63,591 nt of DNA from an uncultured Candidatus Bathyarchaeia archaeon (GTDB taxonomy: Archaea > Thermoproteota > Bathyarchaeia > Bathyarchaeales > Bathyarchaeaceae). The translations under genes and the position numbers were made by a program. Under the pieces are notes generated by a model, which saw only the letters and a program-made list of their open reading frames with translations, did not search any database and was not told where the DNA came from. The stretch spans positions 1 through 63,591 of the forward strand of contig CAYGBA010000002.1 in the NCBI GenBank assembly GCA_964347995.1, written 5' to 3'. This document shows, piece after piece, positions 1 to 63,591 of this stretch. Every line of letters starts with the position of its first letter. Within the stretch, counting starts at the first letter, position 1.

Positions 1-90
1 ATAAATCGCCGCTACTCCAATAACAACACACAGTAGAGCAACAATTATGTAGGTTAGATTCTTACTCTTACGTTTCTCAGGCATATGCAT
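1..90 (-). CDS. partial CDS, N-terminus of a small membrane protein (continues beyond left edge)
   Basis: Minus-strand ATG at 90 (second ATG at 84) opens MHMPEKRKSKNLTYIIVALLCVVIGVAAIY with no stop before position 1. A basic stretch is followed by a hydrophobic helix. No family recognised. Confidence 0.3.
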   Translation of the reverse strand, partial: MHMPEKRKSKNLTYIIVALLCVVIGVAAIY

Positions 91-685
91 TCGATTCTAC
101 ACCAACCAGAAAATGAGCATATTTTTGTTTTGGTGAGAAAACATGACCATAGAATCTTTATTTTCAAGATACTATGAAAGAGCGTTTCGTATGAGATTAG
201 ACTACGCCTCATTTCTCATAACTTGTGGAAGAAACTACATGCATGCATAGAAAGAAGCATTGTGTTTACTTCATCCTTCGTTGATATTAGGGCTAGCTTT
301 GGATTTCTTTTGCGAAACTCCTTCTCTGACGTATTCAAAGGATAGGAGAACGAAAAGTGAAATTAGGAGGATAATAGGTATGGTTCTCTCAGATTCTTCA
401 ATGAAGAACCAAATTAATACGATTGCAACCAATATTGCCATAGCTACGGGCTGAAATATGTCTCTGGTGATATGCACCTTTTATCTCACTTGACAATACT
501 ATGTTTCACTCTCCATTTATCCCTTCCCTTCATTCATTATTGTTCATCTCGATTTTTGAACAATTCTTCTTTTTCTCTATTGTCTGCATGTAGAATACGT
601 GAAGCTTCTACTAAAGATTTAAGAAAGAAACTCTTATCAGTCTCTTACCTGCCAAAATATTGCTGGCCTAAGAAAGAAGAGACAA

Positions 686-907
686 TTGAGCATTCTTGGT
701 GATGATATGAACAGAAGAACATTCGGATACGTTCTGTTTGTAGTCATTGTAATTGTAATTCTTACATCGATGCCTTTCCTTGTAGGAAAGATTGACCCAA
801 TCTATCTCTTACTAATCATAATTGCCTTAGGATTGCTATGGCCTATTCTAAGAATGTACACGAGAAAAACCTCACAGCTGAAGAGAGAAGAGAATGTAGG
901 TACTTAA
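686..907 (+). CDS. small hypothetical membrane protein (73 aa, two hydrophobic helices)
   Basis: ORF track. The sequence FGYVLFVVIVIVILTSMPFLV...IYLLLIIIALGLLWPIL looks like two TM helices. No homology recognised. Confidence 0.3.
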   Translation: MSILGDDMNRRTFGYVLFVVIVIVILTSMPFLVGKIDPIYLLLIIIALGLLWPILRMYTRKTSQLKREENVGT

Positions 908-1297
908 CGAAACTATAATTCTACCAGTTCTCTATAGTAGCTAGTGGTCATCGTAGTTACTCTCGCAATGTTTTCTTACTCTTCTTTCAGCGGTTAGTAT
1001 TTTGTATGTATAAGTTCTCAACTGTTGAAATCTTCTTCTCTCTTCCCCTTTTCTAACTGATTTATATTATTTTGCGTGTTGAATATGATTTTAACCTTAT
1101 CGATAGTATTCACCTTAAAATTCCCTTAAACAGTTAGTCTATAATGCCTATTTTGAGCCTAGAACTATGTTTTCTCTTCTTTCTGTCGTGAAATTTTTAT
1201 CCACATAAGTGTTATTATAAGATAATAATCTTAATCCAGAAATTTGCTGCAACAGATCATAGACAAAATATACTTAGAAAAGGAGCTATTCTAACCA

Positions 1298-2503
1298 ATG
1301 ATGGTGGGCGTAGTTGGAAAGCCGAACACTGGAAAGTCCACCTTCTTCTCTGCCGCAACACTGGTTCCAGTCGAGGTTGCAAGCTACCCATTCACCACTA
1401 TAAAGCCTAACCGCGGCGTAGGTTACATTCGGACTCCATGTGTCTGTAGGGAGTTTAACGTGGAGGACAATCCCGTCAACTCAGTCTGTCTAGATGGCAT
1501 ACGACTAATCCCCGTAGAACTCATCGACTGTGCTGGACTTGTGCCAGGCGCCTGGCAGGGAAGGGGCCTCGGAAACCAGTTCCTAGACGAGATTCGGAAG
1601 GCAGACGCCCTCATACACATAGTAGACGCGGCTGGAGCAACAGACTCTGAAGGGAGGATGTGCGAGCCTGGAACCCACGATCCCATTGAGGATGTCAAGT
1701 TTTTGGAGAAGGAGATAACCATGTGGTTCTCTCAGATATTGAAGAGAGACTGGCCAAAACTCGCCAGGACAGCCGAGGCTGGCAAAAGCGATCTGGTTAG
1801 TCTGCTTGAGAACCGACTTAGCGGCTTGGCCATAAAGAGGAAGCATATACTCAAAGCTCTGAGAGAGACAGAGTTAAACGCGGATAAACCAACCACATGG
1901 TCCGACGATGAAATCATCAAATTCTTAGACGAGTTGAGGTCAGCTTCAAAGCCCACACTGATTGCTGCAAACAAAATAGACCTCCCCACAGCGGAGCAAA
2001 ACGTCGAGAGACTGAAAGAGTTGGACCACACCGTGATTCCGTGCTGTGCAGAAGCGGAACTCGCGCTGAGAAGGGCGGCTGAGAAGAAGCTGATCGATTA
2101 CAAGCCTGGAGACTGCAACTTCTCAATCCTGGCGCCTGAGAAGCTAAAAGAATCCCAAAAAAAGGCGTTGCAGACGGTCAAGGAAAAGATACTACAAAGG
2201 TATGGATCGACTGGTGTCCAAGAATCAATCAACATGGCTTTCTTCCAGCTGCTGAACATGATAGTCGTCTATCCAGTTGAGGATCTAGAACACCTCGCCG
2301 ACCATAAGGGCAAGGTGCTCCCCGACGCCTACATCGTTCCTTACGGAACAACGGCACGTCAACTGGCATATATAATCCACACAGAACTGGGAGAGAGTTT
2401 CATACATGCTGTTGAAGCCCGTGAAAAAAAGAGGATCGGAGAAAATTATGCACTGAAGGACAGAGATGTGATCTCCATAGTGAGCGCAAAAAAGAGGGGT
2501 TGA
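1298..2503 (+). CDS. ychF: Obg-family P-loop ATPase/GTPase, YchF/OLA1 type, with C-terminal TGS-like domain
   Basis: N-terminal G1 motif VGVVGKPNTGKSTFF, YPFTTIKPN (G2) and DCAGLV (G3). An AANKIDL NKxD-like motif and a C-terminal TGS-like end are present. AGGAG lies 12 nt upstream of the ATG. Confidence 0.8.
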   Translation: MMVGVVGKPNTGKSTFFSAATLVPVEVASYPFTTIKPNRGVGYIRTPCVCREFNVEDNPVNSVCLDGIRLIPVELIDCAGLVPGAWQGRGLGNQFLDEIRKADALIHIVDAAGATDSEGRMCEPGTHDPIEDVKFLEKEITMWFSQILKRDWPKLARTAEAGKSDLVSLLENRLSGLAIKRKHILKALRETELNADKPTTWSDDEIIKFLDELRSASKPTLIAANKIDLPTAEQNVERLKELDHTVIPCCAEAELALRRAAEKKLIDYKPGDCNFSILAPEKLKESQKKALQTVKEKILQRYGSTGVQESINMAFFQLLNMIVVYPVEDLEHLADHKGKVLPDAYIVPYGTTARQLAYIIHTELGESFIHAVEAREKKRIGENYALKDRDVISIVSAKKRG

Positions 2504-2524
2504 AATAGTCTTTTGCTCCTGTTT

Positions 2525-2949
2525 TCACTTCTCATCTGGCATATTCTGATGTTTCCCTTCTGATTGCCAGATATACGAACACGATTTTCTGTCCACTACT
2601 GGCGTTCCATCCACCATGTCAACCCCCTAACCTTCAGCACTCTTCCGCTCCTCTCCAGAAGCTCCACAACGGTGAAGCCTATTAGATTTGGTCTGTCCGG
2701 ATGCCTTGTTGCGAAGACATCCCGGATGTTTTCATGGTGTAAGGGCTTTACACGAACTGAATATCCCCTAGACTTGTGCAACAACCACAGAATTCAGAGA
2801 TGAGAAACTCCATCAATACTCTCTAGTCCAAGCTCACATTCTTTGAAAACCTCGATCTCACCAATTATAGACCTGCAATCACGCAGGACATCTCTCACAC
2901 TTTTGAAGGGAGAATGAACAATTCCAATTGGCTTGAATTCTATTTTCAT
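2525..2949 (-). pseudogene. decayed TrmO/TsaA-like (UPF0066) tRNA methyltransferase gene: in-frame TGA plus a frameshift
   Basis: The minus strand from ATG 2949 reads MKIEFKPIGIVHSPFKS...GLESIDGVSHL, then an in-frame TGA (2794-2796). It continues ILWLLHKS...VFATRHPDRPNLIGFTVVELLERSGRVLKVRGL. The expected C-terminus (DMVDGTPVVD...) is only readable after a 1-nt shift near 2612-2625. Confidence 0.65.
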
Positions 2950-3035
2950 TCTTGTTCCATTTTGTGGAACTAGAGTTTGATGATTGATTCAAGAATTTAC
3001 GAGAATGCTGACTTGACAGTTCTAATCATTAGATG

Positions 3036-4379
3036 CTAGTCTATGTTTATCTTCTTGAGATTTTGAAGACAGATGATTTTATGTTGCTCTATTTCAGTAG
3101 GTGAGATATAATTGTTGCACAAAGGGCACTTTACGTAGCCCAGTTTACGCAGCTTCGTTCTACGCTTCCGTTCCCAAGCAACTTGAAAAATCACCAAACT
3201 CACAATTCCCAAGACGAGGGTGTAAGGACCATAGACTTCTAGATAATTGATGGGTTTAACAGCGCTTCTCGCAATTTCTCTTGCTTGATAGGCAAGTGCG
3301 ATAGCCGTTTTATATTTTCCCTGTTTGTACACATTTATCGCTTGCTGAAGAAAGGATTCAGCTTGATCGAGACCTTGAGTTCTCCCGGTGGCGTTGGCTG
3401 TCTCAATATCCTCAAGGACACCGCAATAAAGTAGATACGTTGAAAAGCCAACTTCAGACCATATAGCAGCTGCAGTCGCAACATACCCCATGTAGAAATC
3501 CGGGTTATCGATATCTCTATTGTTCAAATCCCTGAATTGCCATGCGCCTAAATGGACATAAAAACCGTAATCGGATGTTTCATTAACTAGCAGAAATCGG
3601 ACTACGGCGCCAGGATATAATCTTTCGCTATCGAAAGAATAGGTGTATATGTCAAGTATCAGAAGATCTTTGAAGTCGGAAGCTTTTAAAGGTCTCACCG
3701 ACGTCGCGGTATAAACATCCCATAACTGCCGCCAATCTCTAAGAGACTGCCCGCCAAACCCGGATATTGTGGAGTAAGGACCGTCTGGAGTGGACAAACA
3801 GTCTATGTCGCCTTTTCCTATGTAGCTCATGAGTTCTTGAAAGCCTTTTTCCTCCCATGTTTCGATATCCCCATTTTGGTGTTGAACATAGTAGAAGGGG
3901 TAGCCGCCTAAGTGGATCCATGTCATCTGCCGATTTAACATTGCATCTGCTATCTTCCCAACCCACTCTTCTTTGGAGTATCCTTTTGGCACCGGGATGT
4001 ACTCACCATGAGTATTGATTACGACTATATCGGAACCGAACTCGACTAGCACCTCGTAGCCAGTCCAATCAGTTATGACAGCACAGATAGCATAAAATTC
4101 TACTTCTTTGAACTCTAACCCCCAAATTCCTTTGAAACCTAGAAGCACGCTAGTCTTGTTAATAGCAGCAGCTTCAAACACGCCTCTAACGATTTCGGAT
4201 GAATTTTCTACTCGATATGTGGCCACACCCTCTAACGCTACGACGTAAATTTTCAAATAGTTCTGACTGTCCTTTATGTCTGCTCTAGCTGACGCCACAG
4301 AGAATGTTGTTGGCAATAAATGCTCAAAAAGTACCAAACTTAGAAACAACGTTGATACGACAAATCTAAGGCGAGTCAT
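3036..4379 (-). CDS. hypothetical membrane-anchored protein: signal/anchor, large extracytoplasmic domain, C-terminal TM, cytoplasmic C2HC zinc finger
   Basis: The N-terminus MTRLRFVVSTLFLSLVLFEHLL is hydrophobic. A TM helix YTLVLGIVSLVIFQVAW is followed by ERKRRTKLRK and then CPLCNNYISPTEIEQHKIIC. No family recognised for the large domain. Confidence 0.5.
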   Translation of the reverse strand: MTRLRFVVSTLFLSLVLFEHLLPTTFSVASARADIKDSQNYLKIYVVALEGVATYRVENSSEIVRGVFEAAAINKTSVLLGFKGIWGLEFKEVEFYAICAVITDWTGYEVLVEFGSDIVVINTHGEYIPVPKGYSKEEWVGKIADAMLNRQMTWIHLGGYPFYYVQHQNGDIETWEEKGFQELMSYIGKGDIDCLSTPDGPYSTISGFGGQSLRDWRQLWDVYTATSVRPLKASDFKDLLILDIYTYSFDSERLYPGAVVRFLLVNETSDYGFYVHLGAWQFRDLNNRDIDNPDFYMGYVATAAAIWSEVGFSTYLLYCGVLEDIETANATGRTQGLDQAESFLQQAINVYKQGKYKTAIALAYQAREIARSAVKPINYLEVYGPYTLVLGIVSLVIFQVAWERKRRTKLRKLGYVKCPLCNNYISPTEIEQHKIICLQNLKKINID

Positions 4380-4518
4380 ACTATCAACATATCGAACGTC
4401 GCTTCATACGCAGTACATTTAGATTAATAATTCAAACTAAACGCTACAATTTGAGATTCAAAGAAAAATAAAGCATTCACCTTAAAAAATGTTACCTAAT
4501 GCATCTCAATTTAGAATC

Positions 4519-5301
4519 CTACTGACCAAAACGCCTCTTCCTCATCTGATAAGTTCTTATGGCCCTCAGCAGATCAATTTTACGAAACGCTGGCCAGTAT
4601 ACATCCAGAAAGCACAGCTCGCTGTAGGCAGACTGCCACAACAAAAACCCACTCAACCTCTCCTCACCAGAAGTCCGAACAATAAGGTCAGGATCCTGTT
4701 GAGGCATATGTGAAGTATAAAGATGCCTCTCAAAAACATTTTCATCAATCTCATCACTAGCTAAACGTCCACTCCTGACCTTTTGAGCAATCTTCCTAGC
4801 CGCATCAACAATCTCGGCCCTCCCACCGTAAGCCAGAGCCAGATTCAAAAAGTGCTCGTCATAATTCTTCGTCGCCATCTCGACCTGCTCAATCATTTCC
4901 TGTAGGCTCTCAGGCAGAAGATCAGACCGCCCAATGACCTTAACTCTTACCTTGTTCTTATGAATGCGCTCAGCCTTCAAAAGCTCACCTAACTTCTCTT
5001 CAGTGATCCGCATGATCTCATCCACCTCCTGAGAAGCACGTAGAAAATTCTCGGTGGAGAACGCATAAAGCGTAATTGATTTTACCCCAAGATCCATGCA
5101 CCAGTCAAGTAGATCCTCAGTCCTCTCAGCGCCATAGTGATGACCAACCCAAGGGTTCAACGAAAGCCCTGAAGCCCACCTGCGATTTCCATCTAAAATA
5201 ATAGCGATGTGCTCAGGCTTCCGCCCATTCTTAACTTGTTGCCATAGCCATTTCTCGTACAGCTTATAAACGCCAAGTATGGACAACAAAGTCTTAAGCA
5301 T
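4519..5301 (-). CDS. uppS: cis-prenyltransferase, undecaprenyl diphosphate synthase family
   Basis: HIAIILDGNRRWA motif, then YAFSTENF and the C-terminal RTSGEERLSGFLLWQSAYSEL. I place the start at ATG 5301 (MLKTLL...), overlapping the MTAP stop by 8 nt; the ORF-track start at 5361 lies inside MTAP. Confidence 0.85.
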   Translation of the reverse strand: MLKTLLSILGVYKLYEKWLWQQVKNGRKPEHIAIILDGNRRWASGLSLNPWVGHHYGAERTEDLLDWCMDLGVKSITLYAFSTENFLRASQEVDEIMRITEEKLGELLKAERIHKNKVRVKVIGRSDLLPESLQEMIEQVEMATKNYDEHFLNLALAYGGRAEIVDAARKIAQKVRSGRLASDEIDENVFERHLYTSHMPQQDPDLIVRTSGEERLSGFLLWQSAYSELCFLDVYWPAFRKIDLLRAIRTYQMRKRRFGQ

Positions 5302-6103
5302 CAGCTGACCTCCGTAGCCTCGCATCCTCAAGTGCGTGTGCACACGGACAGCCGCGATCATCTGGTAAGTCCTTGATCGCCTCTCTTAAGATTTGCCGAA
5401 TAACGGGCAGCTTCTCCTCGGCCACTTCGGTCACCTCGCTAGCTGTCAATCGTTCCTGCATACCTGCAGCCATGTTCGAAACGAAACACAATGTTGCATA
5501 ACATATTTCAAGCTCACGAGCAAGCACAGCCTCGGGTGCGCCTGTCATACCCACAACATCACAGCCCAACCGCTCAAACATCCCAATCTCAGCAGGAGTC
5601 TCATAGCGTGGGCCCTCAGTACAAACAAAAACTGCCCGATCCCAAACTCCTACATCATGCGGTTTCGCCGCCTTAATCAAAGACCTCCGAATCTCAGGAC
5701 AATAAGGCTGAGATACGTCAACGTGTGTCACAGGGGCATCGTCATAAAAAGTTGACCGCCGAAACTTTGTGAAATCCACTAGGTCATGTGGCACCACCAA
5801 GTCACCTAGACTGAGTTTCGTGTTTATGGCGCCTACCGCGTTAGTTGCAATGATTTGCTCGACGCCTAGCTGGTGTAGAGCATAGACATTAGCTTGATAG
5901 CTCACCTTGTGAGGGGGAATTGAGTGGTGAGTGCCGTGACGGGGTAGGAGCGCAATAGGTTTTTCATCGATTTTGCCCAGGTAGATTGGAGGAGGAAGTC
6001 CGTAGGGGGTTCCAATCCTAATCTGCCGCGCTTCCTTTAGCAGATCTTCGAGGCCCGTCCCACCGATTATTGCCACATTAACTTTTTTCTTTGAACTCTT
6101 CAA
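5294..6103 (-). CDS. mtnP: S-methyl-5'-thioadenosine phosphorylase (PNP/MTAP family)
   Basis: VAIIGGTGLEDLL, LPRHGTHHSIPPHKV, ATNAVGA and CTEGPRYETPAEI are typical MTAP motifs. An alternative GTG start at 6076 lies just after the upstream stop. Confidence 0.85.
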   Translation of the reverse strand: MKSSKKKVNVAIIGGTGLEDLLKEARQIRIGTPYGLPPPIYLGKIDEKPIALLPRHGTHHSIPPHKVSYQANVYALHQLGVEQIIATNAVGAINTKLSLGDLVVPHDLVDFTKFRRSTFYDDAPVTHVDVSQPYCPEIRRSLIKAAKPHDVGVWDRAVFVCTEGPRYETPAEIGMFERLGCDVVGMTGAPEAVLARELEICYATLCFVSNMAAGMQERLTASEVTEVAEEKLPVIRQILREAIKDLPDDRGCPCAHALEDARLRRSADA

Positions 6104-7277
6104 CCTCTTCTTCCTTCTCCCTGAAAAAGGAGGCGTATTTTCTATGCAACAGAAAGCTGATGAAAGCAGTCCCCACGGCTAATGGTATGCCTATGATTAT
6201 TGTGAAGACAAGTCCCACCGTATAAACCTCTTTCCCTGGAGAAATGAGAACCTGTGCCGCTTGAGAAAAGATCGTCCAAGACCACGCAACCACGACCACG
6301 ACCACGACGGTGCGCCACAGCCGTGAGTCGCGCTCGAAAAAAAAGCGGATCACTCTTCCAGAAAGAAGAACACAAATCCCTATCACGATTGCAAGTATCG
6401 ACTCTGAAATGAAGTGTCCAGTAAGCGTAGGTAGATATGAAAGCCATTGACCTAAGTCCACTGGAGGAGGCTCAAGTAGGGGTATGGCCTCTGTAGCAGA
6501 TACTCCTCCTAAATAGCAGCCGACCAGAACTAGTAAACCTCCCGCGACTGTGGAGAAGCCTGCGATTTGAACTCGAAGGGGGGGAGGAGAATACTCTCCC
6601 ACCCAATGGTAGAAGCCGCGCGCCCCTTTATCTATTCCGAACCCCTTTACCAACAGCAAAGCTCCCAAAACTATGAGAAAGGCTATCCCCGTGTAAACTA
6701 ACAGGTTGAACACGGAAAGGATGCCGAGGAGAATCAATAGAATTCCAGGAAGACCGAGTAAAATTCGAGAATAACGCGGGTTTTCTACAATCATTTTTAA
6801 GTAGCGGGAAAACAGTGCCGCGGTTTCTTCTATTGACTTGCTATGTTTCATCACGACTCTTCGAACGGATGTTATCGGCACTCTAGACTCGATTAGTGGT
6901 AGAATTGCCTCATCTGAATAGCCGTCGGTGACTAGTATTACATCGCTGGCTGGAAATTTTTCCAACACTTCCGTTAGCTGAGATACTACTTTTCTATCCG
7001 CTCCTACATTACCTATTTCGGAGCCGGTAATAGTTGCGATTTGATAATTTTGAGGAGTTTCAACTTCTTCTTGTCTTAGGCGGTCATATATTCTAACGGC
7101 CTCAAACATGGCATTCGCGTCAGGTTCCTCGGGGTCACGGAGAGCGAGACGCACGGCTGCTCTTAGGTTTGCTTCTCTTCCCAAGAGCGGGGTCTTTATT
7201 TCCGCCTTCACACCTAAGTCGTTGTCTCTGTCAACGCATAGGATAAGTACGTGTTCTTCCTTCTTGGCCTTCGGCAT
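6078..7277 (-). CDS. DUF373-family archaeal membrane protein
   Basis: Soluble N-terminal domain HVLILCVDRDNDLG...VILVTDGYSDE, followed by about 6 hydrophobic helices. This architecture matches archaeal DUF373. Confidence 0.6.
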   Translation of the reverse strand: MPKAKKEEHVLILCVDRDNDLGVKAEIKTPLLGREANLRAAVRLALRDPEEPDANAMFEAVRIYDRLRQEEVETPQNYQIATITGSEIGNVGADRKVVSQLTEVLEKFPASDVILVTDGYSDEAILPLIESRVPITSVRRVVMKHSKSIEETAALFSRYLKMIVENPRYSRILLGLPGILLILLGILSVFNLLVYTGIAFLIVLGALLLVKGFGIDKGARGFYHWVGEYSPPPLRVQIAGFSTVAGGLLVLVGCYLGGVSATEAIPLLEPPPVDLGQWLSYLPTLTGHFISESILAIVIGICVLLSGRVIRFFFERDSRLWRTVVVVVVVAWSWTIFSQAAQVLISPGKEVYTVGLVFTIIIGIPLAVGTAFISFLLHRKYASFFREKEEEVEEFKEKS

Positions 7278-7369
7278 CCCTACTTCTCCGGATGTTATTT
7301 GCTTTCGACTCTAATTTATTTTGTCTTTGTTTCTTTTTCGAGTTCTAAGGGTTGATAGTGCTTTGATGC

Positions 7370-8212
7370 TTATATGATGCCTTTTTCGGCGAGAGCCTCG
7401 AATTCGTCCAATGTTAGCTTCTCTCCGCGTTTCAATTTCTCTAAGGCTCTATCCTCTAATTCTTTACGGAGATCAAGTTCATGTCTAGCTTTGTTTTTCT
7501 CTTCTATTCGATGAATTTCTTCTCTGATGATGTCAATCTGCTGATGAAGACGTTCGGCTTTTTGCTTTGCTTCTAAGAATCTTTTGTGAGCTTTGTCTGC
7601 CTCATCGTGGAGAGGGGTAGCTTCATTCAAAGTCTCTAGCATCTCCTTGTGGAGTTGTTGACTCTGCTCTGCTAGTTCTAGGAGTTGTGTGTGGCAGTTT
7701 TTAGCTTGGGACTCAGATTCTTCCTTTTCAGTTCTATATTCGGTTAGATTGTTCTTCAGTTTCTGCAGTTTTTTGTGTATGAGGAGCTGGTTTTCTAAGG
7801 ATCTGACCTGATCAATCAGCGTTTCTTCTTCTTTGAGAGGTAGAGGTGTGGTTTGGATTCTCCACTCAAGCTTTTCGATCTCTGTTTGGAGGTCGTTCAT
7901 ATGTCTGGAAGGTCTTTTTTCCGTGAGAGTTTTGATTTCTTTTCTTGATGCGAGTATTTGAGCGTGCTTTTCTCTGCGCTTTTTGTTGGCTCCATCGCGT
8001 AGTGTCTTGAGCTCTTGGACTCTCTTGTTGAGTGTATTGCGTTTTTGTTTGAACTCGTGGGCCTTGTCCCGCAACTTTCTGATCTGTTTGTGAAGGGAAT
8101 TTCTCTTCCCAGCCCATTCTTTTGCTTCGGAGTTCAGCTTGTCGTACTCTTCTCTTATTTGAGAGAGCTTTTGATGTAGTCCCGCGATGTCTTTGCTGAG
8201 CGGCTCTGGCAA
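7370..8212 (-). CDS. archaeal coiled-coil protein (COG1340-like)
   Basis: 280 aa, K/E/L/Q-rich with heptad-like composition throughout (e.g. KLRDKAHEFKQKRNTLNKRVQELK). No enzymatic motif. Confidence 0.5.
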   Translation of the reverse strand: MPEPLSKDIAGLHQKLSQIREEYDKLNSEAKEWAGKRNSLHKQIRKLRDKAHEFKQKRNTLNKRVQELKTLRDGANKKRREKHAQILASRKEIKTLTEKRPSRHMNDLQTEIEKLEWRIQTTPLPLKEEETLIDQVRSLENQLLIHKKLQKLKNNLTEYRTEKEESESQAKNCHTQLLELAEQSQQLHKEMLETLNEATPLHDEADKAHKRFLEAKQKAERLHQQIDIIREEIHRIEEKNKARHELDLRKELEDRALEKLKRGEKLTLDEFEALAEKGII

Positions 8213-8331
8213 GCTCTCATCTTCCTTTTTCTGGCTTGACCCATCCTATGATTTTCTGAATTAACACTTGCCCTTTTTCCGAGGAAAATAGGGAGAGTTC
8301 CCAGTTCTCTTGTTCGGAATAGTTTGGACCC

Positions 8332-9048
8332 TTATTCGAGTATGATTCTTGCATCGACTGTTTTTGCTCCCTTCTCATAGACCATTATGGGATTGAGGTC
8401 AAGCTCTTTAATTTCTTGATGATCCGTAACCAGCTTTGAGGTTTTCAACAGAATGCTTACGATGGTGTCGACGTCTGCGGGAGGCTGGCCACGGTAGCCC
8501 TTGAGAAGCGGGTAAGCCTTCACTTCGGTGATCATCTCTCTGGCGTCTTGTTCCGTGATTGGGGCGATTCTGAAAGTCACATCCTCAAGAATCTCCACAA
8601 AGACCCCGCCGAGTCCGAACATCAGGGCTGGACCGAACTGGGGATCTTTTGTCGCTCCGATGATGACTTCGGTTGATTTTGGAGCCATCTCCTGAACGAG
8701 GATGCCTACAATCTCAGCATCTGCCTTGTGCTTCTTCACGTTTGACAGGATTTTTCTGTGGGCATCCTTCACTTCTTCAGGATTTTTGAGGTTTATTATG
8801 ACGCCGCCGACATCAGATTTGTGAAGGATATCGGGAGAGACTATCTTCAGAACCACTGGATAGCCGATATCGTTTGCAAACTTCAAGGTCTCTTCCTCTG
8901 TTTTTGCAACCCTAAATGCTGTGACAGGGATATCATACTCCATGCATATCGCTTTAGCCTCATGCTCAAGCAGAAAGTTTCTGCCTTCCTCACGAACCTC
9001 ATCGAATATGCGCGAGACCTTTTCCATAGATAAGCAACCCTTCAACAT
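8332..9048 (-). CDS. acdB: ADP-forming acetyl-CoA synthetase beta subunit / ATP-grasp domain protein
   Basis: LLEHEAKAICMEYDIPV, YPVVLKIVSPDILHKSDVGGV and ELDLNPIMV match the ATP-grasp module of archaeal ACD. The start may be the internal MEKVSRIF. Confidence 0.7.
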   Translation of the reverse strand: MLKGCLSMEKVSRIFDEVREEGRNFLLEHEAKAICMEYDIPVTAFRVAKTEEETLKFANDIGYPVVLKIVSPDILHKSDVGGVIINLKNPEEVKDAHRKILSNVKKHKADAEIVGILVQEMAPKSTEVIIGATKDPQFGPALMFGLGGVFVEILEDVTFRIAPITEQDAREMITEVKAYPLLKGYRGQPPADVDTIVSILLKTSKLVTDHQEIKELDLNPIMVYEKGAKTVDARIILE

Positions 9049-9120
9049 TAGGACTTAGGTGTGACTCCCTCTTCTAACTTTTTCGTATCGTTCATTTCAA
9101 AGTATTCATGGATATAGAAG

Positions 9121-9279
9121 TGGTCGGGCGGGCGGGATTTGAACCTGCGACACTCCGGTTTCTGCGTTGTGCGCTTGGTAGGCTGAATGATTATCTACCG
9201 TTGGTAGGCATCTACAGCGTCTCCGCCAGCCACTGTTGAGGCTGACTCGGAAGCTCTACCAAGCTGAGCTACCGCCCGC
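9121..9279 (-). tRNA. tRNA-Tyr(GUA) with two introns (about 29 nt at 30/31 and 52 nt at 37/38); CCA encoded
   Basis: Reverse complement: CGGGCGG-TA-GCTC-AGCTTGGTA-GAGC-T-TCCG [29 nt] GCTGTAG [52 nt] A-CCGGA-GTGTC-GCAGG-TTCAAAT-CCCGC-CCGCCCG-A-CCA. The spliced product has stem TCCGG/CCGGA and loop CUGUAGA. The C1-G72 pair fits archaeal tRNA-Tyr identity. Confidence 0.75.
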
Positions 9280-9482
9280 TACTGAACGAAGAAAAAAGAA
9301 ACTGAAACGAATATATTAACTTTAAACTCATAAAAGAAGTGGTCCCTATTTGCAGACTCCTCGTATGTGAATATGCATGCTTTTGATCCTGTAATATATT
9401 TCGCTAAGGAACACTGCTTTTAGGCTTTCATCGTTAAGGATGTTATGGACAGTTCTTTTGCAAGGAGCATAAGAGAGGATTC

Positions 9483-9800
9483 ATGTTGTCACGCAAAAAA
9501 AGGAGCCGCTTAACGATAATGGCTGAAATACTGGATGTGGCGAGGAAAGGAACCGTTAAGACACAAATTATGTGCAGAGCCGATCTGAGCTTCACTCAAC
9601 TGAAGGGATACATATCTTTTCTCCGAGAAGTGAATCTTCTCAAAGTCAACACAGAAAACGGAAAAACAATCTACGTAAGAACACCAAAGGCAGTCGAATA
9701 TCTCGAAACCTTCGCACAGATCAAGAGTTTGATGAAGAAGAACAGTGGACAGGATTTCCTGCTTACACGCGCACCCTATTGGCCCAAGCCAGAAGAATAG
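9483..9800 (+). CDS. winged-helix DNA-binding protein (COG3432-like archaeal regulator)
   Basis: RLTIMAEILDVARKGTVKTQIMCRADLSFTQLKGYISFLREVNLL. A paralogous pattern occurs in the ORF at 41651-41947. Confidence 0.55.
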   Translation: MLSRKKRSRLTIMAEILDVARKGTVKTQIMCRADLSFTQLKGYISFLREVNLLKVNTENGKTIYVRTPKAVEYLETFAQIKSLMKKNSGQDFLLTRAPYWPKPEE

Positions 9801-9901
9801 TTAGATCATCATGTGTGTATTTGAATCAGCAAAAAGATTGCTGTGGTCATGCATACACATCTCAAAACCTTAATATCAGCCAACATCCTCAAACGGTTAT
9901 C

Positions 9902-10021
9902 GGGCCGGTAGTTCAGCTTGGCATGAAAGATGACCAACTGATCATCAGTGTAGACGCCGCCTTCGCGTGGAGGACCCGAGAGAGGCGGAGGTCGCGGGTT
10001 CAAATCCCGCCCGGTCCACCA
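9902..10021 (+). tRNA. tRNA-Ala(CGC) with two introns (27 nt in the D-arm near 24/25, 15 nt at 37/38); CCA encoded
   Basis: GGGCCGG-TA-GTTC-AGCTTGGCAT-GAA[9928-9954]C-G-CCGCC-TTCGCG[9968-9982]A-GGCGG-AGGTC-GCGGG-TTCAAAT-CCCGC-CCGGTCC-A-CCA. The G3:U70 Ala identity pair is present. The spliced D-arm parallels the intron-less tRNA-Ala at 11735-11809. Confidence 0.8.
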
Positions 10022-10275
10022 AACACGCGCTTCATGAGCATAGTTAGATTCGCTCTGTAGCAGTATACGACCCACACTCATAATCACTATTAAGAACGCA
10101 AGGAGCTATCTGCGCCTGGATTCCTTCATACTTTCCTGCATAAAAACTAGGTTTAAATATTCTTGACTCTGTGAAAACACCCTTAGAGACGCAATCAAAG
10201 CCTAGAGCAGCAAAAAACTGAGATAAACGGCAATGGTCCCTTTCTTAGTGAAGGTTCTTTCAGGAAAGAAAGTTC

Positions 10276-10301
10276 AGTGGACGGGACGGGATTTGAACCC
10301 G
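10276..10301 (-). repeat. 26-bp exact copy of the 3' end of tRNA-Ala(GGC) (T-arm 3' part, acceptor 3' strand and 2 nt downstream)
   Basis: AGTGGACGGGACGGGATTTGAACCCG at 10276-10301 is identical to 11733-11758. I found no matching 5' half nearby. A perfect 7-bp hairpin (10307-10324) is adjacent. Confidence 0.8.
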
Positions 10302-10506
10302 AGCACCTTCTTTGCCGAAAGAAGCTGCACCAAGAAAACCTTTGGTTGTTTCTCTCATGTTGCTTTTGCCACCAAGTAGGGACCTGTGCTGTCTGCTATT
10401 TAACTGTTCAATCTGAGAGGTCTTCTAATCTGTCAGACCTGACATGCACACACATAGATGCTAAAACTTATAACCAAAGCCCATCAACCCTCACTTCTGG
10501 ATTGTT

Positions 10507-11088
10507 TTGGAGGAGCGTTCTGTGGAGGAGGAGGACGTAAGCAGGTTAGACAGGGCTTTCGAATGGGTTATCCTTTTCATAGGCATATCCTACGCAACTA
10601 TCATACAATTGTTAACTTGGGTTTTTGTGCCACCGATTCCACAACAAACGTCTGGAGAAGGCGTTGTTATCATGTCTGTGATAAGGTTAACCTTCGTTCC
10701 ATTACTTATCATAATTCTCATATGGTTAGGTAAGTTCATCTCTGCGGAACCGAAGAAGATGTTCTTCAGGAAGTTGGCTTGGGGTTGGGGAATGTTTCAG
10801 TTGGCAGCGCATATTCTCTCCACCCTCCTCTTAGTTACATTAGATATGCCACGTAACACGCCAGAAGAAGCAATCTACGTGCAGATGATAATATTCCCCT
10901 CTGCAATCATAGTGCCTGCAATTGTCTATGCAATCTATAGGAAAATCATCAGTCTCTACAAGAAGGCAACGGTTGAAAGCATGTTCTGGAGAAACAGATG
11001 GTGGAATCACGGAGCAACTGTCACCACAATTCTAAGTCTGGCTCTCTATGTCTTGTATGTTGCTTATCTCCCAAACCCCTACACGTAG
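10507..11088 (+). CDS. hypothetical polytopic membrane protein
   Basis: 193 aa with about 5 hydrophobic helices. No family recognised. It lies inside the segment bracketed by the 26-bp repeats. Confidence 0.4.
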   Translation: MEERSVEEEDVSRLDRAFEWVILFIGISYATIIQLLTWVFVPPIPQQTSGEGVVIMSVIRLTFVPLLIIILIWLGKFISAEPKKMFFRKLAWGWGMFQLAAHILSTLLLVTLDMPRNTPEEAIYVQMIIFPSAIIVPAIVYAIYRKIISLYKKATVESMFWRNRWWNHGATVTTILSLALYVLYVAYLPNPYT

Positions 11089-11226
11089 TGCATACAGATA
11101 TCTAATCTATCATGCACGAAAGGTTTTACCCTACCCTTTTTGCCTCAAGATTCGCTTTCATCCTTAATCTCATGCAGACACATGTCAAACAAAAAACTTA
11201 TAACTTGATTCAGTCGTTGACGGTTC

Positions 11227-11718
11227 ATGCGAAAGGAATTACCTCAAAAATTATTGAGGGAACTTCTTAAGAATTCAAAAAGAAGCGACAGGGAACTTGC
11301 CAAAGTACTCGGGGTTTCCCAACCAACCGTCACCAGAGCACGTCACAAACTCGAAAAGGAAGGCGTGATTCGAGACTACACAGTTATCCCCGATTTCAAG
11401 AAGATGGGTTTTGAAATAATGGCGATTAACCTTGTCAAAATCAGTCCTGAGAATCTCACACCAGAAACAACAGAAAGAGCACAAAAATTCACTGCAAGGT
11501 TTCCCAATACGATATTTGCCTCTGTTGGGGAAGGCATGGGTATGAATGGAGTGAGTATCTCCTTCTACAGAAATTACACCGAGTATAGTGACAGGATGAA
11601 ACAGGCAAGAGCCGAATGGAAAGACCTCTTTTCAGACATTCAAAGTTTCGTTATTGCTCTCGGAGAAGGAGAATACAAACGTCTTTCGCTAACATATTTG
11701 AAGAATGCTCCTATTTAA
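11227..11718 (+). CDS. Lrp/AsnC-like HTH transcriptional regulator
   Basis: N-terminal HTH SDRELAKVLGVSQPTVTRARHKLEKEGVIRDYTVIPDFKKMGF, followed by an alpha/beta C-terminal domain. Confidence 0.65.
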   Translation: MRKELPQKLLRELLKNSKRSDRELAKVLGVSQPTVTRARHKLEKEGVIRDYTVIPDFKKMGFEIMAINLVKISPENLTPETTERAQKFTARFPNTIFASVGEGMGMNGVSISFYRNYTEYSDRMKQARAEWKDLFSDIQSFVIALGEGEYKRLSLTYLKNAPI

Positions 11719-11732
11719 TTCATACATGCTGA

Positions 11733-11758
11733 GTGGACGGGACGGGATTTGAACCCGT
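11733..11758 (-). repeat. second copy of the 26-bp repeat (within and just past the 3' end of tRNA-Ala(GGC))
   Basis: Identical to 10276-10301 and in the same orientation. The two copies are separated by 1431 bp. Confidence 0.8.
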
Positions 11759-11809
11759 GACCTCGACGATGCCAACGTCGCGATCATTCCAAGCTGATCT
11801 ACCCGCCCA
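11735..11809 (-). tRNA. tRNA-Ala(GGC), intron-less, CCA not encoded
   Basis: Reverse complement: GGGCGGG-TA-GATC-AGCTTGGAAT-GATC-G-CGACG-TTGGCAT-CGTCG-AGGTC-ACGGG-TTCAAAT-CCCGT-CCCGTCC-A. G3:U70 is present. Confidence 0.9.
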
Positions 11810-11949
11810 CAAACAACCAATGCCAAGAAACTATTAAGCATTATCATGAATGCAATTTAATACTTCTAAACAAACTGTTCCTCAAACGGGGCCACAGAGA
11901 CCTACCATTTAAATTGTAAACACGCATAAAGCAGTAAAGAACAGCCACC

Positions 11950-13227
11950 ATGGACGTGAACAAAATCGCACCGAAAATAAAATTTCTCGGGGGCACAAGA
12001 GAAATCGGAAGATCAGCCATAACGCTGAAATCAGAAGGAGCCCAGGTACTCCTAGACTATGGCGTGATGATGAATCATGAACCGGGCTTCCCAATGCATC
12101 TTCCGCCAAGAGATGTAGACGCCGTAATCCTAAGCCACAGCCATCTGGACCACTCGGGCGCAATACCCATATTCCACGTAAAAAGCAAAAAAACCGTATA
12201 CGGAACACCGCCGACCTTTGACCTAACAAACATTCTAATCTCAGACTTCATACACCTTTCAGGCTACTACCTCCCGTTCGAATACATAGAACTAAGCTCT
12301 ATGATGAAAAATTGCATCCATCTCAACTATCGGGAAGAACAAGCAGTAGGAGACATCCACTTCCAACTCTTAGATGCGGGTCACATACCAGGCAGCGCCC
12401 AAGTCCTGATTGACGCTAACGGAAAGAGGCTGCTCTACACAAGCGACTACAACACTCAAGACACACGCCTACTCAACGGCGCAGATAAGGATTATGGAAA
12501 AGTCGATGCCGTGATTATCGAAAGCACATACGCTGACGAAGACCATTCTAACAGGGCAGAGTTGGAGAAGGAATTTGTGGCACACGTTACTGAAGTCGTA
12601 GAGAATGGAGGAATCTCTCTGATCCCTGCCTTCAGTGTTGGACGCTCCCAGGAAATCGCCTGCATCCTCGCAACATACCACTTCGAATACCCTACCATAA
12701 TGGATGGTATGGCTCGTAAAGTCAACAGAATAATGATGAGACACACACAATACCTAAGGGACCCTGAGCTATTCATGAACGCCGTCCACAACGCGACCTG
12801 GATCGAAGGATGGAGAGATCGAAGAAGAGCAGCCAAAAAGCCTGGAGCAATCATATCACCAGCAGGCATGCTCAAGGGCGGACCATCAGCATTCTACATA
12901 CAAAAGGTGGGAAAGCAAAATCAAAACGGGGTCTTCCTAGTAAGCTATCAGATTCCGGGAACCCCTGGTCGAGAACTTCTTGATAAAGGAAGATGTTTAG
13001 TTGATGGGAAGATGCGGAAAATAAAAGCCGAGGTTGAACACTTCGACTTCTCATCTCACTGCGGAGCCGATCAACTTAAGGACACTGTAAAGCAGATCGA
13101 CGGAAGCCCAAAAATATACGTGGTGCATGGGGCAGAAGGAAACCCGCAAAGGTTTGCGGAGTGGGTGAAAGAAGAAACAGGGCTTGACGCTGTAGCACCC
13201 AAGGCGGGAGACGTATACGCTTTCTGA
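11950..13227 (+). CDS. beta-CASP metallo-beta-lactamase ribonuclease, aCPSF2-like (no KH domains)
   Basis: HSHLDHSG (HxHxDH), DAGHIPGS, ESTYA and the C-terminal SSHCGADQL...VVHGAEG motifs. The 425-aa length fits the short archaeal CPSF paralog. Confidence 0.8.
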   Translation: MDVNKIAPKIKFLGGTREIGRSAITLKSEGAQVLLDYGVMMNHEPGFPMHLPPRDVDAVILSHSHLDHSGAIPIFHVKSKKTVYGTPPTFDLTNILISDFIHLSGYYLPFEYIELSSMMKNCIHLNYREEQAVGDIHFQLLDAGHIPGSAQVLIDANGKRLLYTSDYNTQDTRLLNGADKDYGKVDAVIIESTYADEDHSNRAELEKEFVAHVTEVVENGGISLIPAFSVGRSQEIACILATYHFEYPTIMDGMARKVNRIMMRHTQYLRDPELFMNAVHNATWIEGWRDRRRAAKKPGAIISPAGMLKGGPSAFYIQKVGKQNQNGVFLVSYQIPGTPGRELLDKGRCLVDGKMRKIKAEVEHFDFSSHCGADQLKDTVKQIDGSPKIYVVHGAEGNPQRFAEWVKEETGLDAVAPKAGDVYAF

Positions 13228-13237
13228 GGAGAGAGAA

Positions 13238-13783
13238 TTGAGGATTGCGATCCTGCGCGTTGGAACCGTGGATAAAGCTGTCACACGAAGTGTACAGGAT
13301 GGTTTGTGCAAGGTCTTCCCCAGAGCTGTTTGTGTGATCTTAGAGGAAGTAATGCCAATACCCGAGGGCGCATATAGCTCAAGCAGACGTCAGTATAGCT
13401 CAAGTCGCATCTTGGCTAGGATGTCTGATTCTGTAGAAGATCGTACTGCTGAGCGTTTTCTTGGGATGACTGATGTGGATTTGTATGTGCCCAATCTAAA
13501 TTTTGTCTTCGGAGAGGCCGAGTGCCCTGGAAGGTTCGCAATAATTTCAGTAAGTAGACTGAGACCTGAGTTATTTGGGCAACAGCCAAAAACAGCTCTC
13601 TTTCATGAACGTTCTGTGAAGGAGGCCGTTCACGAGATTGGACATACTTTTGGGTTGCATCACTGTCGCGATCCTGAATGTGTTATGTTCTTCTCCAATT
13701 CTCTTCTTGACACAGATTGTAAGGAGTCGACTTTTTGTGAGAGATGTTATCCTCTGGTTGTGAAGCAAATCGCTGCGGCTTAG
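13238..13783 (+). CDS. amzA: archaemetzincin (zinc metallopeptidase)
   Basis: HEIGHTFGLHHCRDPECVMFFSNSLLDTDCKESTFCERC matches the archaemetzincin HExxHxxGxxHC...C...C..C signature. TTG start preceded by GAGGAGAG. Confidence 0.9.
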   Translation: MRIAILRVGTVDKAVTRSVQDGLCKVFPRAVCVILEEVMPIPEGAYSSSRRQYSSSRILARMSDSVEDRTAERFLGMTDVDLYVPNLNFVFGEAECPGRFAIISVSRLRPELFGQQPKTALFHERSVKEAVHEIGHTFGLHHCRDPECVMFFSNSLLDTDCKESTFCERCYPLVVKQIAAA

Positions 13784-14009
13784 ACTGTACCTATCTTAGC
13801 TTGGTCCCACATGACGCATACTTTCGCAGAGCTTCTATATCCTAGCGTCTTATCAGTTCGAGACTTCCATTACATGTCTACTGTATGGAAGGTTGATTCA
13901 AGCTTCCCATGCTGGAGCCACATTAGAGGACACAGCAATTTCATACAGTTGAGAGGCGTCATAGTTAATTTTTAAAGTAGATAGGGACACTATATGCTAC
14001 TCTTAAGAG

Positions 14010-14435
14010 GTGAAATGTTTGGTTAAAGTAGACGGCTATGAGGTGCCTGAAGGGCTGCATTACCATAAAGAATTCGGATGGGCACGCATAGAAGATGGAA
14101 AAGCGAGAACAGGCATAACAGACTACGCCCAGAAGCAGCTACGTGAAATCGTATTCGTCGAGCTTCCCAGCGCCGGCGACACAGTGACACAGAATGAACC
14201 CTTCGGAACCGTGGAATCCGTGAAAGCTGTTTCAGACCTTGTTGCACCCGTGAGTGGCACGATAGAGGAGGTCAACGAACAGGTGCAGAACAAGCCAGAG
14301 ACCCTCAATGAGGACCCCTATGAAGAAGGGTGGCTTCTGATAATCTCTCCGTCAAACCTCGACGAGGAACTGAAGGCTCTCATGGACCTTGATAAGAGTG
14401 TGGAGTGGCACAAGAAACTGATCAAGGAAGGCTGA
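14010..14435 (+). CDS. gcvH: GcvH-family lipoyl-carrier protein (copy 1)
   Basis: GITDYAQKQL and the lipoyl-lysine motif VESVKAVSDLVAPVSG. The start is uncertain (GTG 14010 or TTG 14019). No gcvT/gcvP in the window. Confidence 0.85.
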   Translation: MKCLVKVDGYEVPEGLHYHKEFGWARIEDGKARTGITDYAQKQLREIVFVELPSAGDTVTQNEPFGTVESVKAVSDLVAPVSGTIEEVNEQVQNKPETLNEDPYEEGWLLIISPSNLDEELKALMDLDKSVEWHKKLIKEG

Positions 14436-14577
14436 GGATTCCAACAGAATCAGAGCCAAAGGCGCCCACGATGCCTGCTAGACGCAGCGCACGCCAATGT
14501 TGAACTGGCCATGAGGCAGAAACAACCATCGGCGAAATCAACGGTAGAAGCAAACATGAGAACGCGCGCATGTAGTC

Positions 14578-15417
14578 TCAGTATTCCTTAGGCATCATCT
14601 CAAGCTCTTTGTAACTGAAGACTGGGCCGTCTTTGCACACAAACTTGTTTCCTATGTTACACCTTCCACACTTTCCTATACCGCACTTCATCTTCATCTC
14701 GAGGGACAAGAAGACATCCTCGGGGTGGAAGCCCAGTTCGTTGATAACTGGCATCGTAAACTTTATCATTATAGGTGGACCGCAGACAATAGCGATAGCG
14801 TTGTCTGAGCCTGGGCCAACCTCCTTGAGAACGGCCGGGACAAATCCAACCAATCCAGTCCAGCCAGGGACTTCGCGGTCTATGGTCACGTTGAGGTTGA
14901 TGTCATCCCTCTTCCCCCAGGCTTCAAGGTCATGTTTGTAGATGAGTTCACCTGGATTGCGAGCTCCATAGATGACCGTCAAGTCTTTGAATCTATCTCT
15001 GTTGACCTCATGAAGGATGAAATTCGTTAGAGACCTCAGCGTCGTAAAGGCGAAGCCTCCCCCGACAATAACAACATTTCGGCCTTCCATTCTCTCCATC
15101 GGGAAGCCGTTACCGAATGGCCCCCTAACTCCCACGACAGCCCCTTCCTCATAATTGTGCAGGGCAGTGGTGACGACTCCGACCTTTTTCACAGTGAATT
15201 GAATGTAGTCCTCGTCCATGGGGGATGAGGCTATACCAAGGGGGCACTCTCCGGCACCGAAGATAGAGATCTCCGCGAACTGACCACATCTATACTTGAA
15301 TTTCTTCATCGCTCCTGAATCTTGGAAAACGAGCTCAAACGTCTTAATGTCCTTTACCTCGTTTTCTGTTGTGATTTTTCTGATGACCGTGAGGTTTGGT
15401 ATATACGGGTTGCTCAT
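14578..15417 (-). CDS. FAD/NAD(P)-binding [2Fe-2S] oxidoreductase subunit (HydG/AsrB/FlxA-like)
   Basis: Ferredoxin-reductase-type fold (RCGQF, GPFG, VVIVGGGFAFTTL) and a C-terminal cluster CGIGKCGRCNIGNKFVCKDGP, as in the sulfhydrogenase gamma, AsrB and FlxA families. Confidence 0.8.
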   Translation of the reverse strand: MSNPYIPNLTVIRKITTENEVKDIKTFELVFQDSGAMKKFKYRCGQFAEISIFGAGECPLGIASSPMDEDYIQFTVKKVGVVTTALHNYEEGAVVGVRGPFGNGFPMERMEGRNVVIVGGGFAFTTLRSLTNFILHEVNRDRFKDLTVIYGARNPGELIYKHDLEAWGKRDDINLNVTIDREVPGWTGLVGFVPAVLKEVGPGSDNAIAIVCGPPIMIKFTMPVINELGFHPEDVFLSLEMKMKCGIGKCGRCNIGNKFVCKDGPVFSYKELEMMPKEY

Positions 15418-15420
15418 TTT

Positions 15421-16449
15421 CTACTCCAGCTGCCTAGTTGATATTTCCTCAATTATTTCTCTGATGTCGAGGTTGACGGGACACTCTCTGACGCATCTTC
15501 CACAGCCTACGCAGAGGCTTTCGCCGAAGTTCTTGACGAAGTAGTTGAACTTGTGCATGATCCTCTGTCTCAGCCTCTCCTTTCCTGAAGGTCGAGGGTT
15601 GTGTCCAGAACCCTGTAGTGTGAAGTAAGAAAATTGGCAAGAGTCCCAGATTCTGACTCTTTTCCATTTATCTGTCTCTTCATCTACGATATCGAAGCAG
15701 CAGCAGGTGGGACAAAGGTATGTGCACACTCCGCAATCCACGCACTTCTGGTGTGTCCGGTTCCATATGGGATCGTCGAAAATGGTGTCAAGCTTCTCGC
15801 TCACACCTTCAACGGTTACCTTAGACGTGATGGCTTTCTCAGAGTCTTCGGACAGTTTCTTCGCCTTCTCCAAGTCCCCCTCTTCTGCGTCCTTCAACCA
15901 CGGAATTCTCTCAATAAGTTCCTCGCCTCTTTCGGTCACTGTTTCTATGAGGTACTTGTCGCCTACATCCTGTAGAAGCAAGTCCATGCCTTCTTTTCCA
16001 AAAGGACTTCCTCCTATAGATGTGCAGAAACACGTGCTTAAAGGATGGTTGCACGCCAAGCCGATTGTAGTCGTGTTCCCTCTCTTCGCTAAATAGTACG
16101 AATCTTTCTGTTCCCCAGAAGAGAGGAACTTGTCGAGCAAAACGAAGCCTTTGGCATCGCAGGGGCGGACACCCAGTAACACTGTCTTTCTCTGAGGGGT
16201 TGAGGCTTCCTTGATCTCTACACTTTTTTCGGCGGCTTCATACGTGAACAGAATTTCGTTTTGTGGAAAGAAAACCTCCTTGGGAGGTTTCTTTGTGTTC
16301 CGGAAGTATAGGTAAGCTTCGTCTCCAGAGGACACCCTTTCAAAGGAGACGACATTTTCCCTCGTAACTGGGGCAAAAACCTTGTGCTCTGTGGTCAACT
16401 CTTCGATGAGGACGGGTATTTTGCTCTTTTCTACAACCTTCCATCCCAT
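15421..16449 (-). CDS. 4Fe-4S subunit, HydB/AsrA/FlxB-like
   Basis: CVDCGVCTYLCPTCCCFD and CVGCGRCVRECP. I place the start at ATG 16449 (MGWKVVEK), with GGTG 8 nt upstream and 16 nt after the upstream stop. The track start at 16527 overlaps the previous gene. Confidence 0.75.
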   Translation of the reverse strand: MGWKVVEKSKIPVLIEELTTEHKVFAPVTRENVVSFERVSSGDEAYLYFRNTKKPPKEVFFPQNEILFTYEAAEKSVEIKEASTPQRKTVLLGVRPCDAKGFVLLDKFLSSGEQKDSYYLAKRGNTTTIGLACNHPLSTCFCTSIGGSPFGKEGMDLLLQDVGDKYLIETVTERGEELIERIPWLKDAEEGDLEKAKKLSEDSEKAITSKVTVEGVSEKLDTIFDDPIWNRTHQKCVDCGVCTYLCPTCCCFDIVDEETDKWKRVRIWDSCQFSYFTLQGSGHNPRPSGKERLRQRIMHKFNYFVKNFGESLCVGCGRCVRECPVNLDIREIIEEISTRQLE

Positions 16450-16465
16450 TTGAGACACCGCAATA

Positions 16466-17416
16466 TCACTTGATGAACTCCTGAGAGTCATCCGTCTTGA
16501 ACTCTCCCAACGGCGGAATCTCTTCAAGGCTTAGTCCCGCCTCGTAGTTGTACCGTTCCTTCATGATCTTCTCGGTTTTCTTCACGAGTTCCCTCAAGTC
16601 TATGTCCATGGGACAGGCTCGGCTGCAAGCTCCACAGTCAACGCATCTTCCGGCCACATGAAAGGCGCGGACAATGTGGTAGATCATTGTATCTGTTAGG
16701 TCGTTCGTTTTGCCGAACCAAGCGGGCATGGTCTGGTCTACGAAGCACGTCTTGCAGTAGCAGAGGGGACAGACATTTCTGCAAGCGTAGCACCTGACGC
16801 ACTTGCTTAATTCTTCCTTGAAGTGGATCCACCTTTCTTCCGCCGACTTCGACTCTAAGTCTGAAACCCTAGTGAATTCATCGACATCCGTCGTTTCAGG
16901 CACTTTTTCGCCTACAAGCACATCGTAGATAGGGGGATTTCTGTGTCTGCAGGTTAGGCATGAGTCACAAATGAACCCTCTTTTCGGTAGAACAAACTCG
17001 AAACCTTCCCCCTTGACCTTGATTTGTTCGCCCTCAACGGTGGCTTCCAAAGCTTCTTTGCCGTCAAGCTTTGCCTCTACTTTTTTCCTGTCAATGAGTC
17101 CTAGGCAGGGGACGCCTATGATAACTACATTTTCTCTCGAAATCTGTTTTTCAACAGCACAAACAGCTATCGCGCGCGCGTCGCAGCCCTTTGCGACGAC
17201 TCCAATCTTTCCCGCTCTGCCTACTAGGTACTTCGAAAGATTAGCGTCACAACTTACGTTCCAAACGAGCTTTTGAACATCTTCCAATTTGTCCACGAAG
17301 CAGGGAGTGGCGAGAAGCGGCAGTGTTCCTTGCTCGTATCCAATTATAAGGTCGACTTTCTTCTCGCTGAGAAGCTTTTTGGCGACCTCTCTTATTGGAT
17401 TTTCAAGGTCTTCCAT
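16466..17416 (-). CDS. iron-sulfur protein, FlxC-like (two ferredoxin-type 4Fe-4S motifs plus extra Cys cluster)
   Basis: CVRCYACRNVCPLCYCKTC, CVDCGACSRACP and CDSCLTCRH. It sits between the MvhD and HydB-like genes, as in flx clusters. Confidence 0.65.
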   Translation of the reverse strand: MEDLENPIREVAKKLLSEKKVDLIIGYEQGTLPLLATPCFVDKLEDVQKLVWNVSCDANLSKYLVGRAGKIGVVAKGCDARAIAVCAVEKQISRENVVIIGVPCLGLIDRKKVEAKLDGKEALEATVEGEQIKVKGEGFEFVLPKRGFICDSCLTCRHRNPPIYDVLVGEKVPETTDVDEFTRVSDLESKSAEERWIHFKEELSKCVRCYACRNVCPLCYCKTCFVDQTMPAWFGKTNDLTDTMIYHIVRAFHVAGRCVDCGACSRACPMDIDLRELVKKTEKIMKERYNYEAGLSLEEIPPLGEFKTDDSQEFIK

Positions 17417-17422
17417 ATTGCA

Positions 17423-17860
17423 TTACCTCTTCACCAGTCTTTCGGCAGGTCCCAGGGCCTTCACCTTTTCTACCACGTCCCTCACAACATTGGCAAACTT
17501 TTCACCTTCAGCAGCAGAGACCCACGAGAAGTTCAACCTTCCAGACTCAATTCCAAGGTATTCCAGTAGATCCTTCAGGACAGCGAATCTCCTTCTAGCC
17601 ACGAGGTTTCCGCTGATGTAGTGACAGTCGCCAGGATGACATCCAGAGACTAAGACTCCGTCCCATCCGCGCTGCAGGGCTTTCATAATGAAATAGGGGT
17701 TGACTCTTCCAGAGCAGGGGACTCGGACGACCCTTATGTTTGGGGGATACTGCATCCTGCTTATTCCTGCTAGGTCTGCCCCAGCGTAGCTGCACCAGTT
17801 GCATAGGAAAGCTAGTATTCTTGGGTTCCATTCCTTTTCGGCAGGTTTCACTCCAGTCAC
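17423..17860 (-). CDS. mvhD: MvhD/FlxD-type [2Fe-2S] protein (methyl-viologen-reducing hydrogenase delta subunit domain)
   Basis: FLCNWCSYAGADLAG...VVRVPCSGRV...SGCHPGDCHY. I start it at GTG 17860, which overlaps the hdrA stop as GTGA. The 212-aa track ORF extends into hdrA. Confidence 0.85.
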   Translation of the reverse strand: MTGVKPAEKEWNPRILAFLCNWCSYAGADLAGISRMQYPPNIRVVRVPCSGRVNPYFIMKALQRGWDGVLVSGCHPGDCHYISGNLVARRRFAVLKDLLEYLGIESGRLNFSWVSAAEGEKFANVVRDVVEKVKALGPAERLVKR

Positions 17861-20800
17861 CTCAACGCACTTATGATGAGGTTCATCTGCATGTCCGTGA
17901 AGCCCTTGATATCTATTGCCGAGCACCTGCATGTAGCGGCACAGGCTCCGCAACCCTTGCAGAGGGCGGCGTTCACCTTTGCTATTTTCCCCCTCTTTGT
18001 TTCTTCGATCTCTATGGCGTTGTAGGCGCATACTAGCATGCAGAGCTCGCATGCTGTGCATCTGTTCGAATTGACAGTGGCGACGATTCCCTCAGCCTCA
18101 ATAGTATCTTTTGTCAGCAGCGTACACGCTCTAGACACCGCGGCCTTCGCTTGAGAGATGCTCTCTTCTATGGATTTCGGCGAGTGAGCCATGCCACATA
18201 CGAAGATGCCTTCTGTTGCAAAGTCAACGGGCCGAAGCTTGGCGTGCGCCTCTAGGAAGAAGCCATCTTCGTTTATGGGAACCTTCAGCATCTTGGCTAG
18301 AACCTCGTTTTCTTCTGGTGGAACGATAGCTGCGCTTAGAACGATGTGGTCTGCATCTATCATGATGTCCTCTTGGATGGTCGGTTCAAAAACTGATACC
18401 TGCAACACTTCTTTTCCTCCTGACGCGGCCTTAGTAACCCTTGGCTTTTTTTCCTCTTCGTAGCGGATGAAGACCACTCCAGCCTCTCGAGCCCTTCTGT
18501 AGTGTTCTTCCATTAGACCATAGGTTCTGACATCTCGGCAAAGAACGTACACGTTAGCCTCCCGATCTTGCTCTTTTATTTTCAGGGAGTTCTTGACCGC
18601 CTCTCCACAGCACATTCTACTGCAGTATGGATGTTCATCATTCCTAGACCCTACGCACTGGATCATCACCACGTTGCCGAACTTCTCGTTGCCAGCAGTT
18701 GCGATTCTGTTCTCCAATTCCAGCTGCGTAAATACACGAGGATCTTTTCCATAGAGGTACTCGTTCGGATGATATTCTTTGCCTCCGGTAGCCACGATGA
18801 TAACTCCGTGCTCCAACTCTCTTTTCACTTTGCGGCCCGAGTTTAGAGCTACGGTAGTTTTGAAGTTCCCCACATAGCCGGAGACGTTCTCCACATTTGT
18901 GTTGAGGAAGATCTTGATCATCTTGTTTGCGTATACGTTTTCAATCATGGTTCTTAGGTACTCTTGGGTATCATCGTTGTCCAGCGTGTAGTGTATTTTG
19001 CGGAGGAAACCTCCAAGCTCTTTGTTCTTCTCTACTAAATCGATCTCAAAGCCTTGCTCGGCCAAGGCTAGAGCCGCGGTCATTCCTGCCAATCCTCCTC
19101 CGATGACGAGGCCTCGACGGGTGACACCTAGAGAAGGCCTCTCTAGGGGCTCTATCACTCGAGCCTTAGCCACCGCCATTCTCACCAAGTCCTTCGCCTT
19201 TTCGGTAGCTGCCTTGTGATCGTGCATGTGCACCCAAGAACACTGGTCGCGGATATTTGCCATCTCGAAGAGGTACCTGTTCAGTCCAGTTTCCCTTATT
19301 GTTTCTTGGAAGAGGGGTTCGTGGGTTCGGGGTGAACATGAGGCCACTATAACTCTGTTTAGTCCGTGTTCTTCGATTCTATTCTTGATTATCTCTTGAG
19401 TGTCTGAGGAGCATGTGTAGAGGTTGTCGCATGCATGGACGACGTTTGGCAGAGTTTGAGCATACTCCAAAACGCTTTGGACATCAACAACTCCTCCGAT
19501 ATTGATGCCACAGTGACAAATGAAGACGCCTATTCTGGGTGGCTGACCCCTAACATCCAGCTCTTTTGGATACTCCTTTTTCTTGACTAGGGTTCCTCGG
19601 GCGGAGGATAGCAATTCGCCCACGCTGGAAGCGGCAGCGCTGGCTTGTGTAACGGTTTCGGGAATATCCTTGGGTGAGGAGAACATGCCGCAGACGAAAA
19701 CTCCTGGTCTAGAGGTTTCTAGGGGATGAAACGCTTGGGTTTTCGAGAAGCCGTGCTCGTTCAGCTCCACATCGAGGTTTTTAGCCAGCTTCTTAGCGTT
19801 CTCGGATGGTGTGAAGCCAATCGAAAGGACAACTAGGTCGAACTCTTCCTCCAGGAGTCTTCCATCTTCTGCATCGTATCTGATTCGCAGGTTCTTTGTC
19901 TTGGGTATCTCCTCTACTCCGGACACCCTGCACCTGACAAACCTAACTCCATATTCTTCCTTAGCCCTCTCAATATACTTGTCGAAATCCTTCCCATAGG
20001 CACGCATGTCTATATAGAAGATGGTAGGTTCAATCTGGCTCATGTGCTCTCGGGCTATAACTGCCTCCTTTGTGGAGTACATGCAACAAACCGAAGAGCA
20101 GTAGCCGCTTCCACATGTTACATCTCTAGAGCCGACGCACTGTATGAAAGCGATCTTTCTCGGGATATCTCCGTCTGAGGGCCTCTGCACACGCCCCGTG
20201 AAAGGTCCGGAAGCGCTCAAGATGCGCTCGAACTCGATGCTCGTGACCACGTTGGTGTATCTTCCGTAACCGTACTCGCTCTTCAGTTTGGCGTTAAACT
20301 CCTCAACGCCGGGGGCGAGAATCACAGCGCCAACGTTCAGCCTTATTTCTTTCTCTTGATCTGTGTAGTTTATGGCGTCGGCCAGGCAAATGTTCTTGCA
20401 GAGTCCACAGCCCACACACTTTTCTCTGGCGATCATGTATACCAAGGGAACGGCTTGAGGGTAGTTGATGTGAATTGCTGTTCTCTCGCTTAGGCCTTTG
20501 TTGAAGGTATCTATGGCGTCGACTGGACAGAATTTGGCGCACAGCCCACATCCTGTACACTTTTCGATGTCAACGTATCTGGGGCGTTGTTTCAATGAGA
20601 CGATGAAGTTGCCTTCCTCTCCAGAAATCTCGGTAACTTCGGAACATGTCAAAGCCTCAACATTCAGGTGTCTTCCGCACTCCACGAGTTTTGGGGATAG
20701 AATGCACATGGAGCAGTCGTTCGTTGGAAAGGTTTTGTCTAGCTGTGCCATGACCCCGCCTATAGCCGGAGAGTTATCCACCACGTAAACCTTGAAACCT

Positions 20801-20904
20801 GACTCCGCCAGGTCGAGCGCAGCCTGTATTCCTCCAATTCCCCCACCCACAACCAACACTGAACCGACTTTGCCTGATTCAGAAACCGGGTTTTGCGAGT
20901 TCAT
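17857..20904 (-). CDS. hdrA: double-module HdrA-like flavoprotein (1015 aa; a fusion collinear with the two separate genes at 23398-24690 and 21717-23390)
   Basis: N module: VVGGGIGGIQAALDLA, FPTNDCSMCILSPK. C module: IGVFICHCGINIGG, VIGGGLAGMTAALALA and the C-terminal CTACELC...CKGCGACAATC. It aligns end to end with the 430-aa plus 557-aa neighbours. Confidence 0.85.
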   Translation of the reverse strand: MNSQNPVSESGKVGSVLVVGGGIGGIQAALDLAESGFKVYVVDNSPAIGGVMAQLDKTFPTNDCSMCILSPKLVECGRHLNVEALTCSEVTEISGEEGNFIVSLKQRPRYVDIEKCTGCGLCAKFCPVDAIDTFNKGLSERTAIHINYPQAVPLVYMIAREKCVGCGLCKNICLADAINYTDQEKEIRLNVGAVILAPGVEEFNAKLKSEYGYGRYTNVVTSIEFERILSASGPFTGRVQRPSDGDIPRKIAFIQCVGSRDVTCGSGYCSSVCCMYSTKEAVIAREHMSQIEPTIFYIDMRAYGKDFDKYIERAKEEYGVRFVRCRVSGVEEIPKTKNLRIRYDAEDGRLLEEEFDLVVLSIGFTPSENAKKLAKNLDVELNEHGFSKTQAFHPLETSRPGVFVCGMFSSPKDIPETVTQASAAASSVGELLSSARGTLVKKKEYPKELDVRGQPPRIGVFICHCGINIGGVVDVQSVLEYAQTLPNVVHACDNLYTCSSDTQEIIKNRIEEHGLNRVIVASCSPRTHEPLFQETIRETGLNRYLFEMANIRDQCSWVHMHDHKAATEKAKDLVRMAVAKARVIEPLERPSLGVTRRGLVIGGGLAGMTAALALAEQGFEIDLVEKNKELGGFLRKIHYTLDNDDTQEYLRTMIENVYANKMIKIFLNTNVENVSGYVGNFKTTVALNSGRKVKRELEHGVIIVATGGKEYHPNEYLYGKDPRVFTQLELENRIATAGNEKFGNVVMIQCVGSRNDEHPYCSRMCCGEAVKNSLKIKEQDREANVYVLCRDVRTYGLMEEHYRRAREAGVVFIRYEEEKKPRVTKAASGGKEVLQVSVFEPTIQEDIMIDADHIVLSAAIVPPEENEVLAKMLKVPINEDGFFLEAHAKLRPVDFATEGIFVCGMAHSPKSIEESISQAKAAVSRACTLLTKDTIEAEGIVATVNSNRCTACELCMLVCAYNAIEIEETKRGKIAKVNAALCKGCGACAATCRCSAIDIKGFTDMQMNLIISALR

Positions 20905-20937
20905 GTTGTTTATCCTCCATTTTGTTCGTTCGGTTCC

Positions 20938-21720
20938 TCACCCTTCAGCTCTTCGATACTTGGGGCTGTTTTCTTCGATTCCCACGACGGAGACTAGTCC
21001 GTCGCGCTCGAGAGAGACTATGTTTCTCAGCACTTCCCTTGGTGAAGCTTCCACTTTCTGGGCTATCTCTTTGACAGAGAGAGCGTCTTCTCTAATTGAG
21101 AGGAGAATCCTTCTTTTTGCAAACTCTTTTTCGACGGTTTGGTGCATCAGGTGGTCGAACTCTTCTTGTGGCACCTTCTCCCCGAAGACGTTCTTGTCTT
21201 CTACCAGCGCTCTTTCTCTGCCCATAAGCCATCTAATCCTTTCCAGGGCGAGAGCTTCCTTGGCCGCAACCAAGCGCGTCCTCAACTGTGGTGGCTCCAG
21301 GGTTGTTTCTTTGCCAAGCTGACCTAGTTTTCTTATTCTTTCTGTGAAATCTTTCACCAGCGTTGCAAAACGTTCACCCTCCGCCGCGGACACCCAATCA
21401 ACCAACAGTCGATCAGAAGACAAACCTGTGTTCTTCAGGACCTTTTTCGTCGTCTTCATCCTTCTTTCCGCGTAGTAGTTTCCGGTCATGTAGTGACAAG
21501 TTCCTAGGTGGCAGCCCAGGACCATGACGCCGTCTAGCCCTTGAATGAAAGCTTCAAGAATGATCGTTGGGTCAACCCTTGCTGAACACATCACCCTAAT
21601 GATCTTCACGTTAGGAGGGTACTGCATACGACTGACCCCCGCCAAATCCGCACTGGCGTAGGAGCACCAGTTGCAGAGAAAACCAACAATGTCTGGTTCA
21701 AAGCTTTTTTGAGAAGTCAA
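20938..21720 (-). CDS. mvhD: MvhD-domain protein with a ~125-aa C-terminal extension ending in a winged-helix-like motif
   Basis: FLCNWCSYASADLAG...IIRVMCSARV...LGCHLGTCHY, then ...ALSVKEIAQKVEASPREVLRNIVSLERDGLVSVVG. Probable TTG start at 21720, overlapping the hdrA stop as TTGA. Confidence 0.75.
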   Translation of the reverse strand: MTSQKSFEPDIVGFLCNWCSYASADLAGVSRMQYPPNVKIIRVMCSARVDPTIILEAFIQGLDGVMVLGCHLGTCHYMTGNYYAERRMKTTKKVLKNTGLSSDRLLVDWVSAAEGERFATLVKDFTERIRKLGQLGKETTLEPPQLRTRLVAAKEALALERIRWLMGRERALVEDKNVFGEKVPQEEFDHLMHQTVEKEFAKRRILLSIREDALSVKEIAQKVEASPREVLRNIVSLERDGLVSVVGIEENSPKYRRAEG

Positions 21721-23390
21721 AGCTTCACCTCCGCTAGGGCAATTACCTGTGCAAGAAGTTGCTCGTCTGTAAAGTGTCTCATGGTGATCGCCCTCTGGGG
21801 GCAGCCGGCACCACATGCCCCACAACCCTTACAGGAGGCAGCTATTATCCTGGCTTTCCTTCCCTTCTCGGTTTCTTCGACTTGGATCGCTTTGAAGGGA
21901 CAGGTCAGCTCGCACAAGCCGCACCCTGAGCATTCGTCTTCATCAATCACTGGGATCAGGGGTTCGGTTTTCACACGTCCAACTGACATAGGTATAGACG
22001 CTCGAGAAGCTGCGCCATACGCTTGAAAAATACTCTCGCCGATATTGGCTGGCCAGTGGGCGCAGCCACACACATATATGCCGTCTGTTGCGAAGTCAAC
22101 GGGGCGAAGTTTCACGTGGGCCTCTAGGAAGAAGCCGTTCTCATCCACTGGCACTTTCAGTTTTTGCGCTAGATCGGCGGAGTCAGGGTGGGCGACCATT
22201 GGGGTGGACAGCACGACAAGGTCGCACGGCAGGGTCAGTTCTTCGCCCAAGAACTCATCATAAACTCTCACCGATCCGTCCTCGACGACTGGTTCCCTTT
22301 CTGCCGAATATTTTATGAACGTTATGCCAGTTTCTCTCGCTTTTCCATAATAGTCCTCATAGATTGTCCCCTGAGCCACCATATCCTTGTAGAGTAGGAA
22401 AACCTGGGCATCTGGTTTGGTTCCCATAATCAGCATGGCGTTTTTTAGGGCAGTTGGACAGCAAACCTTAGAGCAGTAGGTTCTCTTTTTGCTTCTAGAC
22501 CCTACACATTGAATCATCACAATCGTTTCAGCGGTGAGCCTTCCTTCTTTAAGCATTTGTTCCAGCTCCATCTGGGTGACGACAGTCTCTCCATTGTAGC
22601 CATACATGCCTACAGGCTTGAACGTCTCGGCGCCTGTTGCCACTATTATCACCCCGGCCCTGAATAACCTCTCTTTTTCTCCCTGCGTTACCGTGACGTC
22701 ATAGTTACCAACAAAACCCTCAACTGCTTCAACTGCGGAAGATGTCAAGATTTCGATCTTCGGGTTCTTCTCAATCTCCTTGATCTTCAATTGGACCAAC
22801 CTTGAGGCTGCTTCGTTAGTTGGGTAGAGTTTGTAGAGGCGACTTAGAGTTCCGCCTAACTGGCTCTCCTTTTCTACCAGCTTCACCTCAAAGCCTCGGT
22901 TGGCTAGGCTGAGCGCACAGGTCATTCCCGCGATTCCTCCGCCAATCACCAAAGCACAGGGGTTGACCTCAACCTCGGTCTCTTCCAGGGGCTCCAACAA
23001 CGCAGCTTTTGCGACTCCCATCCTTATGAGAGTCTTCGCCTTTTCGGTTGCTCTCTCCCTTTCTTGCATGTGAACCCAAGAGCACTGATCCCTTATGTTG
23101 ACGAACTGAAACAAGTAGGGGTTAAGCCCTGCCTCGTTGCAGGTTGACCTGAACAGGGGCTCGTGGGTTCTGGGGGTGCAGGAGGCAACAACTACACGGT
23201 TCAGCTTGTTTTCAGTCACAGCGTTCTTTATCTCTGTCAATCCAGCCTCGGAGCAGGTATACTGGTTGTCCTTTGCGAAGACAACGTGTGGCAAGTTCAA
23301 GGCATATTTGGCGAGACTCGGGACGTCCAGAAAACCTCCTATGTTTGTGCCGCAGTGACAGACGAAAACACCGACTCTCACTTCATCCAA
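21717..23390 (-). CDS. hdrA: HdrA-like flavoprotein, classical module (557 aa)
   Basis: VGVFVCHCGTNIGG, VIGGGIAGMTCALSLA and the C-terminal ferredoxin motifs CSGCGLCELTCP / CKGCGACGAGCP. TTG start at 23390 with GGTGA 7 nt upstream. Confidence 0.85.
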   Translation of the reverse strand: MDEVRVGVFVCHCGTNIGGFLDVPSLAKYALNLPHVVFAKDNQYTCSEAGLTEIKNAVTENKLNRVVVASCTPRTHEPLFRSTCNEAGLNPYLFQFVNIRDQCSWVHMQERERATEKAKTLIRMGVAKAALLEPLEETEVEVNPCALVIGGGIAGMTCALSLANRGFEVKLVEKESQLGGTLSRLYKLYPTNEAASRLVQLKIKEIEKNPKIEILTSSAVEAVEGFVGNYDVTVTQGEKERLFRAGVIIVATGAETFKPVGMYGYNGETVVTQMELEQMLKEGRLTAETIVMIQCVGSRSKKRTYCSKVCCPTALKNAMLIMGTKPDAQVFLLYKDMVAQGTIYEDYYGKARETGITFIKYSAEREPVVEDGSVRVYDEFLGEELTLPCDLVVLSTPMVAHPDSADLAQKLKVPVDENGFFLEAHVKLRPVDFATDGIYVCGCAHWPANIGESIFQAYGAASRASIPMSVGRVKTEPLIPVIDEDECSGCGLCELTCPFKAIQVEETEKGRKARIIAASCKGCGACGAGCPQRAITMRHFTDEQLLAQVIALAEVKL

Positions 23391-23397
23391 GTCCTTG

Positions 23398-24690
23398 TCA
23401 CCTCATTACCGTTTCTGCAGCTCTCTCGGCGGCTCCACTCGCTTGGGCTACGGACTCTGGTATATCAGTTGGTTCTCGGCAGCAACCGCACACAAATATT
23501 CCCGGCCTTGTCGCGTCCAGTGGGTTGAGGGGATCTGTCTTGAAGAAGTTATATTCGTCAAGCTCGACGTCCAAGACTCTTGCCAGTTCTTTCACGCCTC
23601 TCCTCGGCATCAGGCTTGTGGCCAAAACCGCTAGATCAGCGATCATTTCCTTTGTTTTGGAGCTTTGGGATTCTTCATACCAAACTATGGGATTCTCGTC
23701 ATGATCTTCGGTGATCTTGGCTACTCTTCCTCTGATATACGATATGTTGTACTCTTGCTCTCCTCGTGCCACGTACTCTTGAAAGCCTTTGCCCGCGGCT
23801 CTGAGGTCCATGTAAAATATGCAAGATTTCACCTTGGGGCTGTGTTCGTAGGCAAGCATAGCCTCCTTGGTTGCGTGCATACAGCAGACGGATGAGCAGT
23901 AACGGTTGTTGTTGAAGTCTCTAGACCCGACGCACTGGACGAAAGCTATTTTCTCTGCAGGCTTGTTGTCTGAAGGCCTCAGGAGATGTCCTCCGGTGGG
24001 TCCTGAAGCGCACATCAGTCTCTCGTATTCCAAAGATACGATGACATTCCTGTACCTTTTGTACCCATACTGGGGGATTCCAGACGGATCGTAGGGGTCA
24101 TAACCAGTAGCGACAACAATGGCGCCAACGTGCAACATTACGTCTGTGTCTTTCTGCTCAAAATCTATTGCCTCTCTGGTGCAGAATTTTTCGCAAATTC
24201 TACACACGCCTCGCGTTAGGTAGAGGCAGTTTTCCCTGTCAAGGGTCATGACCGCTGGAACACCTTGCAGGTAGTATGGATATATGGCCTCCCTCTTTCT
24301 CAGTTTCATATCAAACTCGTCAGGCACCTTTACGGGGCACTTTGCAGCGCAATCCCCACAGTTGACACACTTCTCTTCGTCAACAAATCTGGCATACTTG
24401 CGTAACTTCACTGAGAAATTTCCTATCTGTCCCGTTACTTCTTTGACTTCTGATAGTGTGTAGAGGGTGATGTTTGGGTGTCTGAAGCAATCAGCGAGTT
24501 TTGGGGATAGTATGCATATGGAGCAATCGTTTGTGGGAAAAGTTTTGTCGAGTTGAGCCATTCTTCCTCCTATACTCGGCTTTCTCTCAACCAGATGTAC
24601 CGTTATTCCCATATCTCCGAGGTCGAGGGCTGCCTGAATCCCCGCTATTCCACCACCAATGACCAGAACCGATTTAGGCTTTTCCTTCAA
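23398..24690 (-). CDS. hdrA: HdrA-like flavoprotein, N-type module (430 aa)
   Basis: VIGGGIAGIQAALDLG, FPTNDCSICILSPK and an inserted ferredoxin CVNCGDCAAKCP. It is collinear with the first ~440 aa of the 1015-aa fusion. Confidence 0.8.
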   Translation of the reverse strand: MKEKPKSVLVIGGGIAGIQAALDLGDMGITVHLVERKPSIGGRMAQLDKTFPTNDCSICILSPKLADCFRHPNITLYTLSEVKEVTGQIGNFSVKLRKYARFVDEEKCVNCGDCAAKCPVKVPDEFDMKLRKREAIYPYYLQGVPAVMTLDRENCLYLTRGVCRICEKFCTREAIDFEQKDTDVMLHVGAIVVATGYDPYDPSGIPQYGYKRYRNVIVSLEYERLMCASGPTGGHLLRPSDNKPAEKIAFVQCVGSRDFNNNRYCSSVCCMHATKEAMLAYEHSPKVKSCIFYMDLRAAGKGFQEYVARGEQEYNISYIRGRVAKITEDHDENPIVWYEESQSSKTKEMIADLAVLATSLMPRRGVKELARVLDVELDEYNFFKTDPLNPLDATRPGIFVCGCCREPTDIPESVAQASGAAERAAETVMR

Positions 24691-25825
24691 GGATCTGTCC
24701 TCCAGCCAACTCCGAGAGCCTCTCCTTTGCTCTCATCTTCTTTCTTCTAGAAAAGGAGACAATCTTTGCCAGCATCTTCGTCTTCTCTAGCTTACTCTCC
24801 TCAGCATCTCTGAAAGCTCTCTCTTGAATGTAGCCCTTACGAAGGGCTCCGTCGAGGACTGATGCGCCCATCTTTGTCCTCAAAAGGGTTGTAGTGTATC
24901 CATCTGGCGAACCAAGTCCTCCGACCGAAATGTCTGCGTACTCGTTACTGAAGTCGTGACACGTCAAACATGCTGGGCGAGCAACTTCGTGCACCTCTTC
25001 AAGCGGAACATGAATTGTCACGCCCTTGGTGAGCGTAATTATAAAGTCGTCCTTGATGTTCAGTTTTACAACATCCTCCAGATTGACATCGAGTTTCTTC
25101 TCCAACCGCTCCCTTGCCACGTCATCAAAAGAGAAATTCTCTATGCAAAACAGCCCTATCGCATATTTTATGAGGTGAGCTGGGAGTATCCCGAGGCATT
25201 GCATCTTTCGGATCGCGTTGATCTGGCAGGGAGTTCCAACCACCGCTATGTCCCGCAAATATTTTTTCTCTAGGCTCTTTATAGTGGACAGGATCGGAGT
25301 GTAGGTAGTGTATTTTCCTCCCAACTCTTCTAAATGGAGGGATCCTGAGAACGTGGAGCCTGTTGCTTCTATGAGTTCCTCAGGAGTTCTGGCGATTGTT
25401 GCCTTTCTGGCGAAGCGCCCGATCTTCTTTGAGACTACGGCGCCATTTATCAAGTTGCGATCCAGCAAGTATAGGAGGAGGGAGGTCACCACACCTCCGT
25501 CTGTGCAAATCTCCTTTACCTCCTTATTCGTCGTCTGAGCGGAGGTTATCCTCTGAAAATCGCCCATGGGCGGCTTCCAACCAAACTTTTCTTGAAGCTC
25601 TGCGTCTAACGTATCTGTTTGGGGGCATATGAGGTAGCAGATTCCGCATTTTAGACAGTTATCTTCATTGATGTATCGTGGTAGTTCGTTCTTGCCCATC
25701 TCTAGGGCGTTGAGTTCTCCCGCTGAGCAAAAGGAGATGCAGCCACCACACTTACCGCATATTCCTTTCTCAACAACTTCTATGGCTAGGTCCTTGAATG
25801 ACTTAATCTCCTCCATAGCAACCAA
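24674..25825 (-). CDS. FrhB-family protein (coenzyme F420 hydrogenase/dehydrogenase beta-like) with N-terminal 2x[4Fe-4S] ferredoxin
   Basis: CGKCGGCISFC and CLKCGICYLICP are followed by FrhB-type regions, including AVVGTPCQINAIRKMQ and CHDFSNEYADISVGG. Confidence 0.75.
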   Translation of the reverse strand: MVAMEEIKSFKDLAIEVVEKGICGKCGGCISFCSAGELNALEMGKNELPRYINEDNCLKCGICYLICPQTDTLDAELQEKFGWKPPMGDFQRITSAQTTNKEVKEICTDGGVVTSLLLYLLDRNLINGAVVSKKIGRFARKATIARTPEELIEATGSTFSGSLHLEELGGKYTTYTPILSTIKSLEKKYLRDIAVVGTPCQINAIRKMQCLGILPAHLIKYAIGLFCIENFSFDDVARERLEKKLDVNLEDVVKLNIKDDFIITLTKGVTIHVPLEEVHEVARPACLTCHDFSNEYADISVGGLGSPDGYTTTLLRTKMGASVLDGALRKGYIQERAFRDAEESKLEKTKMLAKIVSFSRRKKMRAKERLSELAGGQILEGKA

Positions 25826-25960
25826 ACCTTGGACCGTTACTATAGTTTTACACCATTATTTAGGAATTTCTTGTATTCAAATTGGAAAACAACAAATATA
25901 AAGAAGGCGTGTGACCCTATAGTTTCTCGCGAAGCAGAAAAGTCTAGGAGAGATTCTAGG
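25826..25960. promoter_or_regulatory. divergent intergenic region between the frhB-like operon and the CoADR-like gene
   Basis: 135 bp, AT-rich, with TATA-like runs (CTATAGTTTTA, AAATATAAAG). This applies only if the + gene starts at TTG 25961. No transcription data. Confidence 0.3.
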
Positions 25961-27313
25961 TTGCCTAGGAAAATAGTAATAGTCGGCGCTAACGCTGCTG
26001 GTGTTCATGCAGCAAACGCAGCCCGCAAAGCCGATCCCAAGGCACAAATAACATTAGTAGATAAGGAGCCATATCCAGCCTACTCTCGCTGCGGTATACC
26101 ATACGTACTGGCCGGTGAGATACCAAGTTTTGATGACCTCACAGCCTTTCCTCCAACCCACTATAGGATGATGAAGTTTGACCTACGCCTTGAAACCAAG
26201 GCGAGATCTATCAATCCCGATGACAAAATTGTTCTGATCGAAGACAAGGAAGGAAACTTTGAAGCACTGAAATATGACTCATTGATCCTCGCCACCGGTG
26301 CTGATCCATTCATCATACCGATTGAAGGTCGTAACCTTCCAGGGGTGTTTGCAATGAGGACGGTGAATGACGGAAGGGGAATTCAAGAGGCTATGAAGAC
26401 GGCCAAAAGCGCGGTTGTTATCGGTGCTGGATTCATTGGTTTGGAAACCGCGCATGCTCTTGCAACGAACAAAATTGAGACTGCGATCATTGAGGTAGTG
26501 CCATACATTCTTCCCGCATTATTTGATGAAGACATGGCTGACTACACGCAGAAGAAAATTGAAGAACAAGGTGTTAAGGCGATGGTAGGTCGGCGAGTCG
26601 ATGCAATTCTAGGAAAAGACAAGGTTGAAGGCGTAAGCGTAGGCGGCGAAGAAGTAAAAGCAGATATCGTTGTCATGGCCGCAGGCATCAGACCTAGAAC
26701 AGACTTGATAAGAGGACTAGGAGTAGAACTAGGCGTAACCAGAGCTATTAGAGTGAACCCAAGAATGGAAACCAGTGTTTCCGGCATATTCGCAGCTGGA
26801 GACTGTGTTGAATCCCAAAGCTCGATCACAGGGCTCCCCTGCCTCTACCAACTTGGAACCAACGCAGTCAGGCAAGGAACAACGGCTGGAATAAACGCCG
26901 CGGGAGGATACGCTGCCAATCCACGCGTCATTTGCAGCGCAGTTTCAAAAATCTTCGATTTCGAACTCGGAGCAGTAGGTCTCTCAGAGTATCAAGCCGC
27001 CAAGATTGGTTTCCAAACGGTCAGTGCAAGCATCACGGGAAGAACGCGAGCGGCATATTTCCCGGGAGGAAAAGAGGTTAGGGTAAAAGTTATTGCCGAG
27101 CCTGTTTTGGGTAGAATTATGGGAGCCCAGCTAGTCGGTGGGGAAGATGTGGCGCAGAGAGTTAACATGCTCTCTGTGGCTATACAAAAGGAAATGACGG
27201 CATTAGAGCTTTCGACGGCGGATACGAGTTATGCTCCTCCAGTTGCTGAGACTGTGGAACCTGTGGCGACAGCCGCGGAGATTGTCGCAAAGAAGATACG
27301 GCGGCGTAGGTAG
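25961..27313 (+). CDS. pyridine nucleotide-disulfide oxidoreductase, CoA-disulfide reductase / NADH oxidase / NSR-like
   Basis: IVIVGANAAGVHAA (FAD GxGxxG), single redox Cys in YSRCGIPY, VVIGAGFIGLETA (NAD) and FAAGDC. There is no ATG. I favour TTG 25961 (TAGGAGAG upstream) over the track TTG at 25829. Confidence 0.75.
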   Translation: MPRKIVIVGANAAGVHAANAARKADPKAQITLVDKEPYPAYSRCGIPYVLAGEIPSFDDLTAFPPTHYRMMKFDLRLETKARSINPDDKIVLIEDKEGNFEALKYDSLILATGADPFIIPIEGRNLPGVFAMRTVNDGRGIQEAMKTAKSAVVIGAGFIGLETAHALATNKIETAIIEVVPYILPALFDEDMADYTQKKIEEQGVKAMVGRRVDAILGKDKVEGVSVGGEEVKADIVVMAAGIRPRTDLIRGLGVELGVTRAIRVNPRMETSVSGIFAAGDCVESQSSITGLPCLYQLGTNAVRQGTTAGINAAGGYAANPRVICSAVSKIFDFELGAVGLSEYQAAKIGFQTVSASITGRTRAAYFPGGKEVRVKVIAEPVLGRIMGAQLVGGEDVAQRVNMLSVAIQKEMTALELSTADTSYAPPVAETVEPVATAAEIVAKKIRRRR

Positions 27314-27379
27314 GAACCTTCATTAGGCGCTGATCTCCCGCGCATGAGGAGATGTTGTGGACTGCTGAAGGTTAAATGA

Positions 27380-27850
27380 ATGAAAGTTGACTCATACGAC
27401 ATTCCTGAAAATTGCTACTATATTAAAGAACACGAGTGGATCTTAATAGAAGACACTGACACCGCAAGAATCGGCATCACAGACTATGCTCAGAAAGCGT
27501 TGAGGGAGATCACATACTTTTACGCAGGGAAGAGAGGCGCTGAAATCAAACGGATGGAAACAATGTGCAAAATAGAGTCAGTAAAAAGTGTTGCTGAGAT
27601 ATTGAGTCCCCTCACTGGCGTGGTTCTTAGGTTTAATAACGGACTATTCGACCAACCTAGTATCATAAATAATGACCCTTATGGCAAGGGTTGGATAACA
27701 ATCATCCGCCCCACAAACCTTGACAAGGAGCTAGAAAAACTACTAAAACCAGAACTCTATGCGGAGCATATCAAAGAACTCACCAAAAGCGATGAAACTT
27801 TACTGATTCACAGATGGAAAAAGGGAATAGAGGAAAAAACCCGCGAATAG
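27380..27850 (+). CDS. gcvH: GcvH-family lipoyl-carrier protein (copy 2, with C-terminal extension)
   Basis: GITDYAQKAL and KIESVKSVAEILSPLTG retain the lipoyl-lysine. Its stop is only 11 nt from the convergent hdrB stop. Confidence 0.8.
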   Translation: MKVDSYDIPENCYYIKEHEWILIEDTDTARIGITDYAQKALREITYFYAGKRGAEIKRMETMCKIESVKSVAEILSPLTGVVLRFNNGLFDQPSIINNDPYGKGWITIIRPTNLDKELEKLLKPELYAEHIKELTKSDETLLIHRWKKGIEEKTRE

Positions 27851-27861
27851 AAAGGCTTAAA

Positions 27862-28737
27862 CTAAACACCAAGCCTGCCTAGTAAATCGGACGTTTTCAC
27901 TCGGTTCATGTCCAACCCTAACCCTTTTGGGTCCATTCCAAGAGCAAGTCCAAGGACTTGTGGGTAAAATAGTACAGGCAGGTTATAGGCGGTATTGAAC
28001 CTCCTCTGTATCACCCTCTGATTTCTATCGTACATAGAGCCGCACAGTGGGCACATCAGAACCATCGCGTCGGCTTCCATTGCCTTGACATGGTCAAGTT
28101 TCCTTTGAGCCATTGCCATCGCAATCTTATCGTCGACGTCCAGAATTACACCGCCACAACACTGCGTCTTATCCTCGTATTCAATAGTCTCCGCGCCAAG
28201 TGCAGAGACAAGTTCATCCAGGGTCCTCGGAAACTCGGGATCCTCGAATCTGTCAAAAACATCTGACGGCTTAATATAGTGGCATCCGTAATGCGAGGCT
28301 AACTTGAGTCCCTCCAAGCTGTGTTTGACCTGGCTCTTTATCTTTTCAGGACCAACGTCTTCGTATAGAATTCGCACGAAGTGCCTAGCTTTGACATTTC
28401 CCTTGTAGGCACGACCTATTTTCTGCAGTTTCTCGTTTGCGTTTTCCCTCAATTCATTATTGTGCATCAGCTCTTTACTGGCTTCTGCTAGCATGGAGGC
28501 GCAACCTGTACAAATCGTACATATGTCTAGGCCCATGGCTTCGGCAACGCTTAGGTCTCTAGCAGCAAGAAGCAAAGCTGTTTCTTGGTCTACAGATCTT
28601 ATTGGGAAGCCACAACAGGCGAAGCCGTCTGTGTCAATGAGTTCCACTCCAAGTTTTTCGGCAACCTTCCTCGCTGAAAGCTCATATTGCCTGGCCATTA
28701 GAGGTGCGAGGCATCCTAAGAAAAGGGCGTACTTCAC
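27862..28737 (-). CDS. hdrB: heterodisulfide reductase subunit B-like (two CCG domains)
   Basis: MKYALFLGC...FACCGFP and TQCCGG...CPLCG. GTG start overlaps the hdrC stop as GTGA. Confidence 0.85.
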   Translation of the reverse strand: MKYALFLGCLAPLMARQYELSARKVAEKLGVELIDTDGFACCGFPIRSVDQETALLLAARDLSVAEAMGLDICTICTGCASMLAEASKELMHNNELRENANEKLQKIGRAYKGNVKARHFVRILYEDVGPEKIKSQVKHSLEGLKLASHYGCHYIKPSDVFDRFEDPEFPRTLDELVSALGAETIEYEDKTQCCGGVILDVDDKIAMAMAQRKLDHVKAMEADAMVLMCPLCGSMYDRNQRVIQRRFNTAYNLPVLFYPQVLGLALGMDPKGLGLDMNRVKTSDLLGRLGV

Positions 28738-29252
28738 CTTGTGTCCCTTCCTTCGGCCCCTAGCGGTTTGAAGCCTGCCTGCTCAAGGAGCTCCTGAACC
28801 TCCTTGTTTTCAGATGGAATTTGTGGCAATCCAAGTTCTTCTCGTTTTGTGTTGTCGAAACGGCTCAGAGGGTACAGTGTGCCGTGTGTCGATATGATCT
28901 CCATTCGCTTGGCAAATGAGTTGTGAATGCGGCCCTCCTTGACTGCCAGATTTTTCAAAGCGGTCATAAATTCGGGTATCCTAACATCCTGTGGGCACCG
29001 CTCCTGACAAGTGTAACACTCAGAACACAGCCATATGAAGTCGCTTGAAAGGACCCTTTCCCTCATACCTAGCACGGTCATCCGTATGATCCTTCTGGGG
29101 TTATACTTCTCTTCTATCTCCCTAACAGGGCATCCGACGTTGCATGTTCCACACTGGAAACATCTCATTATGTTCTGCCCTCCAGGAATCTTTGTGACTT
29201 CATATTTGAACTTAGGGTCAAGTTTGGTGATCACCAAAGCAGTTCTCTCCAC
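28734..29252 (-). CDS. hdrC: heterodisulfide reductase subunit C-like (2x[4Fe-4S])
   Basis: CFQCGTCNVGCP and CSECYTCQERCP; the size is typical of HdrC. Confidence 0.85.
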   Translation of the reverse strand: MERTALVITKLDPKFKYEVTKIPGGQNIMRCFQCGTCNVGCPVREIEEKYNPRRIIRMTVLGMRERVLSSDFIWLCSECYTCQERCPQDVRIPEFMTALKNLAVKEGRIHNSFAKRMEIISTHGTLYPLSRFDNTKREELGLPQIPSENKEVQELLEQAGFKPLGAEGRDTR

Positions 29253-29398
29253 ACTAATTTTAAATGATCAAGCTTTGAAACTGAATATGGCATCCAAATC
29301 CTTCATATCAAGGGTAATATAAATCCATATAACTCAAATTAAAGTATTCGCTGACTGAACAAAGCTTATCCAATCTATGTATTATCAAAGGCAGACAT

Positions 29399-29635
29399 TC
29401 ACTTGCTCTCAGTCACTATCATGGTTAGGGTCGATCGGATTTTGTCTGATCCTCGCACATGTGAGGTAATGATTTCCTTAAGTTTGTCCATAGTGTTGGC
29501 TTCAACTTTTACCAAGATGTCGTAAACGCCGTAGACCGTATATGCTTCTTCCACCGCATGGACTTCTCTCAGTGCCCCTAGAACTTCGCTCTCCGCCCCT
29601 ATCTCTGTGTTAACTAATACGAACGCTATGGGCAT
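29399..29635 (-). CDS. stand-alone Lrp/AsnC ligand-binding (RAM) domain protein
   Basis: 78 aa, AFVLVNTEIGAESEVLGALREVHAVEEAYTVYGVYDILVKVEA. This matches the effector domain without an HTH. Confidence 0.65.
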   Translation of the reverse strand: MPIAFVLVNTEIGAESEVLGALREVHAVEEAYTVYGVYDILVKVEANTMDKLKEIITSHVRGSDKIRSTLTMIVTESK

Positions 29636-29735
29636 ACAGATCCTCTCCGCTTCAAGGTTGTTTTTTGGTACCTACCCACCTAAATAATTTGCTGCAACAC
29701 AAGTCTCAGCTCCTATCAAGGCTTATGTTGATAGA

Positions 29736-29918
29736 TTGGTAAAAGCTAGGACTGATTTCGGGGAGGAGGTAACTCAATCATGTACACCTTGTCCTTTGCA
29801 TACAGAAGCAGATGAGGTAAGGAAGTTGGCGAAGGTGGACACGGCTTATGCTCCGCCTGTGAATGAGACATGGGAGCCCATGGTCTTGGCTGCAGAGATG
29901 GCGATTAGAAGATTGTGA
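29736..29918 (+). pseudogene. C-terminal remnant of a second CoADR/Nox-like gene
   Basis: GEEVTQ...LAKVDTAYAPPVNETWEPMVLAAEMAIRRL parallels GEDVAQ...LSTADTSYAPPVAETVEPVATAAEIVAKKIRR at the end of 25961-27313. Nucleotide similarity is also visible. No upstream body of the gene remains. Confidence 0.6.
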
Positions 29919-30153
29919 CATAGGCAGATATGAACACAGAGCGCGCACAGGGTTCTTCGAAAACGATTCCCCATGCCTCCGAAGTAGCCCCGAAAAGGCA
30001 AAGCTTCACACGCAGATCGAAGCCCATTTCTGCAAAATCGGTTCTTTTCAGTCCAATTAATTGCGCGGTAAGGTCTTGCAGAATCGTTTATTAACAACTC
30101 ATTATCAACTCATTCTTATTTTGATGGACGAACTATAGCTGAAGGGATTTTAG

Positions 30154-30851
30154 TTGCGTCCCAACTCGACTGTAGATGTTCTGGTGATGGTGCCGACCTT
30201 AAACGAGGAGGAGGGTATAAGAAGGGTTCTACAACACATGCCAGAGGACTTCGATGTTCTTGTTGTGAACGGGGGCAGTACGATAGAACAGTCGAAGTTG
30301 CCAAGCAATATCGCGCCATAGAGATTAGGCAGAGGTTCGGGAGGGGAAAGGGCTGTGGCGTGAGAACAGGGATGGAATTCTTTCTCAGCACCAAATATGA
30401 CCTTCTGTGCATAACTGACGGCGACGGAAGTAATGATCCTGGAGAGTTGCCAAAGATGATTGAGGCTATGGAGAATGAAATGGCCGAGGTCGTGCTTGGT
30501 TCAAGAATAAGGGGGAAAAGAGAAAAAGACGCTATGGGTCCATTCACAATTTTCTCCAACCTCATTTTATCACTACTTCTTGGGTTGCGATTCCTACGGA
30601 TTTTCACAGATGTGCAAACAGGTTACTGGGCGTTCAGCAGAAGGGCGGTTGAAATCCTTTACCCAAGCTTGAGGGCGAAGGGATTCGAGATAGAAATGGA
30701 AATTTTCGTGTCAACATTTGATGCTGGGCTGAAATGCGTTGAGGTACCTGTAAGATACAAGAAACGATTGGGAAAAACGAAGTTTCGCCTCTTTTTGCGT
30801 TTCAGAAACTTCGGCTACATGATTTACTACTTGCTACGCTCTTTTTTCTGA
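30154..30851 (+). pseudogene. family-2 glycosyltransferase (dolichyl-phosphate sugar synthase-like) interrupted by a 1-nt frameshift
   Basis: Frame 1 (TTG 30154): LRPNSTVDVLVMVPTLNEEEGIRRVL...DVLVVNGGST, then a stop at 30319. Frame 2 continues DRTVEVAKQYRAIEIRQRFGRGKGCGV...DGDGSNDP...GSR. The shift maps to 30271-30285, at or next to a GGGGG run. Confidence 0.7.
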
Positions 30852-30902
30852 GCGGAAGAATGATGCTAATCGATGCACTGTCAAAGAAATGCCGTTTAGA
30901 GT

Positions 30903-31349
30903 TCAAATTAGCATAACTATCGTGTAGATTAGTCCCAAGGCGACTGTTAAAATCATGTCACAAAAAAACATTTCCTTCAATCCCCTTGGATAGAGATTCA
31001 AATCAACCTCCTTCTTTGAGAAAGGGTATAACGGTCGGCAAGGCCTCGTAAGAAAGTCCACGACAAAATGGCTTAACCCACAACTGAGTGTCAGTAGGAA
31101 TAGGTGAGAATAGACGACCTTAACAACTAGAGAGCCTGACAAGACTAGGGCGAGGCCTACAAGTTCGTGGAGCGGCGAACGAGATTCTACCCCAAACCTA
31201 CCTGTCCTAAACGCCCTTTTTAGATACGGAATATGATCGAAATCGGGAAAGACCGAAAAGAGAACGCCGATCAAAATGTCTGGTATAAAACTGATTCCTA
31301 AGAGCTTGGCTAGCAGCGGGCCTAATAAAGCGTGAAAGATTATGTTCAT
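30903..31349 (-). CDS. membrane-bound metal-dependent hydrolase-like protein (DUF457/YdjM-like)
   Basis: 148 aa and hydrophobic, with FPDFDHIP and SPLHE motifs resembling DUF457. Confidence 0.45.
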   Translation of the reverse strand: MNIIFHALLGPLLAKLLGISFIPDILIGVLFSVFPDFDHIPYLKRAFRTGRFGVESRSPLHELVGLALVLSGSLVVKVVYSHLFLLTLSCGLSHFVVDFLTRPCRPLYPFSKKEVDLNLYPRGLKEMFFCDMILTVALGLIYTIVMLI

Positions 31350-31379
31350 CGTTCACTCCGTGATGTGCTCAAGATTCCG

Positions 31380-32885
31380 TTAAGCGAGGAGTATGTCTAG
31401 AACGTCTAATGTGCGTAGAGGTTGATCTGGCTTTACTTCATAGCTGGAGTTAGCGACTAGGAGGGGGACTTTCATTTCTGCTGCGTGAAGGCCACCGTGT
31501 GTTCCTCGATGGGGCGGCAACTCTGGCATGAGGTCCCAGCCCATCCGAGAGTTGATAATTAGGTCTCCCGAACGCTCGCTCTCGAAGATCTGCGAAACTT
31601 GAACCGGTGCGTCTGGAAATTCCGTTTCGCGGGTGGCGGCAAGCCACTCCCGATCGTCTAGCCACTCTCTGTATGCGATCTTCCCATCTTCGACGATAGA
31701 GCCGTAGCCTAGAGGATCTGCTCCTTCAATGATATCGTAAGAGTATTCATTTCGCCCCCTTTTCCTTATGATTCCGTGTCCGTCGTGAGAATAGACATGG
31801 GAAGTGTTCTTGTTTTCAGCGATGAAGACATGTTGCACTGGCAGCAGACGGCGTACTAGGTCTATGAGGTTCACGCGTCCGCGACGAACCTTGTAGTTCT
31901 CAAGGTCTTCTAAGCTTGGTTTTTGCCGCCAATCATGTGGTATGTACTGGAGTGGGAAGGCTTTCTCTTCTGCGCCTTCCGCCGCTAAGTAGACATGCGC
32001 CATTCCATTGCCGCTTATGGCGACTGTGGCGTCAAATTCGCCGAGGCCTTGTAGGAAGGTCACTGGGAAGCGGCGAACATCCAATCCAATTGTGCTCATG
32101 AATTTTCCGAGATCGAAGTGCAGACTAGTGGGACGAAGCCCGTGATCGGAGCTGATCACGATAGAGGTGTTGTCGTAGAGGTTGAGGTCCATAAGAGTCT
32201 TTGCCATATGCCCAACTTGTTTGTCTACGTTCTGGATTGCGTGTCGTACCTCTTGAGAGAGTGGTCCGTGTTCGTGGCTGACCTCGTCCACGCCTGGCAT
32301 GTATGCGATGGAGAAGAGAGGGGGTTCTGTAGGGAATTTCATGCCACGCATCGCGGCTGAGCACCTGTAGACCAACTCGAATATACGTGCGGCAACCGCG
32401 TCTGCGTGTTCCCAAGTGAATAGTTTTAGGGGAGCTAAGAGTTTGGCCAGAACATTCGCGAGGGGAGGATATACGAATCTTGCTCCGCGTGTGATGGGCT
32501 CGAAGATCGCCGCTGTTGTGGAACCCTTTAGTCTTTCAAAGATGGTTTTGATCTTGCTAGTCATGTCTGTGTTCATCGCAAAAGCTCCTGGGCCGACATA
32601 GTCACGTTCGAATTCAAACCATGATAGGCGTCCATAATACTTGTAGCTGTTCTTCTTTCTGTCGAACCATCGGATGCCCGGTATGTTTAATGGTCCAGGG
32701 AATGCGCCTGTGAGAAAGGGGGCATGGGCTGGGCCAGTGGTTGATGGAAAAACGGTTACAGCGTTTTTTACAACGACGCCTCGGTCTGCGATATGCTTCT
32801 TGATGTTTGGCAAATCTCCTTGACTTAACATCTCGTAGAGTACATCAGGTCTACATCCGTCAACGAGGATAAATACAGAACGCAA
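31380..32885 (-). CDS. alkaline-phosphatase superfamily protein (nucleotide pyrophosphatase/phosphodiesterase-like)
   Basis: VFILVDGCRPDVL...FPSTTGPAHAPFLTG, mid-protein SSDHG and C-terminal HGGLH motifs are typical of the AP/NPP fold. Confidence 0.7.
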   Translation of the reverse strand: MRSVFILVDGCRPDVLYEMLSQGDLPNIKKHIADRGVVVKNAVTVFPSTTGPAHAPFLTGAFPGPLNIPGIRWFDRKKNSYKYYGRLSWFEFERDYVGPGAFAMNTDMTSKIKTIFERLKGSTTAAIFEPITRGARFVYPPLANVLAKLLAPLKLFTWEHADAVAARIFELVYRCSAAMRGMKFPTEPPLFSIAYMPGVDEVSHEHGPLSQEVRHAIQNVDKQVGHMAKTLMDLNLYDNTSIVISSDHGLRPTSLHFDLGKFMSTIGLDVRRFPVTFLQGLGEFDATVAISGNGMAHVYLAAEGAEEKAFPLQYIPHDWRQKPSLEDLENYKVRRGRVNLIDLVRRLLPVQHVFIAENKNTSHVYSHDGHGIIRKRGRNEYSYDIIEGADPLGYGSIVEDGKIAYREWLDDREWLAATRETEFPDAPVQVSQIFESERSGDLIINSRMGWDLMPELPPHRGTHGGLHAAEMKVPLLVANSSYEVKPDQPLRTLDVLDILLA

Positions 32886-33152
32886 TTGTTCTCACATCAT
32901 TGGATAATAGTTGTACCGACAATTTAACATTTTGTTCATGCAGGCGTATTGTGCAACTATAGATTGCAACAATGGTGCTAGCTAGCTAAAGAAAGATGTA
33001 GGTGCGCTCTTGAATGTTAAACGATAGTTACCTGCGCCCTCACCAAACTCTCAACTTTGCCGAATGTCAAGTCTTTGATGTATGCGGATATGGAGTTGCA
33101 TGTATGCCTTTGGTTACATGATCACAACTTCAGCGCCTACAAGCCTTCAGCG

Positions 33153-34508
33153 TTACTGTGTCTCTGCACATAGATACTTAGTTGCCTGCAACTCTAGAGG
33201 GCAGCCTGCTCCGCAGACCTCAAGCTCTGGACATCCAGCACATTTTTCCGGTTTGTATTCTCTGGCTCTTAAACTGGTGCAGAGAGGATGGTTCCAGATT
33301 TTCTCCCAAGGATCTTTAAGAATGTTGCCGACTTCTTCAAAATAACTTTGGCAGGGATAGACCTCGCCTTTTGGGCCTATGCACATGTTTACTCGGGCGG
33401 CTGTGCAGGACTTAACGCCTAACCCATGATTGACGGGATTGAGTTGGCAGTACTGAGTCGGCGTGTACCACATGAATTTCATGCCTAGCTTATGGGCTTT
33501 CTCAATGATTTTCGGAAGTAACTGGTTTAATGTGTCGATCTTCAGAGCGAACTCATCGGCTATTGACGGAGCACTTCCGGAGTATATTATACTGTTGCAT
33601 GCGAAAACCTGTAGTCCCAGCTTATGTAAGAACTCGATGGTTTCAAAGAAGCTCTTCGCGTTGAGCTTGTTGAGAGTGGTGTTCGTGGTGATGTAGATTT
33701 GCGTTGGAATGACGTTCTTAATTCCTTCAACAGTCTCTTTCCAGCTCCCTTTAACACGCGTTATCGCATCATGTATTGCAGGATCGTGTGACTCAAGCGT
33801 AATCTGCACGAAGTCCAGTCCCGCATCTTCAAGTTTCTGTACGTAATCTTTGTCTTTTAGGCTGCGTCCGTTTGTGATTAGTCCCGTAACGATCCCCTTT
33901 TCCTGGGCGTAACGCAATAGTTCTGGCAAGTCCTCTCGTAGAGTCGGCTCGCCTCCAGTAAAGGTCAGCAAAAAGACACCAATCTTGTATACCCGGTCGA
34001 TTACTTCCTTCCATTCCTCTGTGGTTAATTCAGGAGTATCATGCGGTCCACCAGTGTAGCAGTGAACGCAATTGTTCTGGCATCTGAACGTTAACGCCAG
34101 GTCCATCCGTATTGGGGCCGAGAGTTCTTGGGAGAAGGGCTCCACCTGTTCAACATCCAAGAATGATATTGGACAAACCTCTTCAGTTTGGGCTAGCGTA
34201 CTTACGGTGTAGAGTATATGTTCATGGTCTTTCCGAGCGAGTTCTTCCTTGACTCGGTACATCCGCTTTATCTTCTTCACTACTTCCTCGGTTGGCATGC
34301 CCTGCATGAAGAAGAATGCGTGCGCTGTCGCTGTCTCGTTTAGATAGAGTACGGTGTTCGCGTTGATGACTAGTAGTCCCTTGCCGTCAGGCTCCACTCT
34401 TAGCTGAAGAGCCAAACCCGCATACTCGCCTCTTCCACGATACATGTATAGTCCGTGGGGAATTTCCGGCTTGCTCACGGCTTTCTTCGCTTTGCCAAGA
34501 ATGCTCAT
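33153..34508 (-). CDS. radical SAM enzyme with N-terminal PqqD/RRE-like domain and C-terminal SPASM domain
   Basis: LVINANTVLYLNETATAHAFFFMQGMPTEEVVKKIKRMY (PqqD-like). LTFRCQNNCVHCY (CxxxCxxC). C-terminal CIGPKGEVYPCQ...CAGCPELEVCGAGCP (SPASM). The ATG overlaps the upstream stop as ATGA. Confidence 0.8.
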   Translation of the reverse strand: MSILGKAKKAVSKPEIPHGLYMYRGRGEYAGLALQLRVEPDGKGLLVINANTVLYLNETATAHAFFFMQGMPTEEVVKKIKRMYRVKEELARKDHEHILYTVSTLAQTEEVCPISFLDVEQVEPFSQELSAPIRMDLALTFRCQNNCVHCYTGGPHDTPELTTEEWKEVIDRVYKIGVFLLTFTGGEPTLREDLPELLRYAQEKGIVTGLITNGRSLKDKDYVQKLEDAGLDFVQITLESHDPAIHDAITRVKGSWKETVEGIKNVIPTQIYITTNTTLNKLNAKSFFETIEFLHKLGLQVFACNSIIYSGSAPSIADEFALKIDTLNQLLPKIIEKAHKLGMKFMWYTPTQYCQLNPVNHGLGVKSCTAARVNMCIGPKGEVYPCQSYFEEVGNILKDPWEKIWNHPLCTSLRAREYKPEKCAGCPELEVCGAGCPLELQATKYLCAETQ

Positions 34509-36169
34509 GTGCTAGTACCCCCAGTCATCCCTACTCCCCCTGAGGCACACGCACAAGCGCAAGACACACAGGCACAGACGCAAGCGCAGGCTGCGCAAGC
34601 GCACGCACAACTAGAGCGGTGGTGTGCTGGTTGTCTAGATGTTTTCTGTGAGGGAGGTGGAGCAGGTATGATTGCGTTCGCAAACTTTTCCAGGTTGACG
34701 ACTATGTTGTTTGCGGTACCTTCTACTGCCGTGGCTATGTTATTTGCGAAGTCTGCTCCAGGAATCTTTGGTGGAACTGTTGGTCCTGAAGGTGGCGCTG
34801 TTGTAGGTTGGTATTCTGGTCTCGGATGATAATGGTAACCATACCAGTACCAGAACCAAAGGAGCTCGGGCTCAAAGACTCTAGTTCGAAAAGCATCTTC
34901 TGTGCGAGACCCGAATTTTTCGTCAAGTAACAGCCATAGGAGCTGTTCATCGTATGCTATGGAGGCAAGCTGAGCTGTGCCCGCTTGCTCCACTTGGTCC
35001 CAAGCTTTAGCCACGATCTTCTCATAGTACTTCATTGTATCCTTTCTGCAGTAGCCACGGAGTTTTTCCTCCACGTCTTCGCGGAGTTCCACGATCACTG
35101 TTGCGAGCTTTTCTTCGCTCAAAGTTCCGTCTTTTTTTATTGCTCTTAAGAATGTGTTCTCGTAGTATCTTAGAGGCTCCTCGTGTTCTTTTACAATTTT
35201 GAGGCTTACGGAAGGCTCTGTTGAGGTTACCCAGACAGCTCTTTTCTTGAGGAGGCTGTAGAGAATTGCGGTTACGATTTTAGTGGGCTTCAGTCCAAGA
35301 AGATAGGAGGCTTCAACCGCCGTTAGACCTCGCCTTATTCCCAATGTCTCCATTCTCAAGACTGGCCTAACATAGTTTCCCTTGCGCGCGACATAGACTA
35401 CGCTTCCGATGATGCCTACAAGGAGCAGGAGGACCCCGATCCACACTGCATTGTTCTTGAGGAAAGCAAGTATCCCTTTCTCTCTTACTTCGTAATGCTC
35501 AACGTATTCCTTAGGAAAGGAAACCCCACAATAAGGCAAACCATCAGTGTCGCGAGGAAACCTATCGCCAGGTTGTAGATTCCTTCTTCCCCAATAGAGG
35601 ACAAGCCTGTCATCTTCAACATCAGTGCCATTCCAATCTGGGACATTGACAACTTGGTTGGTTACACCTAAAGGTAGGACGACTAGAACACGAAGCTCAT
35701 ATATGCTGGCGTCATCCCACCAAACTGGGGTGAACTGCATGCCTACATTGTCTGGGTTTTGATCATCTTCCCAGATCATGTGGCCAACGTTCGTTAGGAG
35801 TGTGAATCGAATGCTCTGTGTAGTGCTGATTGATGTGTAGAGATGGACCTGTGCTCTGTAGTTGTTTCCTTCGCTTGCGTCTGCTGTCTGCAGTGTGCGA
35901 TTGTTTTCGTCTCTAGCTTCTCCGATGGTGAAGTCTCGTTGTGGTTGGCCTACATTTACGTAGCGGATTGTTCCTTGGTCGCAGGTTATCCCTATGTCGT
36001 ATAGTAGGTCGATTGTTCCATCCTGGTTAATCCATATTTTGGCATATTCGTGGTCCAAATGGTATTGTACCTCATCTGCTTTGACAGAGTCAGGACTTAG
36101 TAGTAGAAGGGCTACAAGTGGAATTGTTGCAAGGAGCGTGATGTGTTTTATGGATTTTTTGTTCACCAT
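34505..36169 (-). CDS. DUF2207-like membrane protein with C-terminal alternating Cys-Ala tail
   Basis: Start at MVNKKSIKHITLLATIPLVALLLL (signal), then an extracytoplasmic domain and TM helix AVWIGVLLLLVGIIGSVVYVA. GLTAVEASYLLGLKPTKIVTAILYSLL is a DUF2207-like hallmark. Tail: SSCACACAACACVCACVSCACACASGGVGMTGGTST. Confidence 0.7.
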   Translation of the reverse strand: MVNKKSIKHITLLATIPLVALLLLSPDSVKADEVQYHLDHEYAKIWINQDGTIDLLYDIGITCDQGTIRYVNVGQPQRDFTIGEARDENNRTLQTADASEGNNYRAQVHLYTSISTTQSIRFTLLTNVGHMIWEDDQNPDNVGMQFTPVWWDDASIYELRVLVVLPLGVTNQVVNVPDWNGTDVEDDRLVLYWGRRNLQPGDRFPRDTDGLPYCGVSFPKEYVEHYEVREKGILAFLKNNAVWIGVLLLLVGIIGSVVYVARKGNYVRPVLRMETLGIRRGLTAVEASYLLGLKPTKIVTAILYSLLKKRAVWVTSTEPSVSLKIVKEHEEPLRYYENTFLRAIKKDGTLSEEKLATVIVELREDVEEKLRGYCRKDTMKYYEKIVAKAWDQVEQAGTAQLASIAYDEQLLWLLLDEKFGSRTEDAFRTRVFEPELLWFWYWYGYHYHPRPEYQPTTAPPSGPTVPPKIPGADFANNIATAVEGTANNIVVNLEKFANAIIPAPPPSQKTSRQPAHHRSSCACACAACACVCACVSCACACASGGVGMTGGTST

Positions 36170-36504
36170 TTTGGTTCCTCTGTTACCTCGAAGGTGTGTC
36201 CGCAGTATGAGCATTTTATTGATGGAACGCCGTCTATGATCTTTGTTTGGTTGATGTCGAGGCTTGCTCCACAGTTTGGGCACCTTATCGGCTGGACCTT
36301 GATTTGTCCGGGTACTTCGAGTTTCTGAATGATCTGTGTTGGTTTTTGCTTTCTTATGTAATAGAGTAATGCGAAGCTTACTATGAAGAGGAATGCACTT
36401 GTGACTAGTCGAAGTGGATCGTATGATGATGCCCAGGCGAAGATGACGCCAAAGAACAATAGAATAGCAGATATGATGTAGCCTATGATTTCAGTGGCGG
36501 ACAT
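36163..36504 (-). CDS. small membrane protein (2 TM) with C-terminal CxxC...CxxC zinc ribbon
   Basis: IIGYIISAILLFFGVIFAW and AFLFIVSFALLYYI, then IRCPNCGASL...IKCSYCGHTF. Its stop overlaps the downstream ATG (ATGGTGA). Confidence 0.55.
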   Translation of the reverse strand: MSATEIIGYIISAILLFFGVIFAWASSYDPLRLVTSAFLFIVSFALLYYIRKQKPTQIIQKLEVPGQIKVQPIRCPNCGASLDINQTKIIDGVPSIKCSYCGHTFEVTEEPKW

Positions 36505-36872
36505 GTCTCTTCACACAATTCCAGTTGACGACTCCCGCAGCGTCTTTTATGAATCTACAGTAACGTTAGCACTTGGCCAATTATATAAATGAATAACTTT
36601 TTCTCAAAACTGCAAACCCGTTACTCAAGTCTATCGTCATCAGCCAAACAACAAAATGCCGAAAAATCGGATCAACAGATTAGATTTGTCCCTTCCCGAA
36701 TAGCATTCTATTTGGAGCCTATTTTGACTAGTACAGAAGACCCAAGTCTAGAAGCATTATACACGCACGCACAATGCTCAAAAACAAGAATATATCAGAA
36801 ATCGATACATCAGAAATAGATCAGATGAGTGCACGGCTAGCCGCGCACCCACAGCAAAGCTAAGTCCAGACC

Positions 36873-37346
36873 TCAGCTGTCGTCAGAATCCTTGACAGTA
36901 AGGAAAGGATTCATCCGAAGAGCTTCGGAAAGCGAGGGCTTGTTCATCCCCATGGTTAAGATCTTCTTGTGAATGTGGTTCAGAGAGTTCTCGGTGCAAT
37001 CCAGCAGGCTCTGCCCCTCAACGGTAAGCTCGTAGACCTTTCTTGGCCTTTCGGCTTCTAGATCCCAGCGACTCTCAACGTAGCCTTTCTCCTCAAGCTC
37101 GCTGAGCATAGGATAGATCGTGCTGGGGCCGAAGTAGACACCGAAGTTTTTCCTGATGCTGGTGATGATCTTGTACCCGTGCATAGGATGCACTCTCAGA
37201 AACTGGAGGACTACGAGATCTAGGAGTCCTCTCATGAGCTTCGTCTGGACCTCTTTCATTTTGTGCTTCATTCCTATATCCTTCCTGTACTCTTGTTCAA
37301 CAGTTTTGTTGTTACACGTGTGTACGATATGTCTCTTATCGGACAT
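36873..37346 (-). CDS. PadR-family transcriptional regulator
   Basis: LLDLVVLQFLRVHPMHGYKIITSIRKNFG...STIYPMLSELEEKGYVESRW. The true start may be the internal MKHKMKEV. Confidence 0.8.
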   Translation of the reverse strand: MSDKRHIVHTCNNKTVEQEYRKDIGMKHKMKEVQTKLMRGLLDLVVLQFLRVHPMHGYKIITSIRKNFGVYFGPSTIYPMLSELEEKGYVESRWDLEAERPRKVYELTVEGQSLLDCTENSLNHIHKKILTMGMNKPSLSEALRMNPFLTVKDSDDS

Positions 37347-37475
37347 ATCAAGTCTTTATAGACACGAAATCATATATAAACGTTTGCACGTAACCAAGAC
37401 ATACGTGAGCATATCCAAGCATACAGAAATCCAGAAAAATCTACATAATCTAAATAAACTAGATTCCCCCTTAAC

Positions 37476-37835
37476 ATGAAGCAACCGGTTTTGGAAGTTG
37501 AAGAGTTGAGCGAAACCTTCAGAAAGCAACTTGTTCAACGCTTCTCCAAAAACTTCCTCGATATTCATGTTCTGAGACTCGTCCAGAAAGAACCGATGTG
37601 GGGTTACAAGATAATAAAACAAACAGAGAAACTCCTCGGTGTCAAACTGAGACACGGCGCAATTTATCCTCTCCTCAACTCACTGGAGGACGGAGGCTTC
37701 CTCAGGAGCAGAAAAGAAATCAAGGGAAGAAGGGTGAGAAAGATTTACAAGATCACATCAAAAGGAATGCAGCTCATACAAGCCTACTACGAGTATCAAA
37801 GGGAACAACTACAAGAACAAGACATTGAGGTCTAG
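37476..37835 (+). CDS. PadR-family transcriptional regulator
   Basis: LDIHVLRLVQKEPMWGYKIIKQTEKLLG...GAIYPLLNSLEDGGFLRS. A TAAATAAA TATA-like element lies about 20 nt upstream of the ATG, so the transcript is possibly leaderless. Confidence 0.8.
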   Translation: MKQPVLEVEELSETFRKQLVQRFSKNFLDIHVLRLVQKEPMWGYKIIKQTEKLLGVKLRHGAIYPLLNSLEDGGFLRSRKEIKGRRVRKIYKITSKGMQLIQAYYEYQREQLQEQDIEV

Positions 37836-37847
37836 GAGCGCCAAAAT

Positions 37848-38879
37848 ATGAGGTACGTATCCCCAAAAGAAAGTGAGAAAACTAGAGCGAATAATGAAAC
37901 TAAGATGATTGAACAAGTTCAAAGGTTTTTGGAAGAGAGAAGCCGAGAAGCTCTGCAGATCGCAAAGAAGAAAATTCTGAAAGAAAAAATCGAATGTGAA
38001 GCGATTGAAGATGCTTTCAGGTATTACCTAGAAGATTGGGAAGATGTCATTCATCCCGGATTGCTTTCGATCGCTTGTGAGGCTGTGGGAGGGGACGTTG
38101 AAAAAACAGTTCCGATGCAAGTTGTCATGCTGCTGCTAACTGCAGGAGCTGACATACACGACGACATCATTGATGAGTCAAAGACAAAATATGGAAAACC
38201 CACCGTCCTGGCAAGGTTTGGCAAGGATACTGCTCTTCTTGTAGGTGATGCCCTTTTGATGAAGGCCCTAGTCCTTCTTCACAAATTGGAGAATGAATTC
38301 CCTACCGCGAAGATGAATGCCATCTGGAACACAATAGATAGTCGATTTTTCGAGTTGGGAAACGCTGAAGCCCTTGAAGCTCTTTGGAAAGGCAACATAG
38401 ATCTTTCTGTGGAAGAATACTGGCGGATTCTGAGAATGAAGGCCTCAACTTTCGAAGCTCACGCGCGCATTGGCGCCGTTGTGGGAGGTGGAGAGCAAAA
38501 AATTGTTGACCTATTGGCGAATTACGGTAGGACACTAGGAATTCTGCTCAGCATAAGAGAAGACTTCATCGACGTATTTGAACCCGCGGAACTCCAGAAC
38601 CGGATGAAGAATGAATGCCTGCCGCTGCCTATCCTCTATGCTTTCAAGAACCCACAGGCCAAGAAAGCGATACTGAATTACCTTTCGAAAAAAGAAGTCT
38701 CTGAAAAGGATGCGGAAACAATAGTTGATATCCTCTTCGAGGAAGATAATGTCAAAGCACTTAGAAATCAAGTCAAACAGCTAGCTGAAGAAGCCTGCAC
38801 CAATATTTCTTATATGCCAAACAAAAATCTAGCTTACCAGATGAAAACACTAATTAAGGGCGCGATCGAAGATCTATAA
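37848..38879 (+). CDS. trans-isoprenyl (polyprenyl) diphosphate synthase family protein
   Basis: First Asp-rich motif LTAGADIHDDIIDES; degenerate second motif SIREDFIDV. The product chain length cannot be inferred. Confidence 0.75.
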   Translation: MRYVSPKESEKTRANNETKMIEQVQRFLEERSREALQIAKKKILKEKIECEAIEDAFRYYLEDWEDVIHPGLLSIACEAVGGDVEKTVPMQVVMLLLTAGADIHDDIIDESKTKYGKPTVLARFGKDTALLVGDALLMKALVLLHKLENEFPTAKMNAIWNTIDSRFFELGNAEALEALWKGNIDLSVEEYWRILRMKASTFEAHARIGAVVGGGEQKIVDLLANYGRTLGILLSIREDFIDVFEPAELQNRMKNECLPLPILYAFKNPQAKKAILNYLSKKEVSEKDAETIVDILFEEDNVKALRNQVKQLAEEACTNISYMPNKNLAYQMKTLIKGAIEDL

Positions 38880-39112
38880 AACATGAAATAGATCTATATC
38901 CAGAACAATCGCATCGGCTTCGCTTTCTTTTCCTTCTTTGCTTTCTTCTTTCCCATGATTGCTCTCCAATTGAATTACTGGTCTACAACTAATTTATAAG
39001 TTTTGTTGAACACAAAAACAGTTTTCTTTGCAGGTCGTGAGCGAAAACTGAACGTGCATCGACAAATATTTTATCTCCACAATGCCTTATAAACAAACTG
39101 AGTTGGGGGGGA

Positions 39113-40348
39113 ATGGCTAGAAAATCTGTTACCAAGAGCGTTCTCTTGCGAAGAGATTTTCTTGCTGTAATTGTTGTCGTCGCAAATGCTTTCTCATGGT
39201 ATTTTCCGTTATATCTCTTTTTTGAGAGTATTTTAGGGGAATTTCAGGGTGAATACACTGTCTATTCAGTAGCATTCGGAGTTCAACTCGTGGCTATTGT
39301 TGGTTCTGCAATAGTAGGCACAGCTTTGGCGAAGAGATTTCCAAGTCGAGATGTATTTCTGTCTGTTTGGATGTTCATTGGCATCATAGCTTCTATGCTG
39401 ATGATCACACTTGAGACATTCAGGATCGAATACATTCTGGCGGTTTCTTTTTTTTCGGGCATTTCGTTAGGATTTGGTTTCCCGTCTTGCCTTGCATATT
39501 TCGGAGATTCTAGTGTCGAAGAAAATAAGGGAAGGTTAGCAGGGATCACGTATTTTGTATCATGTCTCGGCATTCTCTTCGTAGGCTTGACTCTCACGTT
39601 CTCTACGATTTTTGTTGGCGCATTGATACTTACCGCGTGGAGAGGAATTGGCTTATTCTTTTTTCTCCTTGCCAGATTAAACCAAGATTATAACAAAGAA
39701 GATACTATTGACGTGTCCTACAGATCAGTTATATTTGACAGACGTTTTCTCTTGTATCTCGTTCCGTGGATTATGTTCTCTCTGATAAACTTTCTCGAAG
39801 CACCCGTATTGACGACTTTTTTCGGAGAAGACTTTGCCTCATTTGTTCCAATTGCAGAATTCGGGATTGGCGGATTTGCTGCATTAATAGGTGGTTGGTT
39901 CGCTGATTCAGTTGGTCGAAAACGGGTAGTTATCTTTGGTTTCATAATACTTGGAATTGGTTACGCTGTGCTAGGACTTCTTCCAACCGTCTTTCTTTCA
40001 TGGTATTTGTATATCATCTTGGATGGCGTTGCTTGGGGAATCCTTTCATTGACATTCTATTTGATCATATGGTCAGAACTTGCTGGAACGCGAATCAAGG
40101 AAAAATACTACTTGATAGGTGTGCTACCGCATCTGATTTCTAGCTATATACAAAAACTATTTACACCTTATGCAGAATTGATCCCTATCTCAGCAGCCTT
40201 CTCGTTAGCAAGCTTCTTTTTGTTCTTGGCAGTTTTGCCTTTGATTTATGCTCCCGAGACTTTGCCTGAGAGAAAAATAGAGCTTAAGCGTCTCAGAAAG
40301 TACGTCAGGAAGGCCCAGGAAACTGAGGAGAAGTATAAGAAAGACTAG
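39113..40348 (+). CDS. MFS-type transporter
   Basis: About 12 hydrophobic segments, with a motif-A-like WFADSVGRKRVV between helices in the second half. Confidence 0.65.
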   Translation: MARKSVTKSVLLRRDFLAVIVVVANAFSWYFPLYLFFESILGEFQGEYTVYSVAFGVQLVAIVGSAIVGTALAKRFPSRDVFLSVWMFIGIIASMLMITLETFRIEYILAVSFFSGISLGFGFPSCLAYFGDSSVEENKGRLAGITYFVSCLGILFVGLTLTFSTIFVGALILTAWRGIGLFFFLLARLNQDYNKEDTIDVSYRSVIFDRRFLLYLVPWIMFSLINFLEAPVLTTFFGEDFASFVPIAEFGIGGFAALIGGWFADSVGRKRVVIFGFIILGIGYAVLGLLPTVFLSWYLYIILDGVAWGILSLTFYLIIWSELAGTRIKEKYYLIGVLPHLISSYIQKLFTPYAELIPISAAFSLASFFLFLAVLPLIYAPETLPERKIELKRLRKYVRKAQETEEKYKKD

Positions 40349-41121
40349 AATTCGCCTACTTTTTTGGCTATTTTTTCTAGGGCGTTTGTGAATGGATGTT
40401 CTGGTTTCTCCTTGGCGAAGATGCATGTTCCACCTGCTCGTAGTACGTCGCAGAAGCAGGGAATAGCATCAATGATGGGCAGGTTGTGTAGCTCGGTGAA
40501 TCGCTTGAAGAAATTCCTCTTCTCCGTTTCAGACGACAGTATTTCGATAGGCACCTTGTTCAAGACGATTCCAGCCTTCTTATCAAAGAGCTCATAAAGT
40601 TCTTGAATCATTCGTTGGGTCCCTTTGATATCAGATTTATCTATGCTTGTCACAACTAAAACGCCGTCTGCACTGACTATGGCATTTATCGACGAATACT
40701 GAAGCCCCGGGCTCGTGTCTAAAATAAGAAAGTCAAGATGCATATCATTGAGGAGGGAATTCTTAAGCGACAAAAGACGCCCCAAGGCTCTCATCTCCCA
40801 CTTCCTGTCTTTAGCTGACATCTCCCGAATGGCCTCGGTTGCAGGATCGGCTAATCCAACCAGAAACCTTCCATTTCCATCATGAGGATTGGAAAGATTT
40901 ACCAAAACGCGATCAATTTCACAAGCGCCATTAAGATAATCATTCAACCAGTATTCGCTCTTATTCTTCTGGAATACCGCGTGAAGGCTCGGAGCGCGGA
41001 AGTCTAAATCAAGCAGACAGAGTCTTTTGCCTTGTTTGGCGTAGGTGGCTGCCAAGTTAACCGAAAGCAACGTTTTTCCTGTTCCACCTTTGTAGGAGTG
41101 GAGTGCTATTATTTTTCCCAT
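40345..41121 (-). CDS. ParA/MinD-family P-loop ATPase
   Basis: Deviant Walker A SYKGGTGKTLLS and Walker B FLILDTSPG. It overlaps the upstream wHTH gene by 13 nt. Confidence 0.8.
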   Translation of the reverse strand: MGKIIALHSYKGGTGKTLLSVNLAATYAKQGKRLCLLDLDFRAPSLHAVFQKNKSEYWLNDYLNGACEIDRVLVNLSNPHDGNGRFLVGLADPATEAIREMSAKDRKWEMRALGRLLSLKNSLLNDMHLDFLILDTSPGLQYSSINAIVSADGVLVVTSIDKSDIKGTQRMIQELYELFDKKAGIVLNKVPIEILSSETEKRNFFKRFTELHNLPIIDAIPCFCDVLRAGGTCIFAKEKPEHPFTNALEKIAKKVGEF

Positions 41122-41495
41122 GGTTTCTCACCCATTTTTTCTTTCTCAACGTAGAAGTAGGCTTTACGTCCCCGCCTTTCCTTTTTCAGGTATCCCATCA
41201 TAACGAGCTGGTTCAAGTAGCTACTCTCGACGGCTCTTGCTCTTGCTGTCTGTTGAGACACCTCTTCGGCTGTTGCCTCACCAAGCTTGCACAGCGTGAC
41301 CGCCGTCTTTCTTAGGTGATCTGGCAGAGATAGGAGAGTCATAACATCCAAGGCGTCGGGTATCGTTTCGGTCTCGCTTGGATTATGCCTCGTTATATCT
41401 ATCATCACGTCCATCTTTTCGTTCAGTCGCTCGAGGCTCTCCTTTATTTTCTGTAGCAACCTGGTTTGGCTATTTGCGGCTTTCATGTAGCTCAT
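41109..41495 (-). CDS. winged-helix DNA-binding protein co-transcribed with ParA/MinD
   Basis: LRKTAVTLCKLGEATAEEVSQQTARARAVESSYLNQLVMMGYLKKERRGRKAYF is preceded by a helical N-terminal segment. Confidence 0.55.
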   Translation of the reverse strand: MSYMKAANSQTRLLQKIKESLERLNEKMDVMIDITRHNPSETETIPDALDVMTLLSLPDHLRKTAVTLCKLGEATAEEVSQQTARARAVESSYLNQLVMMGYLKKERRGRKAYFYVEKEKMGEKPWEK

Positions 41496-41650
41496 AGTAT
41501 GGTTTCCCGACGTGTTTAACGCATCTACACTGAAGTCTATCTATAGCATCTATTAAGTCTTACGATATTGTTATATGGATTAGAAGCGCAGAGACGGTGG
41601 GCAGTTTCATAACTACGCAGCGACGAAACGATTTGAAGGGAGAAAAAGTT

Positions 41651-41947
41651 CTAGAGGAGTTGGGCAGGGATCTTTGAGGGCTCTTCCTCGCCGATTGGGA
41701 GTACGGTTTTCAGTTCTCTGAAGTATTTTAGTACTCTTCTTCCGCCGTCTGTAATGGCATAGACTGTTCTTTTCTTGCCTATGGTTCTCTCTTCAACCAG
41801 ATTGCTTTCGGTTAGGAAATCTAGGAATTCCTTTAGAACACTACAGTTCACGTTCGCCTTGTACATGATGTGGGTTAGCTTTAGAGGGCCACGTTGGGCT
41901 AGGACTTTAAGAATGTCTATGTGCATCTCGAGCTTCGATCTTCGCAT
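41651..41947 (-). CDS. winged-helix DNA-binding protein (COG3432-like), paralogous in pattern to 9483-9800
   Basis: MHIDILKVLAQRGPLKLTHIMYKANVNCSVLKEFLDFLTESNLVEE. Confidence 0.55.
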   Translation of the reverse strand: MRRSKLEMHIDILKVLAQRGPLKLTHIMYKANVNCSVLKEFLDFLTESNLVEERTIGKKRTVYAITDGGRRVLKYFRELKTVLPIGEEEPSKIPAQLL

Positions 41948-41958
41948 CTTCCAGTCCT

Positions 41959-42204
41959 CTAGGTTTGTTTTGTGGTGGTCTGTATAAATGATTTATGGAT
42001 TCCAAGTATGTTTTCCAGGTTTGCCGATTTTTGTGTGACTTGGATTCTTGTTAGAGCTGTTAGGCGGTTCTGTAAGGCTGTGATGAGGTCATCGGTCAGG
42101 ATTTGTTGGAATTCTGCGGAAAGGTGGCTTATTTGACCCTCTAGAGTTCGTATGAGCCTTTTCTGAAGCTCTTTCCTCTCCTTTTGAGATAGGGGATTTT
42201 CCAA
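41959..42204 (-). CDS. small helical/coiled-coil hypothetical protein
   Basis: 81 aa. It lies 11 nt upstream of the wHTH gene on the same strand. No family recognised. Confidence 0.35.
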   Translation of the reverse strand: MENPLSQKERKELQKRLIRTLEGQISHLSAEFQQILTDDLITALQNRLTALTRIQVTQKSANLENILGIHKSFIQTTTKQT

Positions 42205-42646
42205 TTCTTGGTCTCCGTTTCTTGTGTTGAGTGGTGTTTTGGGGTTTGGCTTTTAACTGTCTTATGAATTTGGAATATGGATTTTGGGTCTTTTTGAGAT
42301 TTTAGTGTTTATTGTGTCAGCTAATGGCGTATATGCTGGATGAGGAATCTGTCGAAAAAACATTGGTTTCAACGTTCTGTCTTTAATAGCCTTCAAACGT
42401 GCCAGAAGTCGCAAGTTGCGGTATCCTTTTGCAAAGAATGTGATTTACCTTCTTCTCTCTGAGTCTTCTTCAAAAGTGATGTTGCCTATGCGTGTAGAAT
42501 CATTCGAAGCATAAACGAGGCGTTCTATGGAGAGTTGATTGGAAAAGGGTGTTTTTGGACGTTAAGTGGGGTAGAGAAGGATGGACACGTGTTCCTTAGA
42601 AAAGGTAAATACACACCAAGAGACTTAACCAAACGGTGAAAATCGA

Positions 42647-43432
42647 GTGAAAATAGCGGTTTCAGGCAAGGGTGGGGTTGGCAAAACCTTGGTTGCTGGT
42701 GTCCTTGCCGAATTTCTTGTTAGAAGGGGATTTAGGGTTCTGGCCATAGACGCAGATCCCGCCCCAAACCTAGCCTTGACACTAGGCATACCGCTAGATG
42801 AGTCGATTGAAATTGTTCCAATATCCGAGAATAAAGAGCTAATAGAGTCGAAGACTAAGACAGATTTTGAAGGGGTCTACCGCCTCTCCTTCACCGTCGA
42901 TGATATCATCGAAAAATTCGCTGTGAAATCTCCATACGGCGTGAACTTGCTTGTTATGGGTACGGTCAGGTCGGCGGGCCAAGGATGCACGTGTCCTGCA
43001 AACGCCGTAATTAGGGCGCTTCTTCGACATCTGCTAGTTGCGCACGATGAAGCAGTTGTTATGGACATGGAGGCGGGAGTGGAGCATATGGGCAGGGGAA
43101 CAGCTAGTCATGTCAATACGATGTTGATTGTTGCTGACCCAGGCATGAAGGCACTAGAGACCGCTAAAAGGATTTACCGATTGGCAAATGATGCTGGCTT
43201 GAAAAGGATCTTCTTGGTTGGAAACAAGGTTACAAGCGCGAAAGGAGAGCAAACGATTAAGGAATTTGCAGCCCGTAATCGTATTCCCCTACGTGGGCTG
43301 ATACCGTTTGATGATATGCTTTTGAACGCAGACATGCTTGGAGAGACCCCTCTCAGGCACGCTGATGACTCAAAGGGCCTTGCAGCCATCCATAGATTGG
43401 GCGAGAAACTAATAGAAGAAGCAACTTCATAG
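42647..43432 (+). CDS. cooC: CooC/AcsF-type nickel-insertion P-loop ATPase
   Basis: Walker A SGKGGVGKT, IDADPAPNL and the CxC metal motif GQGCTCPANA. GTG start. Confidence 0.75.
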   Translation: MKIAVSGKGGVGKTLVAGVLAEFLVRRGFRVLAIDADPAPNLALTLGIPLDESIEIVPISENKELIESKTKTDFEGVYRLSFTVDDIIEKFAVKSPYGVNLLVMGTVRSAGQGCTCPANAVIRALLRHLLVAHDEAVVMDMEAGVEHMGRGTASHVNTMLIVADPGMKALETAKRIYRLANDAGLKRIFLVGNKVTSAKGEQTIKEFAARNRIPLRGLIPFDDMLLNADMLGETPLRHADDSKGLAAIHRLGEKLIEEATS

Positions 43433-43489
43433 GGATTCTTAAATAATCTGCTATGTAAAGACTAGTTTGCCTAAGGGAGAAGTGGATTC

Positions 43490-43639
43490 ATGGATCCGTC
43501 GGAGAAGAGAGTCATAGGTTCTCTCCTGCTCTTGTCAGGCTTAACCTTTCTAGTAGTGGGATTATATGCAGGTCAGTTGAATTACATTATGGATGTCATG
43601 AAGAGGATATTTGAGACGGCTGTTGCTGGAGTTCCCTGA
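43490..43639 (+). CDS. possible 49-aa membrane peptide
   Basis: ATG 43490 is preceded by AAGGGAGAAGTGG. It reads MDPSEKRVIGSLLLLSGLTFLVVGLYAGQLNYIMDVMKRIFETAVAGVP. Too short for the ORF track; there is no other support. Confidence 0.25.
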   Translation: MDPSEKRVIGSLLLLSGLTFLVVGLYAGQLNYIMDVMKRIFETAVAGVP

Positions 43640-43912
43640 ACCAGAGATCTGCACGAACTCTTCTGATTATTCTACCTTTATGCCCTTGCATTCGCTATCT
43701 CAAAGAAAATGGAGTTAGTCTGGTAGTGGAGAATCGAATACGCCTGCAATCAGAAGTGGGGAAGGAGAGAGAAGCTGTTCTTCAGGTTGAAGAATTAATG
43801 CTGGTTTCAGCCAGGACGGCCCCAAAATCTGGCGGCGTAGATGACATCTCGACAGCTATTGTCTAGGCTTATCCTGAGCGGGCGCGACAAACGTGAATGG
43901 AAAAGTCATCTT

Positions 43913-44338
43913 TTATGTTCGCTTTGTTTTGAGAAGTTCCTCATGCAGACTGAGAATCTTTGGATTGGCTCTCATAACATCCATGGAGGTAACTATTCCC
44001 ACAAGTTTTTCATCCTCTACAACAGGCAGTTTCTTAATTTTCCTACTTACCATGAGTCTGGCGGCTTCCTCAACACTGACATCCCCACTGATCGTAACCA
44101 GCTGTGGGGACATTATGTCCTTGGCTTTGACAACACTTGGATCAAAGAATGGCTCGGCTATACTGCGCATGATGTCTCTCTCAGTTATGATTCCAACTGG
44201 TCTTTCTTCTTCAACGACCAGCACGGAGCCTATTCCAAACTTGTTCATCTTTTGGACTACATCCTTGACGGTGGAGAAGGGCCTAACCGTTTTCACATTT
44301 GTAGTCATAGCTTCTCTCACGAGGAGAATTCCAGACAT
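43913..44338 (-). CDS. CBS-domain pair protein
   Basis: VREAMTTNVKTVRPFSTVKDVVQKMNKFGIGSVLVV...GIITERDI and a second repeat KDIMSPQLVTI...KIKKLPVV. Confidence 0.85.
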   Translation of the reverse strand: MSGILLVREAMTTNVKTVRPFSTVKDVVQKMNKFGIGSVLVVEEERPVGIITERDIMRSIAEPFFDPSVVKAKDIMSPQLVTISGDVSVEEAARLMVSRKIKKLPVVEDEKLVGIVTSMDVMRANPKILSLHEELLKTKRT

Positions 44339-44403
44339 TGCAGTTTCCTCAACCTAAAGCTTCTGAATATCTGGCATTTTATTCTTACTGTATTTATGCA
44401 TAG

Positions 44404-44976
44404 CTAGCCAGCCTGCGCTTTCTCGTGCATTTTCTCTAGCGTCCACCTGATGGTTGATTTGAGTTCCCTCGACCTCTCATCTCGAACGTTCTTTATGGTT
44501 ATCTCTCTGATCTCATCTCCGTCACGTGAGATGTCGTACGAAAGTATCTTCTCCGGAGTGATCTCCCCACTCTCTGCAGCCTCTCGATCCTTCTCTTGCA
44601 TCTTCGCCAAGACTCTCTCCACAAGGAAGGACATGAAAGGCGGGGTGTTAACGTTGAAGCCCTTCTCCTCAGCCAGCACAACCCGCATGGAATCCTCTGC
44701 AATGTATAGATTGGCAAGGAGATTGCCGCCCACGGTTTTCAACGGGACGACGCTCTCATAATCCTCAGGGCGTCTTGGAGACGTCTCCATGACTGCTTCA
44801 GGCGGTCTCAGAACTTTCGCCTTCCTAAAGCCCTTCTCCAGCAACGATGAATCAACATACTCAAGTAAGACTCGCAGCCCCTTCAGTTCGGTCTCTGCCT
44901 CTTTCACACGCTTTTCCAACAAAGCCTTAAACTCAGCTAGCCGCCTCACCGTCACCTCGTCTTCTTTTTCCGCCAT
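44404..44976 (-). CDS. hypothetical protein (N-terminal coiled coil)
   Basis: A 190-aa ORF with normal composition. No family recognised. Confidence 0.4.
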   Translation of the reverse strand: MAEKEDEVTVRRLAEFKALLEKRVKEAETELKGLRVLLEYVDSSLLEKGFRKAKVLRPPEAVMETSPRRPEDYESVVPLKTVGGNLLANLYIAEDSMRVVLAEEKGFNVNTPPFMSFLVERVLAKMQEKDREAAESGEITPEKILSYDISRDGDEIREITIKNVRDERSRELKSTIRWTLEKMHEKAQAG

Positions 44977-45069
44977 CCGGTTTACCCTTCTTTCACAAGA
45001 TGCGTTGTGTCCTTATCAAGGCTTCCTGTAAACTAATTAAATAATGCGCCCTTCCTATTACAGAGAAGA

Positions 45070-45591
45070 ATGTACGACTTCACTCTTTTAGTTTCGTGTG
45101 CGTGGGGCGCCTACGAAAGAGCAAGAAAAGAAATTCTGCAGATTCTGAGGAAGCTAGATGATCAGGAGCCTTTGGTGAAGCGCACAGCCGCCAGGGGGAT
45201 AATCGGAGTGAGAACCACAGTAGATTCGCGGGAAGTCATCCAACGACTGCGCGAACTCTTTCATAAAGACCCATTTCTAATTCAACACACGCTCAAGTGG
45301 GTGCCGGTGGACCTGTGGACAAGCTCCGCGACGGACTCTATGAGAGAGGGAATTGTAGCGCTCAAAAAGAAAATCCACAGCGGTGAGAGGTGGCGCATGA
45401 CCGTGGAGAGGCGCCGATACACCAGATTCCACAAGATCGAAATAATAAGGGAACTGGCCGATCTGATAGACGAAGAGGTCGATCTGGAAAATCCAGACAA
45501 GATCCTTCACATCGAGATAGTGGGAAAGTACGCTGGATTATCCGTTCTGGCTCCCCAAGACATCTTCTCAGTGGCGAAAACTTATGGCTAG
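45070..45591 (+). CDS. THUMP-domain protein
   Basis: FTLLVSCAWGAYERARKEI..., ...RWRMTVERRRYTRFHKIEIIRELADLI...VDLENPDKILHIEIVG. This matches the small archaeal THUMP pattern. Confidence 0.55.
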   Translation: MYDFTLLVSCAWGAYERARKEILQILRKLDDQEPLVKRTAARGIIGVRTTVDSREVIQRLRELFHKDPFLIQHTLKWVPVDLWTSSATDSMREGIVALKKKIHSGERWRMTVERRRYTRFHKIEIIRELADLIDEEVDLENPDKILHIEIVGKYAGLSVLAPQDIFSVAKTYG

Positions 45592-46733
45592 TGCTTCACC
45601 AAGTCTTCGACAACCGAATTTTCGGCTATCCTCATGTTGGGCCAGATTCTAGCGCCCTTACGAAGCTTCGCAGAGACACCAATTTCACAACCAGCACCGA
45701 CTATGGACATCTCGTCGATCTCAACACGTGGACCCACCTTGCATTTCTCAGCAACAACACAATGATTCAGATATGAGCTCTCGCCTATCTCAGTCTCTTC
45801 ATAAATCAATGAGCCAGTCACTTGTGCCTCCTTCCCAATCATAACATCTGATCCGATTACAGAGTTTGCAGAGATCTTTGAGTTACGCCTGATGACACAG
45901 CCATCTCCAATCACCACTGGACCTGTTATCTCAGCTCCACTCTCTATCTTTGTTCCTTCTCCGATCTCAACTGGTCCTTTAATAGAAGCTTTCCTGATTT
46001 CAGCATTCTCCGCCAACCTGTTGTCCTTTGACCTGCTTAAGACCCATCGAACGGCTTTCATATAGTTCTCAGGAACCCCAATGTCAACCCAGAATGCACT
46101 GGCGAGATACCCGAAAATCTTCTCACCTGAGCTCAGCAGTTTCGGAAAGACGTCCTTGGCGAAATCATGCTCGATGCCACTAGGTATGTAGTCTAGCACC
46201 TCTGGTTCCAGTATATATAGGCCGACACTGGCGAAATCGCTGAAAAACTCCTCTGGACGAGGCTTCTCCTTGAATCTTAGGACTCTGTTGCGTGAGTCTA
46301 ACTGGGCGATCCCGAATTGATGAGGTCTGTCAACTGGGAGCAGGGCTATTGTGGCGACTCCTCCTTTTTCTCTGTGAAAGTTCAGTAAGTGCTTAAATTT
46401 CATTTCTGTGATGTTGTCGCCCTGAATGACCGCAAAGATTTCGTTCAAATATTTCTCACTGTTCTTCACAGAGCCGGCGGTTCCCAAGGGCTTCTCTTCT
46501 TCAGGATAGACAAGCTTGACTCCGAATTCTGAGCCGTTGCCAAAGTAGCCTATGATCTGCTCTCTGAGGTAATTCGTGGTCACTATCACATCATTTAATC
46601 CCTCCCCAGCTGCGGATTTTATTATGTATTCAAGAATCGGCTTCCCAGCCAAGGGTAGCATAGGTTTGGGTCTAGTGTTAGTGAGGGGTCTCAGTCTATT
46701 TCCATAGCCACCTGCGAGTACAACTACTTTCAT
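45588..46733 (-). CDS. sugar-1-phosphate nucleotidyltransferase with C-terminal left-handed beta-helix domain
   Basis: MKVVVLAGGYGNRLRPLTNTRPKPMLPLAGKP signature and C-terminal hexapeptide repeats. The sugar and nucleotide specificity is not assignable. Confidence 0.8.
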   Translation of the reverse strand: MKVVVLAGGYGNRLRPLTNTRPKPMLPLAGKPILEYIIKSAAGEGLNDVIVTTNYLREQIIGYFGNGSEFGVKLVYPEEEKPLGTAGSVKNSEKYLNEIFAVIQGDNITEMKFKHLLNFHREKGGVATIALLPVDRPHQFGIAQLDSRNRVLRFKEKPRPEEFFSDFASVGLYILEPEVLDYIPSGIEHDFAKDVFPKLLSSGEKIFGYLASAFWVDIGVPENYMKAVRWVLSRSKDNRLAENAEIRKASIKGPVEIGEGTKIESGAEITGPVVIGDGCVIRRNSKISANSVIGSDVMIGKEAQVTGSLIYEETEIGESSYLNHCVVAEKCKVGPRVEIDEMSIVGAGCEIGVSAKLRKGARIWPNMRIAENSVVEDLVKH

Positions 46734-46814
46734 GGTCGACCAACGTCAATAATCATGATGATCGAGCGACATAAGAAGACCCGTTATGTGCCGCCACCAA
46801 CTACAGACTTCAGT

Positions 46815-47297
46815 TTATTTATGAAGCATGCGACGAGCTGGCTTCAGCTCGACTCCGCATCTGTCCTCCAAGAAATTCTCAAACTCTCGGAAGACCTGGC
46901 TCTCTGTCATGTTTAACTTCACACAGACAGGTTTGCCTTCATAAGCCCAACCTAGGTCGTATATGGCGATTCTGCTGGAAAGCACGGGATTGTTCAGGAC
47001 TCTCTGTATCAGTTCTTCAGGTGGGGTTTGTGGGAACAACCAAGCCGTGTATGAGACGTCCACAACATGGTAGGAAAGGCCCTGGCGAACAGCGCATTTT
47101 TGATTCAAAGCAACCTTTTCAAATGTCGACGGATGGATTGTTCGAATCCAAAGAAGGTTGTGATAATCATCATTTATCTTAACCCAGTCTTCATGTTCAG
47201 AAATTTCCCAACCTCTCGATTTACATAAATCTTTAAAATTTTTGAGTAGTTCCCAAATCTTCGGAATAGATAAAACACGACTCATAGAACGCACCAA
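46815..47297 (-). CDS. hypothetical protein
   Basis: A 160-aa ORF. No family recognised. Confidence 0.35.
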   Translation of the reverse strand: MVRSMSRVLSIPKIWELLKNFKDLCKSRGWEISEHEDWVKINDDYHNLLWIRTIHPSTFEKVALNQKCAVRQGLSYHVVDVSYTAWLFPQTPPEELIQRVLNNPVLSSRIAIYDLGWAYEGKPVCVKLNMTESQVFREFENFLEDRCGVELKPARRMLHK

Positions 47298-47535
47298 TTA
47301 AGTAGTTATATAGAGGTTTGTTCTATTTCGATTGATTTAAGGTTAATGGACAAAAATGTTGTAAAAATGTGGCAATGGAAAGAGTTTTTTGAAAGAATGT
47401 CGAAAATCTACTTCTGCGTCTACAATTTTCCGAACAAGACTTTTCCATGAAGCTCCAGAGATCCTTTGTATTTTCTCGACAACAAAGCATATAATTGCAG
47501 ATAGTTTACTTACTCATTGGCTCAAGGTCAAGATC

Positions 47536-48030
47536 ATGAAGATAAAAAGTGAAGCGGTGGTCCTTGACGACTTAGACCTGGAGATTCTTCAGGCTCTGGA
47601 GGAGAATTCGAAGCGGACTTATACGGAGATTGGTCGTCTCTTAGGCGTGGCGCACTCGACGGTTTACGACCGCATCAGAAAAATGGAGAAACAGGGCATT
47701 ATCAGAAAGTACAGCGTGATCTTGGATCTGGAGAAGGCCGGAGTTAAGTACATCACTGCCGTAATGACGGTGTTTACAGATCCTAAGGAAAGCGAAAACG
47801 TCGCAAAGAGACTATCAGGGTTAGAACAGGTTCTGGAGGTTTCGACATCGCTCTCTGAGGAACTGCTGATAATAGCAAAGGTGGTCGCTGAAGACCAGGA
47901 GAAGCTTCACTCGTTCATCGCTCATTCGGTTGCACCGCTTCCAAGCGTGTTGAGAATCCGAACTTCAATCGTGACCAGAAAGTACAAAGAAGAATGTGCA
48001 AACAGTTTTCTTCAGTCGAGAGGGAGTTAG
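47536..48030 (+). CDS. Lrp/AsnC-family transcriptional regulator
   Basis: From ATG 47536: LDLEILQALEENSKRTYTEIGRLLGVAHSTVYDRIRKMEKQGIIRKY plus a RAM-type C-terminal domain. The track start at 47389 adds an implausible leader. Confidence 0.8.
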   Translation: MKIKSEAVVLDDLDLEILQALEENSKRTYTEIGRLLGVAHSTVYDRIRKMEKQGIIRKYSVILDLEKAGVKYITAVMTVFTDPKESENVAKRLSGLEQVLEVSTSLSEELLIIAKVVAEDQEKLHSFIAHSVAPLPSVLRIRTSIVTRKYKEECANSFLQSRGS

Positions 48031-48107
48031 AGTTGATCGAGATGAAGAGATTTCGAAGATTATTTATGAATGAAGTTGACATCACTAAGATGTGGGGCCA
48101 CTAGGTT

Positions 48108-48452
48108 ATGTTGACTTCGCCCGCCGCTAGAATTCTCAGGAAACTGCCAAGGGAGAATGCGTTCTACTTCTTCACGTCTATTGGGAACTACATTGGCGAG
48201 AAGGCGGCGTCTCTGGAGGAATTTGTGGAGAGAGTCCGAGAGGTTAATGTCAAATCGTTAGAGTTTCACCTCTATCGGGGGGATTTTGAGAGGTGGACGG
48301 ACCAAACCCTCGAAGATCGGGAGTTGGCTGAGAGGATTAGAAGCTTGAAAAGTCTAAGTCCATTAGGGGATTCCTTGCGAGATCAGCTTCTTCTGATTGT
48401 TTCGAAGCGATATCAACGGTTGAAAGGCCAGTCTGCAGCTGAGTCTATGTGA
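48108..48452 (+). CDS. hypothetical protein
   Basis: 114 aa, ENAFYFFTSIGNYIGEKAASLEEFVERVREV...EFHLYRGDFERW. It faintly resembles a conserved archaeal DUF, but I cannot name it reliably. Confidence 0.4.
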   Translation: MLTSPAARILRKLPRENAFYFFTSIGNYIGEKAASLEEFVERVREVNVKSLEFHLYRGDFERWTDQTLEDRELAERIRSLKSLSPLGDSLRDQLLLIVSKRYQRLKGQSAAESM

Positions 48453-48539
48453 TTCTGAAGAAGCGATGTTAGGGTCTGCGGGGCCTGTGTGTGCAAAATT
48501 GGTAACTTTTGGTAACTTTTAATTGTTTCTGGTTGTTTT

Positions 48540-48722
48540 TTGTGGGTGGTGGTTGTGGTGGAGGAGTTTGTGGCGCGGGTGTTCAGCGGGGGGAAGGTGA
48601 CCGTTCCGAAGCGTTTGCGGGAGGTGTTGGCGGTGGCGGATGGGGATTATGTTCGGTTGGCGGTGGTGGAGGTTATGAAACAGGAAGGTAGGAGGTGGGT
48701 GCGGAAACGGGTGCAGTCCTGA
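48540..48722 (+). CDS. AbrB/SpoVT (MazE-like) swapped-hairpin DNA-binding protein
   Basis: GGKVTVPKRLREVLAVADGDYVRLAVV is a typical SpoVT-AbrB core. The real start is probably one of the GTGs at 48546-48558. Confidence 0.6.
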   Translation: MWVVVVVEEFVARVFSGGKVTVPKRLREVLAVADGDYVRLAVVEVMKQEGRRWVRKRVQS

Positions 48723-48844
48723 GGCGTCTGCGTTAGACATGGTTTTTTTGGTTTGATTTTTTAGTTCTTTGTTGCAAATTTGTTTATTTGGTGGTTTTGC
48801 GCCTTTCTAGGTGAGTTTTGCGGATGGCGAGGTGAGGCTGGGGG

Positions 48845-49423
48845 TTGAGCGCGTTGAAGCATGGGTTCTTCCGGAGGGGGTTCATGCTCTGTGATCGGTG
48901 TGTGTTGAATACGCGGTGCGAACGTTTTGAGCCTGGTGGGGCTTGTGGGGTGGAGCGGGAGGCGTATGATGGGCTCGTTTCGCAGCTGATGAGCCAGTAC
49001 GAGCTAGAGGGTCTTGCGGATGAGATTTTGGCGGGTCGGGTTGCGATGTATCTGATTCGGATTGCCCGCGCGGAGGCTTATGAGTCGGCGATCGGCGTCA
49101 CAGACAAGCTGGTCTTGTGGGGGCGGTACATCCGTGGGTTGGATAATACGCTGCGGGGGGTGATGCGGGATTTGGCGGTGACCAGGGCGAAGCGGAAGCA
49201 GCTGGAGAAGGGCGAGGAGTTGATGGTCAGTCTGGATGAGCTGCTCAGGAAGTCTGTGCGGAAGTCGGAGCCTAGGAAGCGGGCATCCTTCCGGGGGCAG
49301 AAACAACGCGCAAGTCGCGCGTCTATGAGCGTGGTGTGGACCGATTGGAGGAGGGAAAGTCAAATGCTTCGGCGAGGTAGTGTGACGGTGGACATGGAGG
49401 ATGAGGCGGAAGAAGATTCCTAG
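48845..49423 (+). CDS. hypothetical protein with N-terminal Cys cluster (GC-rich island)
   Basis: CDRCVLNTRCERFEPGGACGVE is followed by a helical, Arg-rich region. No family recognised. Confidence 0.4.
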   Translation: MSALKHGFFRRGFMLCDRCVLNTRCERFEPGGACGVEREAYDGLVSQLMSQYELEGLADEILAGRVAMYLIRIARAEAYESAIGVTDKLVLWGRYIRGLDNTLRGVMRDLAVTRAKRKQLEKGEELMVSLDELLRKSVRKSEPRKRASFRGQKQRASRASMSVVWTDWRRESQMLRRGSVTVDMEDEAEEDS

Positions 49424-50042
49424 GAAAGCTGTGGAGCGGTTGATGAAGCATTGCGAATGGCTGAGTAAAGGGTCGGAGCGGACGGCTGCTGAGATTTTCG
49501 AGGAGTATTTGGGGTTGATGCGGAAGCATGCGGAATATTTTTTCCGTGACCCTTGGCCAAAGCAGTATGATTTCGAAGCGGCCACCACATTCGCGGATGC
49601 AGACCTTGAATTTCTGAGCGATGGGACGGAGGGGGAATACGCCGAGAGGTTTAGAACTCTGTTGCTGAAGAAGAACATCAATTTGGAGCATGGTTTCATG
49701 CAGCTCATTGGGCCCTTCTGGACTTGGCAGGCGTTTCATGACGAGTTTATCCGTCCCACCTACGTGCCAGTGCAGGAGGTCTTTGATGCGCTGAGTGAAG
49801 GCGATCACGACGCTAGGAGCGTTCTGGATAAGTTAAAGGAGACGTTTAGTATTTGGTTGATTCACGACGGACTGGTTGACTTGGCGGAGCACAGGTATCT
49901 TGAGAAGAGTGTAGCTCGCTTGCTTGCAGGTTTGCTTGAGCTGTTGCATGCGGATGAGGGGTTGCCGGCGTGCCACAACTATGGGTGCGAGTCAAAGCGA
50001 AAAAGGCTACATAACAAAAGCGATTCCGACAAGAACTTTTGA
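49401..50042 (+). CDS. hypothetical protein (GC-rich island)
   Basis: 213 aa, overlapping the previous gene by 23 nt. No family recognised. Confidence 0.4.
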   Translation: MRRKKIPRKAVERLMKHCEWLSKGSERTAAEIFEEYLGLMRKHAEYFFRDPWPKQYDFEAATTFADADLEFLSDGTEGEYAERFRTLLLKKNINLEHGFMQLIGPFWTWQAFHDEFIRPTYVPVQEVFDALSEGDHDARSVLDKLKETFSIWLIHDGLVDLAEHRYLEKSVARLLAGLLELLHADEGLPACHNYGCESKRKRLHNKSDSDKNF

Positions 50043-50070
50043 AGAAGCGCTTCCACGTGAATCTGGTTTG

Positions 50071-50946
50071 TTATTTCAGGGTGTCTTTGATGCCTTTCGT
50101 CAGGTTCCATTTGGGTTCGAAGTTTAGCAGTGTTTGGGCCTTAGAGATATCGTAGACGAAGACGGAGAAGTCGAAGATGCGGGCTGGTTTGATTTCCATA
50201 GTGAGGCTGGTTTGCATGGCGTCGATGCAGAGTTCGCAGACGTCTTTGATGCTGGTGGCTCGGCCGGAGCCGATGTTGTAGGCTTGGCGGGTGTGTTCGG
50301 TTTCGAGGGCGAGAAGGTTTGCGTGTACGACGTCTTTGATGTAGATGAAGTCGTTGGTTTGTCTTCCGCCGAAGACTGTGGGTCTTTTGCCTTCTTTGAT
50401 GCGTTTGATGAAGGCGCCGACGGCGCCCCAGTCTTTGCCTTTTCCGTAGATGTAGCCGTAGCGCAGAATCACGTATGGCAGGCTTTCGCCGTAGAGGAAG
50501 ATCCAGTCTTCCCCCTGTTTCTTCGTTAGGCCGTAGACGCTTTGGGGCTCTCTGTTGGCGTCTTCGCGGATAGGAATAGGAGCGTCATGGCTGTAGACAG
50601 AGCCGGTGGAGCTGTAGACGAGTCTTTCAGCTTTTTTCTCGATGCATGCTTTGATGATGTTGATTGTCCCTTCGACGTTCACTCTGGTGGCGTTTTGAGG
50701 GTTTCTTGTTGCGTCGCCGAATCGGGCGATGGCGGCTAGGTGTAGCACTTTGTCGCCTTTCTGAAGGATTTCTTTGAAGTCTTTGTCCAGTATGTTTCTG
50801 GTGGTTATTATGCAGTGTTTGTCTCCTGTGAATTGGGCTTTCAGTTTGGAGTCTTTGAGGTCTGTAGCCAGCACATCGTAGCCGGCGTCGAGCAGCCCTC
50901 TCACGGTATGTAAGCCCACGAAGCCGTTTGCACCCGTTACGACCAC
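50071..50946 (-). CDS. NAD-dependent nucleotide-sugar epimerase/dehydratase (SDR)
   Basis: VVTGANGFVG Rossmann motif and the YGLTK (YxxxK) catalytic motif. Confidence 0.8.
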   Translation of the reverse strand: MVVTGANGFVGLHTVRGLLDAGYDVLATDLKDSKLKAQFTGDKHCIITTRNILDKDFKEILQKGDKVLHLAAIARFGDATRNPQNATRVNVEGTINIIKACIEKKAERLVYSSTGSVYSHDAPIPIREDANREPQSVYGLTKKQGEDWIFLYGESLPYVILRYGYIYGKGKDWGAVGAFIKRIKEGKRPTVFGGRQTNDFIYIKDVVHANLLALETEHTRQAYNIGSGRATSIKDVCELCIDAMQTSLTMEIKPARIFDFSVFVYDISKAQTLLNFEPKWNLTKGIKDTLK

Positions 50947-51061
50947 TCTTGCTGAGTCCAGTTTCGACAGCGTCCTTTCATCTATTTTTGAGGAATTATG
51001 GAGATACTATTGCTTGGATATAATAGGTTTGGGTCGCTTCTTTGTTGAAGACACTTGGGAC

Positions 51062-52447
51062 CTACGTGGGCATGCCGATGCCTACGCCGCGGTAGGAGAA
51101 GCCGGCTTCCTTGCAGTCTCTCGGATTGAAAACGTTTCTGCCGTCGACTATTACGAGTGTGGCGAGGAGTTCTTTGAGGCGGTCTAATGCGATGTTGAAA
51201 TAGTCTGTGTGCGGGGTTACGATGACTACGCAGTTCTTGTTTTTGAGGGCGTCTTCTAGGTGCTCTGTGAGGGCTATGCCTTCAAACTCTTTGACGTACG
51301 GATCGTGTACCACGATTTCTTTGCAAAGGTCTTTGAGGAGGTTGTAGAGGGGCATTGTCGGCGTGTTCCTTGTGTCGTTGGAGTCTCTGGTGAAGGCGAG
51401 GCCGAGGATGCACACTTTGGCGTCCTGTAGCTTCAGGTCTTTTTCAGCTAGTGCTTCTGTTATCAGATCTCTCATGTGTTGGGGCATGAAATCGTTCATC
51501 CTCCGGCTCTCGACGAGAATCTTGGGGGCGAACGCGAAGGTGCCGTAGGCGTCTAGGCTGTGTTTCAGTAGCCATGGGTCTTTGGGGATGCAGTGGCCGC
51601 CGACGCCTGCTCCGGGGATGTGCAGCATTCTGTAGGGGTTTTTCGAGGGGTTGGAGGGGTCGTTGGGTAGGGAGTTTACGAAGCGTCTGACGTCGTGGAC
51701 GTTGACGCCGAGGCTCTCGCATATTAGGGCGATTTCGTTTGCGAAGGCGATGTTGACGTCGCGGTAGGTGTTTTCGGTGACCTTGGCTACTTCTGCGGTG
51801 AGACAGTCTGATGGGAACAGCTCTGCCTTGATGATGTTCTTGTAGAAATCGATGCCGCGTTGGGTGCCTTCCGGGGTCAGTCCTCCCACGATCCTCGGCA
51901 TGTATTCTAGGTTGTGGAGTAGGCGGCCTACTGTGACACGTTCGTACGAGTACACAAGGTTGAAGTCTTCGCCTGCCTTCATTCCAGAGGCTTCTTCCAA
52001 CATCGGTTTTACGATGTAGTTAGTGGTTCCAGGAGCTACTGTAGATTCTAGAATGACCATTGCTCCCTTTTTCATGTGTCTTCCAACGGCTTTGGAAACT
52101 TCTTTCAGTGAGTCGTATCGCGGCACACGGTCCTCATCAACTGGCGTCTGAACATCAATAAGAATTACATCAGCTTTCTCACAGACAGAGATGTCGTCGG
52201 TGACTCTGAAGCTGCCTTTCCTCACCACCTTTTCAATGAGCTCTGGCAGGCCTGGTTCGTCGCCTCTGATGGGGCATTTGCCTGCGTTGAGATAATCGAT
52301 CTTCCACCCTGACCTTTTGGATCTTCGCTGGACGCCGATGACGTTGAAGCCGTTTACATCGGCTAACATGGCAGCTGCTGGAATGCCCGTGTATCCCATT
52401 CCAATTACTACGATCTCCAAGATAGTCACACCTTCATACGTAACCAA
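51062..52447 (-). CDS. wecC: nucleotide-sugar 6-dehydrogenase (UDP-ManNAc / UDP-GlcNAc dehydrogenase type)
   Basis: VVIGMGYTGIPAAAMLA, the catalytic region GGHCIPKDP, and a C-terminal UDP-binding domain. WecC versus WbpA-type cannot be separated by eye. Confidence 0.75.
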   Translation of the reverse strand: MVTYEGVTILEIVVIGMGYTGIPAAAMLADVNGFNVIGVQRRSKRSGWKIDYLNAGKCPIRGDEPGLPELIEKVVRKGSFRVTDDISVCEKADVILIDVQTPVDEDRVPRYDSLKEVSKAVGRHMKKGAMVILESTVAPGTTNYIVKPMLEEASGMKAGEDFNLVYSYERVTVGRLLHNLEYMPRIVGGLTPEGTQRGIDFYKNIIKAELFPSDCLTAEVAKVTENTYRDVNIAFANEIALICESLGVNVHDVRRFVNSLPNDPSNPSKNPYRMLHIPGAGVGGHCIPKDPWLLKHSLDAYGTFAFAPKILVESRRMNDFMPQHMRDLITEALAEKDLKLQDAKVCILGLAFTRDSNDTRNTPTMPLYNLLKDLCKEIVVHDPYVKEFEGIALTEHLEDALKNKNCVVIVTPHTDYFNIALDRLKELLATLVIVDGRNVFNPRDCKEAGFSYRGVGIGMPT

Positions 52448-52472
52448 ATCTAGTAAGATAAGGATGAAGTTA

Positions 52473-53582
52473 TCAAGAAAACGATTGAGTTTGTAGTTTT
52501 GCTGTAATATATTGGATATCTTTTTCGTTGACCGACGGGTGGACCGGTAGACTAAGAACTCGCCTGCATGATTCCTCAGTCACTGGACAAATCTTTTTGT
52601 CATAACCTAGCTTGCGGTACGCAGATTGTTTATAAATTGGCATGGGGTAGTGGACAGCTGTGCCGATGCCCATTTCCTTCAAATGATCAGCGAGCTTGTT
52701 TCTCTCCAGTGGATAGTCGTCCTCTACCTTGACCACATACTGGTAGAAGACATGTTTAGCGTATTCCTCTACATAAGGAGGGGTCAGACCGTGGAGATTC
52801 TCTATTCCTTCATCTAGCTTCTCTGCGTTCTTCATTCTTTTCTCGTTACGTTCTTCAAGTTTGCCGAGTTGCACGAGTCCAATAGCGGCGGACAGCTCTG
52901 TCATGCGGTAGTTATATCCGATTATGGTGTGGTGGTATTTTTCGGTTTGACCGTGGTGTCGGAGTAGACGGATTCTTTTGGTCACTTCGCTGTTGTTTGT
53001 GGTGATCATTCCTCCTTCGCCGGTTGTCATGTTTTTTGTGGCGTAGAAGCTGAAGCATCCAATGTCTCCTAGACTGCCGGTTTTTTGCTCTTTGTATTCG
53101 GCTCCGTGTGATTGGGCGGCGTCCTCTATCACGTAGATTTCATGATCTTGGGCAATCTCTTTCAGCTCATCCATTTTTGCTGGTTGTCCGAACAGGTGTA
53201 CGGGTATTATTGCTTTCGTTTTTCCAGTGACCTTTTCATTCACATCTGCAGGGTCTATGTTGAAGGTTTTTTGGTCGATGTCTGCGAATACAGGTTTTGC
53301 GCCGTGGAATAGCACGCAGTTGCTGGTGGCTATGAAGGAGAAGGCTGGAACTATCACTTCGTCGCCGAGATCTAGCTTGAGGGCTTTTAGGGCGAGGTCG
53401 AGGGCGATGGTTCCGTTTGTGACGGCTACGGCGTGTTCTACACCGATGTAGTCTGCAAACGCCTCTTCGAACGCTTTGATCTGCTTTCCTTGAACCAGCA
53501 TGCCGGATCGGAGGACCCCTCTTATGGCGTCCTCTTCTTCTCTTCCTAGGAGTGGTTTTGCGATCGGTATTTGTCGCTTCAT
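52473..53582 (-). CDS. DegT/DnrJ/EryC1-family PLP-dependent sugar aminotransferase
   Basis: From ATG 53582: MKRQIPIAKPLLGREEEDAI...VTNGTIALDLAL...SFYATKNMTTGEGGM (PLP lysine region). Confidence 0.85.
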   Translation of the reverse strand: MKRQIPIAKPLLGREEEDAIRGVLRSGMLVQGKQIKAFEEAFADYIGVEHAVAVTNGTIALDLALKALKLDLGDEVIVPAFSFIATSNCVLFHGAKPVFADIDQKTFNIDPADVNEKVTGKTKAIIPVHLFGQPAKMDELKEIAQDHEIYVIEDAAQSHGAEYKEQKTGSLGDIGCFSFYATKNMTTGEGGMITTNNSEVTKRIRLLRHHGQTEKYHHTIIGYNYRMTELSAAIGLVQLGKLEERNEKRMKNAEKLDEGIENLHGLTPPYVEEYAKHVFYQYVVKVEDDYPLERNKLADHLKEMGIGTAVHYPMPIYKQSAYRKLGYDKKICPVTEESCRRVLSLPVHPSVNEKDIQYITAKLQTQSFS

Positions 53583-53589
53583 ATTAAAA

Positions 53590-54216
53590 TTACCGTTCAT
53601 CCTGCAATTTTGCATACTCTTCTTTCGGTATCTCGTATTTCTCGTCACAAATGGGACAGACCATCAAAACATCTTTCTGATGCTCTTCTTCTTTTGTGAG
53701 TCTTCTGCCGCATTTGCAGACAAACCCTCTGATTTTGGCTGGGTTTCCATAGGTGAGAGCATGCGGTGCGATGCCTTTTGTCACTATGCTGCCGGCGCCT
53801 ATCATAGCATATTCCCCGATTGTTAGGCCGCAGATTACGACTGTGCCGGCTCCTATGGATGCGCCTTTTTTCACCAAGGTTGGCACGATTTTCCAGTCGG
53901 TGCTGTGACTCCTTGGGTAGAGATCGTTTGTGAAGGTGACGTGGGGGCCTACAAAGACGTCGTCCTCGATCTTCACTCCTTGATAGAGGGTTGCTCTGTT
54001 CTCGAGTTTTACACGGTTTCCGATCTTGACGCCTTTTCCTACGTAGACAGAGTATCCAAGCACGCATTCTCTGCCTATCTCTGCGTCTTCCCTTACGTGG
54101 ACAAAGTGCCAGACCTTTGTGCCGTCTCCGATTCTCGCCGTCTGTTCAACGATCGCCGTTGGATGAACGTAAGCCTTATTCACAGAGGAACCTCCATCTA
54201 ATTGAAAGCTTGACAC
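53590..54216 (-). CDS. hexapeptide-repeat sugar N-acetyltransferase (WbpD/WlbB-like) with C-terminal zinc ribbon
   Basis: VHPTAIVEQTARIGDGTKVWHFVHVRED...VFVGPHVTFTNDLYPRS, then CKCGRRL...CPICDEKY. Confidence 0.75.
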   Translation of the reverse strand: MSSFQLDGGSSVNKAYVHPTAIVEQTARIGDGTKVWHFVHVREDAEIGRECVLGYSVYVGKGVKIGNRVKLENRATLYQGVKIEDDVFVGPHVTFTNDLYPRSHSTDWKIVPTLVKKGASIGAGTVVICGLTIGEYAMIGAGSIVTKGIAPHALTYGNPAKIRGFVCKCGRRLTKEEEHQKDVLMVCPICDEKYEIPKEEYAKLQDER

Positions 54217-54267
54217 ATAAATAACGCTTTAGCGTTTTAGAAGGATGCGGAGAGAGGTGCACAAAAC

Positions 54268-55368
54268 ATGAAGATTGCACTTGTCATTGGGGCGAGGCCT
54301 CAGATCATCAAGTCGGCGCCGATAGTCCACGAGGCGTCTGGGGATGTTGAGGTAGAGTTTCAGCTGGTTCACACTGGGCAGCATTATGATTTTGAGATGT
54401 CGCGGATATTTTTTGGGGAGTTGGAGTTGCCCGATCCCGTGATTAACTTGGGCGTTGGGTCTGGATCTCATGCTTGGCAAACAGGTAAAATGATGATTGG
54501 ACTTGAGGGGGCCATTGAGAAACTAAGACCTGATGTTGTTTTGGTTCCTGGGGACACGAACTCTACGTTGGCTGGGGCGCTTGCGGCTGTGAAGCTTCAG
54601 GTGCCAGTGGCTCATGTGGAGGCTGGGGCGAGGAGCTATGATCTGAGGATGCCGGAGGAGGTTAATAGGCGGTTGACAGATCATTGCTCACGAATGTTGT
54701 TTGCGGCAACAGAGAATTGTGTGAAGAACCTGCTGAAAGAGGGGACAATCGAGGATCAGATACATCTTTCGGGCGATACTATGTATGATGCTTTATTGAG
54801 GCATAAGGCTGGGGCTCTCAGAAGTCGTATTTTGGAGGAACTTGGTTTAGCGGTGGGTGAATATGCGGTGCTTACGGTTCATAGACCTGAAAACGTGGAT
54901 GACCCTGAAGCTCTAAAGGCCATAATGGAGGCAATGATTGAGCTGAAGGAATTGCCAATAGTTTTTCCGGCTCACCCCAGGACTATGGAGAGATTGAAAG
55001 CCGCGGGTTTGTTAAGGAGAGTGAAAGAGGCCGAGCATGTGAGGCTTGTTGATCCTTTGGGGTATCATGAGATGCTTCGGTTGGTGAAGGACTCTAGGAT
55101 TGTCTTCACCGATTCTGGTGGATTACAGAAGGAAGCTTTCTGGCTTTCTACTATGTGCATCACTCTGAGAGAGAGGACAGAGTGGGTGGAGACTGTAGAG
55201 TTGGGCGCCAACATGCTTGTAGGGAATAACAAGAATATGATTGTTCGAAAAGTAAGAGAATGCCTTGCTACGGAGGGTTCAGAAACAAGGCTAGCAGGGT
55301 TGCCTAAGCTCTTTGGGGAAGGAGATGCTTCATCAAAAATCATCGAGGCGCTGAGAAAGATCTGCTAG
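54268..55368 (+). CDS. wecB: UDP-N-acetylglucosamine 2-epimerase (non-hydrolysing) family
   Basis: GARPQIIK, VPGDTNSTLAGALAA, AHVEAGARS and TDSGGLQKEAF motifs. Confidence 0.85.
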   Translation: MKIALVIGARPQIIKSAPIVHEASGDVEVEFQLVHTGQHYDFEMSRIFFGELELPDPVINLGVGSGSHAWQTGKMMIGLEGAIEKLRPDVVLVPGDTNSTLAGALAAVKLQVPVAHVEAGARSYDLRMPEEVNRRLTDHCSRMLFAATENCVKNLLKEGTIEDQIHLSGDTMYDALLRHKAGALRSRILEELGLAVGEYAVLTVHRPENVDDPEALKAIMEAMIELKELPIVFPAHPRTMERLKAAGLLRRVKEAEHVRLVDPLGYHEMLRLVKDSRIVFTDSGGLQKEAFWLSTMCITLRERTEWVETVELGANMLVGNNKNMIVRKVRECLATEGSETRLAGLPKLFGEGDASSKIIEALRKIC

Positions 55369-55539
55369 TCTTTCCTATGTAAACGCCTGAGGATCCAACT
55401 TGATAGCTCAAGCCTTCCTTGGCGATTTCTGCCACGCTGTCACCAAAACAGCAAATTGTGCCCGCGGTGTGGACGACGAATAGATATATTGTTACACCAT
55501 TTTATAAGAAACCAAGATCATCTCATGTAGTCTGCTGCC

Positions 55540-57081
55540 ATGGAACTGGTGAAAATGGAAGAAATAAAGGAGATGGATTCGGCGCGCCTTGCCAAGGGTT
55601 CTGCCTACCTCGTAACTCAAAGCGTTGCCACGACGATAATCGGCACGGCTGCGTTGGCTTTTTTTGCGAGGGCGCTGACACAGGCCGAGATTGGCGTTAC
55701 TGTAGCCTTGACGCTCACTTTGGAGATGGCTCAAGTGTTGGCTGATCTCGGATTCAGCAGTGGACTGACAAAATATGTGGCTGAATACAGAGGAAAAGAA
55801 GTGGACTACACGTTCATGTCATTCGGGGCGGTTTTGGTGAAAGTTCTTATATCTGGGTTTGCAGGCGCCTTGGTTGTTTTGACAGCTCCATGGTTGTCGG
55901 GATTTTTGCTAAGAAGCAAAGAATATGCCTTTTTGTTTCAGTTGCTTAGCATAAACCTCCTTGCGCTTTGCTTGAGTACTACGATAAATTATCTTCTCTT
56001 GGGGGTGAATAGGATACGGGAGATGGCGATTTTGAACATAATCATGGTTTTGGTAGGGAAGATGTCCGCCGTCGGCTTTCTGATATTAGGATTTGGGCTG
56101 GATGGGCTCGTCATTGGTTCGACTTTGGGCGGCCTAGCTCACGTTATTCCGGGCTTCTTGATTTTGATAAGAAACAAGTATGTTAGAATTCATCAAATTA
56201 GAGAGGTGATCCCCTACCTGAAGACGTTGGCAAGGTTTTCATGGCCGCTTTTTCTCACTAGCATTATTTTCCTCTTCTACAACTGGTTCGATCGGGCTTT
56301 TCTGCTTGCCTTTGTATCCTTGAGCGACGTTGCAGTTTATAGTGTGGCCATTAAAGCATTCAGTGTACTCTCTGTTGTCTCCTTAGCCTTGACCAATACT
56401 TTGTTTCCATATTACAGTGAAAAGTATGGAAAAGATGAACAGCAGAGAATTATTGAAGGTGTACGTGGGTCCTCTCGTTACATCGCACTGCTCTATACAC
56501 CACTTGCCTTGGGGCTGATGGCTACCGCAGGCTCAGTAATGAGACTTTTTGCTGGACCAGCATATGCTAGCGGTGACGTAGTTCTAGGCATCCTTTGCCT
56601 CTTTGGAGGAATCAACGGTCTGACGGCTTCTTTTGGGGGTTTGCTTCTCGTTTTTAACATGACACCGACTGTTCTATTGATAAATGTCGCCGCGATTGTC
56701 GGTAGTATGATGATGTCGCCGGTTTTGTTGCCTTTGCTTGGCGTTGTGGGTATGGCTATTATCAGAGGGGTTGCTATGATCGTAAGCCTTGTTTTGACGA
56801 TTTTTGTCCTACGCAAGCGTATTCCCATAAGATTTGATAACGGAGCAATTTGGAGAAGTTGGACTGCGGCCCTTGTTATGTTTGGGGTTGTATGGTTTGT
56901 AGGGCGTATACATTTTAGTTCGTATCTACTACCACTCTACATCGTTGTGGGGACCATCGTGTATGTAGTTGTCTTAAGACTTTTGAAAGCTGTGAATCAG
57001 AACGACATGAGACTTATCCGAAGTCTACTAGGAGAGAGAGCAACTGTAATAGTTAATATTATTGAAAAGGTTCTCATCTAA
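55540..57081 (+). CDS. oligosaccharide/polysaccharide flippase (MOP superfamily, Wzx-like)
   Basis: 513 aa with about 14 hydrophobic helices. The N-terminus AKGSAYLVTQSVATTIIG is typical of polysaccharide-biosynthesis flippases. Confidence 0.65.
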   Translation: MELVKMEEIKEMDSARLAKGSAYLVTQSVATTIIGTAALAFFARALTQAEIGVTVALTLTLEMAQVLADLGFSSGLTKYVAEYRGKEVDYTFMSFGAVLVKVLISGFAGALVVLTAPWLSGFLLRSKEYAFLFQLLSINLLALCLSTTINYLLLGVNRIREMAILNIIMVLVGKMSAVGFLILGFGLDGLVIGSTLGGLAHVIPGFLILIRNKYVRIHQIREVIPYLKTLARFSWPLFLTSIIFLFYNWFDRAFLLAFVSLSDVAVYSVAIKAFSVLSVVSLALTNTLFPYYSEKYGKDEQQRIIEGVRGSSRYIALLYTPLALGLMATAGSVMRLFAGPAYASGDVVLGILCLFGGINGLTASFGGLLLVFNMTPTVLLINVAAIVGSMMMSPVLLPLLGVVGMAIIRGVAMIVSLVLTIFVLRKRIPIRFDNGAIWRSWTAALVMFGVVWFVGRIHFSSYLLPLYIVVGTIVYVVVLRLLKAVNQNDMRLIRSLLGERATVIVNIIEKVLI

Positions 57082-57304
57082 TTGCAATCATAATTTTGTA
57101 TCTTGCAACGATCTTGCTGAAAATCCACGCATGCCCTTCGCGTGTATTCCAACTCTCTCTTGTTCAATCCTTACCGTATACTTGGAAAATCTGTCATTTC
57201 TGTTTTTCCAAGGGGCAGATACGCATCCAATTGCGTCATAAGAGAAGAAGTTCTCGACTCATATCAGAGCGATTAGTATATGAAGAGGGGTAAACCAAGT
57301 AGTT

Positions 57305-58198
57305 GTGAGGATGATGGGCAAAATTAGCTTGTTTGTGTCTGGTCTGAAGACGAAGATTAATTTTTTTTACCTTCTGGCTTTTGTTCCACTTGGGCTAATC
57401 GTGTATCACAAGTATGTTACTGAACATAGCATGCTTAGTGTGCTGATTCCTTTTTATGGGTTCCTTCTTCTTTTCTTTAAAAAAGACAGGCTCCTTCAGT
57501 TAAATGATGGTGGCAAAGTGCAGCGATTTGTAGGTCTTGTTGCTATATTGGTTAGTTTCTTCACTTATTATACGCTCGCGGGTTCTCCTGATCTTTATGG
57601 TGCGGGAGCCGCCTTTTACGCTGTCTATATTGTAGGGTTGTTTTTGGTTTTCTTTAGTATTCCAGCCTTGAGGGAGTCTCTTTCTATACTCTTTCTTGTT
57701 GTTGCTGGAGGTTTTAGTCCTTATATTGCTGAGTGGTTGACATACCAGATGGAACCGTTGGTGCCGTATTTTGTGCGCATCATGATGTTTGTTCTGGCGG
57801 TGCTGCGTATTCCTGCGACACTTCACAATCCTACCGTAATTGTGCTCAATACGTCAGAAGGACCCGTGTGGGTACCGTTTGAAGCTGGGTGCATAGGCTT
57901 CTACGGCTTCATGGTTTTTTCGATCATAATTGTGGTTACGATGATGGAGGAATCGGCAAGCCTGCGAACAAAGTTGTTGTGGTCCTTGGGAGGACTTGTA
58001 GGCGCGTTTGTTATAAATATCATTCGAGTCAGCCTGATATCTGCAGTTATCTACTATTTTGGATATAAGGACTGGGGAAGGATCCATGCTTGGATAGGAT
58101 ATGCGCTGTTTTTCCTGTGGTTGGGATTCTTCTTTGTAATATTTTCTAAAAGAGAAGCTATTCAAAGCAAGATTCGAGTGTTATGGCAGAAGCCTTGA
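57305..58198 (+). CDS. archaeosortase/exosortase-family transpeptidase
   Basis: Polytopic, with the ordered triad EAGCIGFYG (Cys), VINIIRVSL (Arg) and GRIHAWIGY (His), characteristic of the exosortase/archaeosortase family. Confidence 0.7.
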   Translation: MRMMGKISLFVSGLKTKINFFYLLAFVPLGLIVYHKYVTEHSMLSVLIPFYGFLLLFFKKDRLLQLNDGGKVQRFVGLVAILVSFFTYYTLAGSPDLYGAGAAFYAVYIVGLFLVFFSIPALRESLSILFLVVAGGFSPYIAEWLTYQMEPLVPYFVRIMMFVLAVLRIPATLHNPTVIVLNTSEGPVWVPFEAGCIGFYGFMVFSIIIVVTMMEESASLRTKLLWSLGGLVGAFVINIIRVSLISAVIYYFGYKDWGRIHAWIGYALFFLWLGFFFVIFSKREAIQSKIRVLWQKP

Positions 58199-58339
58199 TT
58201 CGAGTGGGTTCAAGCGTAGGTTCGTGTGTGGCGCAATGTTTATCATAGATCTAACAAAAGCTTAGTCAGAGATGCTGCGCACGCGTAAGAACCATACCTG
58301 TCGAGTGGAAACCTTGATAAGAGGTAAGCTGATACTCAG

Positions 58340-59413
58340 GTGATAAAAACGGATTCACAGTTTCATGGCTTTGCTAGACATAACCTCCATCATCATGGCC
58401 TAGTTTTAGGCCCTGGACCGAGTGGTTCTTGGGACGAGGGCGCGGCTTCGCTTGGGTGCGCATTTCTAGACCCAGATGATCCGGATAAGGTGTTTCTCTT
58501 TTACAGTGGTGTACCGGATAAACAATGGTCGCGTGGGGCCATTGGACTGGCGATCTCGAATGATGGTTTCAATTTTAGGAAGATCAGGGATAATCCTATC
58601 ATTGAAGGGTCTGATGATTTGTTTCATGCGAAGGAGGTAGTATTTCCAGCTGTGGTTAGGATAAATAACAGGTTTTTTATGGTGTTCACCTGTAGGGTTT
58701 CGCACAGATCTCCTCGACTTCTAGGTATAGCCTATGCTGATGATTTGAAAGGTCCATGGAAGGCTATACGTTGGTTGATAAAGCCTAGCGAACCGTGGGA
58801 AGGTAACAATATAGACAATGGGCCTGGATTGGCACGTCTGACTGAGGATACTTTTTTGGTTTATTATAGTAGCCTCTCGCAGAGAACAACCGTTAGACAA
58901 GTTTTGGCACAAAGCCTCCGCAGGCTCCATCTGCCTTTCCCATACTTCTATTTTACCAGAAGAATCGGTGTTTTGAAGGTAAGGATAAGAGGAACAACAA
59001 AATCAAAGATCGAAGCGCAAAGATACATAAATAATCCATTAGGACATTTGAATGGGGCAAGGGGGAATTGGAATGAATCCCTATTTTGCCCGGGCTACAT
59101 GGCATTCGAAAAGACACATTGCCTATTTCCCGCTGCATCGATATACTCAAGTTGTACCCCTAAGCAGTCTGTTGGCTTTGCATCAAGTACTGCACCATTC
59201 TTTCCAGAAAATGAAACTGGTATTCAAAGGCTATTCGACGGTTCGGCAGAGAAGAAACGAATAATGCAGGATTCAGTTGGTGAAATAGCCCTAGACACGC
59301 CCAGCCCAATTTTGAGAACTACGCGTGGCAATGACATTTTCCTATATTATGGAGTCATGGATAGGAAAGACGGTGTATGGAAAACAGGGTTATCAACATT
59401 CACCTTGGAATGA
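58340..59413 (+). CDS. five-bladed beta-propeller glycosidase/phosphorylase-like protein (GH43/GH130-clan-like)
   Basis: GSWDEGAASLGCAFLD...VFLFYSG...GAIGLAISNDGFNFRK...NPII...FPAVVRINNRFFMVFT resembles DUF377/GH130-type repeats. The family assignment is tentative. Confidence 0.45.
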   Translation: MIKTDSQFHGFARHNLHHHGLVLGPGPSGSWDEGAASLGCAFLDPDDPDKVFLFYSGVPDKQWSRGAIGLAISNDGFNFRKIRDNPIIEGSDDLFHAKEVVFPAVVRINNRFFMVFTCRVSHRSPRLLGIAYADDLKGPWKAIRWLIKPSEPWEGNNIDNGPGLARLTEDTFLVYYSSLSQRTTVRQVLAQSLRRLHLPFPYFYFTRRIGVLKVRIRGTTKSKIEAQRYINNPLGHLNGARGNWNESLFCPGYMAFEKTHCLFPAASIYSSCTPKQSVGFASSTAPFFPENETGIQRLFDGSAEKKRIMQDSVGEIALDTPSPILRTTRGNDIFLYYGVMDRKDGVWKTGLSTFTLE

Positions 59414-59468
59414 AGTAAGCAGATATAAGGTTGCATGGTGACTAGGGTCCGTCTAGAAGTGATGGTTC

Positions 59469-61769
59469 TTATCCATTGGTGGATGGTTTTCTGTAGTAGA
59501 AGATTGTGAGCTTTTCTTCGCCTTGGTAATCAAGGGTTTTGTAGGTTGGGAGTCCATTTTGTTTTGCTTGCGATTTTGTGTGGTTGTATTCGTCTGCGCC
59601 TAGTCGTGGTTTTTCTATGATGAAGTATGCTGTGGTGGCGTTGTTGGTTTTCATGGCTTCAATCATTGTCTCGTTTGTGGGGTTTTTCCTCATTTGGATG
59701 AAAAGTGTTACTCCATGAGGATCGGCATAGAAGAAGTAGTATGCACTTGGGTTTCTGACTCCGACAACAGCTCCCCCTGCAAAGACCATCCATTGGTCAC
59801 AGATTACAATATATCTTTCATTGGTAGTTTTGTCGATGTGTCTTGCCGCTTCTATCTCGTACGAAGTCGTTTGTAGGGGTGCCCAATGTGGGTAACCGTA
59901 GAGAAGGGAAGCTGTAGTCGACCCTGAAATCAAGATTAAGACCAGAACGTACGCAGCGATAGACTTTACATTCACATAGTTGGAGAGTCCACTAGAGGAT
60001 GGAAGCCTCAGTTTGCTCCAGAGTTTACCCAATATATTGGGCTTCGTTCCAAGCAAGAATGTGATGATCCCCCCAGCAGCTATTGCTATAAAGGGGACTG
60101 CGATGAAATCCCTGAAAAGCCAAAGTCTTTCTTCTCTAAAGGGAACATTTACCATGAAAAACCTCAAGATCCGGTAATCGATAAAGACCATCAAATATCC
60201 TAAAGAGAGGAATAGTATACTCGTATGAAATTTCTGATGTTGACTGTTTCTAGTGTTGCTTAACAGATATATCATGCAGACAAGTCCGACCAGAGGCACT
60301 ATGCCAAAAACCAGAGCTTTTCTAATGTCGAAATGCGCATATTCCCCGATTAGAAACAATCCTATTGTTTCTCCCATAGATAATCCATAGAGTTTGTCTA
60401 AACCAAAATAAGAGCGAATATGATGAAAGACCTGGTGATATCCCAGAGAGAGAGGCAGAAGGCTGATGGAAAAAATGAACGAAACCAGTAGCGAAATCCT
60501 TGCAGTTATTGGCGATGTGTCTTTTTCTTTCTTATATGTTTTGAGGATTATAGCCAGCAGAAGAAACGAGAAGGATATGATCCCAGTCAGGAAATGTGAT
60601 AAGAAGGAAATCAGAGAAAAAGCCACCATCAAGAATGTTGCGTTTGATTTGTTGGAGGAGATGTACTTCAAGAAGAAGAATAGTGAGTAGAAGAAGAATA
60701 TGTATCCTAGACTGTTTGGAACCGAGATGGTTCCCCAGTAGACGCAGAAGGGAGATGAGGAAACTAATAGGCTTGCGAGAACCGAAACGTTCTCATTCCC
60801 ACTTAGGGTCTTCGTAGCCGCGAATGCGGCTACGGGGACGAAGACTCCCCACAAGAGTGGGACAAGAAGTATATGACTCCAATACACGTCCACGCCGAAC
60901 ATTCGGGCAAGAATCACATTTAGAGCTGTTTGAAAATTGATTCCTCTAGACCATTGATACATCTGTAGTAAAATATTCTCCACGGGCCCTTTGGCTACCC
61001 CGTGAAGAGTGACGTTGTCGAATACGAGTCTAGTTACACTTAAACTCAGTTGTTGACCGCCTACATCTCCGGCAGGGAAAATGATAACAAAGAAACTGTG
61101 GGAAAGAATTGAATGGACAATGATGAAAAGCAACTTGTAGGTTACATTCTCAGAGGAAAAAAATATTCCAAGTAGCAATAGAGTGGTGGCAAAGAACGTA
61201 GGTATGAAGGCGGGGTGCATGACCTCCCATACGGTATGCACCTCACCTGCTCGTGACAAAAAGAGTATGTAAAATGAAAGAGCAACCATTGACAAGTATA
61301 GTATTCTAATCACATACAAGCGTGTGCCAATGCTTCTTTCATTGCGTGTAGACTGCTTCGGCTTCAGCTTCGACTCTGATTTCCCATGCTTTGCTTTCAA
61401 ATGTCTTGTGAGGGAAGTCAGGGTGGCTACAATACAGAGTACGATTGCTGATCTTATGATGTCAAGATTATAGATAATCATGACTAGCCAGCTAACCACG
61501 CCCAATAGGGCGATGAGTGATAGAGTTCCAAACGTTAGCCTCAAGAAGGGTTTCTCTTCCTCAAAGAGTGTGTGCGCTAAGAAGGTTCCGTTGATGAATA
61601 AGTAGATGATGGAGGCTATGCCTCCTACTAGTGGCAAATTGACGGTGCTCAGGTTTGTGAAGATGACCAAAATTGTTGCAAATGAGAGGATTGTAAATAG
61701 GAACTTCTTATCGGATATTATAATTGCTTCTAGCTCTGAGAACTGGAATCTGATGTTCAACTTTTTCAC
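59469..61769 (-). CDS. large polytopic membrane protein with C-terminal soluble domain (GT-C-like / DUF2206-like, tentative)
   Basis: 766 aa with more than 15 hydrophobic helices and a ~150-aa C-terminal hydrophilic domain. No WWDYG motif, so it is not a recognisable AglB. Confidence 0.45.
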   Translation of the reverse strand: MKKLNIRFQFSELEAIIISDKKFLFTILSFATILVIFTNLSTVNLPLVGGIASIIYLFINGTFLAHTLFEEEKPFLRLTFGTLSLIALLGVVSWLVMIIYNLDIIRSAIVLCIVATLTSLTRHLKAKHGKSESKLKPKQSTRNERSIGTRLYVIRILYLSMVALSFYILFLSRAGEVHTVWEVMHPAFIPTFFATTLLLLGIFFSSENVTYKLLFIIVHSILSHSFFVIIFPAGDVGGQQLSLSVTRLVFDNVTLHGVAKGPVENILLQMYQWSRGINFQTALNVILARMFGVDVYWSHILLVPLLWGVFVPVAAFAATKTLSGNENVSVLASLLVSSSPFCVYWGTISVPNSLGYIFFFYSLFFFLKYISSNKSNATFLMVAFSLISFLSHFLTGIISFSFLLLAIILKTYKKEKDTSPITARISLLVSFIFSISLLPLSLGYHQVFHHIRSYFGLDKLYGLSMGETIGLFLIGEYAHFDIRKALVFGIVPLVGLVCMIYLLSNTRNSQHQKFHTSILFLSLGYLMVFIDYRILRFFMVNVPFREERLWLFRDFIAVPFIAIAAGGIITFLLGTKPNILGKLWSKLRLPSSSGLSNYVNVKSIAAYVLVLILISGSTTASLLYGYPHWAPLQTTSYEIEAARHIDKTTNERYIVICDQWMVFAGGAVVGVRNPSAYYFFYADPHGVTLFIQMRKNPTNETMIEAMKTNNATTAYFIIEKPRLGADEYNHTKSQAKQNGLPTYKTLDYQGEEKLTIFYYRKPSTNG

Positions 61770-62003
61770 TGGATCGAAGGTGTTTTGTATTTTAACCTTG
61801 TGTGTGCGACGTTAACTGTCAAGATGCATATTAAAGGTTTTTATTACCGGATCTCAGAGCTCACATTCCATTTTGCCATTAGTGTGCAGTCGTATCAAAG
61901 ACGTAATCAAACATGCAGGAACTATAGTATACTTCTAGGGAAAAATTACTGAAAGTTTTTTCAATGCGTATTCCCTCTTTTTCTTAGAAAGCGAGTGAGA
62001 GAA

Positions 62004-63591
62004 GTGAGAGTGAACAGGAAGATTGTTCTAGTCGCTTTTTTAGTCGTTTTGACAGCACTTAGTCAGCCATATGTAGCTCCAGTAGGAGCGGAAGCACACA
62101 CAAGCTCAGATGAGATCGGAGAGAGCAATGACCTTCTTCTTGCAGAAACTAGGTCGTTTGTAGAGGGCAGTGGAACCTATTTTGATATAACTAATAGCGA
62201 TTATCTTAACATCAGTTTAATGAGTAGTGAAATGGTCTACATGCTCTTGGAATCCGTCCCGAAGATGGTCAGTTTTATCATAGAAGGCGACAGCTCAGCA
62301 ACCTCAACCATTTTGAGCTTCACTGGCTTCCCACCTAACGCCACGTACTATCGATATCAAGACGGTAACTTAACAGAGAGCTTCACAACAAATTCTGACG
62401 GTAACTATAGCTACGCGCAAGACATTGCCAGTCCACATCACATATTCATTGCAGAAAACGCTACTACAATCTATATTCGACCTGACGGAACTGTTTATTC
62501 AGATACCGGTCAACCAGTACCTATTAGCGTAAGCGTGGTTGACGGCGTCTATACTTATTCCTTCACTAGCGACATCAGTGAAACGATCGTAGTGCAACGA
62601 AGTAACGTGGTAATAGAGGGGAATGGTTATACACTGGAGGGTTCTGGAAGCGGTAACGGATTCTATGTACGTTACATTAGCGATATGACTATAAAGAATG
62701 TAGTTATCAAAGGGTGGAGCTATGCAGTCGCGTTATACCGATCTAGCGATAACAACATTTCAGGCAACACCATCACCAACACCTGGGGGGGCATCCAGCC
62801 ACAGCAGTGTAGCGGCGACACTATCTCAGGCAACACCATCACCAACAACACATATGGCATCCGTCCTAGATACCGGTGTAGCGGCTACAACATTTCAGGC
62901 AACACCATCAACAACAGCGTCGGTGGCATCTACCTGTGGAATGCCAGCGGCAGCATTTCAGCCAATATCATCAACAACAGTAGCGCGTATGGCATCCACT
63001 TTGACACGTGCTACGGTAAGGGGGGCAACAACGTTTCAGGCAACACCATCAACAACAACAACCTAGGGGGCATCAGCCTGGCAGGTCCGTCTAGCGGTAA
63101 CAACATTTCAGGCAACACCATCAACAACAACGGCCGCAACGGCATCGCGTTATGGAAGTTCAGCCACAACAACAGCATTTCAGGAAACACCATACAAAAC
63201 AACAATCGGAATGGTATCTACCAATACAATTCTAGTGGCAACAACATTTCGGGTAACACGATACAAAACAACAACTGGGATGGCATCAGTATGGCAGGTG
63301 GGTCGAGCGGCAACAGCATTTCAGGAAACACCATACAAAACAACAACCAGAACGGCATCGTTCTTTGGGAGTCCAGCGGAAACATCATCCACCACAACAA
63401 TATCATCGATAACTCAAAGCAAGCCGTTGATACAGACCCAGCAGCTAACGATTGGCATCACCCTGACTTGTTGGAAGGAAACTACTGGTCTGACTATCCC
63501 GGTGTGGACGACGGAAGCGGCACGGGCAAGCACTCTATAGCTGGCGATGGCATAGGAGACACCAACATCCCTTGGCCAGCCACAGACTACG
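62004..63591 (+). CDS. partial CDS: secreted right-handed parallel beta-helix (PbH1/NosD-like) repeat protein, continues past right edge
   Basis: GTG 62004 (or 61995/62010) opens VRVNRKIVLVAFLVVLTALSQPYVAPVGAEA (signal). The frame stays open to 63591. About 10 coils of ~22 aa have consensus NNISGNTIxNNxxxGI. It is absent from the ORF track because no stop is reached. Confidence 0.8.
   Translation, partial: MRVNRKIVLVAFLVVLTALSQPYVAPVGAEAHTSSDEIGESNDLLLAETRSFVEGSGTYFDITNSDYLNISLMSSEMVYMLLESVPKMVSFIIEGDSSATSTILSFTGFPPNATYYRYQDGNLTESFTTNSDGNYSYAQDIASPHHIFIAENATTIYIRPDGTVYSDTGQPVPISVSVVDGVYTYSFTSDISETIVVQRSNVVIEGNGYTLEGSGSGNGFYVRYISDMTIKNVVIKGWSYAVALYRSSDNNISGNTITNTWGGIQPQQCSGDTISGNTITNNTYGIRPRYRCSGYNISGNTINNSVGGIYLWNASGSISANIINNSSAYGIHFDTCYGKGGNNVSGNTINNNNLGGISLAGPSSGNNISGNTINNNGRNGIALWKFSHNNSISGNTIQNNNRNGIYQYNSSGNNISGNTIQNNNWDGISMAGGSSGNSISGNTIQNNNQNGIVLWESSGNIIHHNNIIDNSKQAVDTDPAANDWHHPDLLEGNYWSDYPGVDDGSGTGKHSIAGDGIGDTNIPWPATDY
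62748..63410 (+). repeat. tandem ~66-nt coding repeats of the beta-helix gene
   Basis: Recurrent AACATTTCAGGCAACACCATCAACAACAAC-like units. These create the spurious alternative-frame ORFs at 62722-63066, 63211-63540, 63011-63205 and 63218-63406. Confidence 0.8.

Follow-up and report, generated by a model that had tools for sequence, protein, structure and literature searches.

The 15-kb Hdr/Flx gene cluster of this Bathyarchaeia sediment archaeon is confirmed as real. From its gene content, it fairly probably encodes a soluble, hydrogenase-independent HdrABC-type system for flavin-based electron bifurcation or confurcation, of the Flx-Hdr kind, in a non-methanogenic Bathyarchaeion and with a lipoyl disulfide as candidate substrate. 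Throughout, the window denotes the whole 63,591-nt stretch of DNA that was analysed. The genes named in the initial annotation lie where it had placed them, and they matched their families in Pfam and NCBIfam far beyond chance (Table 1). A Pfam scan of 48 window ORFs, covering most of those of at least 120 aa, found no hydrogenase, mcr or CoM/CoB genes, which bears out the description of a soluble Hdr/Flx-type redox cluster with neither hydrogenase nor methanogenesis genes in the window. The window is archaeal, as its intron-bearing tRNAs show, and comes from Bathyarchaeia, with 89% identity to a MAG of that class.

Table 1. Features of the Hdr/Flx gene cluster and its flanks, with positions in the window.
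Feature	Position	Strand	Evidence
GcvH1, glycine-cleavage H-type lipoyl carrier	14010..14435	+	GCV_H E 1.5e-37; gcvH equivalog 135.6 bits (cut-off 115.85)
FlxA/HydG/AsrB-like, NAD(P)H/FAD/[2Fe-2S]	14578..15417	-	NAD_binding_1, FAD_binding_6, DHODB_Fe-S_bind
FlxB/HydB/ShyB/AsrA-like FeS subunit, 342 aa from ATG 16449	15421..16449 (ORF 15421-16527)	-	Fer4_22 E 2.8e-32
FlxC-like FeS connector, 316 aa	16466..17416	-	7bkb_E E 5.5e-27, 9t1s_M, 8rvu_E
MvhD, [2Fe-2S] connector of unit 2, 142 aa	17423..17851	-	FlpD E 4e-56; five conserved Cys
Fused HdrA, 1015 aa, unit 2	17857..20904	-	HdrA2 model 1020 bits; 5odc_A E 8.5e-209
MvhD-wHTH, connector of unit 1, 260 aa	20938..21720	-	FlpD E 1.4e-54
HdrA, 557 aa, arm half of unit 1	21717..23390	-	HdrA/HdrA2 models
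HdrA, 430 aa, core half of unit 1	23398..24690	-	HdrA/HdrA2 models
FrhB-family flavoprotein, N-terminal 2x[4Fe-4S], putative F420 module	24674..25816 (ORF to 25825)	-	FrhB_FdhB_C E 1e-39, FrhB_FdhB_N E 2.5e-15
Divergent intergenic region FrhB/CoADR-like	25817..25960	.	144 bp, AT-rich, TATA-like elements in both directions (sequence reading)
CoADR/NOX/persulfide-reductase-like flavoprotein, 450 aa	25961..27313 (ORF 25829-27313)	+	Pyr_redox_2 E 4e-60, Pyr_redox_dim
GcvH2, second lipoyl-carrier paralogue, 156 aa	27380..27850	+	GCV_H E 4e-34; gcvH 118.7 bits (cut-off 115.85)
HdrB, disulfide-reducing, two CCG domains	27862..28737	-	CCG E 3.6e-29; 5odc_B E 1e-75, full length
HdrC, 2x[4Fe-4S]	28734..29252	-	TIGR03290 E 1e-34; two CxxCxxCxxxC motifs
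Lrp/AsnC ligand-binding (RAM) stand-alone protein, 78 aa	29399..29635	-	AsnC_trans_reg E 2e-12

Nine minus-strand genes, from FrhB to FlxA (25816 to 14578), are tightly packed, with gaps of -17 to +33 nt, ribosome-binding motifs and stop/start overlaps. HdrCB forms a transcription unit of its own, convergent with CoADR-GcvH2, and the single minus-strand operon proposed initially is therefore limited to the nine genes. Starts were chosen by a GGAGG/GAGGTGA-type ribosome-binding motif upstream or by fit to homologue length; longest-ORF starts lay too far upstream in four genes (MvhD-wHTH, MvhD, FlxB-like and CoADR-like). The 142-aa MvhD starts at GTG with GAGGTGA upstream, while the start of HdrC is uncertain (GTG 29252 or ATG 29168). 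GcvH1 likely starts at TTG 14019, giving 138 aa, and is preceded by a TATA-like element and a ribosome-binding motif. The intergenic region between FrhB and the CoADR-like gene is a putative promoter. Whether the RAM-domain protein is part of the system is uncertain; its gene adjoins HdrC in several relatives, in varying orientation.

The three HdrA proteins matched HdrA/HdrA2 models with E-values of 1e-159 to 0, and the count of four HdrA-type flavin domains, two MvhD and one HdrBC holds. Alignment to 5ODC_A showed that these flavin domains are not the independent modules they had been taken for, as their domain loss is exactly complementary. The 430-aa HdrA has a FAD core, an inserted 2x[4Fe-4S] ferredoxin domain and Cys194/197, but lacks the N- and C-terminal domains. 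The 557-aa HdrA, first described as classical, has an N-terminal FeS domain, a FAD core and a C-terminal ferredoxin domain; the inserted ferredoxin domain and Cys194/Cys197 are missing. In the fused HdrA, residues 1-447 carry a FAD core, the inserted ferredoxin domain and Cys194/197, and residues 448-1015 carry a second, insert-free FAD core between the N-terminal FeS and C-terminal ferredoxin domains. The 430- and 557-aa proteins are thus complementary halves of one HdrA, a pair that recurs in the 1015-aa protein as a single chain, so that the cluster encodes two asymmetric, pseudo-dimeric HdrA units. The core [4Fe-4S] cysteines (5ODC_A 386, 399, 403 and 404) and the Lys409/Glu356 pair are retained in all four FAD cores. 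Behind each unit lies an MvhD of its own, and units 1 and 2 belong to distinct paralogue lineages common to several phyla. The winged helix assigned to the first MvhD scored 23 bits against HTH_20, under the Pfam cut-off of 27. In its favour, many close homologues match HTH_20, and an AlphaFold model (mean pLDDT 72) resembles MvhD/ElpC in its N-terminal part (E 2e-10) and ArsR/SmtB winged-helix proteins in its C-terminal part.

On the donor side, domain and HydG-model matches support the one HydG/FlxA-like NAD(P)H module. The FlxA-like protein carries a C-x4-C-x2-C-x7-C motif at residue 245 and matches HydG-type models at E 2e-66, yet under their equivalog cut-offs; the FlxB-like protein, with two CxxCxxCxxxC motifs, likewise matches ShyB at E 1e-58, under the equivalog cut-off. 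By its alignments, the FlxC-like protein is best described as a shortened FdhB/ElpB-type connector: its best solved relatives are Hdr-bound FdhB/ElpB subunits, it retains two CxxCxxCxxxC motifs and it aligns to FdhB residues 29-158 and 279-379. The absent middle part of about 120 residues may include the flavin-binding part. In 7BKB and 8RVU, FdhB/ElpB subunits contact MvhD (PMC12350162). The C-terminal domain with which FdhB-type proteins dock on MvhD is missing from the FrhB-like protein. Of the F420-type module claimed initially, the one FrhB-family module stands, but its F420 use follows from homology, as it scores under the NCBIfam frhB cut-offs. Its nearest solved structures are 8rja_E (E 2.6e-51, full length) and 8riu_B, then FrhB and Fsr. 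The former two are F420-reducing subunits of 'Ca. Ethanoperedens' on Fwd/CODH (8RJA, 8RIU; PMC11493965), which have the same N-terminal 2x[4Fe-4S] and FrhB core; their partners are Fwd and CODH, whereas the putative F420 module here is encoded beside HdrA. Probably, the cluster is fed by F420 through this protein.

Although richer than textbook sets, as first claimed, the composition is not unusual. The core order of HdrA unit, MvhD-wHTH, fused HdrA and MvhD recurs in at least 34 of 80 related loci from archaeal and bacterial phyla, with either FlxCBA or HdrCB plus a [NiFe]-hydrogenase downstream. Hydrogenase-type relatives combine two HdrA units with a single donor, an arrangement equally compatible with one supercomplex and with two in parallel. 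The order MvhD-FlxC-FlxB-FlxA next to HdrA was found in 21 of the 80 loci, including Desulfotomaculum-group and deltaproteobacterial genomes. Three of the loci, two of them Asgard and the third from an unclassified archaeon, have the full composition with both Flx and FrhB. FrhB comes directly after FlxA in the Asgard loci, whereas here it precedes HdrA. FlxABCD-HdrABC in Asgard archaea has been noted before (PMC7015854). The cluster is thus no unique assembly but a recurrent, genomically predicted variant of Flx-Hdr/Mvh-Hdr.

The disulfide substrate is where the GcvH and CoADR-like genes, first treated as mere spacers, become the best lead. Both C-x(n)-CC-x(n)-CxxC motifs of HdrB are complete. 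CoM-S-S-CoB is an unlikely substrate. GcvH1 and GcvH2 retain the lipoyl lysine in the motifs VESVKA and IESVKS, respectively. The CoADR-like protein scores 334 bits against the CoADR model (cut-off 579), has a single active-site cysteine (Cys44 in YSRCGIPY) and is nearest to 6pfz, 6ruz, 4fx9 and 8a56 among solved structures. Its gene is paired with GcvH2 in all relatives whose contig reaches the downstream position, and in dozens of related contigs the pair is flanked by FrhB and HdrB. Elsewhere, the lipoate ligase gene LplA lies immediately 5' of HdrC (L148 and, with a gap of 2 nt, Thermoplasmatota L022). In Thermoplasmatales L006, the Hdr cluster has GcvH and LplA at its two ends, and in Asgard L005 the gene after FlxA encodes a canonical lipoamide dehydrogenase. 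GcvH has also been proposed as the disulfide carrier of HdrB in Culexarchaeia (PMC9723716). These neighbourhoods are suggestive of a new lead, namely that a lipoyl protein with its gene inside the cluster may supply the missing disulfide.

In each unit, one half brings the FAD core, inserted ferredoxin domain and Cys197, and the other the N-terminal FeS and C-terminal ferredoxin domains. By homology to the solved Mvh-Hdr, Fdh-Hdr and Elp-Hdr complexes, NAD(P)H would be oxidised at FlxA, with electrons passing through FlxB, the FdhB/ElpB-like FlxC and MvhD to the flavin of unit 2. The FrhB-like flavoprotein would exchange hydride with F420 and feed or drain the other arm. From the flavin, one electron would pass through the inserted ferredoxin domain to ferredoxin, while the other would travel by way of HdrC and reach the two noncubane clusters in HdrB, where the disulfide would be reduced. 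For this disulfide, the locus offers as best candidate the lipoyl disulfide on GcvH2 or GcvH1, which the adjacent CoADR-like protein would couple to NAD(P)H. With a potential of about -290 mV, lipoyl is poorly suited as high-potential acceptor when bifurcation starts from NAD(P)H. Because this potential is low, the system may work mainly in the confurcating direction, from reduced ferredoxin and dithiol to NAD(P)H or F420H2.

The lipoyl assignment has a serious competitor, to which we give slightly less than an even chance: the GcvH and CoADR-like genes may be an unrelated lipoate-assembly, glycine-cleavage or thiol-antioxidant island into which Hdr genes were inserted by chance, with HdrBC acting on a small-molecule disulfide, polysulfide/persulfide or DsrC-like protein. 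Both GcvH proteins score above the canonical gcvH cut-off, and among solved structures the flavoprotein is closest to NADH oxidases, CoA-disulfide reductases and a CoA-persulfide reductase. The CoADR-GcvH pair also occurs without Hdr genes (L108-L111, L116, L150) and is kept where these are absent or decayed (L108-L111, L116, L147). In L150, it is part of a lipoate-assembly island that has no Hdr gene near: LplA and two radical-SAM genes precede the orthologue of GcvH1 (72% identical), and the orthologue of the CoADR-like gene comes directly after it. The housekeeping context of LplA in most Bathyarchaeia speaks against a lipoyl link. OsmC adjoining LplA in L006, and the proposal that LipS1/S2 receive electrons from a FAD-dependent NAD(P)H oxidoreductase (PMC10332631), favour the competitor. 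Chance insertion, however, fits poorly with lipoyl genes in or beside Hdr operons in several independent lineages (L022, L006, L005, L148 and Culexarchaeia). It also fits poorly with the layout of FrhB, CoADR-GcvH2 and HdrBC, retained despite divergent replacement HdrA copies (L083, L084, L087), and the Pfam scan of window ORFs found neither GcvT nor GcvP.

Two other readings concern how the units are wired. It is unlikely, in our judgement, that they form one supercomplex with two bifurcation stages in series, in which MvhD-wHTH bridges units that share one electron stream, a single donor arm bears both FlxABC and FrhB, and the potential is shifted further down or up by the second unit. Such a shift has been proposed for type II plus type I HdrA clusters and for class II benzoyl-CoA reductase. 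The fixed core order, the nature of the units as distinct conserved paralogues, the only donor module of two-unit hydrogenase-type loci and the Asgard position of FrhB speak for it, and PMC12054007 raised a two-stage idea. Against this, each unit has complete accessory domains and its own MvhD, and so could work alone; many loci have a single fused HdrA, MvhD and FlxCBA only (L040, L051, L052), and serial stages have no structural or biochemical precedent. Quite improbable is an Nfn-like ferredoxin/NAD(P)H/F420 oxidoreductase made of HdrA, MvhD, Flx and FrhB, leaving HdrCB to a separate CoADR/GcvH reaction. F420 and NAD(P) potentials are too close for bifurcation without a high-potential acceptor, which counts against it. 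HdrCB is indeed transcribed apart, several related loci have HdrA-MvhD-Flx with HdrBC not within reach (L051, L029), and ANME HdrA paralogues outnumber HdrBC (PMC9012536). Still, HdrCB adjoins the HdrA genes on the same strand in most related loci, and the core cluster whose cysteines all four FAD cores keep passes electrons towards HdrC in solved complexes (PMC12350162).

Compared with known systems, our preferred Flx-Hdr-type reading finds its nearest description in FlxABCD-HdrABC of Desulfovibrio vulgaris (Ramos et al. 2015, as described in PMC12054007 and PMC7015854), which likewise combines a HydG/AsrB-like NAD(P)H flavoprotein, two FeS subunits, an MvhD-type protein and HdrABC without hydrogenase. 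Relative to that description, the cluster here has two HdrA units (split and fused) and adds a second MvhD, the MvhD-wHTH, and an FrhB-family gene. It transcribes HdrCB separately and has GcvH and CoADR-like genes in its midst; the host is archaeal and the window has no dsrC. The methanogen complexes MvhAGD-HdrABC, FdhAB-MvhD-HdrABC and ElpABC-HdrABC (5ODC, 7BKB, 8RVU) contain close homologues of HdrA, HdrB, HdrC and MvhD (E 1e-75 to 1e-209); all cofactor ligands are kept here, and FlxC resembles FdhB/ElpB. Methanogen HdrA is a symmetric homodimer of full-length subunits, whereas here the pseudo-dimers are asymmetric; the methanogen donors are hydrogenase, Fdh or Elp, and here an NAD(P)H module without CoM/CoB context.

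Systems of the sHdr type combine two HdrBC sets and sulfur transferases with a short HdrA that lacks ferredoxin domains, and they have no MvhD. A solved sHdr HdrA (6TJR) has 349 aa. By contrast, HdrA in the window is large and of the bifurcation type, two MvhD accompany a single HdrBC, and the scanned ORFs gave no match to DsrE, TusA or rhodanese. In sHdr-LbpA sulfur oxidation, HdrBC is likewise linked in the genome to GcvH-like lipoyl carriers, with a lipoate-protein ligase linked in relatives (PMC6067878, PMC10332631). The non-methanogen Moorella thermoacetica has, in MetFV-HdrABC-MvhD, a fused double HdrA with complementary loss, together with MvhD and HdrBC (PMC9012536); in place of MetF and MetV, the cluster here has Flx-type and FrhB-type modules. 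The same complementary domain loss occurs in the tandem or fused 'heterodimeric' HdrA of ANME (PMC9012536) and in type II HdrA (PMC12054007). In ANME, Cys197 is missing from the copy that has the N-terminal domain and present in the one that lacks this domain (PMC9012536). The ANME partner is a molybdopterin-type FdhA relative, whereas here it is FlxABC-like and the host is no methane metaboliser. Fused ANME HdrA3/4 carry the N-terminal domain on the N-terminal half, an order that is reversed here. In both, the two FAD cores keep K409 and E356, and MvhD and an FrhB/FdhB-family gene are associated.

By its sequence, the window is of Bathyarchaeia origin. Two of its three tRNA matches are 155 nt (9124-9278, minus strand) and 117 nt (9902-10018, plus strand) long and hence intron-bearing; both are absent from the ARAGORN output. 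These tRNAs, together with an archaemetzincin gene that a Pfam scan placed near the locus, identify the window as archaeal. The fused HdrA is 89% identical to the copy in a Bathyarchaeia MAG (L003; L-numbers denote related loci in other genomes or contigs), and the same genes occur on more than 50 sediment-metagenome contigs at 83-95% identity. All genes that the initial annotation had named were recovered where it had placed them, with strong Pfam and NCBIfam matches, and the FeS, CCG, [2Fe-2S], lipoyl-lysine and active-site Cys motifs are all intact in the locus proteins. Its observation that hydrogenase and mcr genes are absent also held, as a Pfam scan of 48 window ORFs gave no match to hydrogenase, mcr or CoM/CoB biosynthesis genes. 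For four genes the longest ORF was shortened, with starts chosen by an upstream ribosome-binding motif or by fit to homologue length.

Coordinates of the four genes with shortened reading frames
Gene	Position	Remark
MvhD-wHTH	20938-21720	revised start
MvhD	17423-17851	revised start
FlxB-like	15421-16449	revised start
CoADR-like	25961-27313	revised start

With the revised starts, the nine genes from FrhB (ATG at 25816) to FlxA (stop at 14578) are spaced by -17 to +33 nt and include several stop/start overlaps, so that they fit one operon. The single operon proposed initially therefore stands for these nine genes, while HdrC-HdrB form a minus-strand unit of their own, the HdrB stop codon lying 11 nt from the end of GcvH2. 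An AT-rich region of 144 bp between FrhB and the divergent CoADR-like gene contains TATA-like elements in both directions, which were read by eye; a sigma-70 promoter and terminator scan was set aside because the host is archaeal. An RNA scan of the window found no RNA element inside the cluster.

The G+C content is 49-51% in the Flx/Hdr operon (window 14001-24000) compared with 43-47% in the flanks, a difference that could stem from its load of FeS proteins or from acquisition by transfer. Bacterial copies (62-63%) and other Bathyarchaeia copies (61%) are about equally similar to the fused HdrA. Elsewhere in the window, GC skew is very high (up to 0.37) between 48000 and 52000, where overlapping ORFs on both strands, some with glycine-rich frames, had no family match. 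Tandem repeats with imperfect units of 69-72 bp, for which a 141-bp period was scored as well, occupy 62752-63359 near the window end.

We aligned the 430-aa and 557-aa HdrA proteins and both halves of the 1015-aa protein with 5ODC_A, a solved methanogen HdrA whose sequence was rebuilt from printed alignments and whose numbering is used here. The 430-aa HdrA and fused-HdrA residues 1-447 span only 5ODC_A residues ~143-567; they retain Cys194/Cys197 and an inserted ferredoxin domain with its eight Cys complete, and have neither an N-terminal FeS domain nor a C-terminal ferredoxin domain. The 557-aa HdrA and fused-HdrA residues 448-1015 have the N-terminal-domain Cys 11, 13, 46, 71 and 103 and carry the C-terminal ferredoxin domain with its eight Cys, while their inserted ferredoxin domain is missing and Cys194/197 are replaced. 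All four FAD cores retain the core [4Fe-4S] Cys 386, 399, 403 and 404 as well as Glu356 and Lys409. [quoted passage not shown] According to this alignment, the proteins that had been described as an HdrA N-type module and a classical HdrA together make up one unit, each supplying half, and the 1015-aa protein is a fused version of that unit. The same complementarity of Cys197 and the N-terminal domain occurs in tandem and fused HdrA of ANME archaea, where Chadwick et al. read it as a heterodimer (PMC9012536), and the fused form is what has been termed type II HdrA (PMC12054007). Structure comparison found no solved structure for this HdrA type, the closest being methanogen HdrA.

Each HdrA unit is followed by an MvhD. 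The AlphaFold model of MvhD-wHTH has a mean pLDDT of 72, rising to 81-91 across the last 60 residues. Its N-terminal part matches MvhD/ElpC (E-value of 2e-10), and its C-terminal extension weakly but consistently resembles winged-helix proteins of the ArsR/SmtB type. The nearest solved relatives of the 316-aa FlxC-like protein are the Hdr-bound FdhB/ElpB (7bkb_E, E-value of 5.5e-27), with which it aligns over FdhB residues 29-158 and 279-379, the middle ~120 residues being missing. Since FdhB/ElpB hands electrons to MvhD in the solved Fdh-Hdr and Elp-Hdr complexes (PMC12350162), homology suggests a wire running through FlxA, FlxB, FlxC, MvhD and HdrA. The FrhB-like protein consists of an N-terminal 2x[4Fe-4S] domain followed by an FrhB core (FrhB_FdhB_N, E-value of 2.5e-15; FrhB_FdhB_C, E-value of 1.1e-39). 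The F420-reducing subunits that accompany Fwd and CODH in 'Ca. Ethanoperedens' are its nearest solved relatives (8rja_E, E-value of 2.6e-51; PMC11493965). The protein probably couples F420 to the Flx/Hdr system; as it falls below the curated NCBIfam FrhB equivalog cut-off (TIGR03289, 183.6 versus 331.5 bits), we infer F420 use as reasonable and go no further.

To determine how widespread this architecture is, the fused HdrA was scanned against one genome per GTDB species, which returned more than 590 relatives, and the window proteins served to map the best 80 loci. At least 34 of these 80 loci have an HdrA unit, MvhD-wHTH, fused HdrA and MvhD in this order; several more are cut by contig ends. 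Loci with this two-unit order came from Bathyarchaeia, Asgard archaea, Thermoplasmatota, Dehalococcoidia, Clostridia, Deltaproteobacteria and WOR-3. Downstream of the second MvhD, 21 of the best 80 loci carry FlxC-FlxB-FlxA (a D-C-B-A order after the fused HdrA), and 24 carry HdrC-HdrB and then [NiFe]-hydrogenase small and large subunits, as checked with Pfam. The donor module is therefore exchangeable. Two Promethearchaeota and one unclassified archaeon (L004, L007 and L011) possess the full composition of the window as one operon, in the order HdrC-HdrB-HdrA430-HdrA557-MvhD-wHTH-HdrA(fused)-MvhD-FlxC-FlxB-FlxA-FrhB. FlxABCD-HdrABC was already among the Asgard features listed by Imachi et al. 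(PMC7015854).

Distances between core halves indicate that the two units are old, separately conserved paralogues: the nearest neighbour from another locus shares the downstream MvhD type in 88 of 106 sequences, and window units 1 (split HdrA) and 2 (fused HdrA) are separated by a distance of 0.52, compared with 0.31-0.40 between each and its counterparts in other phyla. The initial annotation considered the cluster richer than the canonical sets. Its observation was confirmed, the cluster being real and complex, and its interpretation was partly supported. The cluster is not unique; it is of a recurrent, biochemically uncharacterised kind, of which the window locus is a variant. Other variants include L083, L084 and L087, where FrhB and HdrA flank an additional gene (e.g., L087:7128-8624) for a 498-aa protein with a 2x[4Fe-4S] domain and a pyridine-nucleotide-disulfide-oxidoreductase domain. 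In four loci of the Desulfotomaculum group (L060, L061, L066 and L069), two ORFs of ~65-75 aa stand in place of an undivided MvhD gene downstream of the fused HdrA, a pattern that would be expected from an in-frame UGA selenocysteine codon.

HdrB has two CCG motifs (residues 9-79 and 152-232; 5odc_B, E-value of 1e-75) and HdrC two CxxCxxCxxxC motifs. Both GcvH1 and GcvH2 clear the curated gcvH equivalog cut-off and retain the lipoyl lysine, and no GcvT or GcvP gene was found among the scanned ORFs of the 63.6-kb window. The CoADR-like flavoprotein combines Pyr_redox_2 and dimerisation domains with a single active-site Cys44 in YSRCGIPY, and falls short of the CoADR equivalog cut-off (334 versus 579 bits). 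CoADR and GcvH2 are adjacent in all close relatives whose contig covers the position, mostly between FrhB and HdrB. Their pairing persists in L083, L084 and L087, whose HdrA genes are only 54-61% identical to those of the window, and it occurs without Hdr genes in L108-L111 and L116. A 1.18-Mb Bathyarchaeota chromosome (CP070826.1, L147:7424-10687) encodes a shortened FrhB, a CoADR-like protein, GcvH2 and a 67-aa HdrB remnant; with no HdrA genes at the locus, it reads as a decayed version of the window locus.

In L150, from a more distant Bathyarchaeion, the orthologue of GcvH1 (72% identity) adjoins that of the flavoprotein (54% identity). The order at L150:7001-12413 is LplA (lipoate ligase), two radical-SAM genes (LipS1/S2-like), a 122-aa gene, the GcvH1 orthologue and the CoADR-like gene, followed by GAPDH and PGK. 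Paired radical-SAM genes of this kind encode the LipS1/S2 lipoyl synthase (PMC10332631). No Hdr genes lie within 7 kb of this lipoate island. From this comparison, the window resembles this lipoate island, except that an 11.4-kb Flx/Hdr operon separates GcvH1 from the flavoprotein gene, which is followed by GcvH2 and HdrCB. The wider GcvH/CoADR contexts come from eight neighbourhood look-ups and are not a deep sample, because protein searches gave mostly close relatives: GcvH2 and MvhD-wHTH matched proteins of 73% identity or more, and the LplA matches were, with two exceptions, Bathyarchaeia proteins of 55-63% identity.

Independent cases of lipoyl genes beside Hdr genes come from other lineages. 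LplA-HdrC-HdrB lie on one strand in L148, and L022 (Thermoplasmatota) has HdrD-like, LplA, HdrC, HdrB, fused HdrA, MvhD-wHTH and fused HdrA, with 2 nt between LplA and HdrC. In L006:612-14984 (Thermoplasmatales), a lysine-bearing GcvH and an OsmC-LplA pair bound an Hdr cluster on one strand: GcvH, HydB-like, HydG-like, [NiFe]-hydrogenase small and large subunits (group-3b-like, judged by the HydB/HydG-like subunits), fumarase alpha and beta, HdrD-like, HdrC, HdrB, a PDDEXK nuclease gene, fused HdrA, MvhD, OsmC-like and LplA. In L005 (Promethearchaeota), a canonical lipoamide dehydrogenase (Lpd; GGTCLNKGCIP) follows 174 nt past FlxA, and in L151 LplA lies ~1 kb beyond an HdrA-MvhD fusion. Within an HdrBC-hydrogenase cluster of Culexarchaeia, a GcvH was suggested by the authors to be a disulfide carrier (PMC9723716).

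Several apparent cases were discarded. LplA of most Bathyarchaeia lies in a ribosomal-protein context, and as the LplA near the Hdr cluster of L046 has the conserved S12/S7/aEF1A/GTPase block seen in four other Bathyarchaeia contexts, it was dropped. In the Hdr operons of other Bathyarchaeia, a GcvH-like gene of ~200 aa directly precedes the 557-type HdrA, namely in L008, L010, L013, L016, L017, L019, L020, L026, L031, L032 and L046 (e.g., L046:7804-8394). Its products join an N-terminal ribbon-helix-helix-like region, recognised by eye, to a GcvH-like domain in which ETWMFMF replaces ESVKAVS. Since the lipoyl lysine is thereby replaced, these fusions are unable to carry lipoate and were ruled out as lipoyl carriers; the missing lysine and the N-terminal region suggest that they may be regulators built on the GcvH fold. 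Radical-SAM genes beside Hdr genes in L009 and L065 resembled the SPASM-type gene of the window only weakly (24-30% identity) and were set aside as candidate lipoyl synthases. In the window at 33153-36283 (minus strand), a radical-SAM/SPASM gene that is NirJ/AhbD-like below cut-offs overlaps the end of a 592-aa ORF without a family match. By a rough, reasoned estimate, if each genome of a few thousand genes has a handful for lipoyl functions, one or two would fall near 80 loci of ~20 genes by chance; the in-operon cases exceed this, but they are few and not independent of one another.

Few genes of energy metabolism are as widespread in uncultured anaerobes as those for HdrABC-MvhD, which occur for example in Bathyarchaeia, Asgard archaea, Thermoplasmatota, Dehalococcoidia and acetogens. 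Given the observed subunit set, cofactor ligands, complementary HdrA halves and conserved gene order, homology predicts that NAD(P)H would be oxidised at FlxA and that electrons would pass through FlxB, FlxC and MvhD to the flavin of the fused HdrA unit. There they would be split, one going to ferredoxin via the inserted ferredoxin domain and the other via HdrC and HdrB to a disulfide. The whole Flx-Hdr reaction may also run backwards.

We tentatively propose, as a possible if rather doubtful reading, that in non-methanogenic archaea without CoM/CoB the "heterodisulfide" of bifurcating HdrABC might be the lipoyl group on a GcvH paralogue, reduced or oxidised by HdrB. The CoADR-like protein (or the Asgard Lpd) would tie this pool to NAD(P)H, and no free thiol cofactor would be needed for Flx/FrhB-HdrA-MvhD to interconvert ferredoxin, NAD(P)H and F420. 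With a textbook potential of about -290 mV, lipoyl is ill suited as the high-potential acceptor in bifurcation driven by NAD(P)H; should it nevertheless be the partner, confurcation is the likelier direction. The locus shows in compact form, and without a hydrogenase, a two-unit core that is very widespread and uncharacterised; hydride-carrier modules replace the hydrogenase, and two lipoyl carriers and a thiol-disulfide flavoprotein lie among the HdrA/HdrBC genes. Its value rests on this compact form and on a candidate for the long-missing disulfide that can be put to the test. Were the lipoyl link real, recombinant proteins would allow the substrate question to be tested directly, and redox-balance models for abundant sediment archaea and Asgard archaea would change; otherwise the locus simply joins a known family of uncharacterised clusters.

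In sHdr-LbpA, a known sulfur oxidation system, HdrA is short, MvhD is lacking, HdrBC comes in two sets and DsrE/TusA/rhodanese sulfur transferases are present. The window is similar in having GcvH2, with its lipoyl lysine, next to HdrBC. Conversely, it has large HdrA proteins, two MvhD and a single HdrBC, and no match to a DsrE/TusA/rhodanese sulfur transferase among the scanned ORFs, and we reject sHdr membership on these grounds. The flavoprotein fits the CoADR/NADH oxidase/persulfide reductase group, which has a single redox Cys near residue 43. Like soluble bifurcating HdrABC, the window has HdrA FAD cores with the four core-cluster Cys and the Lys409/Glu356 pair, a two-CCG HdrB and a 2x[4Fe-4S] HdrC, whereas its HdrAs depart from that type in their domains, as each HdrA there has the full domain set and Cys197. 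They instead match type II/heterodimeric HdrA, with two thioredoxin-reductase-type FAD cores, in one protein or in tandem genes, of which one has lost the N-terminal domain and the other Cys197. By domains, motifs and gene order, the locus contains the FlxABCD-HdrABC set: an NAD(P)H/FAD/[2Fe-2S] FlxA, the FeS proteins FlxB and FlxC, and an MvhD-like FlxD beside hdrA.

Follow-up and report, generated by a model that had tools for sequence, protein, structure and literature searches.

In this work we have found that gene neighbourhoods support a functional tie between lipoyl carriers of the GcvH family and Hdr/Flx genes which recurs in Bathyarchaeia, in 13 of the 28 families sampled. Protein-bound lipoate thereby becomes a candidate, as yet unproven, for the disulfide used by Hdr enzymes outside methanogens. 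This candidate can be tested. In relatives of the organism studied here lipoyl carriers, a flavoprotein and Hdr genes also stay together, in other arrangements. Hdr complexes are common among anaerobes which lack coenzyme M or B, and what they act on there is a long-standing question; Bathyarchaeia are among the most abundant archaeal groups of sediments. Our analysis centres on one stretch of 63,591 nt, here called the window, from a Bathyarchaeia genome assembly which is 87% complete.

The window holds a minus-strand operon whose first gene encodes an FrhB-like subunit (24674..25825; FrhB_FdhB_C 1.1e-39, FrhB_FdhB_N 2.5e-15) and whose last genes are the flxABC-like trio (14578..17416). Between them lies an HdrA/MvhD array (17423..24690) made up of the hdrA N-part (23398-24690), the hdrA C-part (21717-23390), mvhD-HTH (20938-21825), a fused double hdrA (17857-20904) and mvhD (17423-18061), all on the minus strand; the array shows a Pyr_redox_2 and Fer4 architecture, and the two MvhD domains match FlpD of Pfam at 4e-56 and 2e-54. 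The trio itself, flxC-like (16466-17416), flxB-like (15421-16527) and flxA-like (14578-15417), with the Pfam domains NAD_binding_1, DHODB_Fe-S_bind and Fer4_22 across it, is a putative NAD(P)H/FAD/[2Fe-2S] and FeS input module. In NCBIfam it is most like HydG/AsrB and ShyB/AsrA, with every match under cut-off. Divergent from frhB, on the plus strand, are the gene of PNDOR, a single-Cys flavoprotein of the Nox/CoADR group (25961..27313; Pyr_redox_2 4.4e-60 plus dimerisation domain), and, after a gap of 66 nt, that of the carrier H2 (27380..27850; 156 aa; GCV_H 4.2e-34; motif CKIESVKSVAE). The AT-rich spacer of 135 nt which separates frhB from PNDOR (25826..25960, read directly from the sequence) may be a common control region for the frhB...flxA operon and the PNDOR-H2 pair. 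The H2 stop codon TAG (27848-27850) is 11 nt from the stop (27862-27864) of the convergent hdrB (27862..28737, minus strand; two CCG domains, CCG 3.6e-29), which has hdrC, the two-[4Fe-4S] subunit gene, upstream of it (28734..29252, minus strand; Fer4_8 2.1e-10). The other carrier, H1 (14010..14435, plus strand; 141 aa from a GTG start; GCV_H of Pfam 1.5e-37; motif VESVKAVSD), faces the flxA-like gene tail to tail, their stops 142 nt apart, and neither gcvT nor gcvP lies within the window. Both carrier genes, the flavoprotein, the motifs, the positions, the 11-nt gap and the absence of gcvT and gcvP had been read correctly in a preliminary description of this DNA. Its picture of two carriers bracketing the Hdr genes is right positionally but not in the operonic sense: neither carrier gene shares the strand of the adjacent Hdr/Flx gene, H1 and H2 being convergent with flxA and hdrB and not co-transcribed with Hdr or Flx genes, so that the carriers flank the Hdr genes only literally.

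Judged by family models and motif, both carriers truly belong to the GcvH family and have its lipoyl lysine. They score 135.6 and 118.7 with TIGR00527 (cut-off 115.85) and 149.2 and 132.9 with NF002270 (cut-off 117). The lipoyl-lysine turn E-S-V-K, which had been noted in both copies, is present as VESVKAV in H1 and IESVKSV in H2, and the lysine is kept in all orthologues. The N- and C-terminal Cys pair of the LbpA type is absent from both proteins; the only cysteine of H1 is at residue 3, and H2 has Cys12 and Cys63, none close to the C-terminus. In our trees, which hold only Bathyarchaeial and a few other GcvH sequences, without LbpA, and are labelled by gene context, both carriers branch on the side which holds the gcvT-linked GcvH proteins. 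They stand outside a dedicated Lpl/Hdr-linked clade with the motif ESGKWVGPLK, of which the assembly as it stands (87% complete) has no member. H1 falls in an H1/Nox clade (SH-aLRT 93-95), and the clade of H2 has a support of 100 and a stem length of 0.88. The pI of the whole protein, which is not a surface map, is 4.59 for H1 (median for gcvT-linked copies 4.87) and 5.74 for H2, whose clade ranges from 4.95 to 8.7; the median is 6.6 in the H2 clade as against 4.7 for H1 and the gcvT-linked copies. H2 also has a C-terminal extension of 20 residues. With its long stem and shifted pI, H2 appears to have diverged as if its partners had changed.

For PNDOR, the TTG start at 25961 has a GGAG about 10 nt upstream and is likelier than that of the longer ORF, at 25829. 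The earlier view of a CoADR/Nox-like flavoprotein with a single redox cysteine in YSRCGIPY was borne out: this residue, Cys44, is invariant in 59 orthologues and the CxxxxC pair is absent. A second invariant cysteine of these orthologues sits in the FAD motif AAGDC. PNDOR is not a CoADR equivalog, as it scores 334.4 bits with TIGR03385, under the cut-off of 578.8; with the class I Lpd model TIGR01350 it reaches 133.8 (cut-off 408.8). Its best solved relatives are 6pfz NoxA-3, 6ruz and 4fx9 CoADR; the longer persulfide reductases which also came up as structure matches bear a rhodanese domain, which PNDOR lacks. It resembles the group of CoA-disulfide reductases, NADH oxidases and NADH peroxidases (e.g. 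PDB 4fx9, 6pfz, 1joa) in fold, in having one redox cysteine, set in S-x-x-C, and in its motifs for FAD and NAD(P)H, but it falls under the equivalog cut-offs. The gene which stays beside it across genomes encodes a lipoyl protein, and this suggests a disulfide substrate unlike that of the CoADR group. We propose that PNDOR is an NAD(P)H-linked partner of lipoyl-GcvH. If the lipoyl-protein hypothesis holds, this would be a new substrate class for flavoproteins of the Nox/CoADR type. PNDOR was also considered as the sole L-protein candidate of the genome and rejected as such, because two true Lpd genes exist.

The PNDOR of the window forms a clade (support 100) with a PNDOR which precedes an H2-type GcvH in another family (locus L199). 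It is 49% identical to the H1-linked PNDORs, which are 65.5% identical among themselves. By gene order and trees, H1 and H2 with their PNDORs make two paralogous modules of lipoyl carrier and flavoprotein, and H2 with its own PNDOR emerges here for the first time as the second pair, diverged and more basic. The common order is H1 followed by PNDOR, within tens of nucleotides in about 45 of 80 named Bathyarchaeia loci, and the diverged pair has PNDOR followed by H2, an arrangement which recurs in the family of L199. The other neighbours of the H1-PNDOR loci are housekeeping genes, and with MIPS, GAPDH, PGK and the like as conserved neighbours we rejected the idea that these loci are a lipoylation or gcv operon. 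PNDOR was found in none of the 8 sampled genomes without GcvH and in 44 of the 73 with it (Fisher p = 0.0012, kin not being independent), and one family (f17) has a PNDOR which does not adjoin a GcvH. Genes of the H1 clade occur in 10 sampled genomes in which gcvT had no match, 8 of them 95-100% complete; it appears that the carriers are not tied to glycine cleavage, since the H1 clade persists where gcvT is not found.

How often do such carriers lie near Hdr genes? Among 80 sampled genomes an Hdr-type gene is within 3 kb of 21 of the 124 GcvH-like genes, in 13 of 28 families, against an expected share of about 6% (5.8% of the window's own, Hdr-rich genome lies within 3 kb of an Hdr-type gene). 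None of the 29 copies linked to gcvT/P is among them, as compared with 21 of the 95 others. Statistics of this kind had been called for in the preliminary description, and they favour its view of the neighbourhood. We also observed that orthologous sets of Flx, HdrA, FrhB and HdrCB genes in two other families have GcvH inside what is evidently their operon. In the first (locus L173, family f18) the order is hdrA-mvhD, a short ORF on the opposite strand, GcvH, hdrC, hdrB, frhB, hdrA-N, hdrA-C and mvhD-HTH; all the named genes, GcvH included, are on one strand, and the identities are 63% for hdrC, 64% for hdrB, 78% for frhB, 82% for hdrA-N, 79% for hdrA-C and 78% for mvhD-HTH. The second (L198, f24) has a fused hdrA (71%), mvhD (83%), flxC, flxB and flxA (69%), and then an H2-type GcvH, 37 nt past flxA and on the same strand. 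The link between carrier and Hdr/Flx set thus seems to survive rearrangement. The arrangement of H2 next to hdrB is retained in the lineage of the window (L025-L027, L165). Both carriers of the window fall on the canonical GcvH side of the tree, which had been named as a sign against a role with Hdr, but their adjacency is conserved. For H1-PNDOR loci beyond that lineage, Hdr genes come within 10 kb in only 2 cases out of about 46; this is roughly what chance would give, and we did not count them as support. In one relative (G001) PNDOR and H2 are intact, hdrB is in fragments and frhB is truncated. The pair would therefore not need this Hdr, although the damage may be a misassembly, the genome being a metagenome assembly. 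The H2 orthologue is the only GcvH of this relative, which has a gcvT as well.

The Hdr genes of the window encode an HdrB which looks active yet not CoM/CoB-specific. It keeps all ten cluster cysteines (C9, C41, C42, C76, C79, C152, C193, C194, C229 and C232), which are invariant or nearly so in an alignment of 98 homologues, and scores 294.9 with the CoB-CoM HdrB model TIGR03288 (cut-off 345.15); HdrC scores 119.5 with TIGR03290 (cut-off 160). A predicted complex of HdrB, HdrC and H2 had a score of 0.45, as against 0.13 for the best control, with at least 47% of contacts in common between runs and a partner pLDDT of at least 81. Among 80 solved complexes, 58 reach the mark used for such folds, as do 2 of 110 mismatched pairs; with a score of 0.60 or below, it is reached by only 7 of those 80 complexes and by both mismatched pairs. 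The predicted fold gives weak support to an HdrBC-H2 contact.

In the rest of the genome, which the preliminary description had proposed to search for gcvTP and lipoate genes, both were found. A full glycine cleavage set is present but unlinked: gcvT and gcvP, the latter as gcvPA/PB, are on other contigs of the same assembly (C36, C15), and there are two true Lpd genes (C69:5955-7379 and C11:5201-6628; NF004947 784 and 779, cut-off 592). As the assembly has no lysine-bearing H protein besides H1 and H2, glycine cleavage must depend on one or both. Lipoylation of the carriers is possible with LplB/LplA, on contig C88, and with LipS1 and LipS2, both above cut-off. LipA was not found in the genome, which has LipS1/LipS2 instead. 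A lack of lipoylation machinery, which would have spoken against lipoyl carriers, is thus not what we saw, and none of these genes is in the Hdr cluster. DsrE and TusA genes are likewise absent from the cluster and occur only on contig C33.

A lipoate-binding protein has a place in the sulfur-oxidising heterodisulfide-reductase-like system sHdr-LbpA, which was reportedly described by Cao et al. in 2018. In this system a lipoyl protein homologous to GcvH is genetically tied to CCG iron-sulfur proteins of the HdrB/HdrC type (Tanabe et al. 2023, PMC10332631; Kumpel et al. 2026 preprint, 10.64898/2026.10.01.755906). The idea that lipoate serves Hdr is anticipated by it and by the 2022 paper on Culexarchaeia (PMC9723716). 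Like the sHdr-LbpA system, the genome of the window uses an archaeal Lpl-LipS1/S2 route, and H2, though not H1, appears to have lost the acidic GcvH character, as the LbpA proteins did. The differences are the missing terminal cysteine pair of LbpA, the lack of DsrE, TusA or rhodanese genes in the cluster, the unlinked lipoylation genes, partners of the bifurcation type (HdrA/MvhD/Flx/FrhB modules) in an anaerobe and a Nox/CoADR-type flavoprotein as constant neighbour of the carriers. Culexarchaeia, non-methanogens without CoM/CoB, have gcvH inside an Hdr-containing cluster (Ehe hydrogenase-HdrBC-GcvH), and GcvH as a possible bearer of the disulfide for HdrB was already put forward by Kohtz et al. 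(2022, PMC9723716), with no survey or test of the idea. Their cluster has a membrane [NiFe]-hydrogenase, SdhA and CdhA, whereas in the window the modules are cytoplasmic (Flx/HdrA/FrhB) and come with two carriers and a flavoprotein dedicated to them. For FlxABCD-HdrABC of Desulfovibrio, Ramos et al. are said to have proposed DsrC as the partner in 2015. To our knowledge, the thiol/disulfide partner of Flx-Hdr outside methanogens is only proposed, or there is none known. The partner of HdrA2B2C2 from Methanosarcina acetivorans is CoM-S-S-CoB, as Yan et al. 2017 is cited in PMC9723716. The window resembles these two systems in that HdrA and HdrBC are accompanied by FlxA-D-like genes and that a fused double HdrA goes with an F420-type module like FrhB, but in place of DsrC or CoM-S-S-CoB the conserved neighbours are lipoyl carriers.

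Could the carriers and PNDOR work without Hdr at all? The two proteins might form an NAD(P)H-driven lipoyl relay of their own, PNDOR being an alternative L protein or passing thiols on to peroxidases or other disulfides, with the Hdr/Flx genes merely adjacent and at most co-regulated. Relays of this kind are on record: the H and L proteins of Trichomonas hydrogenosomes work with OsmC, Mycobacterium has an Lpd-SucB-AhpD-AhpC relay, and in Eubacterium acidaminophilum a thioredoxin reductase replaces the L protein. The wide conservation of the pair without nearby Hdr, its persistence in genomes without gcvT and its intactness beside the broken hdrB of G001 all fit such a relay. It leaves unexplained, however, the same-strand GcvH in orthologous Hdr/Flx operons of two other families, the class-wide excess of Hdr beside GcvH copies not linked to gcvT/P, and the lysine-less GcvH-fold genes which head Hdr operons, and we regard it as unlikely, though worth serious attention. 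It is improbable that H1 and H2 are just the H proteins of a dispersed glycine-cleavage or glycine-synthase set, brought near Hdr by an accident of rearrangement in one lineage. Both do exceed the gcvH equivalog cut-offs, the assembly has gcvT, gcvPA/PB and two Lpd genes but no other lysine-bearing H protein, G001 keeps the H2 orthologue as its only GcvH beside gcvT, and the carriers run convergently to the Hdr genes instead of in the same direction. As in the H and L proteins of glycine cleavage, a flavoprotein disulfide reductase is encoded beside carriers which pass the GcvH models and have the lipoyl lysine. However, this flavoprotein is of the single-Cys class and not a CxxxxC Lpd, and the true Lpd genes are elsewhere. 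Moreover, the H1 clade is found in 10 genomes without a detected gcvT, H2 is on a long branch and seems to have lost the acidic GcvH character, the same gene set is linked in other families in differing arrangements, and Hdr is near none of the 29 gcvT/P-linked copies but near 21 of the 95 others.

The preliminary description had also offered a CoA persulfide or disulfide, handled by the flavoprotein, as the HdrBC substrate instead of lipoate. The best family and structure matches of PNDOR do include CoADR and CoA-persulfide reductase, it has the single active-site cysteine and its gene is near hdrBC. Against this, it reaches 334 bits where the CoADR cut-off is 579, it lacks the rhodanese domain of the longer persulfide reductases matched, and in two independent paralogous pairs the gene which stays next to it across Bathyarchaeia is that of a GcvH; the proposal gained nothing, and we consider it very improbable. 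We give almost no credence to an archaeal sulfur-oxidation system of the sHdr-LbpA type. GcvH homologues which adjoin Hdr-like genes and an archaeal-type LplAB-LipS1/S2 lipoate assembly in the genome would suit it, but the cysteine pair of LbpA is absent, the sole DsrE and TusA genes are on another contig, the lipoylation genes are outside the cluster and the HdrA genes accompany modules (MvhD, Flx, FrhB) which are usual in the bifurcating complexes of anaerobes.

Lipoyl-GcvH as the dithiol/disulfide of Hdr is, in our opinion, plausible, if tentative. The earlier proposal of a lipoyl couple as HdrBC substrate gains from the recurrent tie between GcvH and Hdr, from GcvH within operons of two other families and from the lipoylation genes of the genome; it loses from carriers which are convergent with Hdr, pass the gcvH cut-offs and are not LbpA-like, and from the full glycine cleavage set elsewhere. 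We hypothesize that H2, and perhaps H1 as well, would provide with its lipoyl group a protein-bound dithiol/disulfide turned over at the noncubane clusters of HdrB. HdrC, HdrA, MvhD, Flx and FrhB would connect this couple to ferredoxin and to NAD(P)H or F420, while PNDOR, forming a mixed disulfide at Cys44, would give this lipoyl pool a direct link to NAD(P)H; the glycine cleavage proteins encoded elsewhere probably use the same carriers. At about -0.29 V, the lipoamide couple is close to NADH and is a poor high-potential acceptor for bifurcation. The likeliest direction would therefore be confurcation, in which reduced ferredoxin and dihydrolipoyl-GcvH reduce NAD(P)+ or F420. Alternatively, ferredoxin might drive the reduction of lipoyl-GcvH; NADH-driven bifurcation with lipoyl-GcvH is unlikely. 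A broader reading, that GcvH-bound lipoate in Bathyarchaeia is a general cytoplasmic dithiol/disulfide carrier, independent of glycine cleavage and served by the single-Cys flavoprotein with NAD(P)H and by bifurcating or confurcating complexes of the Flx/HdrABC type, is possible but rather doubtful. If it is true, lipoyl-GcvH would answer the long search for the "heterodisulfide" which Hdr uses in these non-methanogens. Should the lipoyl-protein hypothesis as such hold, the lipoate-Hdr partnership of aerobic sulfur oxidisers would extend to anaerobic energy metabolism. H1, H2 and PNDOR are three small expressible proteins and, with the HdrBC pair, allow a direct biochemical test of the lipoyl-protein hypothesis.

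The genome also has a second Hdr operon, on contig C31, headed by two GcvH-fold genes without the lysine, and this arrangement is conserved in other genera. The N-terminal extension of these GcvH-like proteins has no significant Pfam match, and its AlphaFold model (7 sequences, mean pLDDT 45.6) is too poor for use. It gives the impression of a ribbon-helix-helix, with the conserved stretch SEFVSEAIRLRL.

We show here that the window holds two real lipoyl carriers, that the pairing of carrier and flavoprotein is conserved, and that carrier genes are recurrently linked to the Hdr/Flx set in a way that is robust to rearrangement. The gene map of the preliminary description was borne out by an ORF listing and Pfam scans. 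The GcvH-family carrier H1 (14010-14435, plus strand) faces a minus-strand run of flxA, flxB and flxC (14578-17416), mvhD (17423-18061), a fused double hdrA (17857-20904), mvhD-HTH (20938-21825), a split hdrA (21717-24690) and frhB (24674-25825). A 135-nt AT-rich spacer separates frhB from the divergent plus-strand gene of PNDOR, a single-cysteine flavoprotein (25961-27313), which is followed after 66 nt by the second carrier, H2 (27380-27850, plus strand), and by hdrB (27862-28737) and hdrC (28734-29252) on the minus strand. The 11 nt between the stops of H2 and hdrB and the lipoyl lysine of both carriers were read in the sequences as described. H1 and H2 pass the NCBIfam gcvH cut-offs, H2 by a narrow margin, and the best relatives of H2 are proteins 73-96% identical from Bathyarchaeota/Bathyarchaeia metagenome genomes. 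H1 looks like a general or dual-use carrier and H2 like a specialised one.

The main reason for favouring a functional coupling, despite the convergence in the window, is that the gene set is kept linked through several rearrangements and is co-oriented in two families. In one family (f18), locus L173 carries hdrA-mvhD, a short opposite-strand ORF, an H1-clade GcvH, hdrC (63% identical to that of the window), hdrB (64%), frhB (78%), hdrA-N (82%), hdrA-C (79%) and mvhD-HTH (78%), with all the named genes on one strand. In another locus of this genome, L199, flxA (70%) is convergent with a PNDOR (68%), after which come an H2-type carrier and one more PNDOR; the 68% PNDOR and that of the window form a clade with a support of 100. 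In a second family (f24), locus L198 consists of a fused hdrA (71%), mvhD (83%), flxC, flxB and flxA (69%), with an H2-type carrier 37 nt past flxA on the same strand. Closer to the window, among 80 named loci drawn from the genome collection, H2 orthologues (74-81% identical) were present in four species, all with the order frhB, PNDOR, H2, and three of the four have convergent hdrB and hdrC beside H2. The fourth, G001, is a 1.18-Mb 'complete' genome (CP070826.1; locus L118 at C1:1079000-1098999) in which PNDOR and H2 are intact, frhB ends early at residue 297 and hdrB is split, residues 221-290 adjoining H2 as a 70-residue remnant and residues 1-48 lying about 495 kb away; H1 was not found in this genome. 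The broken genes reflect either genome reduction or misassembly.

The class as a whole was sampled with 80 evenly drawn Bathyarchaeia genomes, or 81 with the window's own assembly. GcvH was present in 73 of the 81, often in 2-5 copies, and 120 GcvH loci were retrieved and scored with one tblastn panel. Among 124 GcvH-like genes, 29 adjoin gcvT or gcvP, 17 PNDOR and 13 Lpl (lipoate assembly) genes, and 21 have an Hdr-type gene within 3 kb; these classes overlap for some genes, and 49 fall into none. Eighteen genomes, in 13 of 28 families, supply the 21 Hdr-adjacent genes; only 5.8% of the window's Hdr-rich assembly is as close as 3 kb to a gene of the Hdr type (nominal binomial p = 9e-6, relatives not being independent). 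In the tree of this sample, H2 grouped with carriers of two other families (SH-aLRT 94), all basic (pI 5.7-9.8) and beside Flx, Hdr or PNDOR genes, and H1 belongs to a PNDOR clade of 24 members (support 95). An earlier tree also placed H1 within the PNDOR-linked clade (SH-aLRT 93), and the H2 clade (support 100), with a long stem leading to it, among gcvT-linked sequences. A further clade of 33 carriers with the motif ESGKWVGPLK has Hdr genes nearby in 14 cases, Lpl genes in 10 and gcv linkage in none; no member was found in the window's assembly, which is 87% complete. These carriers (L178-L237, other Bathyarchaeia genomes) have mostly neutral to basic pI, never stand beside gcvT and often share an operon with a fused Lpl gene, an hdrA-mvhD fusion, hdrB and hdrC (e.g. 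L220, L225, L237).

Could protein-bound lipoate be the disulfide substrate of HdrB? According to the reading we favour, HdrB would handle lipoyl-GcvH as a dithiol/disulfide, and PNDOR would connect the same lipoyl pool with NAD(P)H. The established redox potential of lipoamide is near that of NADH, which makes confurcation, or a reduction driven by ferredoxin, more likely than a bifurcation driven by NADH. All ten CCG cysteines are kept in the window's HdrB, which scores below the CoB-CoM HdrB cut-off. The fold of HdrB, HdrC and H2 reached a score of 0.45, against 0.13 for the best control, with runs that have 47% or more of their contacts in common and a partner pLDDT of at least 81. Of 80 solved complexes, 58 came up to that mark, as did 2 of 110 mismatched pairs; at 0.60 or under, only 7 of the 80 did so, together with both mismatches. 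The modelled association gains weak support, with a slight shift of the odds.

Several other explanations remain live. PNDOR and GcvH might form a self-contained relay. About 45 of the 80 named loci have an H1 orthologue and, at most tens of nucleotides after it, a PNDOR 47-54% identical to that of the window; these pairs are flanked by housekeeping genes, and only two have Hdr genes within 10 kb, which is about chance at a density of roughly 8 CCG loci in 1.6 Mb. Within the window's order, all 16 genomes in the sample have a PNDOR orthologue, and none of the 8 genomes without GcvH has one; in family f17 PNDOR is present without adjoining GcvH. The usual order is H1, PNDOR, GAPDH, PGK, whereas L027 has PNDOR, H2, hdrBC, GAPDH, PGK, which indicates that the window's locus stands at the ancestral H1-PNDOR position into which Hdr genes were brought, with no order of events implied. 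Also live is the view that the carriers are plain H proteins of glycine cleavage. The named loci include a third group with a canonical gcvT-gcvH pair. In the window's own genome, gcvT lies on contig C36 and gcvPA/PB on C15, scattered and unlinked to the window. No Hdr-type gene comes as close as 3 kb to any of the 29 gcv-linked copies. Thirty of the 81 genomes gave no gcvT match, and 10 of these 30, eight of them 95-100% complete, have an H1-clade GcvH. At least one GcvH-family gene was seen in 22 of the 30, which suggests that lipoyl carriers are widely used apart from glycine cleavage.

A CoA-based substrate is likewise a live candidate. PNDOR is a member of the Nox/CoADR/Npx group with Cys44 invariant among orthologues, and its score is far under the CoADR equivalog cut-off. 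Sulfur oxidation of the sHdr type is the remaining contender, and there the partnership of lipoate and Hdr is already established through the lipoate-binding protein LbpA. In the literature, LbpA is distinguished by two cysteines close to its ends and by a surface that is basic, not acidic; the cysteine pair is absent from H1 and H2, H1 has an acidic pI of 4.59, and pI values in the H2 clade run from 4.95 to 8.7. For Culexarchaeia, Kohtz et al. 2022 (PMC9723716) had already suggested that GcvH carries the disulfide for HdrB. In a limited literature search we found no paper on the Bathyarchaeial GcvH-PNDOR pair or its Flx/Hdr link.

The rest of the 1.6-Mb assembly (GCA_964347995.1) contains the lipoate machinery whose presence had been in question, and it is of the archaeal kind. 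LplB/LplA lie on C88 and a second LplA on C10, about 6 kb from divergent genes for the radical-SAM lipoyl synthases LipS2 and LipS1 (C10:12024-14126; L114:217-2319), both above NCBIfam cut-offs; LipA was not found in the assembly. Two true dihydrolipoyl dehydrogenases (C69, C11), far over the NF004947 cut-off, are dispersed from the gcv genes. In this assembly DsrE and TusA are encoded only on C33, where a DsrE-like gene adjoins TusA (C33:12012-12733), unlinked to every Hdr locus examined. In other families (L140, L156, L189), GcvH has a two-gene flxB/flxA-like (AsrAB/HydBG-like) NAD(P)H module no more than about 1.5 kb away, and HdrA was not detected within the retrieved stretches, a hint that GcvH carriers have another recurrent partner. 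Besides H1 and H2, the assembly has two more GCV_H matches, a tandem pair on C31 (L019:4215-4784 and 4816-5412) in which ETWW and ETWM replace ESVK. This pair lacks the lipoyl lysine, which leaves H1 and H2 as the sole lipoylatable carriers in the assembly. At the N-terminus both proteins have a conserved extension, about 55 residues long (…SEFVSEAIRLRL…), which, judged from its sequence, reads like a ribbon-helix-helix. GltD-like, mvhD-HTH, fused hdrA, mvhD, hdrC and hdrB genes follow in an operon kept in two other genomes, its arrangement being conserved in other genera (L115, L116, L234), and these lysine-less proteins may be regulators of Hdr operons.

Follow-up and report, generated by a model that had tools for sequence, protein, structure and literature searches.

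A conserved module pairing an RRE-radical SAM-SPASM enzyme with a membrane protein that carries a Cys-Ala tail, its putative substrate

INTRODUCTION

The maturases of sactipeptides, ranthipeptides and streptide (AlbA, SkfB, CteB, PapB and SuiB) have in common an N-terminal PqqD-like RRE, a CxxxCxxC motif and SPASM (or twitch) clusters, features that recur in the enzyme described here. Other SPASM enzymes act on proteins: QhpD forms thioethers in QhpC, a subunit of quinohemoprotein amine dehydrogenase, and anSME turns a Cys or Ser of sulfatases into formylglycine. The nearest published idea to the one developed below concerns the TIGR04222 membrane proteins, whose Ser/Gly-rich, Cys-bearing C-terminal tails have been proposed as substrates of MNIO enzymes (PMC12452194).

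Here, we analyse a three-gene module in a 63,591 nt stretch of DNA from an uncultured Candidatus Bathyarchaeia archaeon (the window).

RESULTS AND DISCUSSION

Gene order and conservation of the module

Three overlapping minus-strand ORFs encode products of 113, 554 and 451 aa (genes 1, 2 and 3; Table 1). Genes 1 and 2 overlap by 7 nt (ATGGTGA) and genes 2 and 3 by 4 nt (ATGA). Gene calls made independently for this contig in its public record (GCA_012975005.1, JABAOC010003568.1) give products of identical length, and the gene coordinates and overlaps in the original prediction are exact to the base. The gene 2 ORF could be extended upstream to a GTG at 36283. However, all 22 aligned orthologues start MV..., and the ATG at 36169 is therefore the real start. 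A TATA-like sequence upstream of gene 1 is possibly the archaeal promoter of the operon.

Table 1. Features of the module (positions in the window)
Feature	Residues	Position	Strand	Basis
TATA-like TTTATATAA, ~80 nt upstream of gene 1 start		36581..36589	-	Read from sequence only
Gene 1, accessory membrane protein	113 aa	36163..36504	-	ORF; Zn_ribbon_4; synteny
Zinc ribbon of gene 1, CPNCG...CSYCG	73-107	36184..36288	-	Pfam and NCBIfam matches
Gene 2, membrane protein, putative substrate	554 aa	34505..36169	-	ORF; homologue and cluster searches
Extracytoplasmic beta-sandwich of gene 2	35-220	35510..36067	-	AF2 and Foldseek
Central TM helix of gene 2 (single)	about 233-260	35390..35473	-	AF2 helix 233-266; hydropathy peak
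Cytoplasmic helical domain of gene 2, beginning with conserved METLGIRRGLTAVEA	272-430	34880..35356	-	Weak DUF2207_C and TIGR04222 matches
Trp/Tyr-rich patch LLWFWYWYGYHYH	436-448	34826..34864	-	Read from sequence
Leader-like segment IPGADFANNIATAVEGTANNIVVNLEKFANAIIP, proposed RRE docking site	469-502	34664..34765	-	Consensus and invariant columns
Cys-Ala core CACACAACACVCACVSCACACASGGVG, proposed modification site	521-547	34529..34609	-	Conservation
Gene 3, radical SAM/SPASM enzyme with N-terminal RRE	451 aa	33153..34508	-	Pfam; synteny
RRE (PqqD-like) domain	about 17-105	34194..34460	-	AF2; family profile; PqqD
Radical SAM cluster motif C143-x3-C147-x2-C150	143-150	34059..34082	-	Read from sequence; invariant in alignments
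SPASM domain		33168..33407	-	Pfam SPASM; Cys conserved

The pairing of genes 2 and 3 is widely conserved. Starting from the tail, a gene 3 orthologue (41-74 % identity) adjoins the tail gene in 76 of 80 genome loci, with no radical SAM gene found within ~6 kb in the other four. The taxa with both genes are Bathyarchaeia, other Thermoproteota, Thermococci, Methanomicrobia, Theionarchaea, Chloroflexota and Bacillota, and all are anaerobes. Starting from the enzyme, 80 metagenome loci were picked by radical SAM-only patterns, and a tail protein lies directly upstream in every one of the 73 that include at least 190 bp of upstream DNA. The synteny proposed for archaeal genomes thus holds in both directions and extends to two bacterial phyla. 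The tail stop and the enzyme start overlap or are at most 30 nt apart in 128 of 131 loci, and the cultured Methanooceanicella nereidis has the same pair with a 4 nt overlap. Across the range of loci, no more than three gene families are conserved. In the window, the module has a polyprenyl synthetase gene 1.3 kb away and an AlkP/sulfatase-like gene downstream. However, no protease, transporter/exporter or AlkP-like gene is a conserved neighbour across the loci examined, and neither are the polyprenyl synthetase and PadR genes in the loci compared.

The enzyme

The CxxxCxxC motif and SPASM domain previously assigned to gene 3 are borne out by Pfam (Radical_SAM, 1.5e-27; SPASM, 2.3e-10, residues 368-427). 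The SPASM cysteines (C368-x12-G-x4-C386 ... C423-x2-C426-x5-C432-x3-C436 ... C447), together with C354, are conserved across 19 diverse orthologues. The same search left PqqD and DUF2207, which had also been expected, below threshold for the window proteins. For PqqD, the value for gene 3 itself (E=0.048-0.065) is under the Pfam cut-off, but 14 of 16 diverse orthologues were matched (best 1.6e-7), and a profile of these 16 matches the lasso RREs TfuB1 (6jx3_B; 1.4e-6) and TbiB1 (0.016). In the AF2 model, three strands precede three helices (beta3-alpha3: E19-24, E33-38, E45-48, H60-68, H73-84, H88-105). By profile and model, the N-terminus is assigned as an RRE at the family level, and the original PqqD/RRE label stands at that level and not for the window protein alone.

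The nearest solved sequences are SkfB (5.5e-20), PqqE (1.5e-16) and SuiB (9e-11), and the best structural matches of the AF2 model are the RRE-bearing maturases SuiB and SkfB (~440 columns aligned), with anSME also among the top matches. Tes (7tol) is a detectable relative. Gene 3 falls far under the cut-off of every named NCBIfam maturase (AlbA, SkfB, StsB and other equivalog models), and its best generic matches are NirJ2, AhbD, PqqE and MftC, not sactisynthases. Homology therefore leaves the chemistry of gene 3 unfixed.

The zinc-ribbon protein

Gene 1 encodes two N-terminal TM helices followed by a cytoplasmic C-terminal zinc ribbon, and ends EEPKW. Matches to Pfam Zn_ribbon_4 (5.9e-8) and NCBIfam MJ0042_CXXC (6.5e-7) agree with the 2-TM, CxxC...CxxC protein that had been described. 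Of the 80 genome loci, 54 have it upstream of the tail gene, Chloroflexota and Promethearchaeota loci among them. In five loci (Thermococci, Methanomicrobia and Theionarchaea), a CPNCGAP...C.YC ribbon is fused within the cytoplasmic domain of the tail protein, and a separate gene 1 is absent.

The zinc-ribbon protein is one of the candidates if the tail protein is not the substrate but an anchor or regulator, with the enzyme acting instead on gene 1, on a membrane lipid (cf. Tes, Gms) or on a small molecule. In favour of this alternative are a weak match of the ribbon to the TIGR04165 Cys-rich peptide family (E=5.8e-4), the relationship to Tes and the nearby polyprenyl synthetase gene. However, gene 1 was undetected in 26 of the 80 loci, most of which keep the tail-enzyme pair, and the polyprenyl synthetase, PadR and AlkP-like genes do not travel with the module. 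The N-domain of Gms has six helices (PMC11186832), in contrast to the beta3-alpha3 RRE of gene 3. This alternative also leaves the extreme conservation of the tail, described below, unexplained, and we consider it improbable.

The membrane protein

Gene 2 has >1500 homologues at E<=0.001, and a profile search places the family in 821 clusters at 50 % identity. Some relatives carry a DUF2207 annotation from their sources. No Pfam or NCBIfam model reaches its cut-off for gene 2. The hydrophobic N-terminus (residues 1-31), a signal or anchor, precedes a beta-sandwich that is modelled with pLDDT ~85-90 and matches the N-domains of LTA4H/M1 aminopeptidases and of ribophorin I/Ost1 (Foldseek, E 1e-9 to 1e-7). 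Among 50 relatives, K+R averages 0.88 before the TM helix and 4.0 after it, and is higher after it in 46. From this excess, under the positive-inside rule, the C-terminal half, with the tail, is predicted to be cytoplasmic, on the same side as the enzyme.

The motifs quoted in the original prediction, GLTAVEASYLLGLKPTKIVTAILYSLL (residues 281-307) and the aromatic patch, are present. Distant relatives have an aromatic patch at the corresponding place. In gene 2 the patch lacks the length and hydrophobicity needed to score as a TM helix, and it is probably interfacial. The 'DUF2207-like' label was too strong for the window protein itself, as DUF2207_C matches residues 282-382 at E=0.042 (14 bits; cut-off 33), and among 22 orthologues the DUF2207 models at E<=0.1 found three N-domains and two C-domains. 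These values are consistent with only a distant, sub-threshold relationship. TIGR04222 likewise matches residues 247-371 under its cut-off (E=0.0088; 15.7 bits against 43).

The Cys-Ala core and the leader-like segment

Gene 2 ends, as had been noted, with 10 Cys within 21 residues (521-541), arranged as CxCxC-xx-CxCxCxC-xx-CxCxC and followed by GG. All 10 are retained in 119 of 120 close homologues, and among the 50 relatives (24-53 % identity) eight of the 13 invariant columns fall in CACACA-GG. The tail is the most conserved region of gene 2, and its motif is nearly unchanged in >100 orthologues, a feature far beyond chance. We note that the genome-scan loci were chosen via the tail motif itself, which accounts for part of the tail uniformity among them; the profile search, with less bias, gave the same uniformity. 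TGT and TGC, and all four Ala codons, interchange freely in the core. As synonymous positions vary in this way, selection is on the protein and not on the DNA. No NCBIfam model matched the tail even at E<=10. In many lineages the core has flanking His residues, with a conserved His just upstream, and AF2 gives pLDDT <35 for the tail. The His residues and the CxCxC pattern would fit metal binding too.

A leader-like segment lies 20-50 residues ahead of the core, across a variable linker. Its consensus over 103 archaeal and bacterial representatives is lPG..FA...v...e..s...v.n...f...vt..tnP.p, with I469, P470, G471, A472, F474, A475, N477 and E483 invariant. We infer that the RRE of gene 3 binds this segment.

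As the enzyme-tail pairing is conserved and no part of gene 2 is more conserved than the tail, the Cys-Ala tail is very probably the substrate of the enzyme. The original proposal of a protein-tethered, RiPP-like modification is supported by all three computational tests named with it, those of the RRE, the synteny and the conservation of the tail. A tail that is left unmodified, as a metallothionein-like metal- or Fe-S-binding module or a scaffold, with the radical SAM protein serving cluster or cofactor chemistry or electron transfer, seems a poor prospect by comparison. Seven to 10 invariant Cys, which in a CxCxC arrangement would line up their thiols along one side of a beta-strand, the upstream His and the lack of a modelled fold without ligands would suit such a role. 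However, simple metal binding needs neither strict Ala, Val and Ser between the Cys nor a leader-like segment, and RREs dock peptides and are typically found in enzymes that modify the peptide they bind.

Proposed mechanism

Taken as a whole, the reading that the enzyme docks via its RRE and modifies the tail while this is attached to the membrane protein is, in our view, reasonably probable. The three genes would form one translationally coupled module. With its beta-sandwich outside the membrane and its C-terminal half in the cytoplasm, gene 2 would resemble, in that half, a built-in RiPP precursor, comprising a ~35-residue leader-like segment (PGxDFAN...F...P), the variable linker, a (Cys-Ala)n core and GGG near the C-terminus. 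The RRE would dock on the leader-like segment, and chemistry driven by a 5'-deoxyadenosyl radical and involving two auxiliary Fe-S clusters would then modify the core. As the module is accompanied by no protease or exporter gene, the modified tail is expected to stay on the membrane protein. The 2-TM zinc-ribbon protein may act as an accessory that pairs with the cytoplasmic domain.

If the tail is the substrate, the leading guess for the product, at somewhat less than even odds, is sactionine- or ranthionine-type thioether cross-links from Cys sulfurs to carbons of neighbouring residues, which would make the tail rigid. Abstraction of a Cys C-beta or backbone hydrogen, giving thioaldehyde- or formylglycine-like, heterocyclic or epimerised products, is unlikely, though less so than the alternatives above. 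Such an enzyme would be the anaerobic equivalent of the MNIO enzymes, which depend on oxygen, and might yield a metal-chelating tail. TIGR04222, the tails of which are the proposed MNIO substrates (PMC12452194), is the only NCBIfam model that members of the tail-protein family match repeatedly (10 of 50, best 7.5e-6). The anaerobic hosts, the His flanking the core, and the structural match to anSME, which abstracts a C-beta hydrogen of Cys, also point this way. However, the anSME-type C-x-(A/P)-x-R motif is absent and anSME has no RRE, while the MNIO-TIGR04222 link is itself unproven and concerns tails predicted to be periplasmic.

Comparison with known systems

The module is close to the RRE-radical SAM RiPP systems, of which SkfB and SuiB give the best sequence and structure matches to gene 3. 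As in those systems, a Cys-rich core is encoded beside the enzyme with a conserved leader-like stretch ahead of it. Unlike them, the substrate would be the tail of a 554 aa membrane protein and not a short free peptide, and no conserved protease or exporter genes are nearby. A strict (Cys-Ala)n core was found in none of the papers searched. The Haft-type NCBIfam systems (ACGX-repeat TIGR04340, and TIGR04165 of methanogens) likewise join a SPASM enzyme to a target with a small-residue/Cys repeat, but their targets are short peptides and scores here are far under the cut-offs of 400 and 60 bits, respectively (TIGR04340 against gene 3, 5.8e-21, 75 bits).

QhpD and anSME also act on Cys of a protein that retains the modification, as proposed here, but what they modify is a soluble enzyme or subunit whose motifs are unrelated, and the AlkP/sulfatase-like gene of the window is not a conserved neighbour. 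DUF2207 proteins (PF09972/PF20990) have the same plan as gene 2, namely a signal or anchor, a beta-sandwich, a TM helix, a cytoplasmic helical domain and a low-complexity tail. Canonical members have two extra C-terminal TM helices, which gene 2 lacks. No radical SAM partner for DUF2207 is linked in the papers searched.

With the TIGR04222-MNIO systems, the module shares a large membrane protein, a low-complexity Cys tail and a genetic link to a RiPP-type maturase, and the juxtamembrane 'LTAVEA..LL' region of gene 2 is weakly homologous to TIGR04222, below cut-off. The two differ in the maturase, which here is an RRE-bearing radical SAM/SPASM enzyme and there an MNIO (DUF692); in their hosts, mostly Actinomycetota there and anaerobic archaea and bacteria here; in the tail sequence, loose Gly/Ser/Cys as against a fixed CACACAC-xx-CACACA-GGG; and in the predicted location of the tail, periplasmic there and cytoplasmic here. 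The pairing of a radical SAM enzyme with a Cys-Ala tail has no description in the searched papers, Pfam or NCBIfam, which agrees in part with the earlier remark that no described system of this composition was known. However, given the published MNIO/TIGR04222 parallel (PMC12452194), the concept is less unprecedented than was thought, and the module looks like a separate, radical SAM-coupled family.

Gene organization and surroundings

The operon consists of genes for a two-TM zinc-ribbon protein (Pfam Zn_ribbon_4, 5.9e-8), a membrane protein with a C-terminal Cys-Ala tail, here called the tail protein, and a radical SAM/SPASM enzyme. The coordinates and overlaps of the three minus-strand ORFs are exactly those of the original prediction, with a 7-nt overlap (ATGGTGA) at the first junction and a 4-nt overlap (ATGA) at the second, and the gene calls in the public record of the same contig (GCA_012975005.1, JABAOC010003568.1, 92 kb) are identical. 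The start of the tail gene was placed at the ATG rather than at an upstream GTG because all 22 aligned orthologues begin with MV.

Two divergent genes for PadR-family regulators lie upstream of the operon, and a PadR query found no match in the 80 genome loci described below (tblastn). Downstream of the enzyme gene, after a gap of 267 nt, are genes for an AlkP-superfamily protein and a YdjM-family membrane protein. Both are absent from all 80 genome loci (tblastn) and, as neither is conserved as a neighbour, the possibility that the enzyme is an anSME acting on the AlkP/sulfatase-like protein was rejected.

Elsewhere in the window, two tRNAs found by Rfam were not reported by ARAGORN and are probably intron-containing archaeal tRNAs; tRNA-Ala(GGC) is the only one common to both programs. 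Tandem repeats at the end of the window (72-78 % identity, TRF) probably encode an Asn/Thr/Gly-rich repeat protein that runs off the window.

Features of the window, with the basis for each
Feature	Position	Strand	Basis and remarks
tRNA	9124-9278	-	Rfam; 155 nt
tRNA	9902-10018	+	Rfam; 117 nt
tRNA-Ala(GGC)	11733-11808		Rfam and ARAGORN
YdjM-family and AlkP-superfamily genes	30903-32885	-	Downstream of enzyme gene
Type I phosphodiesterase/AlkP-superfamily protein	31380-32885	-	ORF and Pfam; 501 aa, TTG start
Radical SAM/SPASM enzyme (gene 3)	33153-34508	-	ORF; 451 aa
Antisense ORF	34455-34829	+	124 aa; overlaps tail-coding region
Tail protein (gene 2)	34505-36169	-	ORF; 554 aa counted from ATG
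Zinc-ribbon protein (gene 1)	36163-36504	-	ORF; 113 aa
PadR-family regulator	36873-37346	-	Pfam; upstream of operon
PadR-family regulator	37476-37835	+	Pfam; divergent from other PadR gene
Polyprenyl synthetase	37848-38879		Pfam; beyond PadR pair
Tandem repeats, 69-72 nt (and 141 nt)	62752-63359		TRF; at window end

Conservation of the gene pair

In the original prediction the Cys-Ala tail was taken to be the putative substrate of the enzyme encoded next to it. The association was examined in two sets of loci, namely 80 loci from a scan in which each GTDB species was represented by one genome and the tail motif served as the pattern, and 80 metagenome loci chosen by patterns for the radical SAM enzyme only. 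The genome loci are mainly from Bathyarchaeia, and also from other Thermoproteota, Thermococci, Methanomicrobia, Theionarchaea, Promethearchaeota, Chloroflexota and Bacillota; those with Acidoferrum, Nitrospirales or Nanoarchaeia in the title look like mis-binned contigs. An orthologue of the enzyme (41-74 % identity) was found in 76 of the 80 genome loci, a set that is biased toward tailed proteins because the tail motif was itself the scan pattern. It is nearly always encoded directly downstream of the tail gene, and in the other 4 loci there was no radical SAM gene within ~6 kb of the tail gene. From the enzyme side, the tail protein is encoded immediately upstream in all 73 metagenome loci whose upstream sequence extends for 190 bp or more, the other 7 being cut off. 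Synteny thus holds in both directions. The stop codon of the tail gene and the start of the enzyme gene overlap or are no more than 30 nt apart in 128 of 131 loci.

Clustering of the neighbouring ORFs, which in the loci other than the window were grouped by BLAST, recovered only three broadly conserved families: the tail protein (80 loci), the radical SAM enzyme (75-76) and the two-TM zinc-ribbon protein (54, including Chloroflexota and Promethearchaeota). The radical SAM/SPASM protein is the only conserved enzyme partner of the tail protein in these loci, across which no conserved protease, transporter or AlkP-like gene was found, and neither of the PadR genes nor the polyprenyl synthetase gene belongs to a family conserved among the loci. 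In a rival reading the substrate is not the tail but another molecule, for example a lipid or the zinc-ribbon protein. However, the ribbon gene was undetected in 26 of the 80 genome loci, and the majority of these retain the tail-enzyme pair; neighbouring lipid genes are not conserved across loci.

Five loci (Thermococci, Methanomicrobia, Theionarchaea) have no separate zinc-ribbon gene; the ribbon (CPNCGAP...C.YC) is instead found within the tail protein, as an insertion in its cytoplasmic domain, and this fusion ties the small zinc-ribbon protein to that domain. One relative of the tail protein, P0315, has a match to Pfam DUF7575. In the cultured methanogen Methanooceanicella nereidis the two genes of the tail-enzyme pair (WP_230741659.1 and its neighbour) overlap by 4 nt, and the gene ahead of them encodes a two-TM protein that lacks the ribbon.

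Not all loci appear intact or have the genes in the same order. In L005, L037-L040, L051 and L052, several of them from long-read MAGs or 'chromosome' assemblies, one or other gene of the pair appears split or truncated (e.g. enzyme ORFs of 170-223 aa), reflecting either assembly frameshift errors or pseudogenes. In L062 (Thermoproteota; 3975-5092, minus strand), the enzyme gene is upstream of the tail gene, and a 132-aa two-TM protein and a 240-aa coiled-coil protein are encoded downstream on the opposite strand. Judged by sequence alone, the coiled-coil protein may be PspA/IM30-like, a possible hint of membrane stress.

The Cys-Ala tail

Residues 521-541 of the tail protein include 10 Cys in 21 residues, arranged as CxCxC-xx-CxCxCxC-xx-CxCxC and followed by SGGVG. 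More than 1500 homologues of the protein were found at E<=0.001. Among the best 120 (57-100 % identity; those named are all from Bathyarchaeia), 119 retain all ten Cys and C[AV]CAC[AV]xCAC[AV]CACVSCACACA[SG]GG is nearly invariant. With a profile, 821 relatives at E<=0.001 were found among 1.8 billion cluster representatives, and the C-terminal ends of the full-length relatives fall into a few stereotyped types: the archaeal 10-Cys tail, a large branch in which CACACAC[AV][GS]CACACAGGGR comes after a Gly/Ser-rich stretch, and a few shorter variants. When 50 representatives sharing 24-53 % identity were aligned, 8 of the 13 invariant columns were within CACACA-GG. The tail is thus conserved, in keeping with the original prediction. 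Neither the tail nor the leader-like segment that precedes it (see below) matched any NCBIfam model, even at E<=10.

Among 133 distinct DNA versions of the core, TGT and TGC and all four Ala codons interchange freely and the residues are fixed, and selection therefore acts on the protein and not on a DNA repeat. TRF found no tandem repeat over the tail-coding region. A DNA repeat or low-complexity drift was ruled out on these grounds as the source of the conservation.

The AQAQ/AHAQ-rich antisense ORF that overlaps this region is a mirror of the Cys/Ala codons (TGY GCN) and not a gene; the pattern of codon variation fits the minus-strand frame. The second Gly codon 3' of the Cys core (34529-34545 in the window and the equivalent positions in loci L001-L160) is GGA in 119 of the 133 distinct sequences, often yielding GGAGG just ahead of the enzyme start, and the GGG motif of the tail may double as a ribosome-binding site for the enzyme gene. 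Two of the relatives, P0261 (659 aa) and P0296 (675 aa), carry the Cys-Ala motif internally, with an additional domain of ~95 residues after it; hence a position near the C-terminus is not an absolute requirement, provided that the two are not fused gene calls.

Fold and topology of the tail protein

No Pfam model scored above its cut-off for the 554-aa tail protein, and members of the family are annotated at source as hypothetical protein, DUF2207 domain-containing, zinc ribbon domain-containing or OST subunit 1. As the AF2 models of the tail protein and of the enzyme are of low overall confidence (mean pLDDT 61 for both), only the secondary structure, the confident N-domain and fold matches were taken from them. 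For the tail protein, the model has a confident beta-sandwich at residues 35-220, which in Foldseek matches the N-domains of LTA4H/M1 aminopeptidases and ribophorin I/Ost1, a single TM helix at 233-266, a helical domain of moderate confidence, and disorder over the last 125 residues. There is no robust additional TM segment. The K+R count is 0.88 before the TM helix and 4.0 after it, and is greater after it in 46 of the 50 relatives; the C-terminal half, hence the tail, is therefore predicted to be cytoplasmic. The tail, the enzyme and the zinc ribbon should all be on this side of the membrane.

The description of the protein as DUF2207-like in the original prediction holds for its architecture and as a distant relationship, but not as a Pfam match at gathering score. 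The shared plan, seen from AF2, hydropathy and Foldseek, is an N-terminal anchor, an extracytoplasmic beta-sandwich, a TM helix, a cytoplasmic domain and a low-complexity tail. The window protein scored 14 bits against the DUF2207 C-domain (PF20990, cut-off 33) and did not match the N-domain (PF09972), and among 22 orthologues at E<=0.1 the N-domain model was matched by 3 and the C-domain model by 2. The score for the relative P0293 (23.9, cut-off 24.4) is likewise sub-threshold, and membership of DUF2207 was rejected in favour of distant similarity. TIGR04222 is the sole recurrent NCBIfam match, found at E<=0.1 in 10 of 50 family members (best 7.5e-6, all below cut-off; 15.7 bits and E=0.0088 for the window protein, cut-off 43 bits). 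Taken together, these profile matches show a real but distant relationship to both families.

Ahead of the tail, residues 469-502 are conserved from archaea to bacteria (consensus lPG..FA...v...e..s...v.n...f...vt..tnP.p) and are followed by a variable linker. This leader-linker-core arrangement resembles the layout of a RiPP precursor, placed at the end of a membrane protein.

The radical SAM/SPASM enzyme

Pfam matches to Radical_SAM (residues 139-294, 1.5e-27) and SPASM (2.3e-10) were obtained for the enzyme. C143-x3-C147-x2-C150 is invariant in the orthologue alignments, and C354, C368-x12-G-x4-C386 and C423-x2-C426-x5-C432-x3-C436 are kept in 19 diverse orthologues, with the C-terminal Cys present in most. 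This fits the seven-/eight-Cys SPASM pattern for two auxiliary [4Fe-4S] clusters. An extra conserved Cys-Pro (C112) is located between the N-domain and the core.

Assignment of the N-domain as a PqqD/RRE-like domain, also part of the original prediction, is sustained at the level of the family, although the match of the window protein alone to Pfam PqqD is sub-threshold (E=0.048-0.065). A profile built on the N-terminal ~112 residues from 16 diverse orthologues found the lasso-peptide RREs TfuB1 (E=1.4e-6) and TbiB1 (0.016), and 14 of these orthologues have a match to Pfam PqqD (best 1.6e-7). In the low-confidence AF2 model the order of elements is beta-beta-beta-alpha-alpha-alpha. In structure, the model is matched best by SuiB and SkfB, which bear an RRE, over ~440 aligned columns that include the N-domain, whereas the RRE-less PqqE and anSME align over ~300 columns. 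By sequence, the nearest solved proteins are SkfB (5.5e-20), PqqE (1.5e-16), Tes (6.3e-12, over the core only) and SuiB (9.2e-11).

The RRE also bears on a lipid as the substrate. The Gms N-domain has six helices (PMC11186832). Tes and Gms have a helical N-terminal lipid-binding cap and no peptide partner, whereas the window enzyme has a PqqD-like beta3-alpha3 N-domain, and identity as a lipid-modifying radical SAM enzyme was rejected.

All named maturase models in NCBIfam (AlbA, SkfB, StsB, PqqE, MftC, ScmE, GeoRSP, ACGX and others) scored far below their cut-offs. The best score was 151 bits for NirJ2 (cut-off 500), with 124 for PqqE (381), 89 for SkfB (300) and 79 for AlbA (850). The enzyme thus falls outside every curated family, so that its chemistry is not readable from homology. 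A role in anti-phage defence was also rejected, as PADLOC yields only generic viperin-like radical SAM similarity.

Proposed function

The best-supported reading is that the enzyme would dock via its RRE onto the leader-like segment of the tail protein and then modify the Cys-Ala core. The product would remain on the tail protein, because no cleavage or export gene travels with the module. Every computational test put forward with the original prediction came out in favour of the tail as the putative substrate. RRE-bearing SPASM/twitch enzymes such as sacti- and ranthipeptide synthases act on Cys-rich cores and, by analogy, thioether cross-linking is our leading guess for the chemistry. Other Cys-directed radical chemistry, possibly as an anaerobic counterpart of the MNIO enzymes, is a rival to thioether formation. 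A tail that binds a metal or cluster with no covalent change is a rival to modification of any kind.

We propose, tentatively and at somewhat less than an even chance, that the module represents a system widespread among anaerobes and that its RRE-guided radical SAM/SPASM enzyme puts a new kind of modification on the cytoplasmic C-terminus of a DUF2207/TIGR04222-like membrane protein, where the fixed (Cys-Ala)n motif is located. The system would be the oxygen-independent counterpart of the proposed MNIO-TIGR04222 pairing, and its product may be either a thioether 'ladder' or a metal-binding structure derived from Cys. If this is true, RiPP logic would extend to the maturation of membrane proteins, the modification being kept on a large membrane protein, and the low-complexity tails of the DUF2207/TIGR04222-like superfamily would have a first functional handle. 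The module is an entry point to these two large families. Bathyarchaeia are among the most abundant uncultured archaeal groups of anoxic sediments. The module is present in a large share of them, and also in methanogens, Thermococci, Asgard archaea, Chloroflexota and Bacillota, so that what is at issue is a conserved part of the cell biology of anaerobes. As the (Cys-Ala)n core is simple and synthesizable and M. nereidis is cultured, the question is directly testable. No description of this widespread module was found in the literature searched: a full-text search found no paper tying DUF2207 to radical SAM, and searches on SPASM and Bathyarchaeota, archaeal ranthipeptides, ACGX, and RRE and membrane proteins returned nothing relevant except the MNIO/TIGR04222 paper considered below.

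Comparison with known systems

The window enzyme has all of the parts of the sacti/ranthipeptide-like maturases, namely the radical SAM core, SPASM and RRE. The known substrates of RRE-bearing radical SAM maturases are short, released peptides. Here, a Cys-rich core and a leader-like segment are also encoded next door, but within a 554-aa membrane protein; there is no short free precursor and, in the 80 loci, no conserved leader protease or exporter gene. As an RRE-guided radical SAM maturase the enzyme is thus of a known kind, and what is new is the putative substrate, the tethered tail of a membrane protein. The anSMEs are without an RRE and act on a C/S-x-P/A-x-R motif in a sulfatase encoded nearby, whereas the window enzyme has an RRE and the tail lacks this motif.

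The closest precedent found is the MNIO/TIGR04222 pairing (PMC12452194, 2025). In TIGR04222 membrane proteins the C-terminal regions are unstructured and rich in Ser/Gly, with interspersed Cys, and are predicted to be periplasmic; their genes often adjoin those for MNIO enzymes, and they were proposed, without experiment, to be MNIO substrates (PMC12452194). The idea is the same and the membrane protein is distantly homologous. However, no Pfam match to MNIO (DUF692) was found among the neighbouring genes in the window, and the module differs in its RRE-bearing radical SAM/SPASM enzyme, its anaerobic hosts, the predicted cytoplasmic location of the tail and the strict (Cys-Ala)n motif. By analogy, this suggests an anaerobic/aerobic pair of enzymes, radical SAM and MNIO, that would parallel anSME and FGE.
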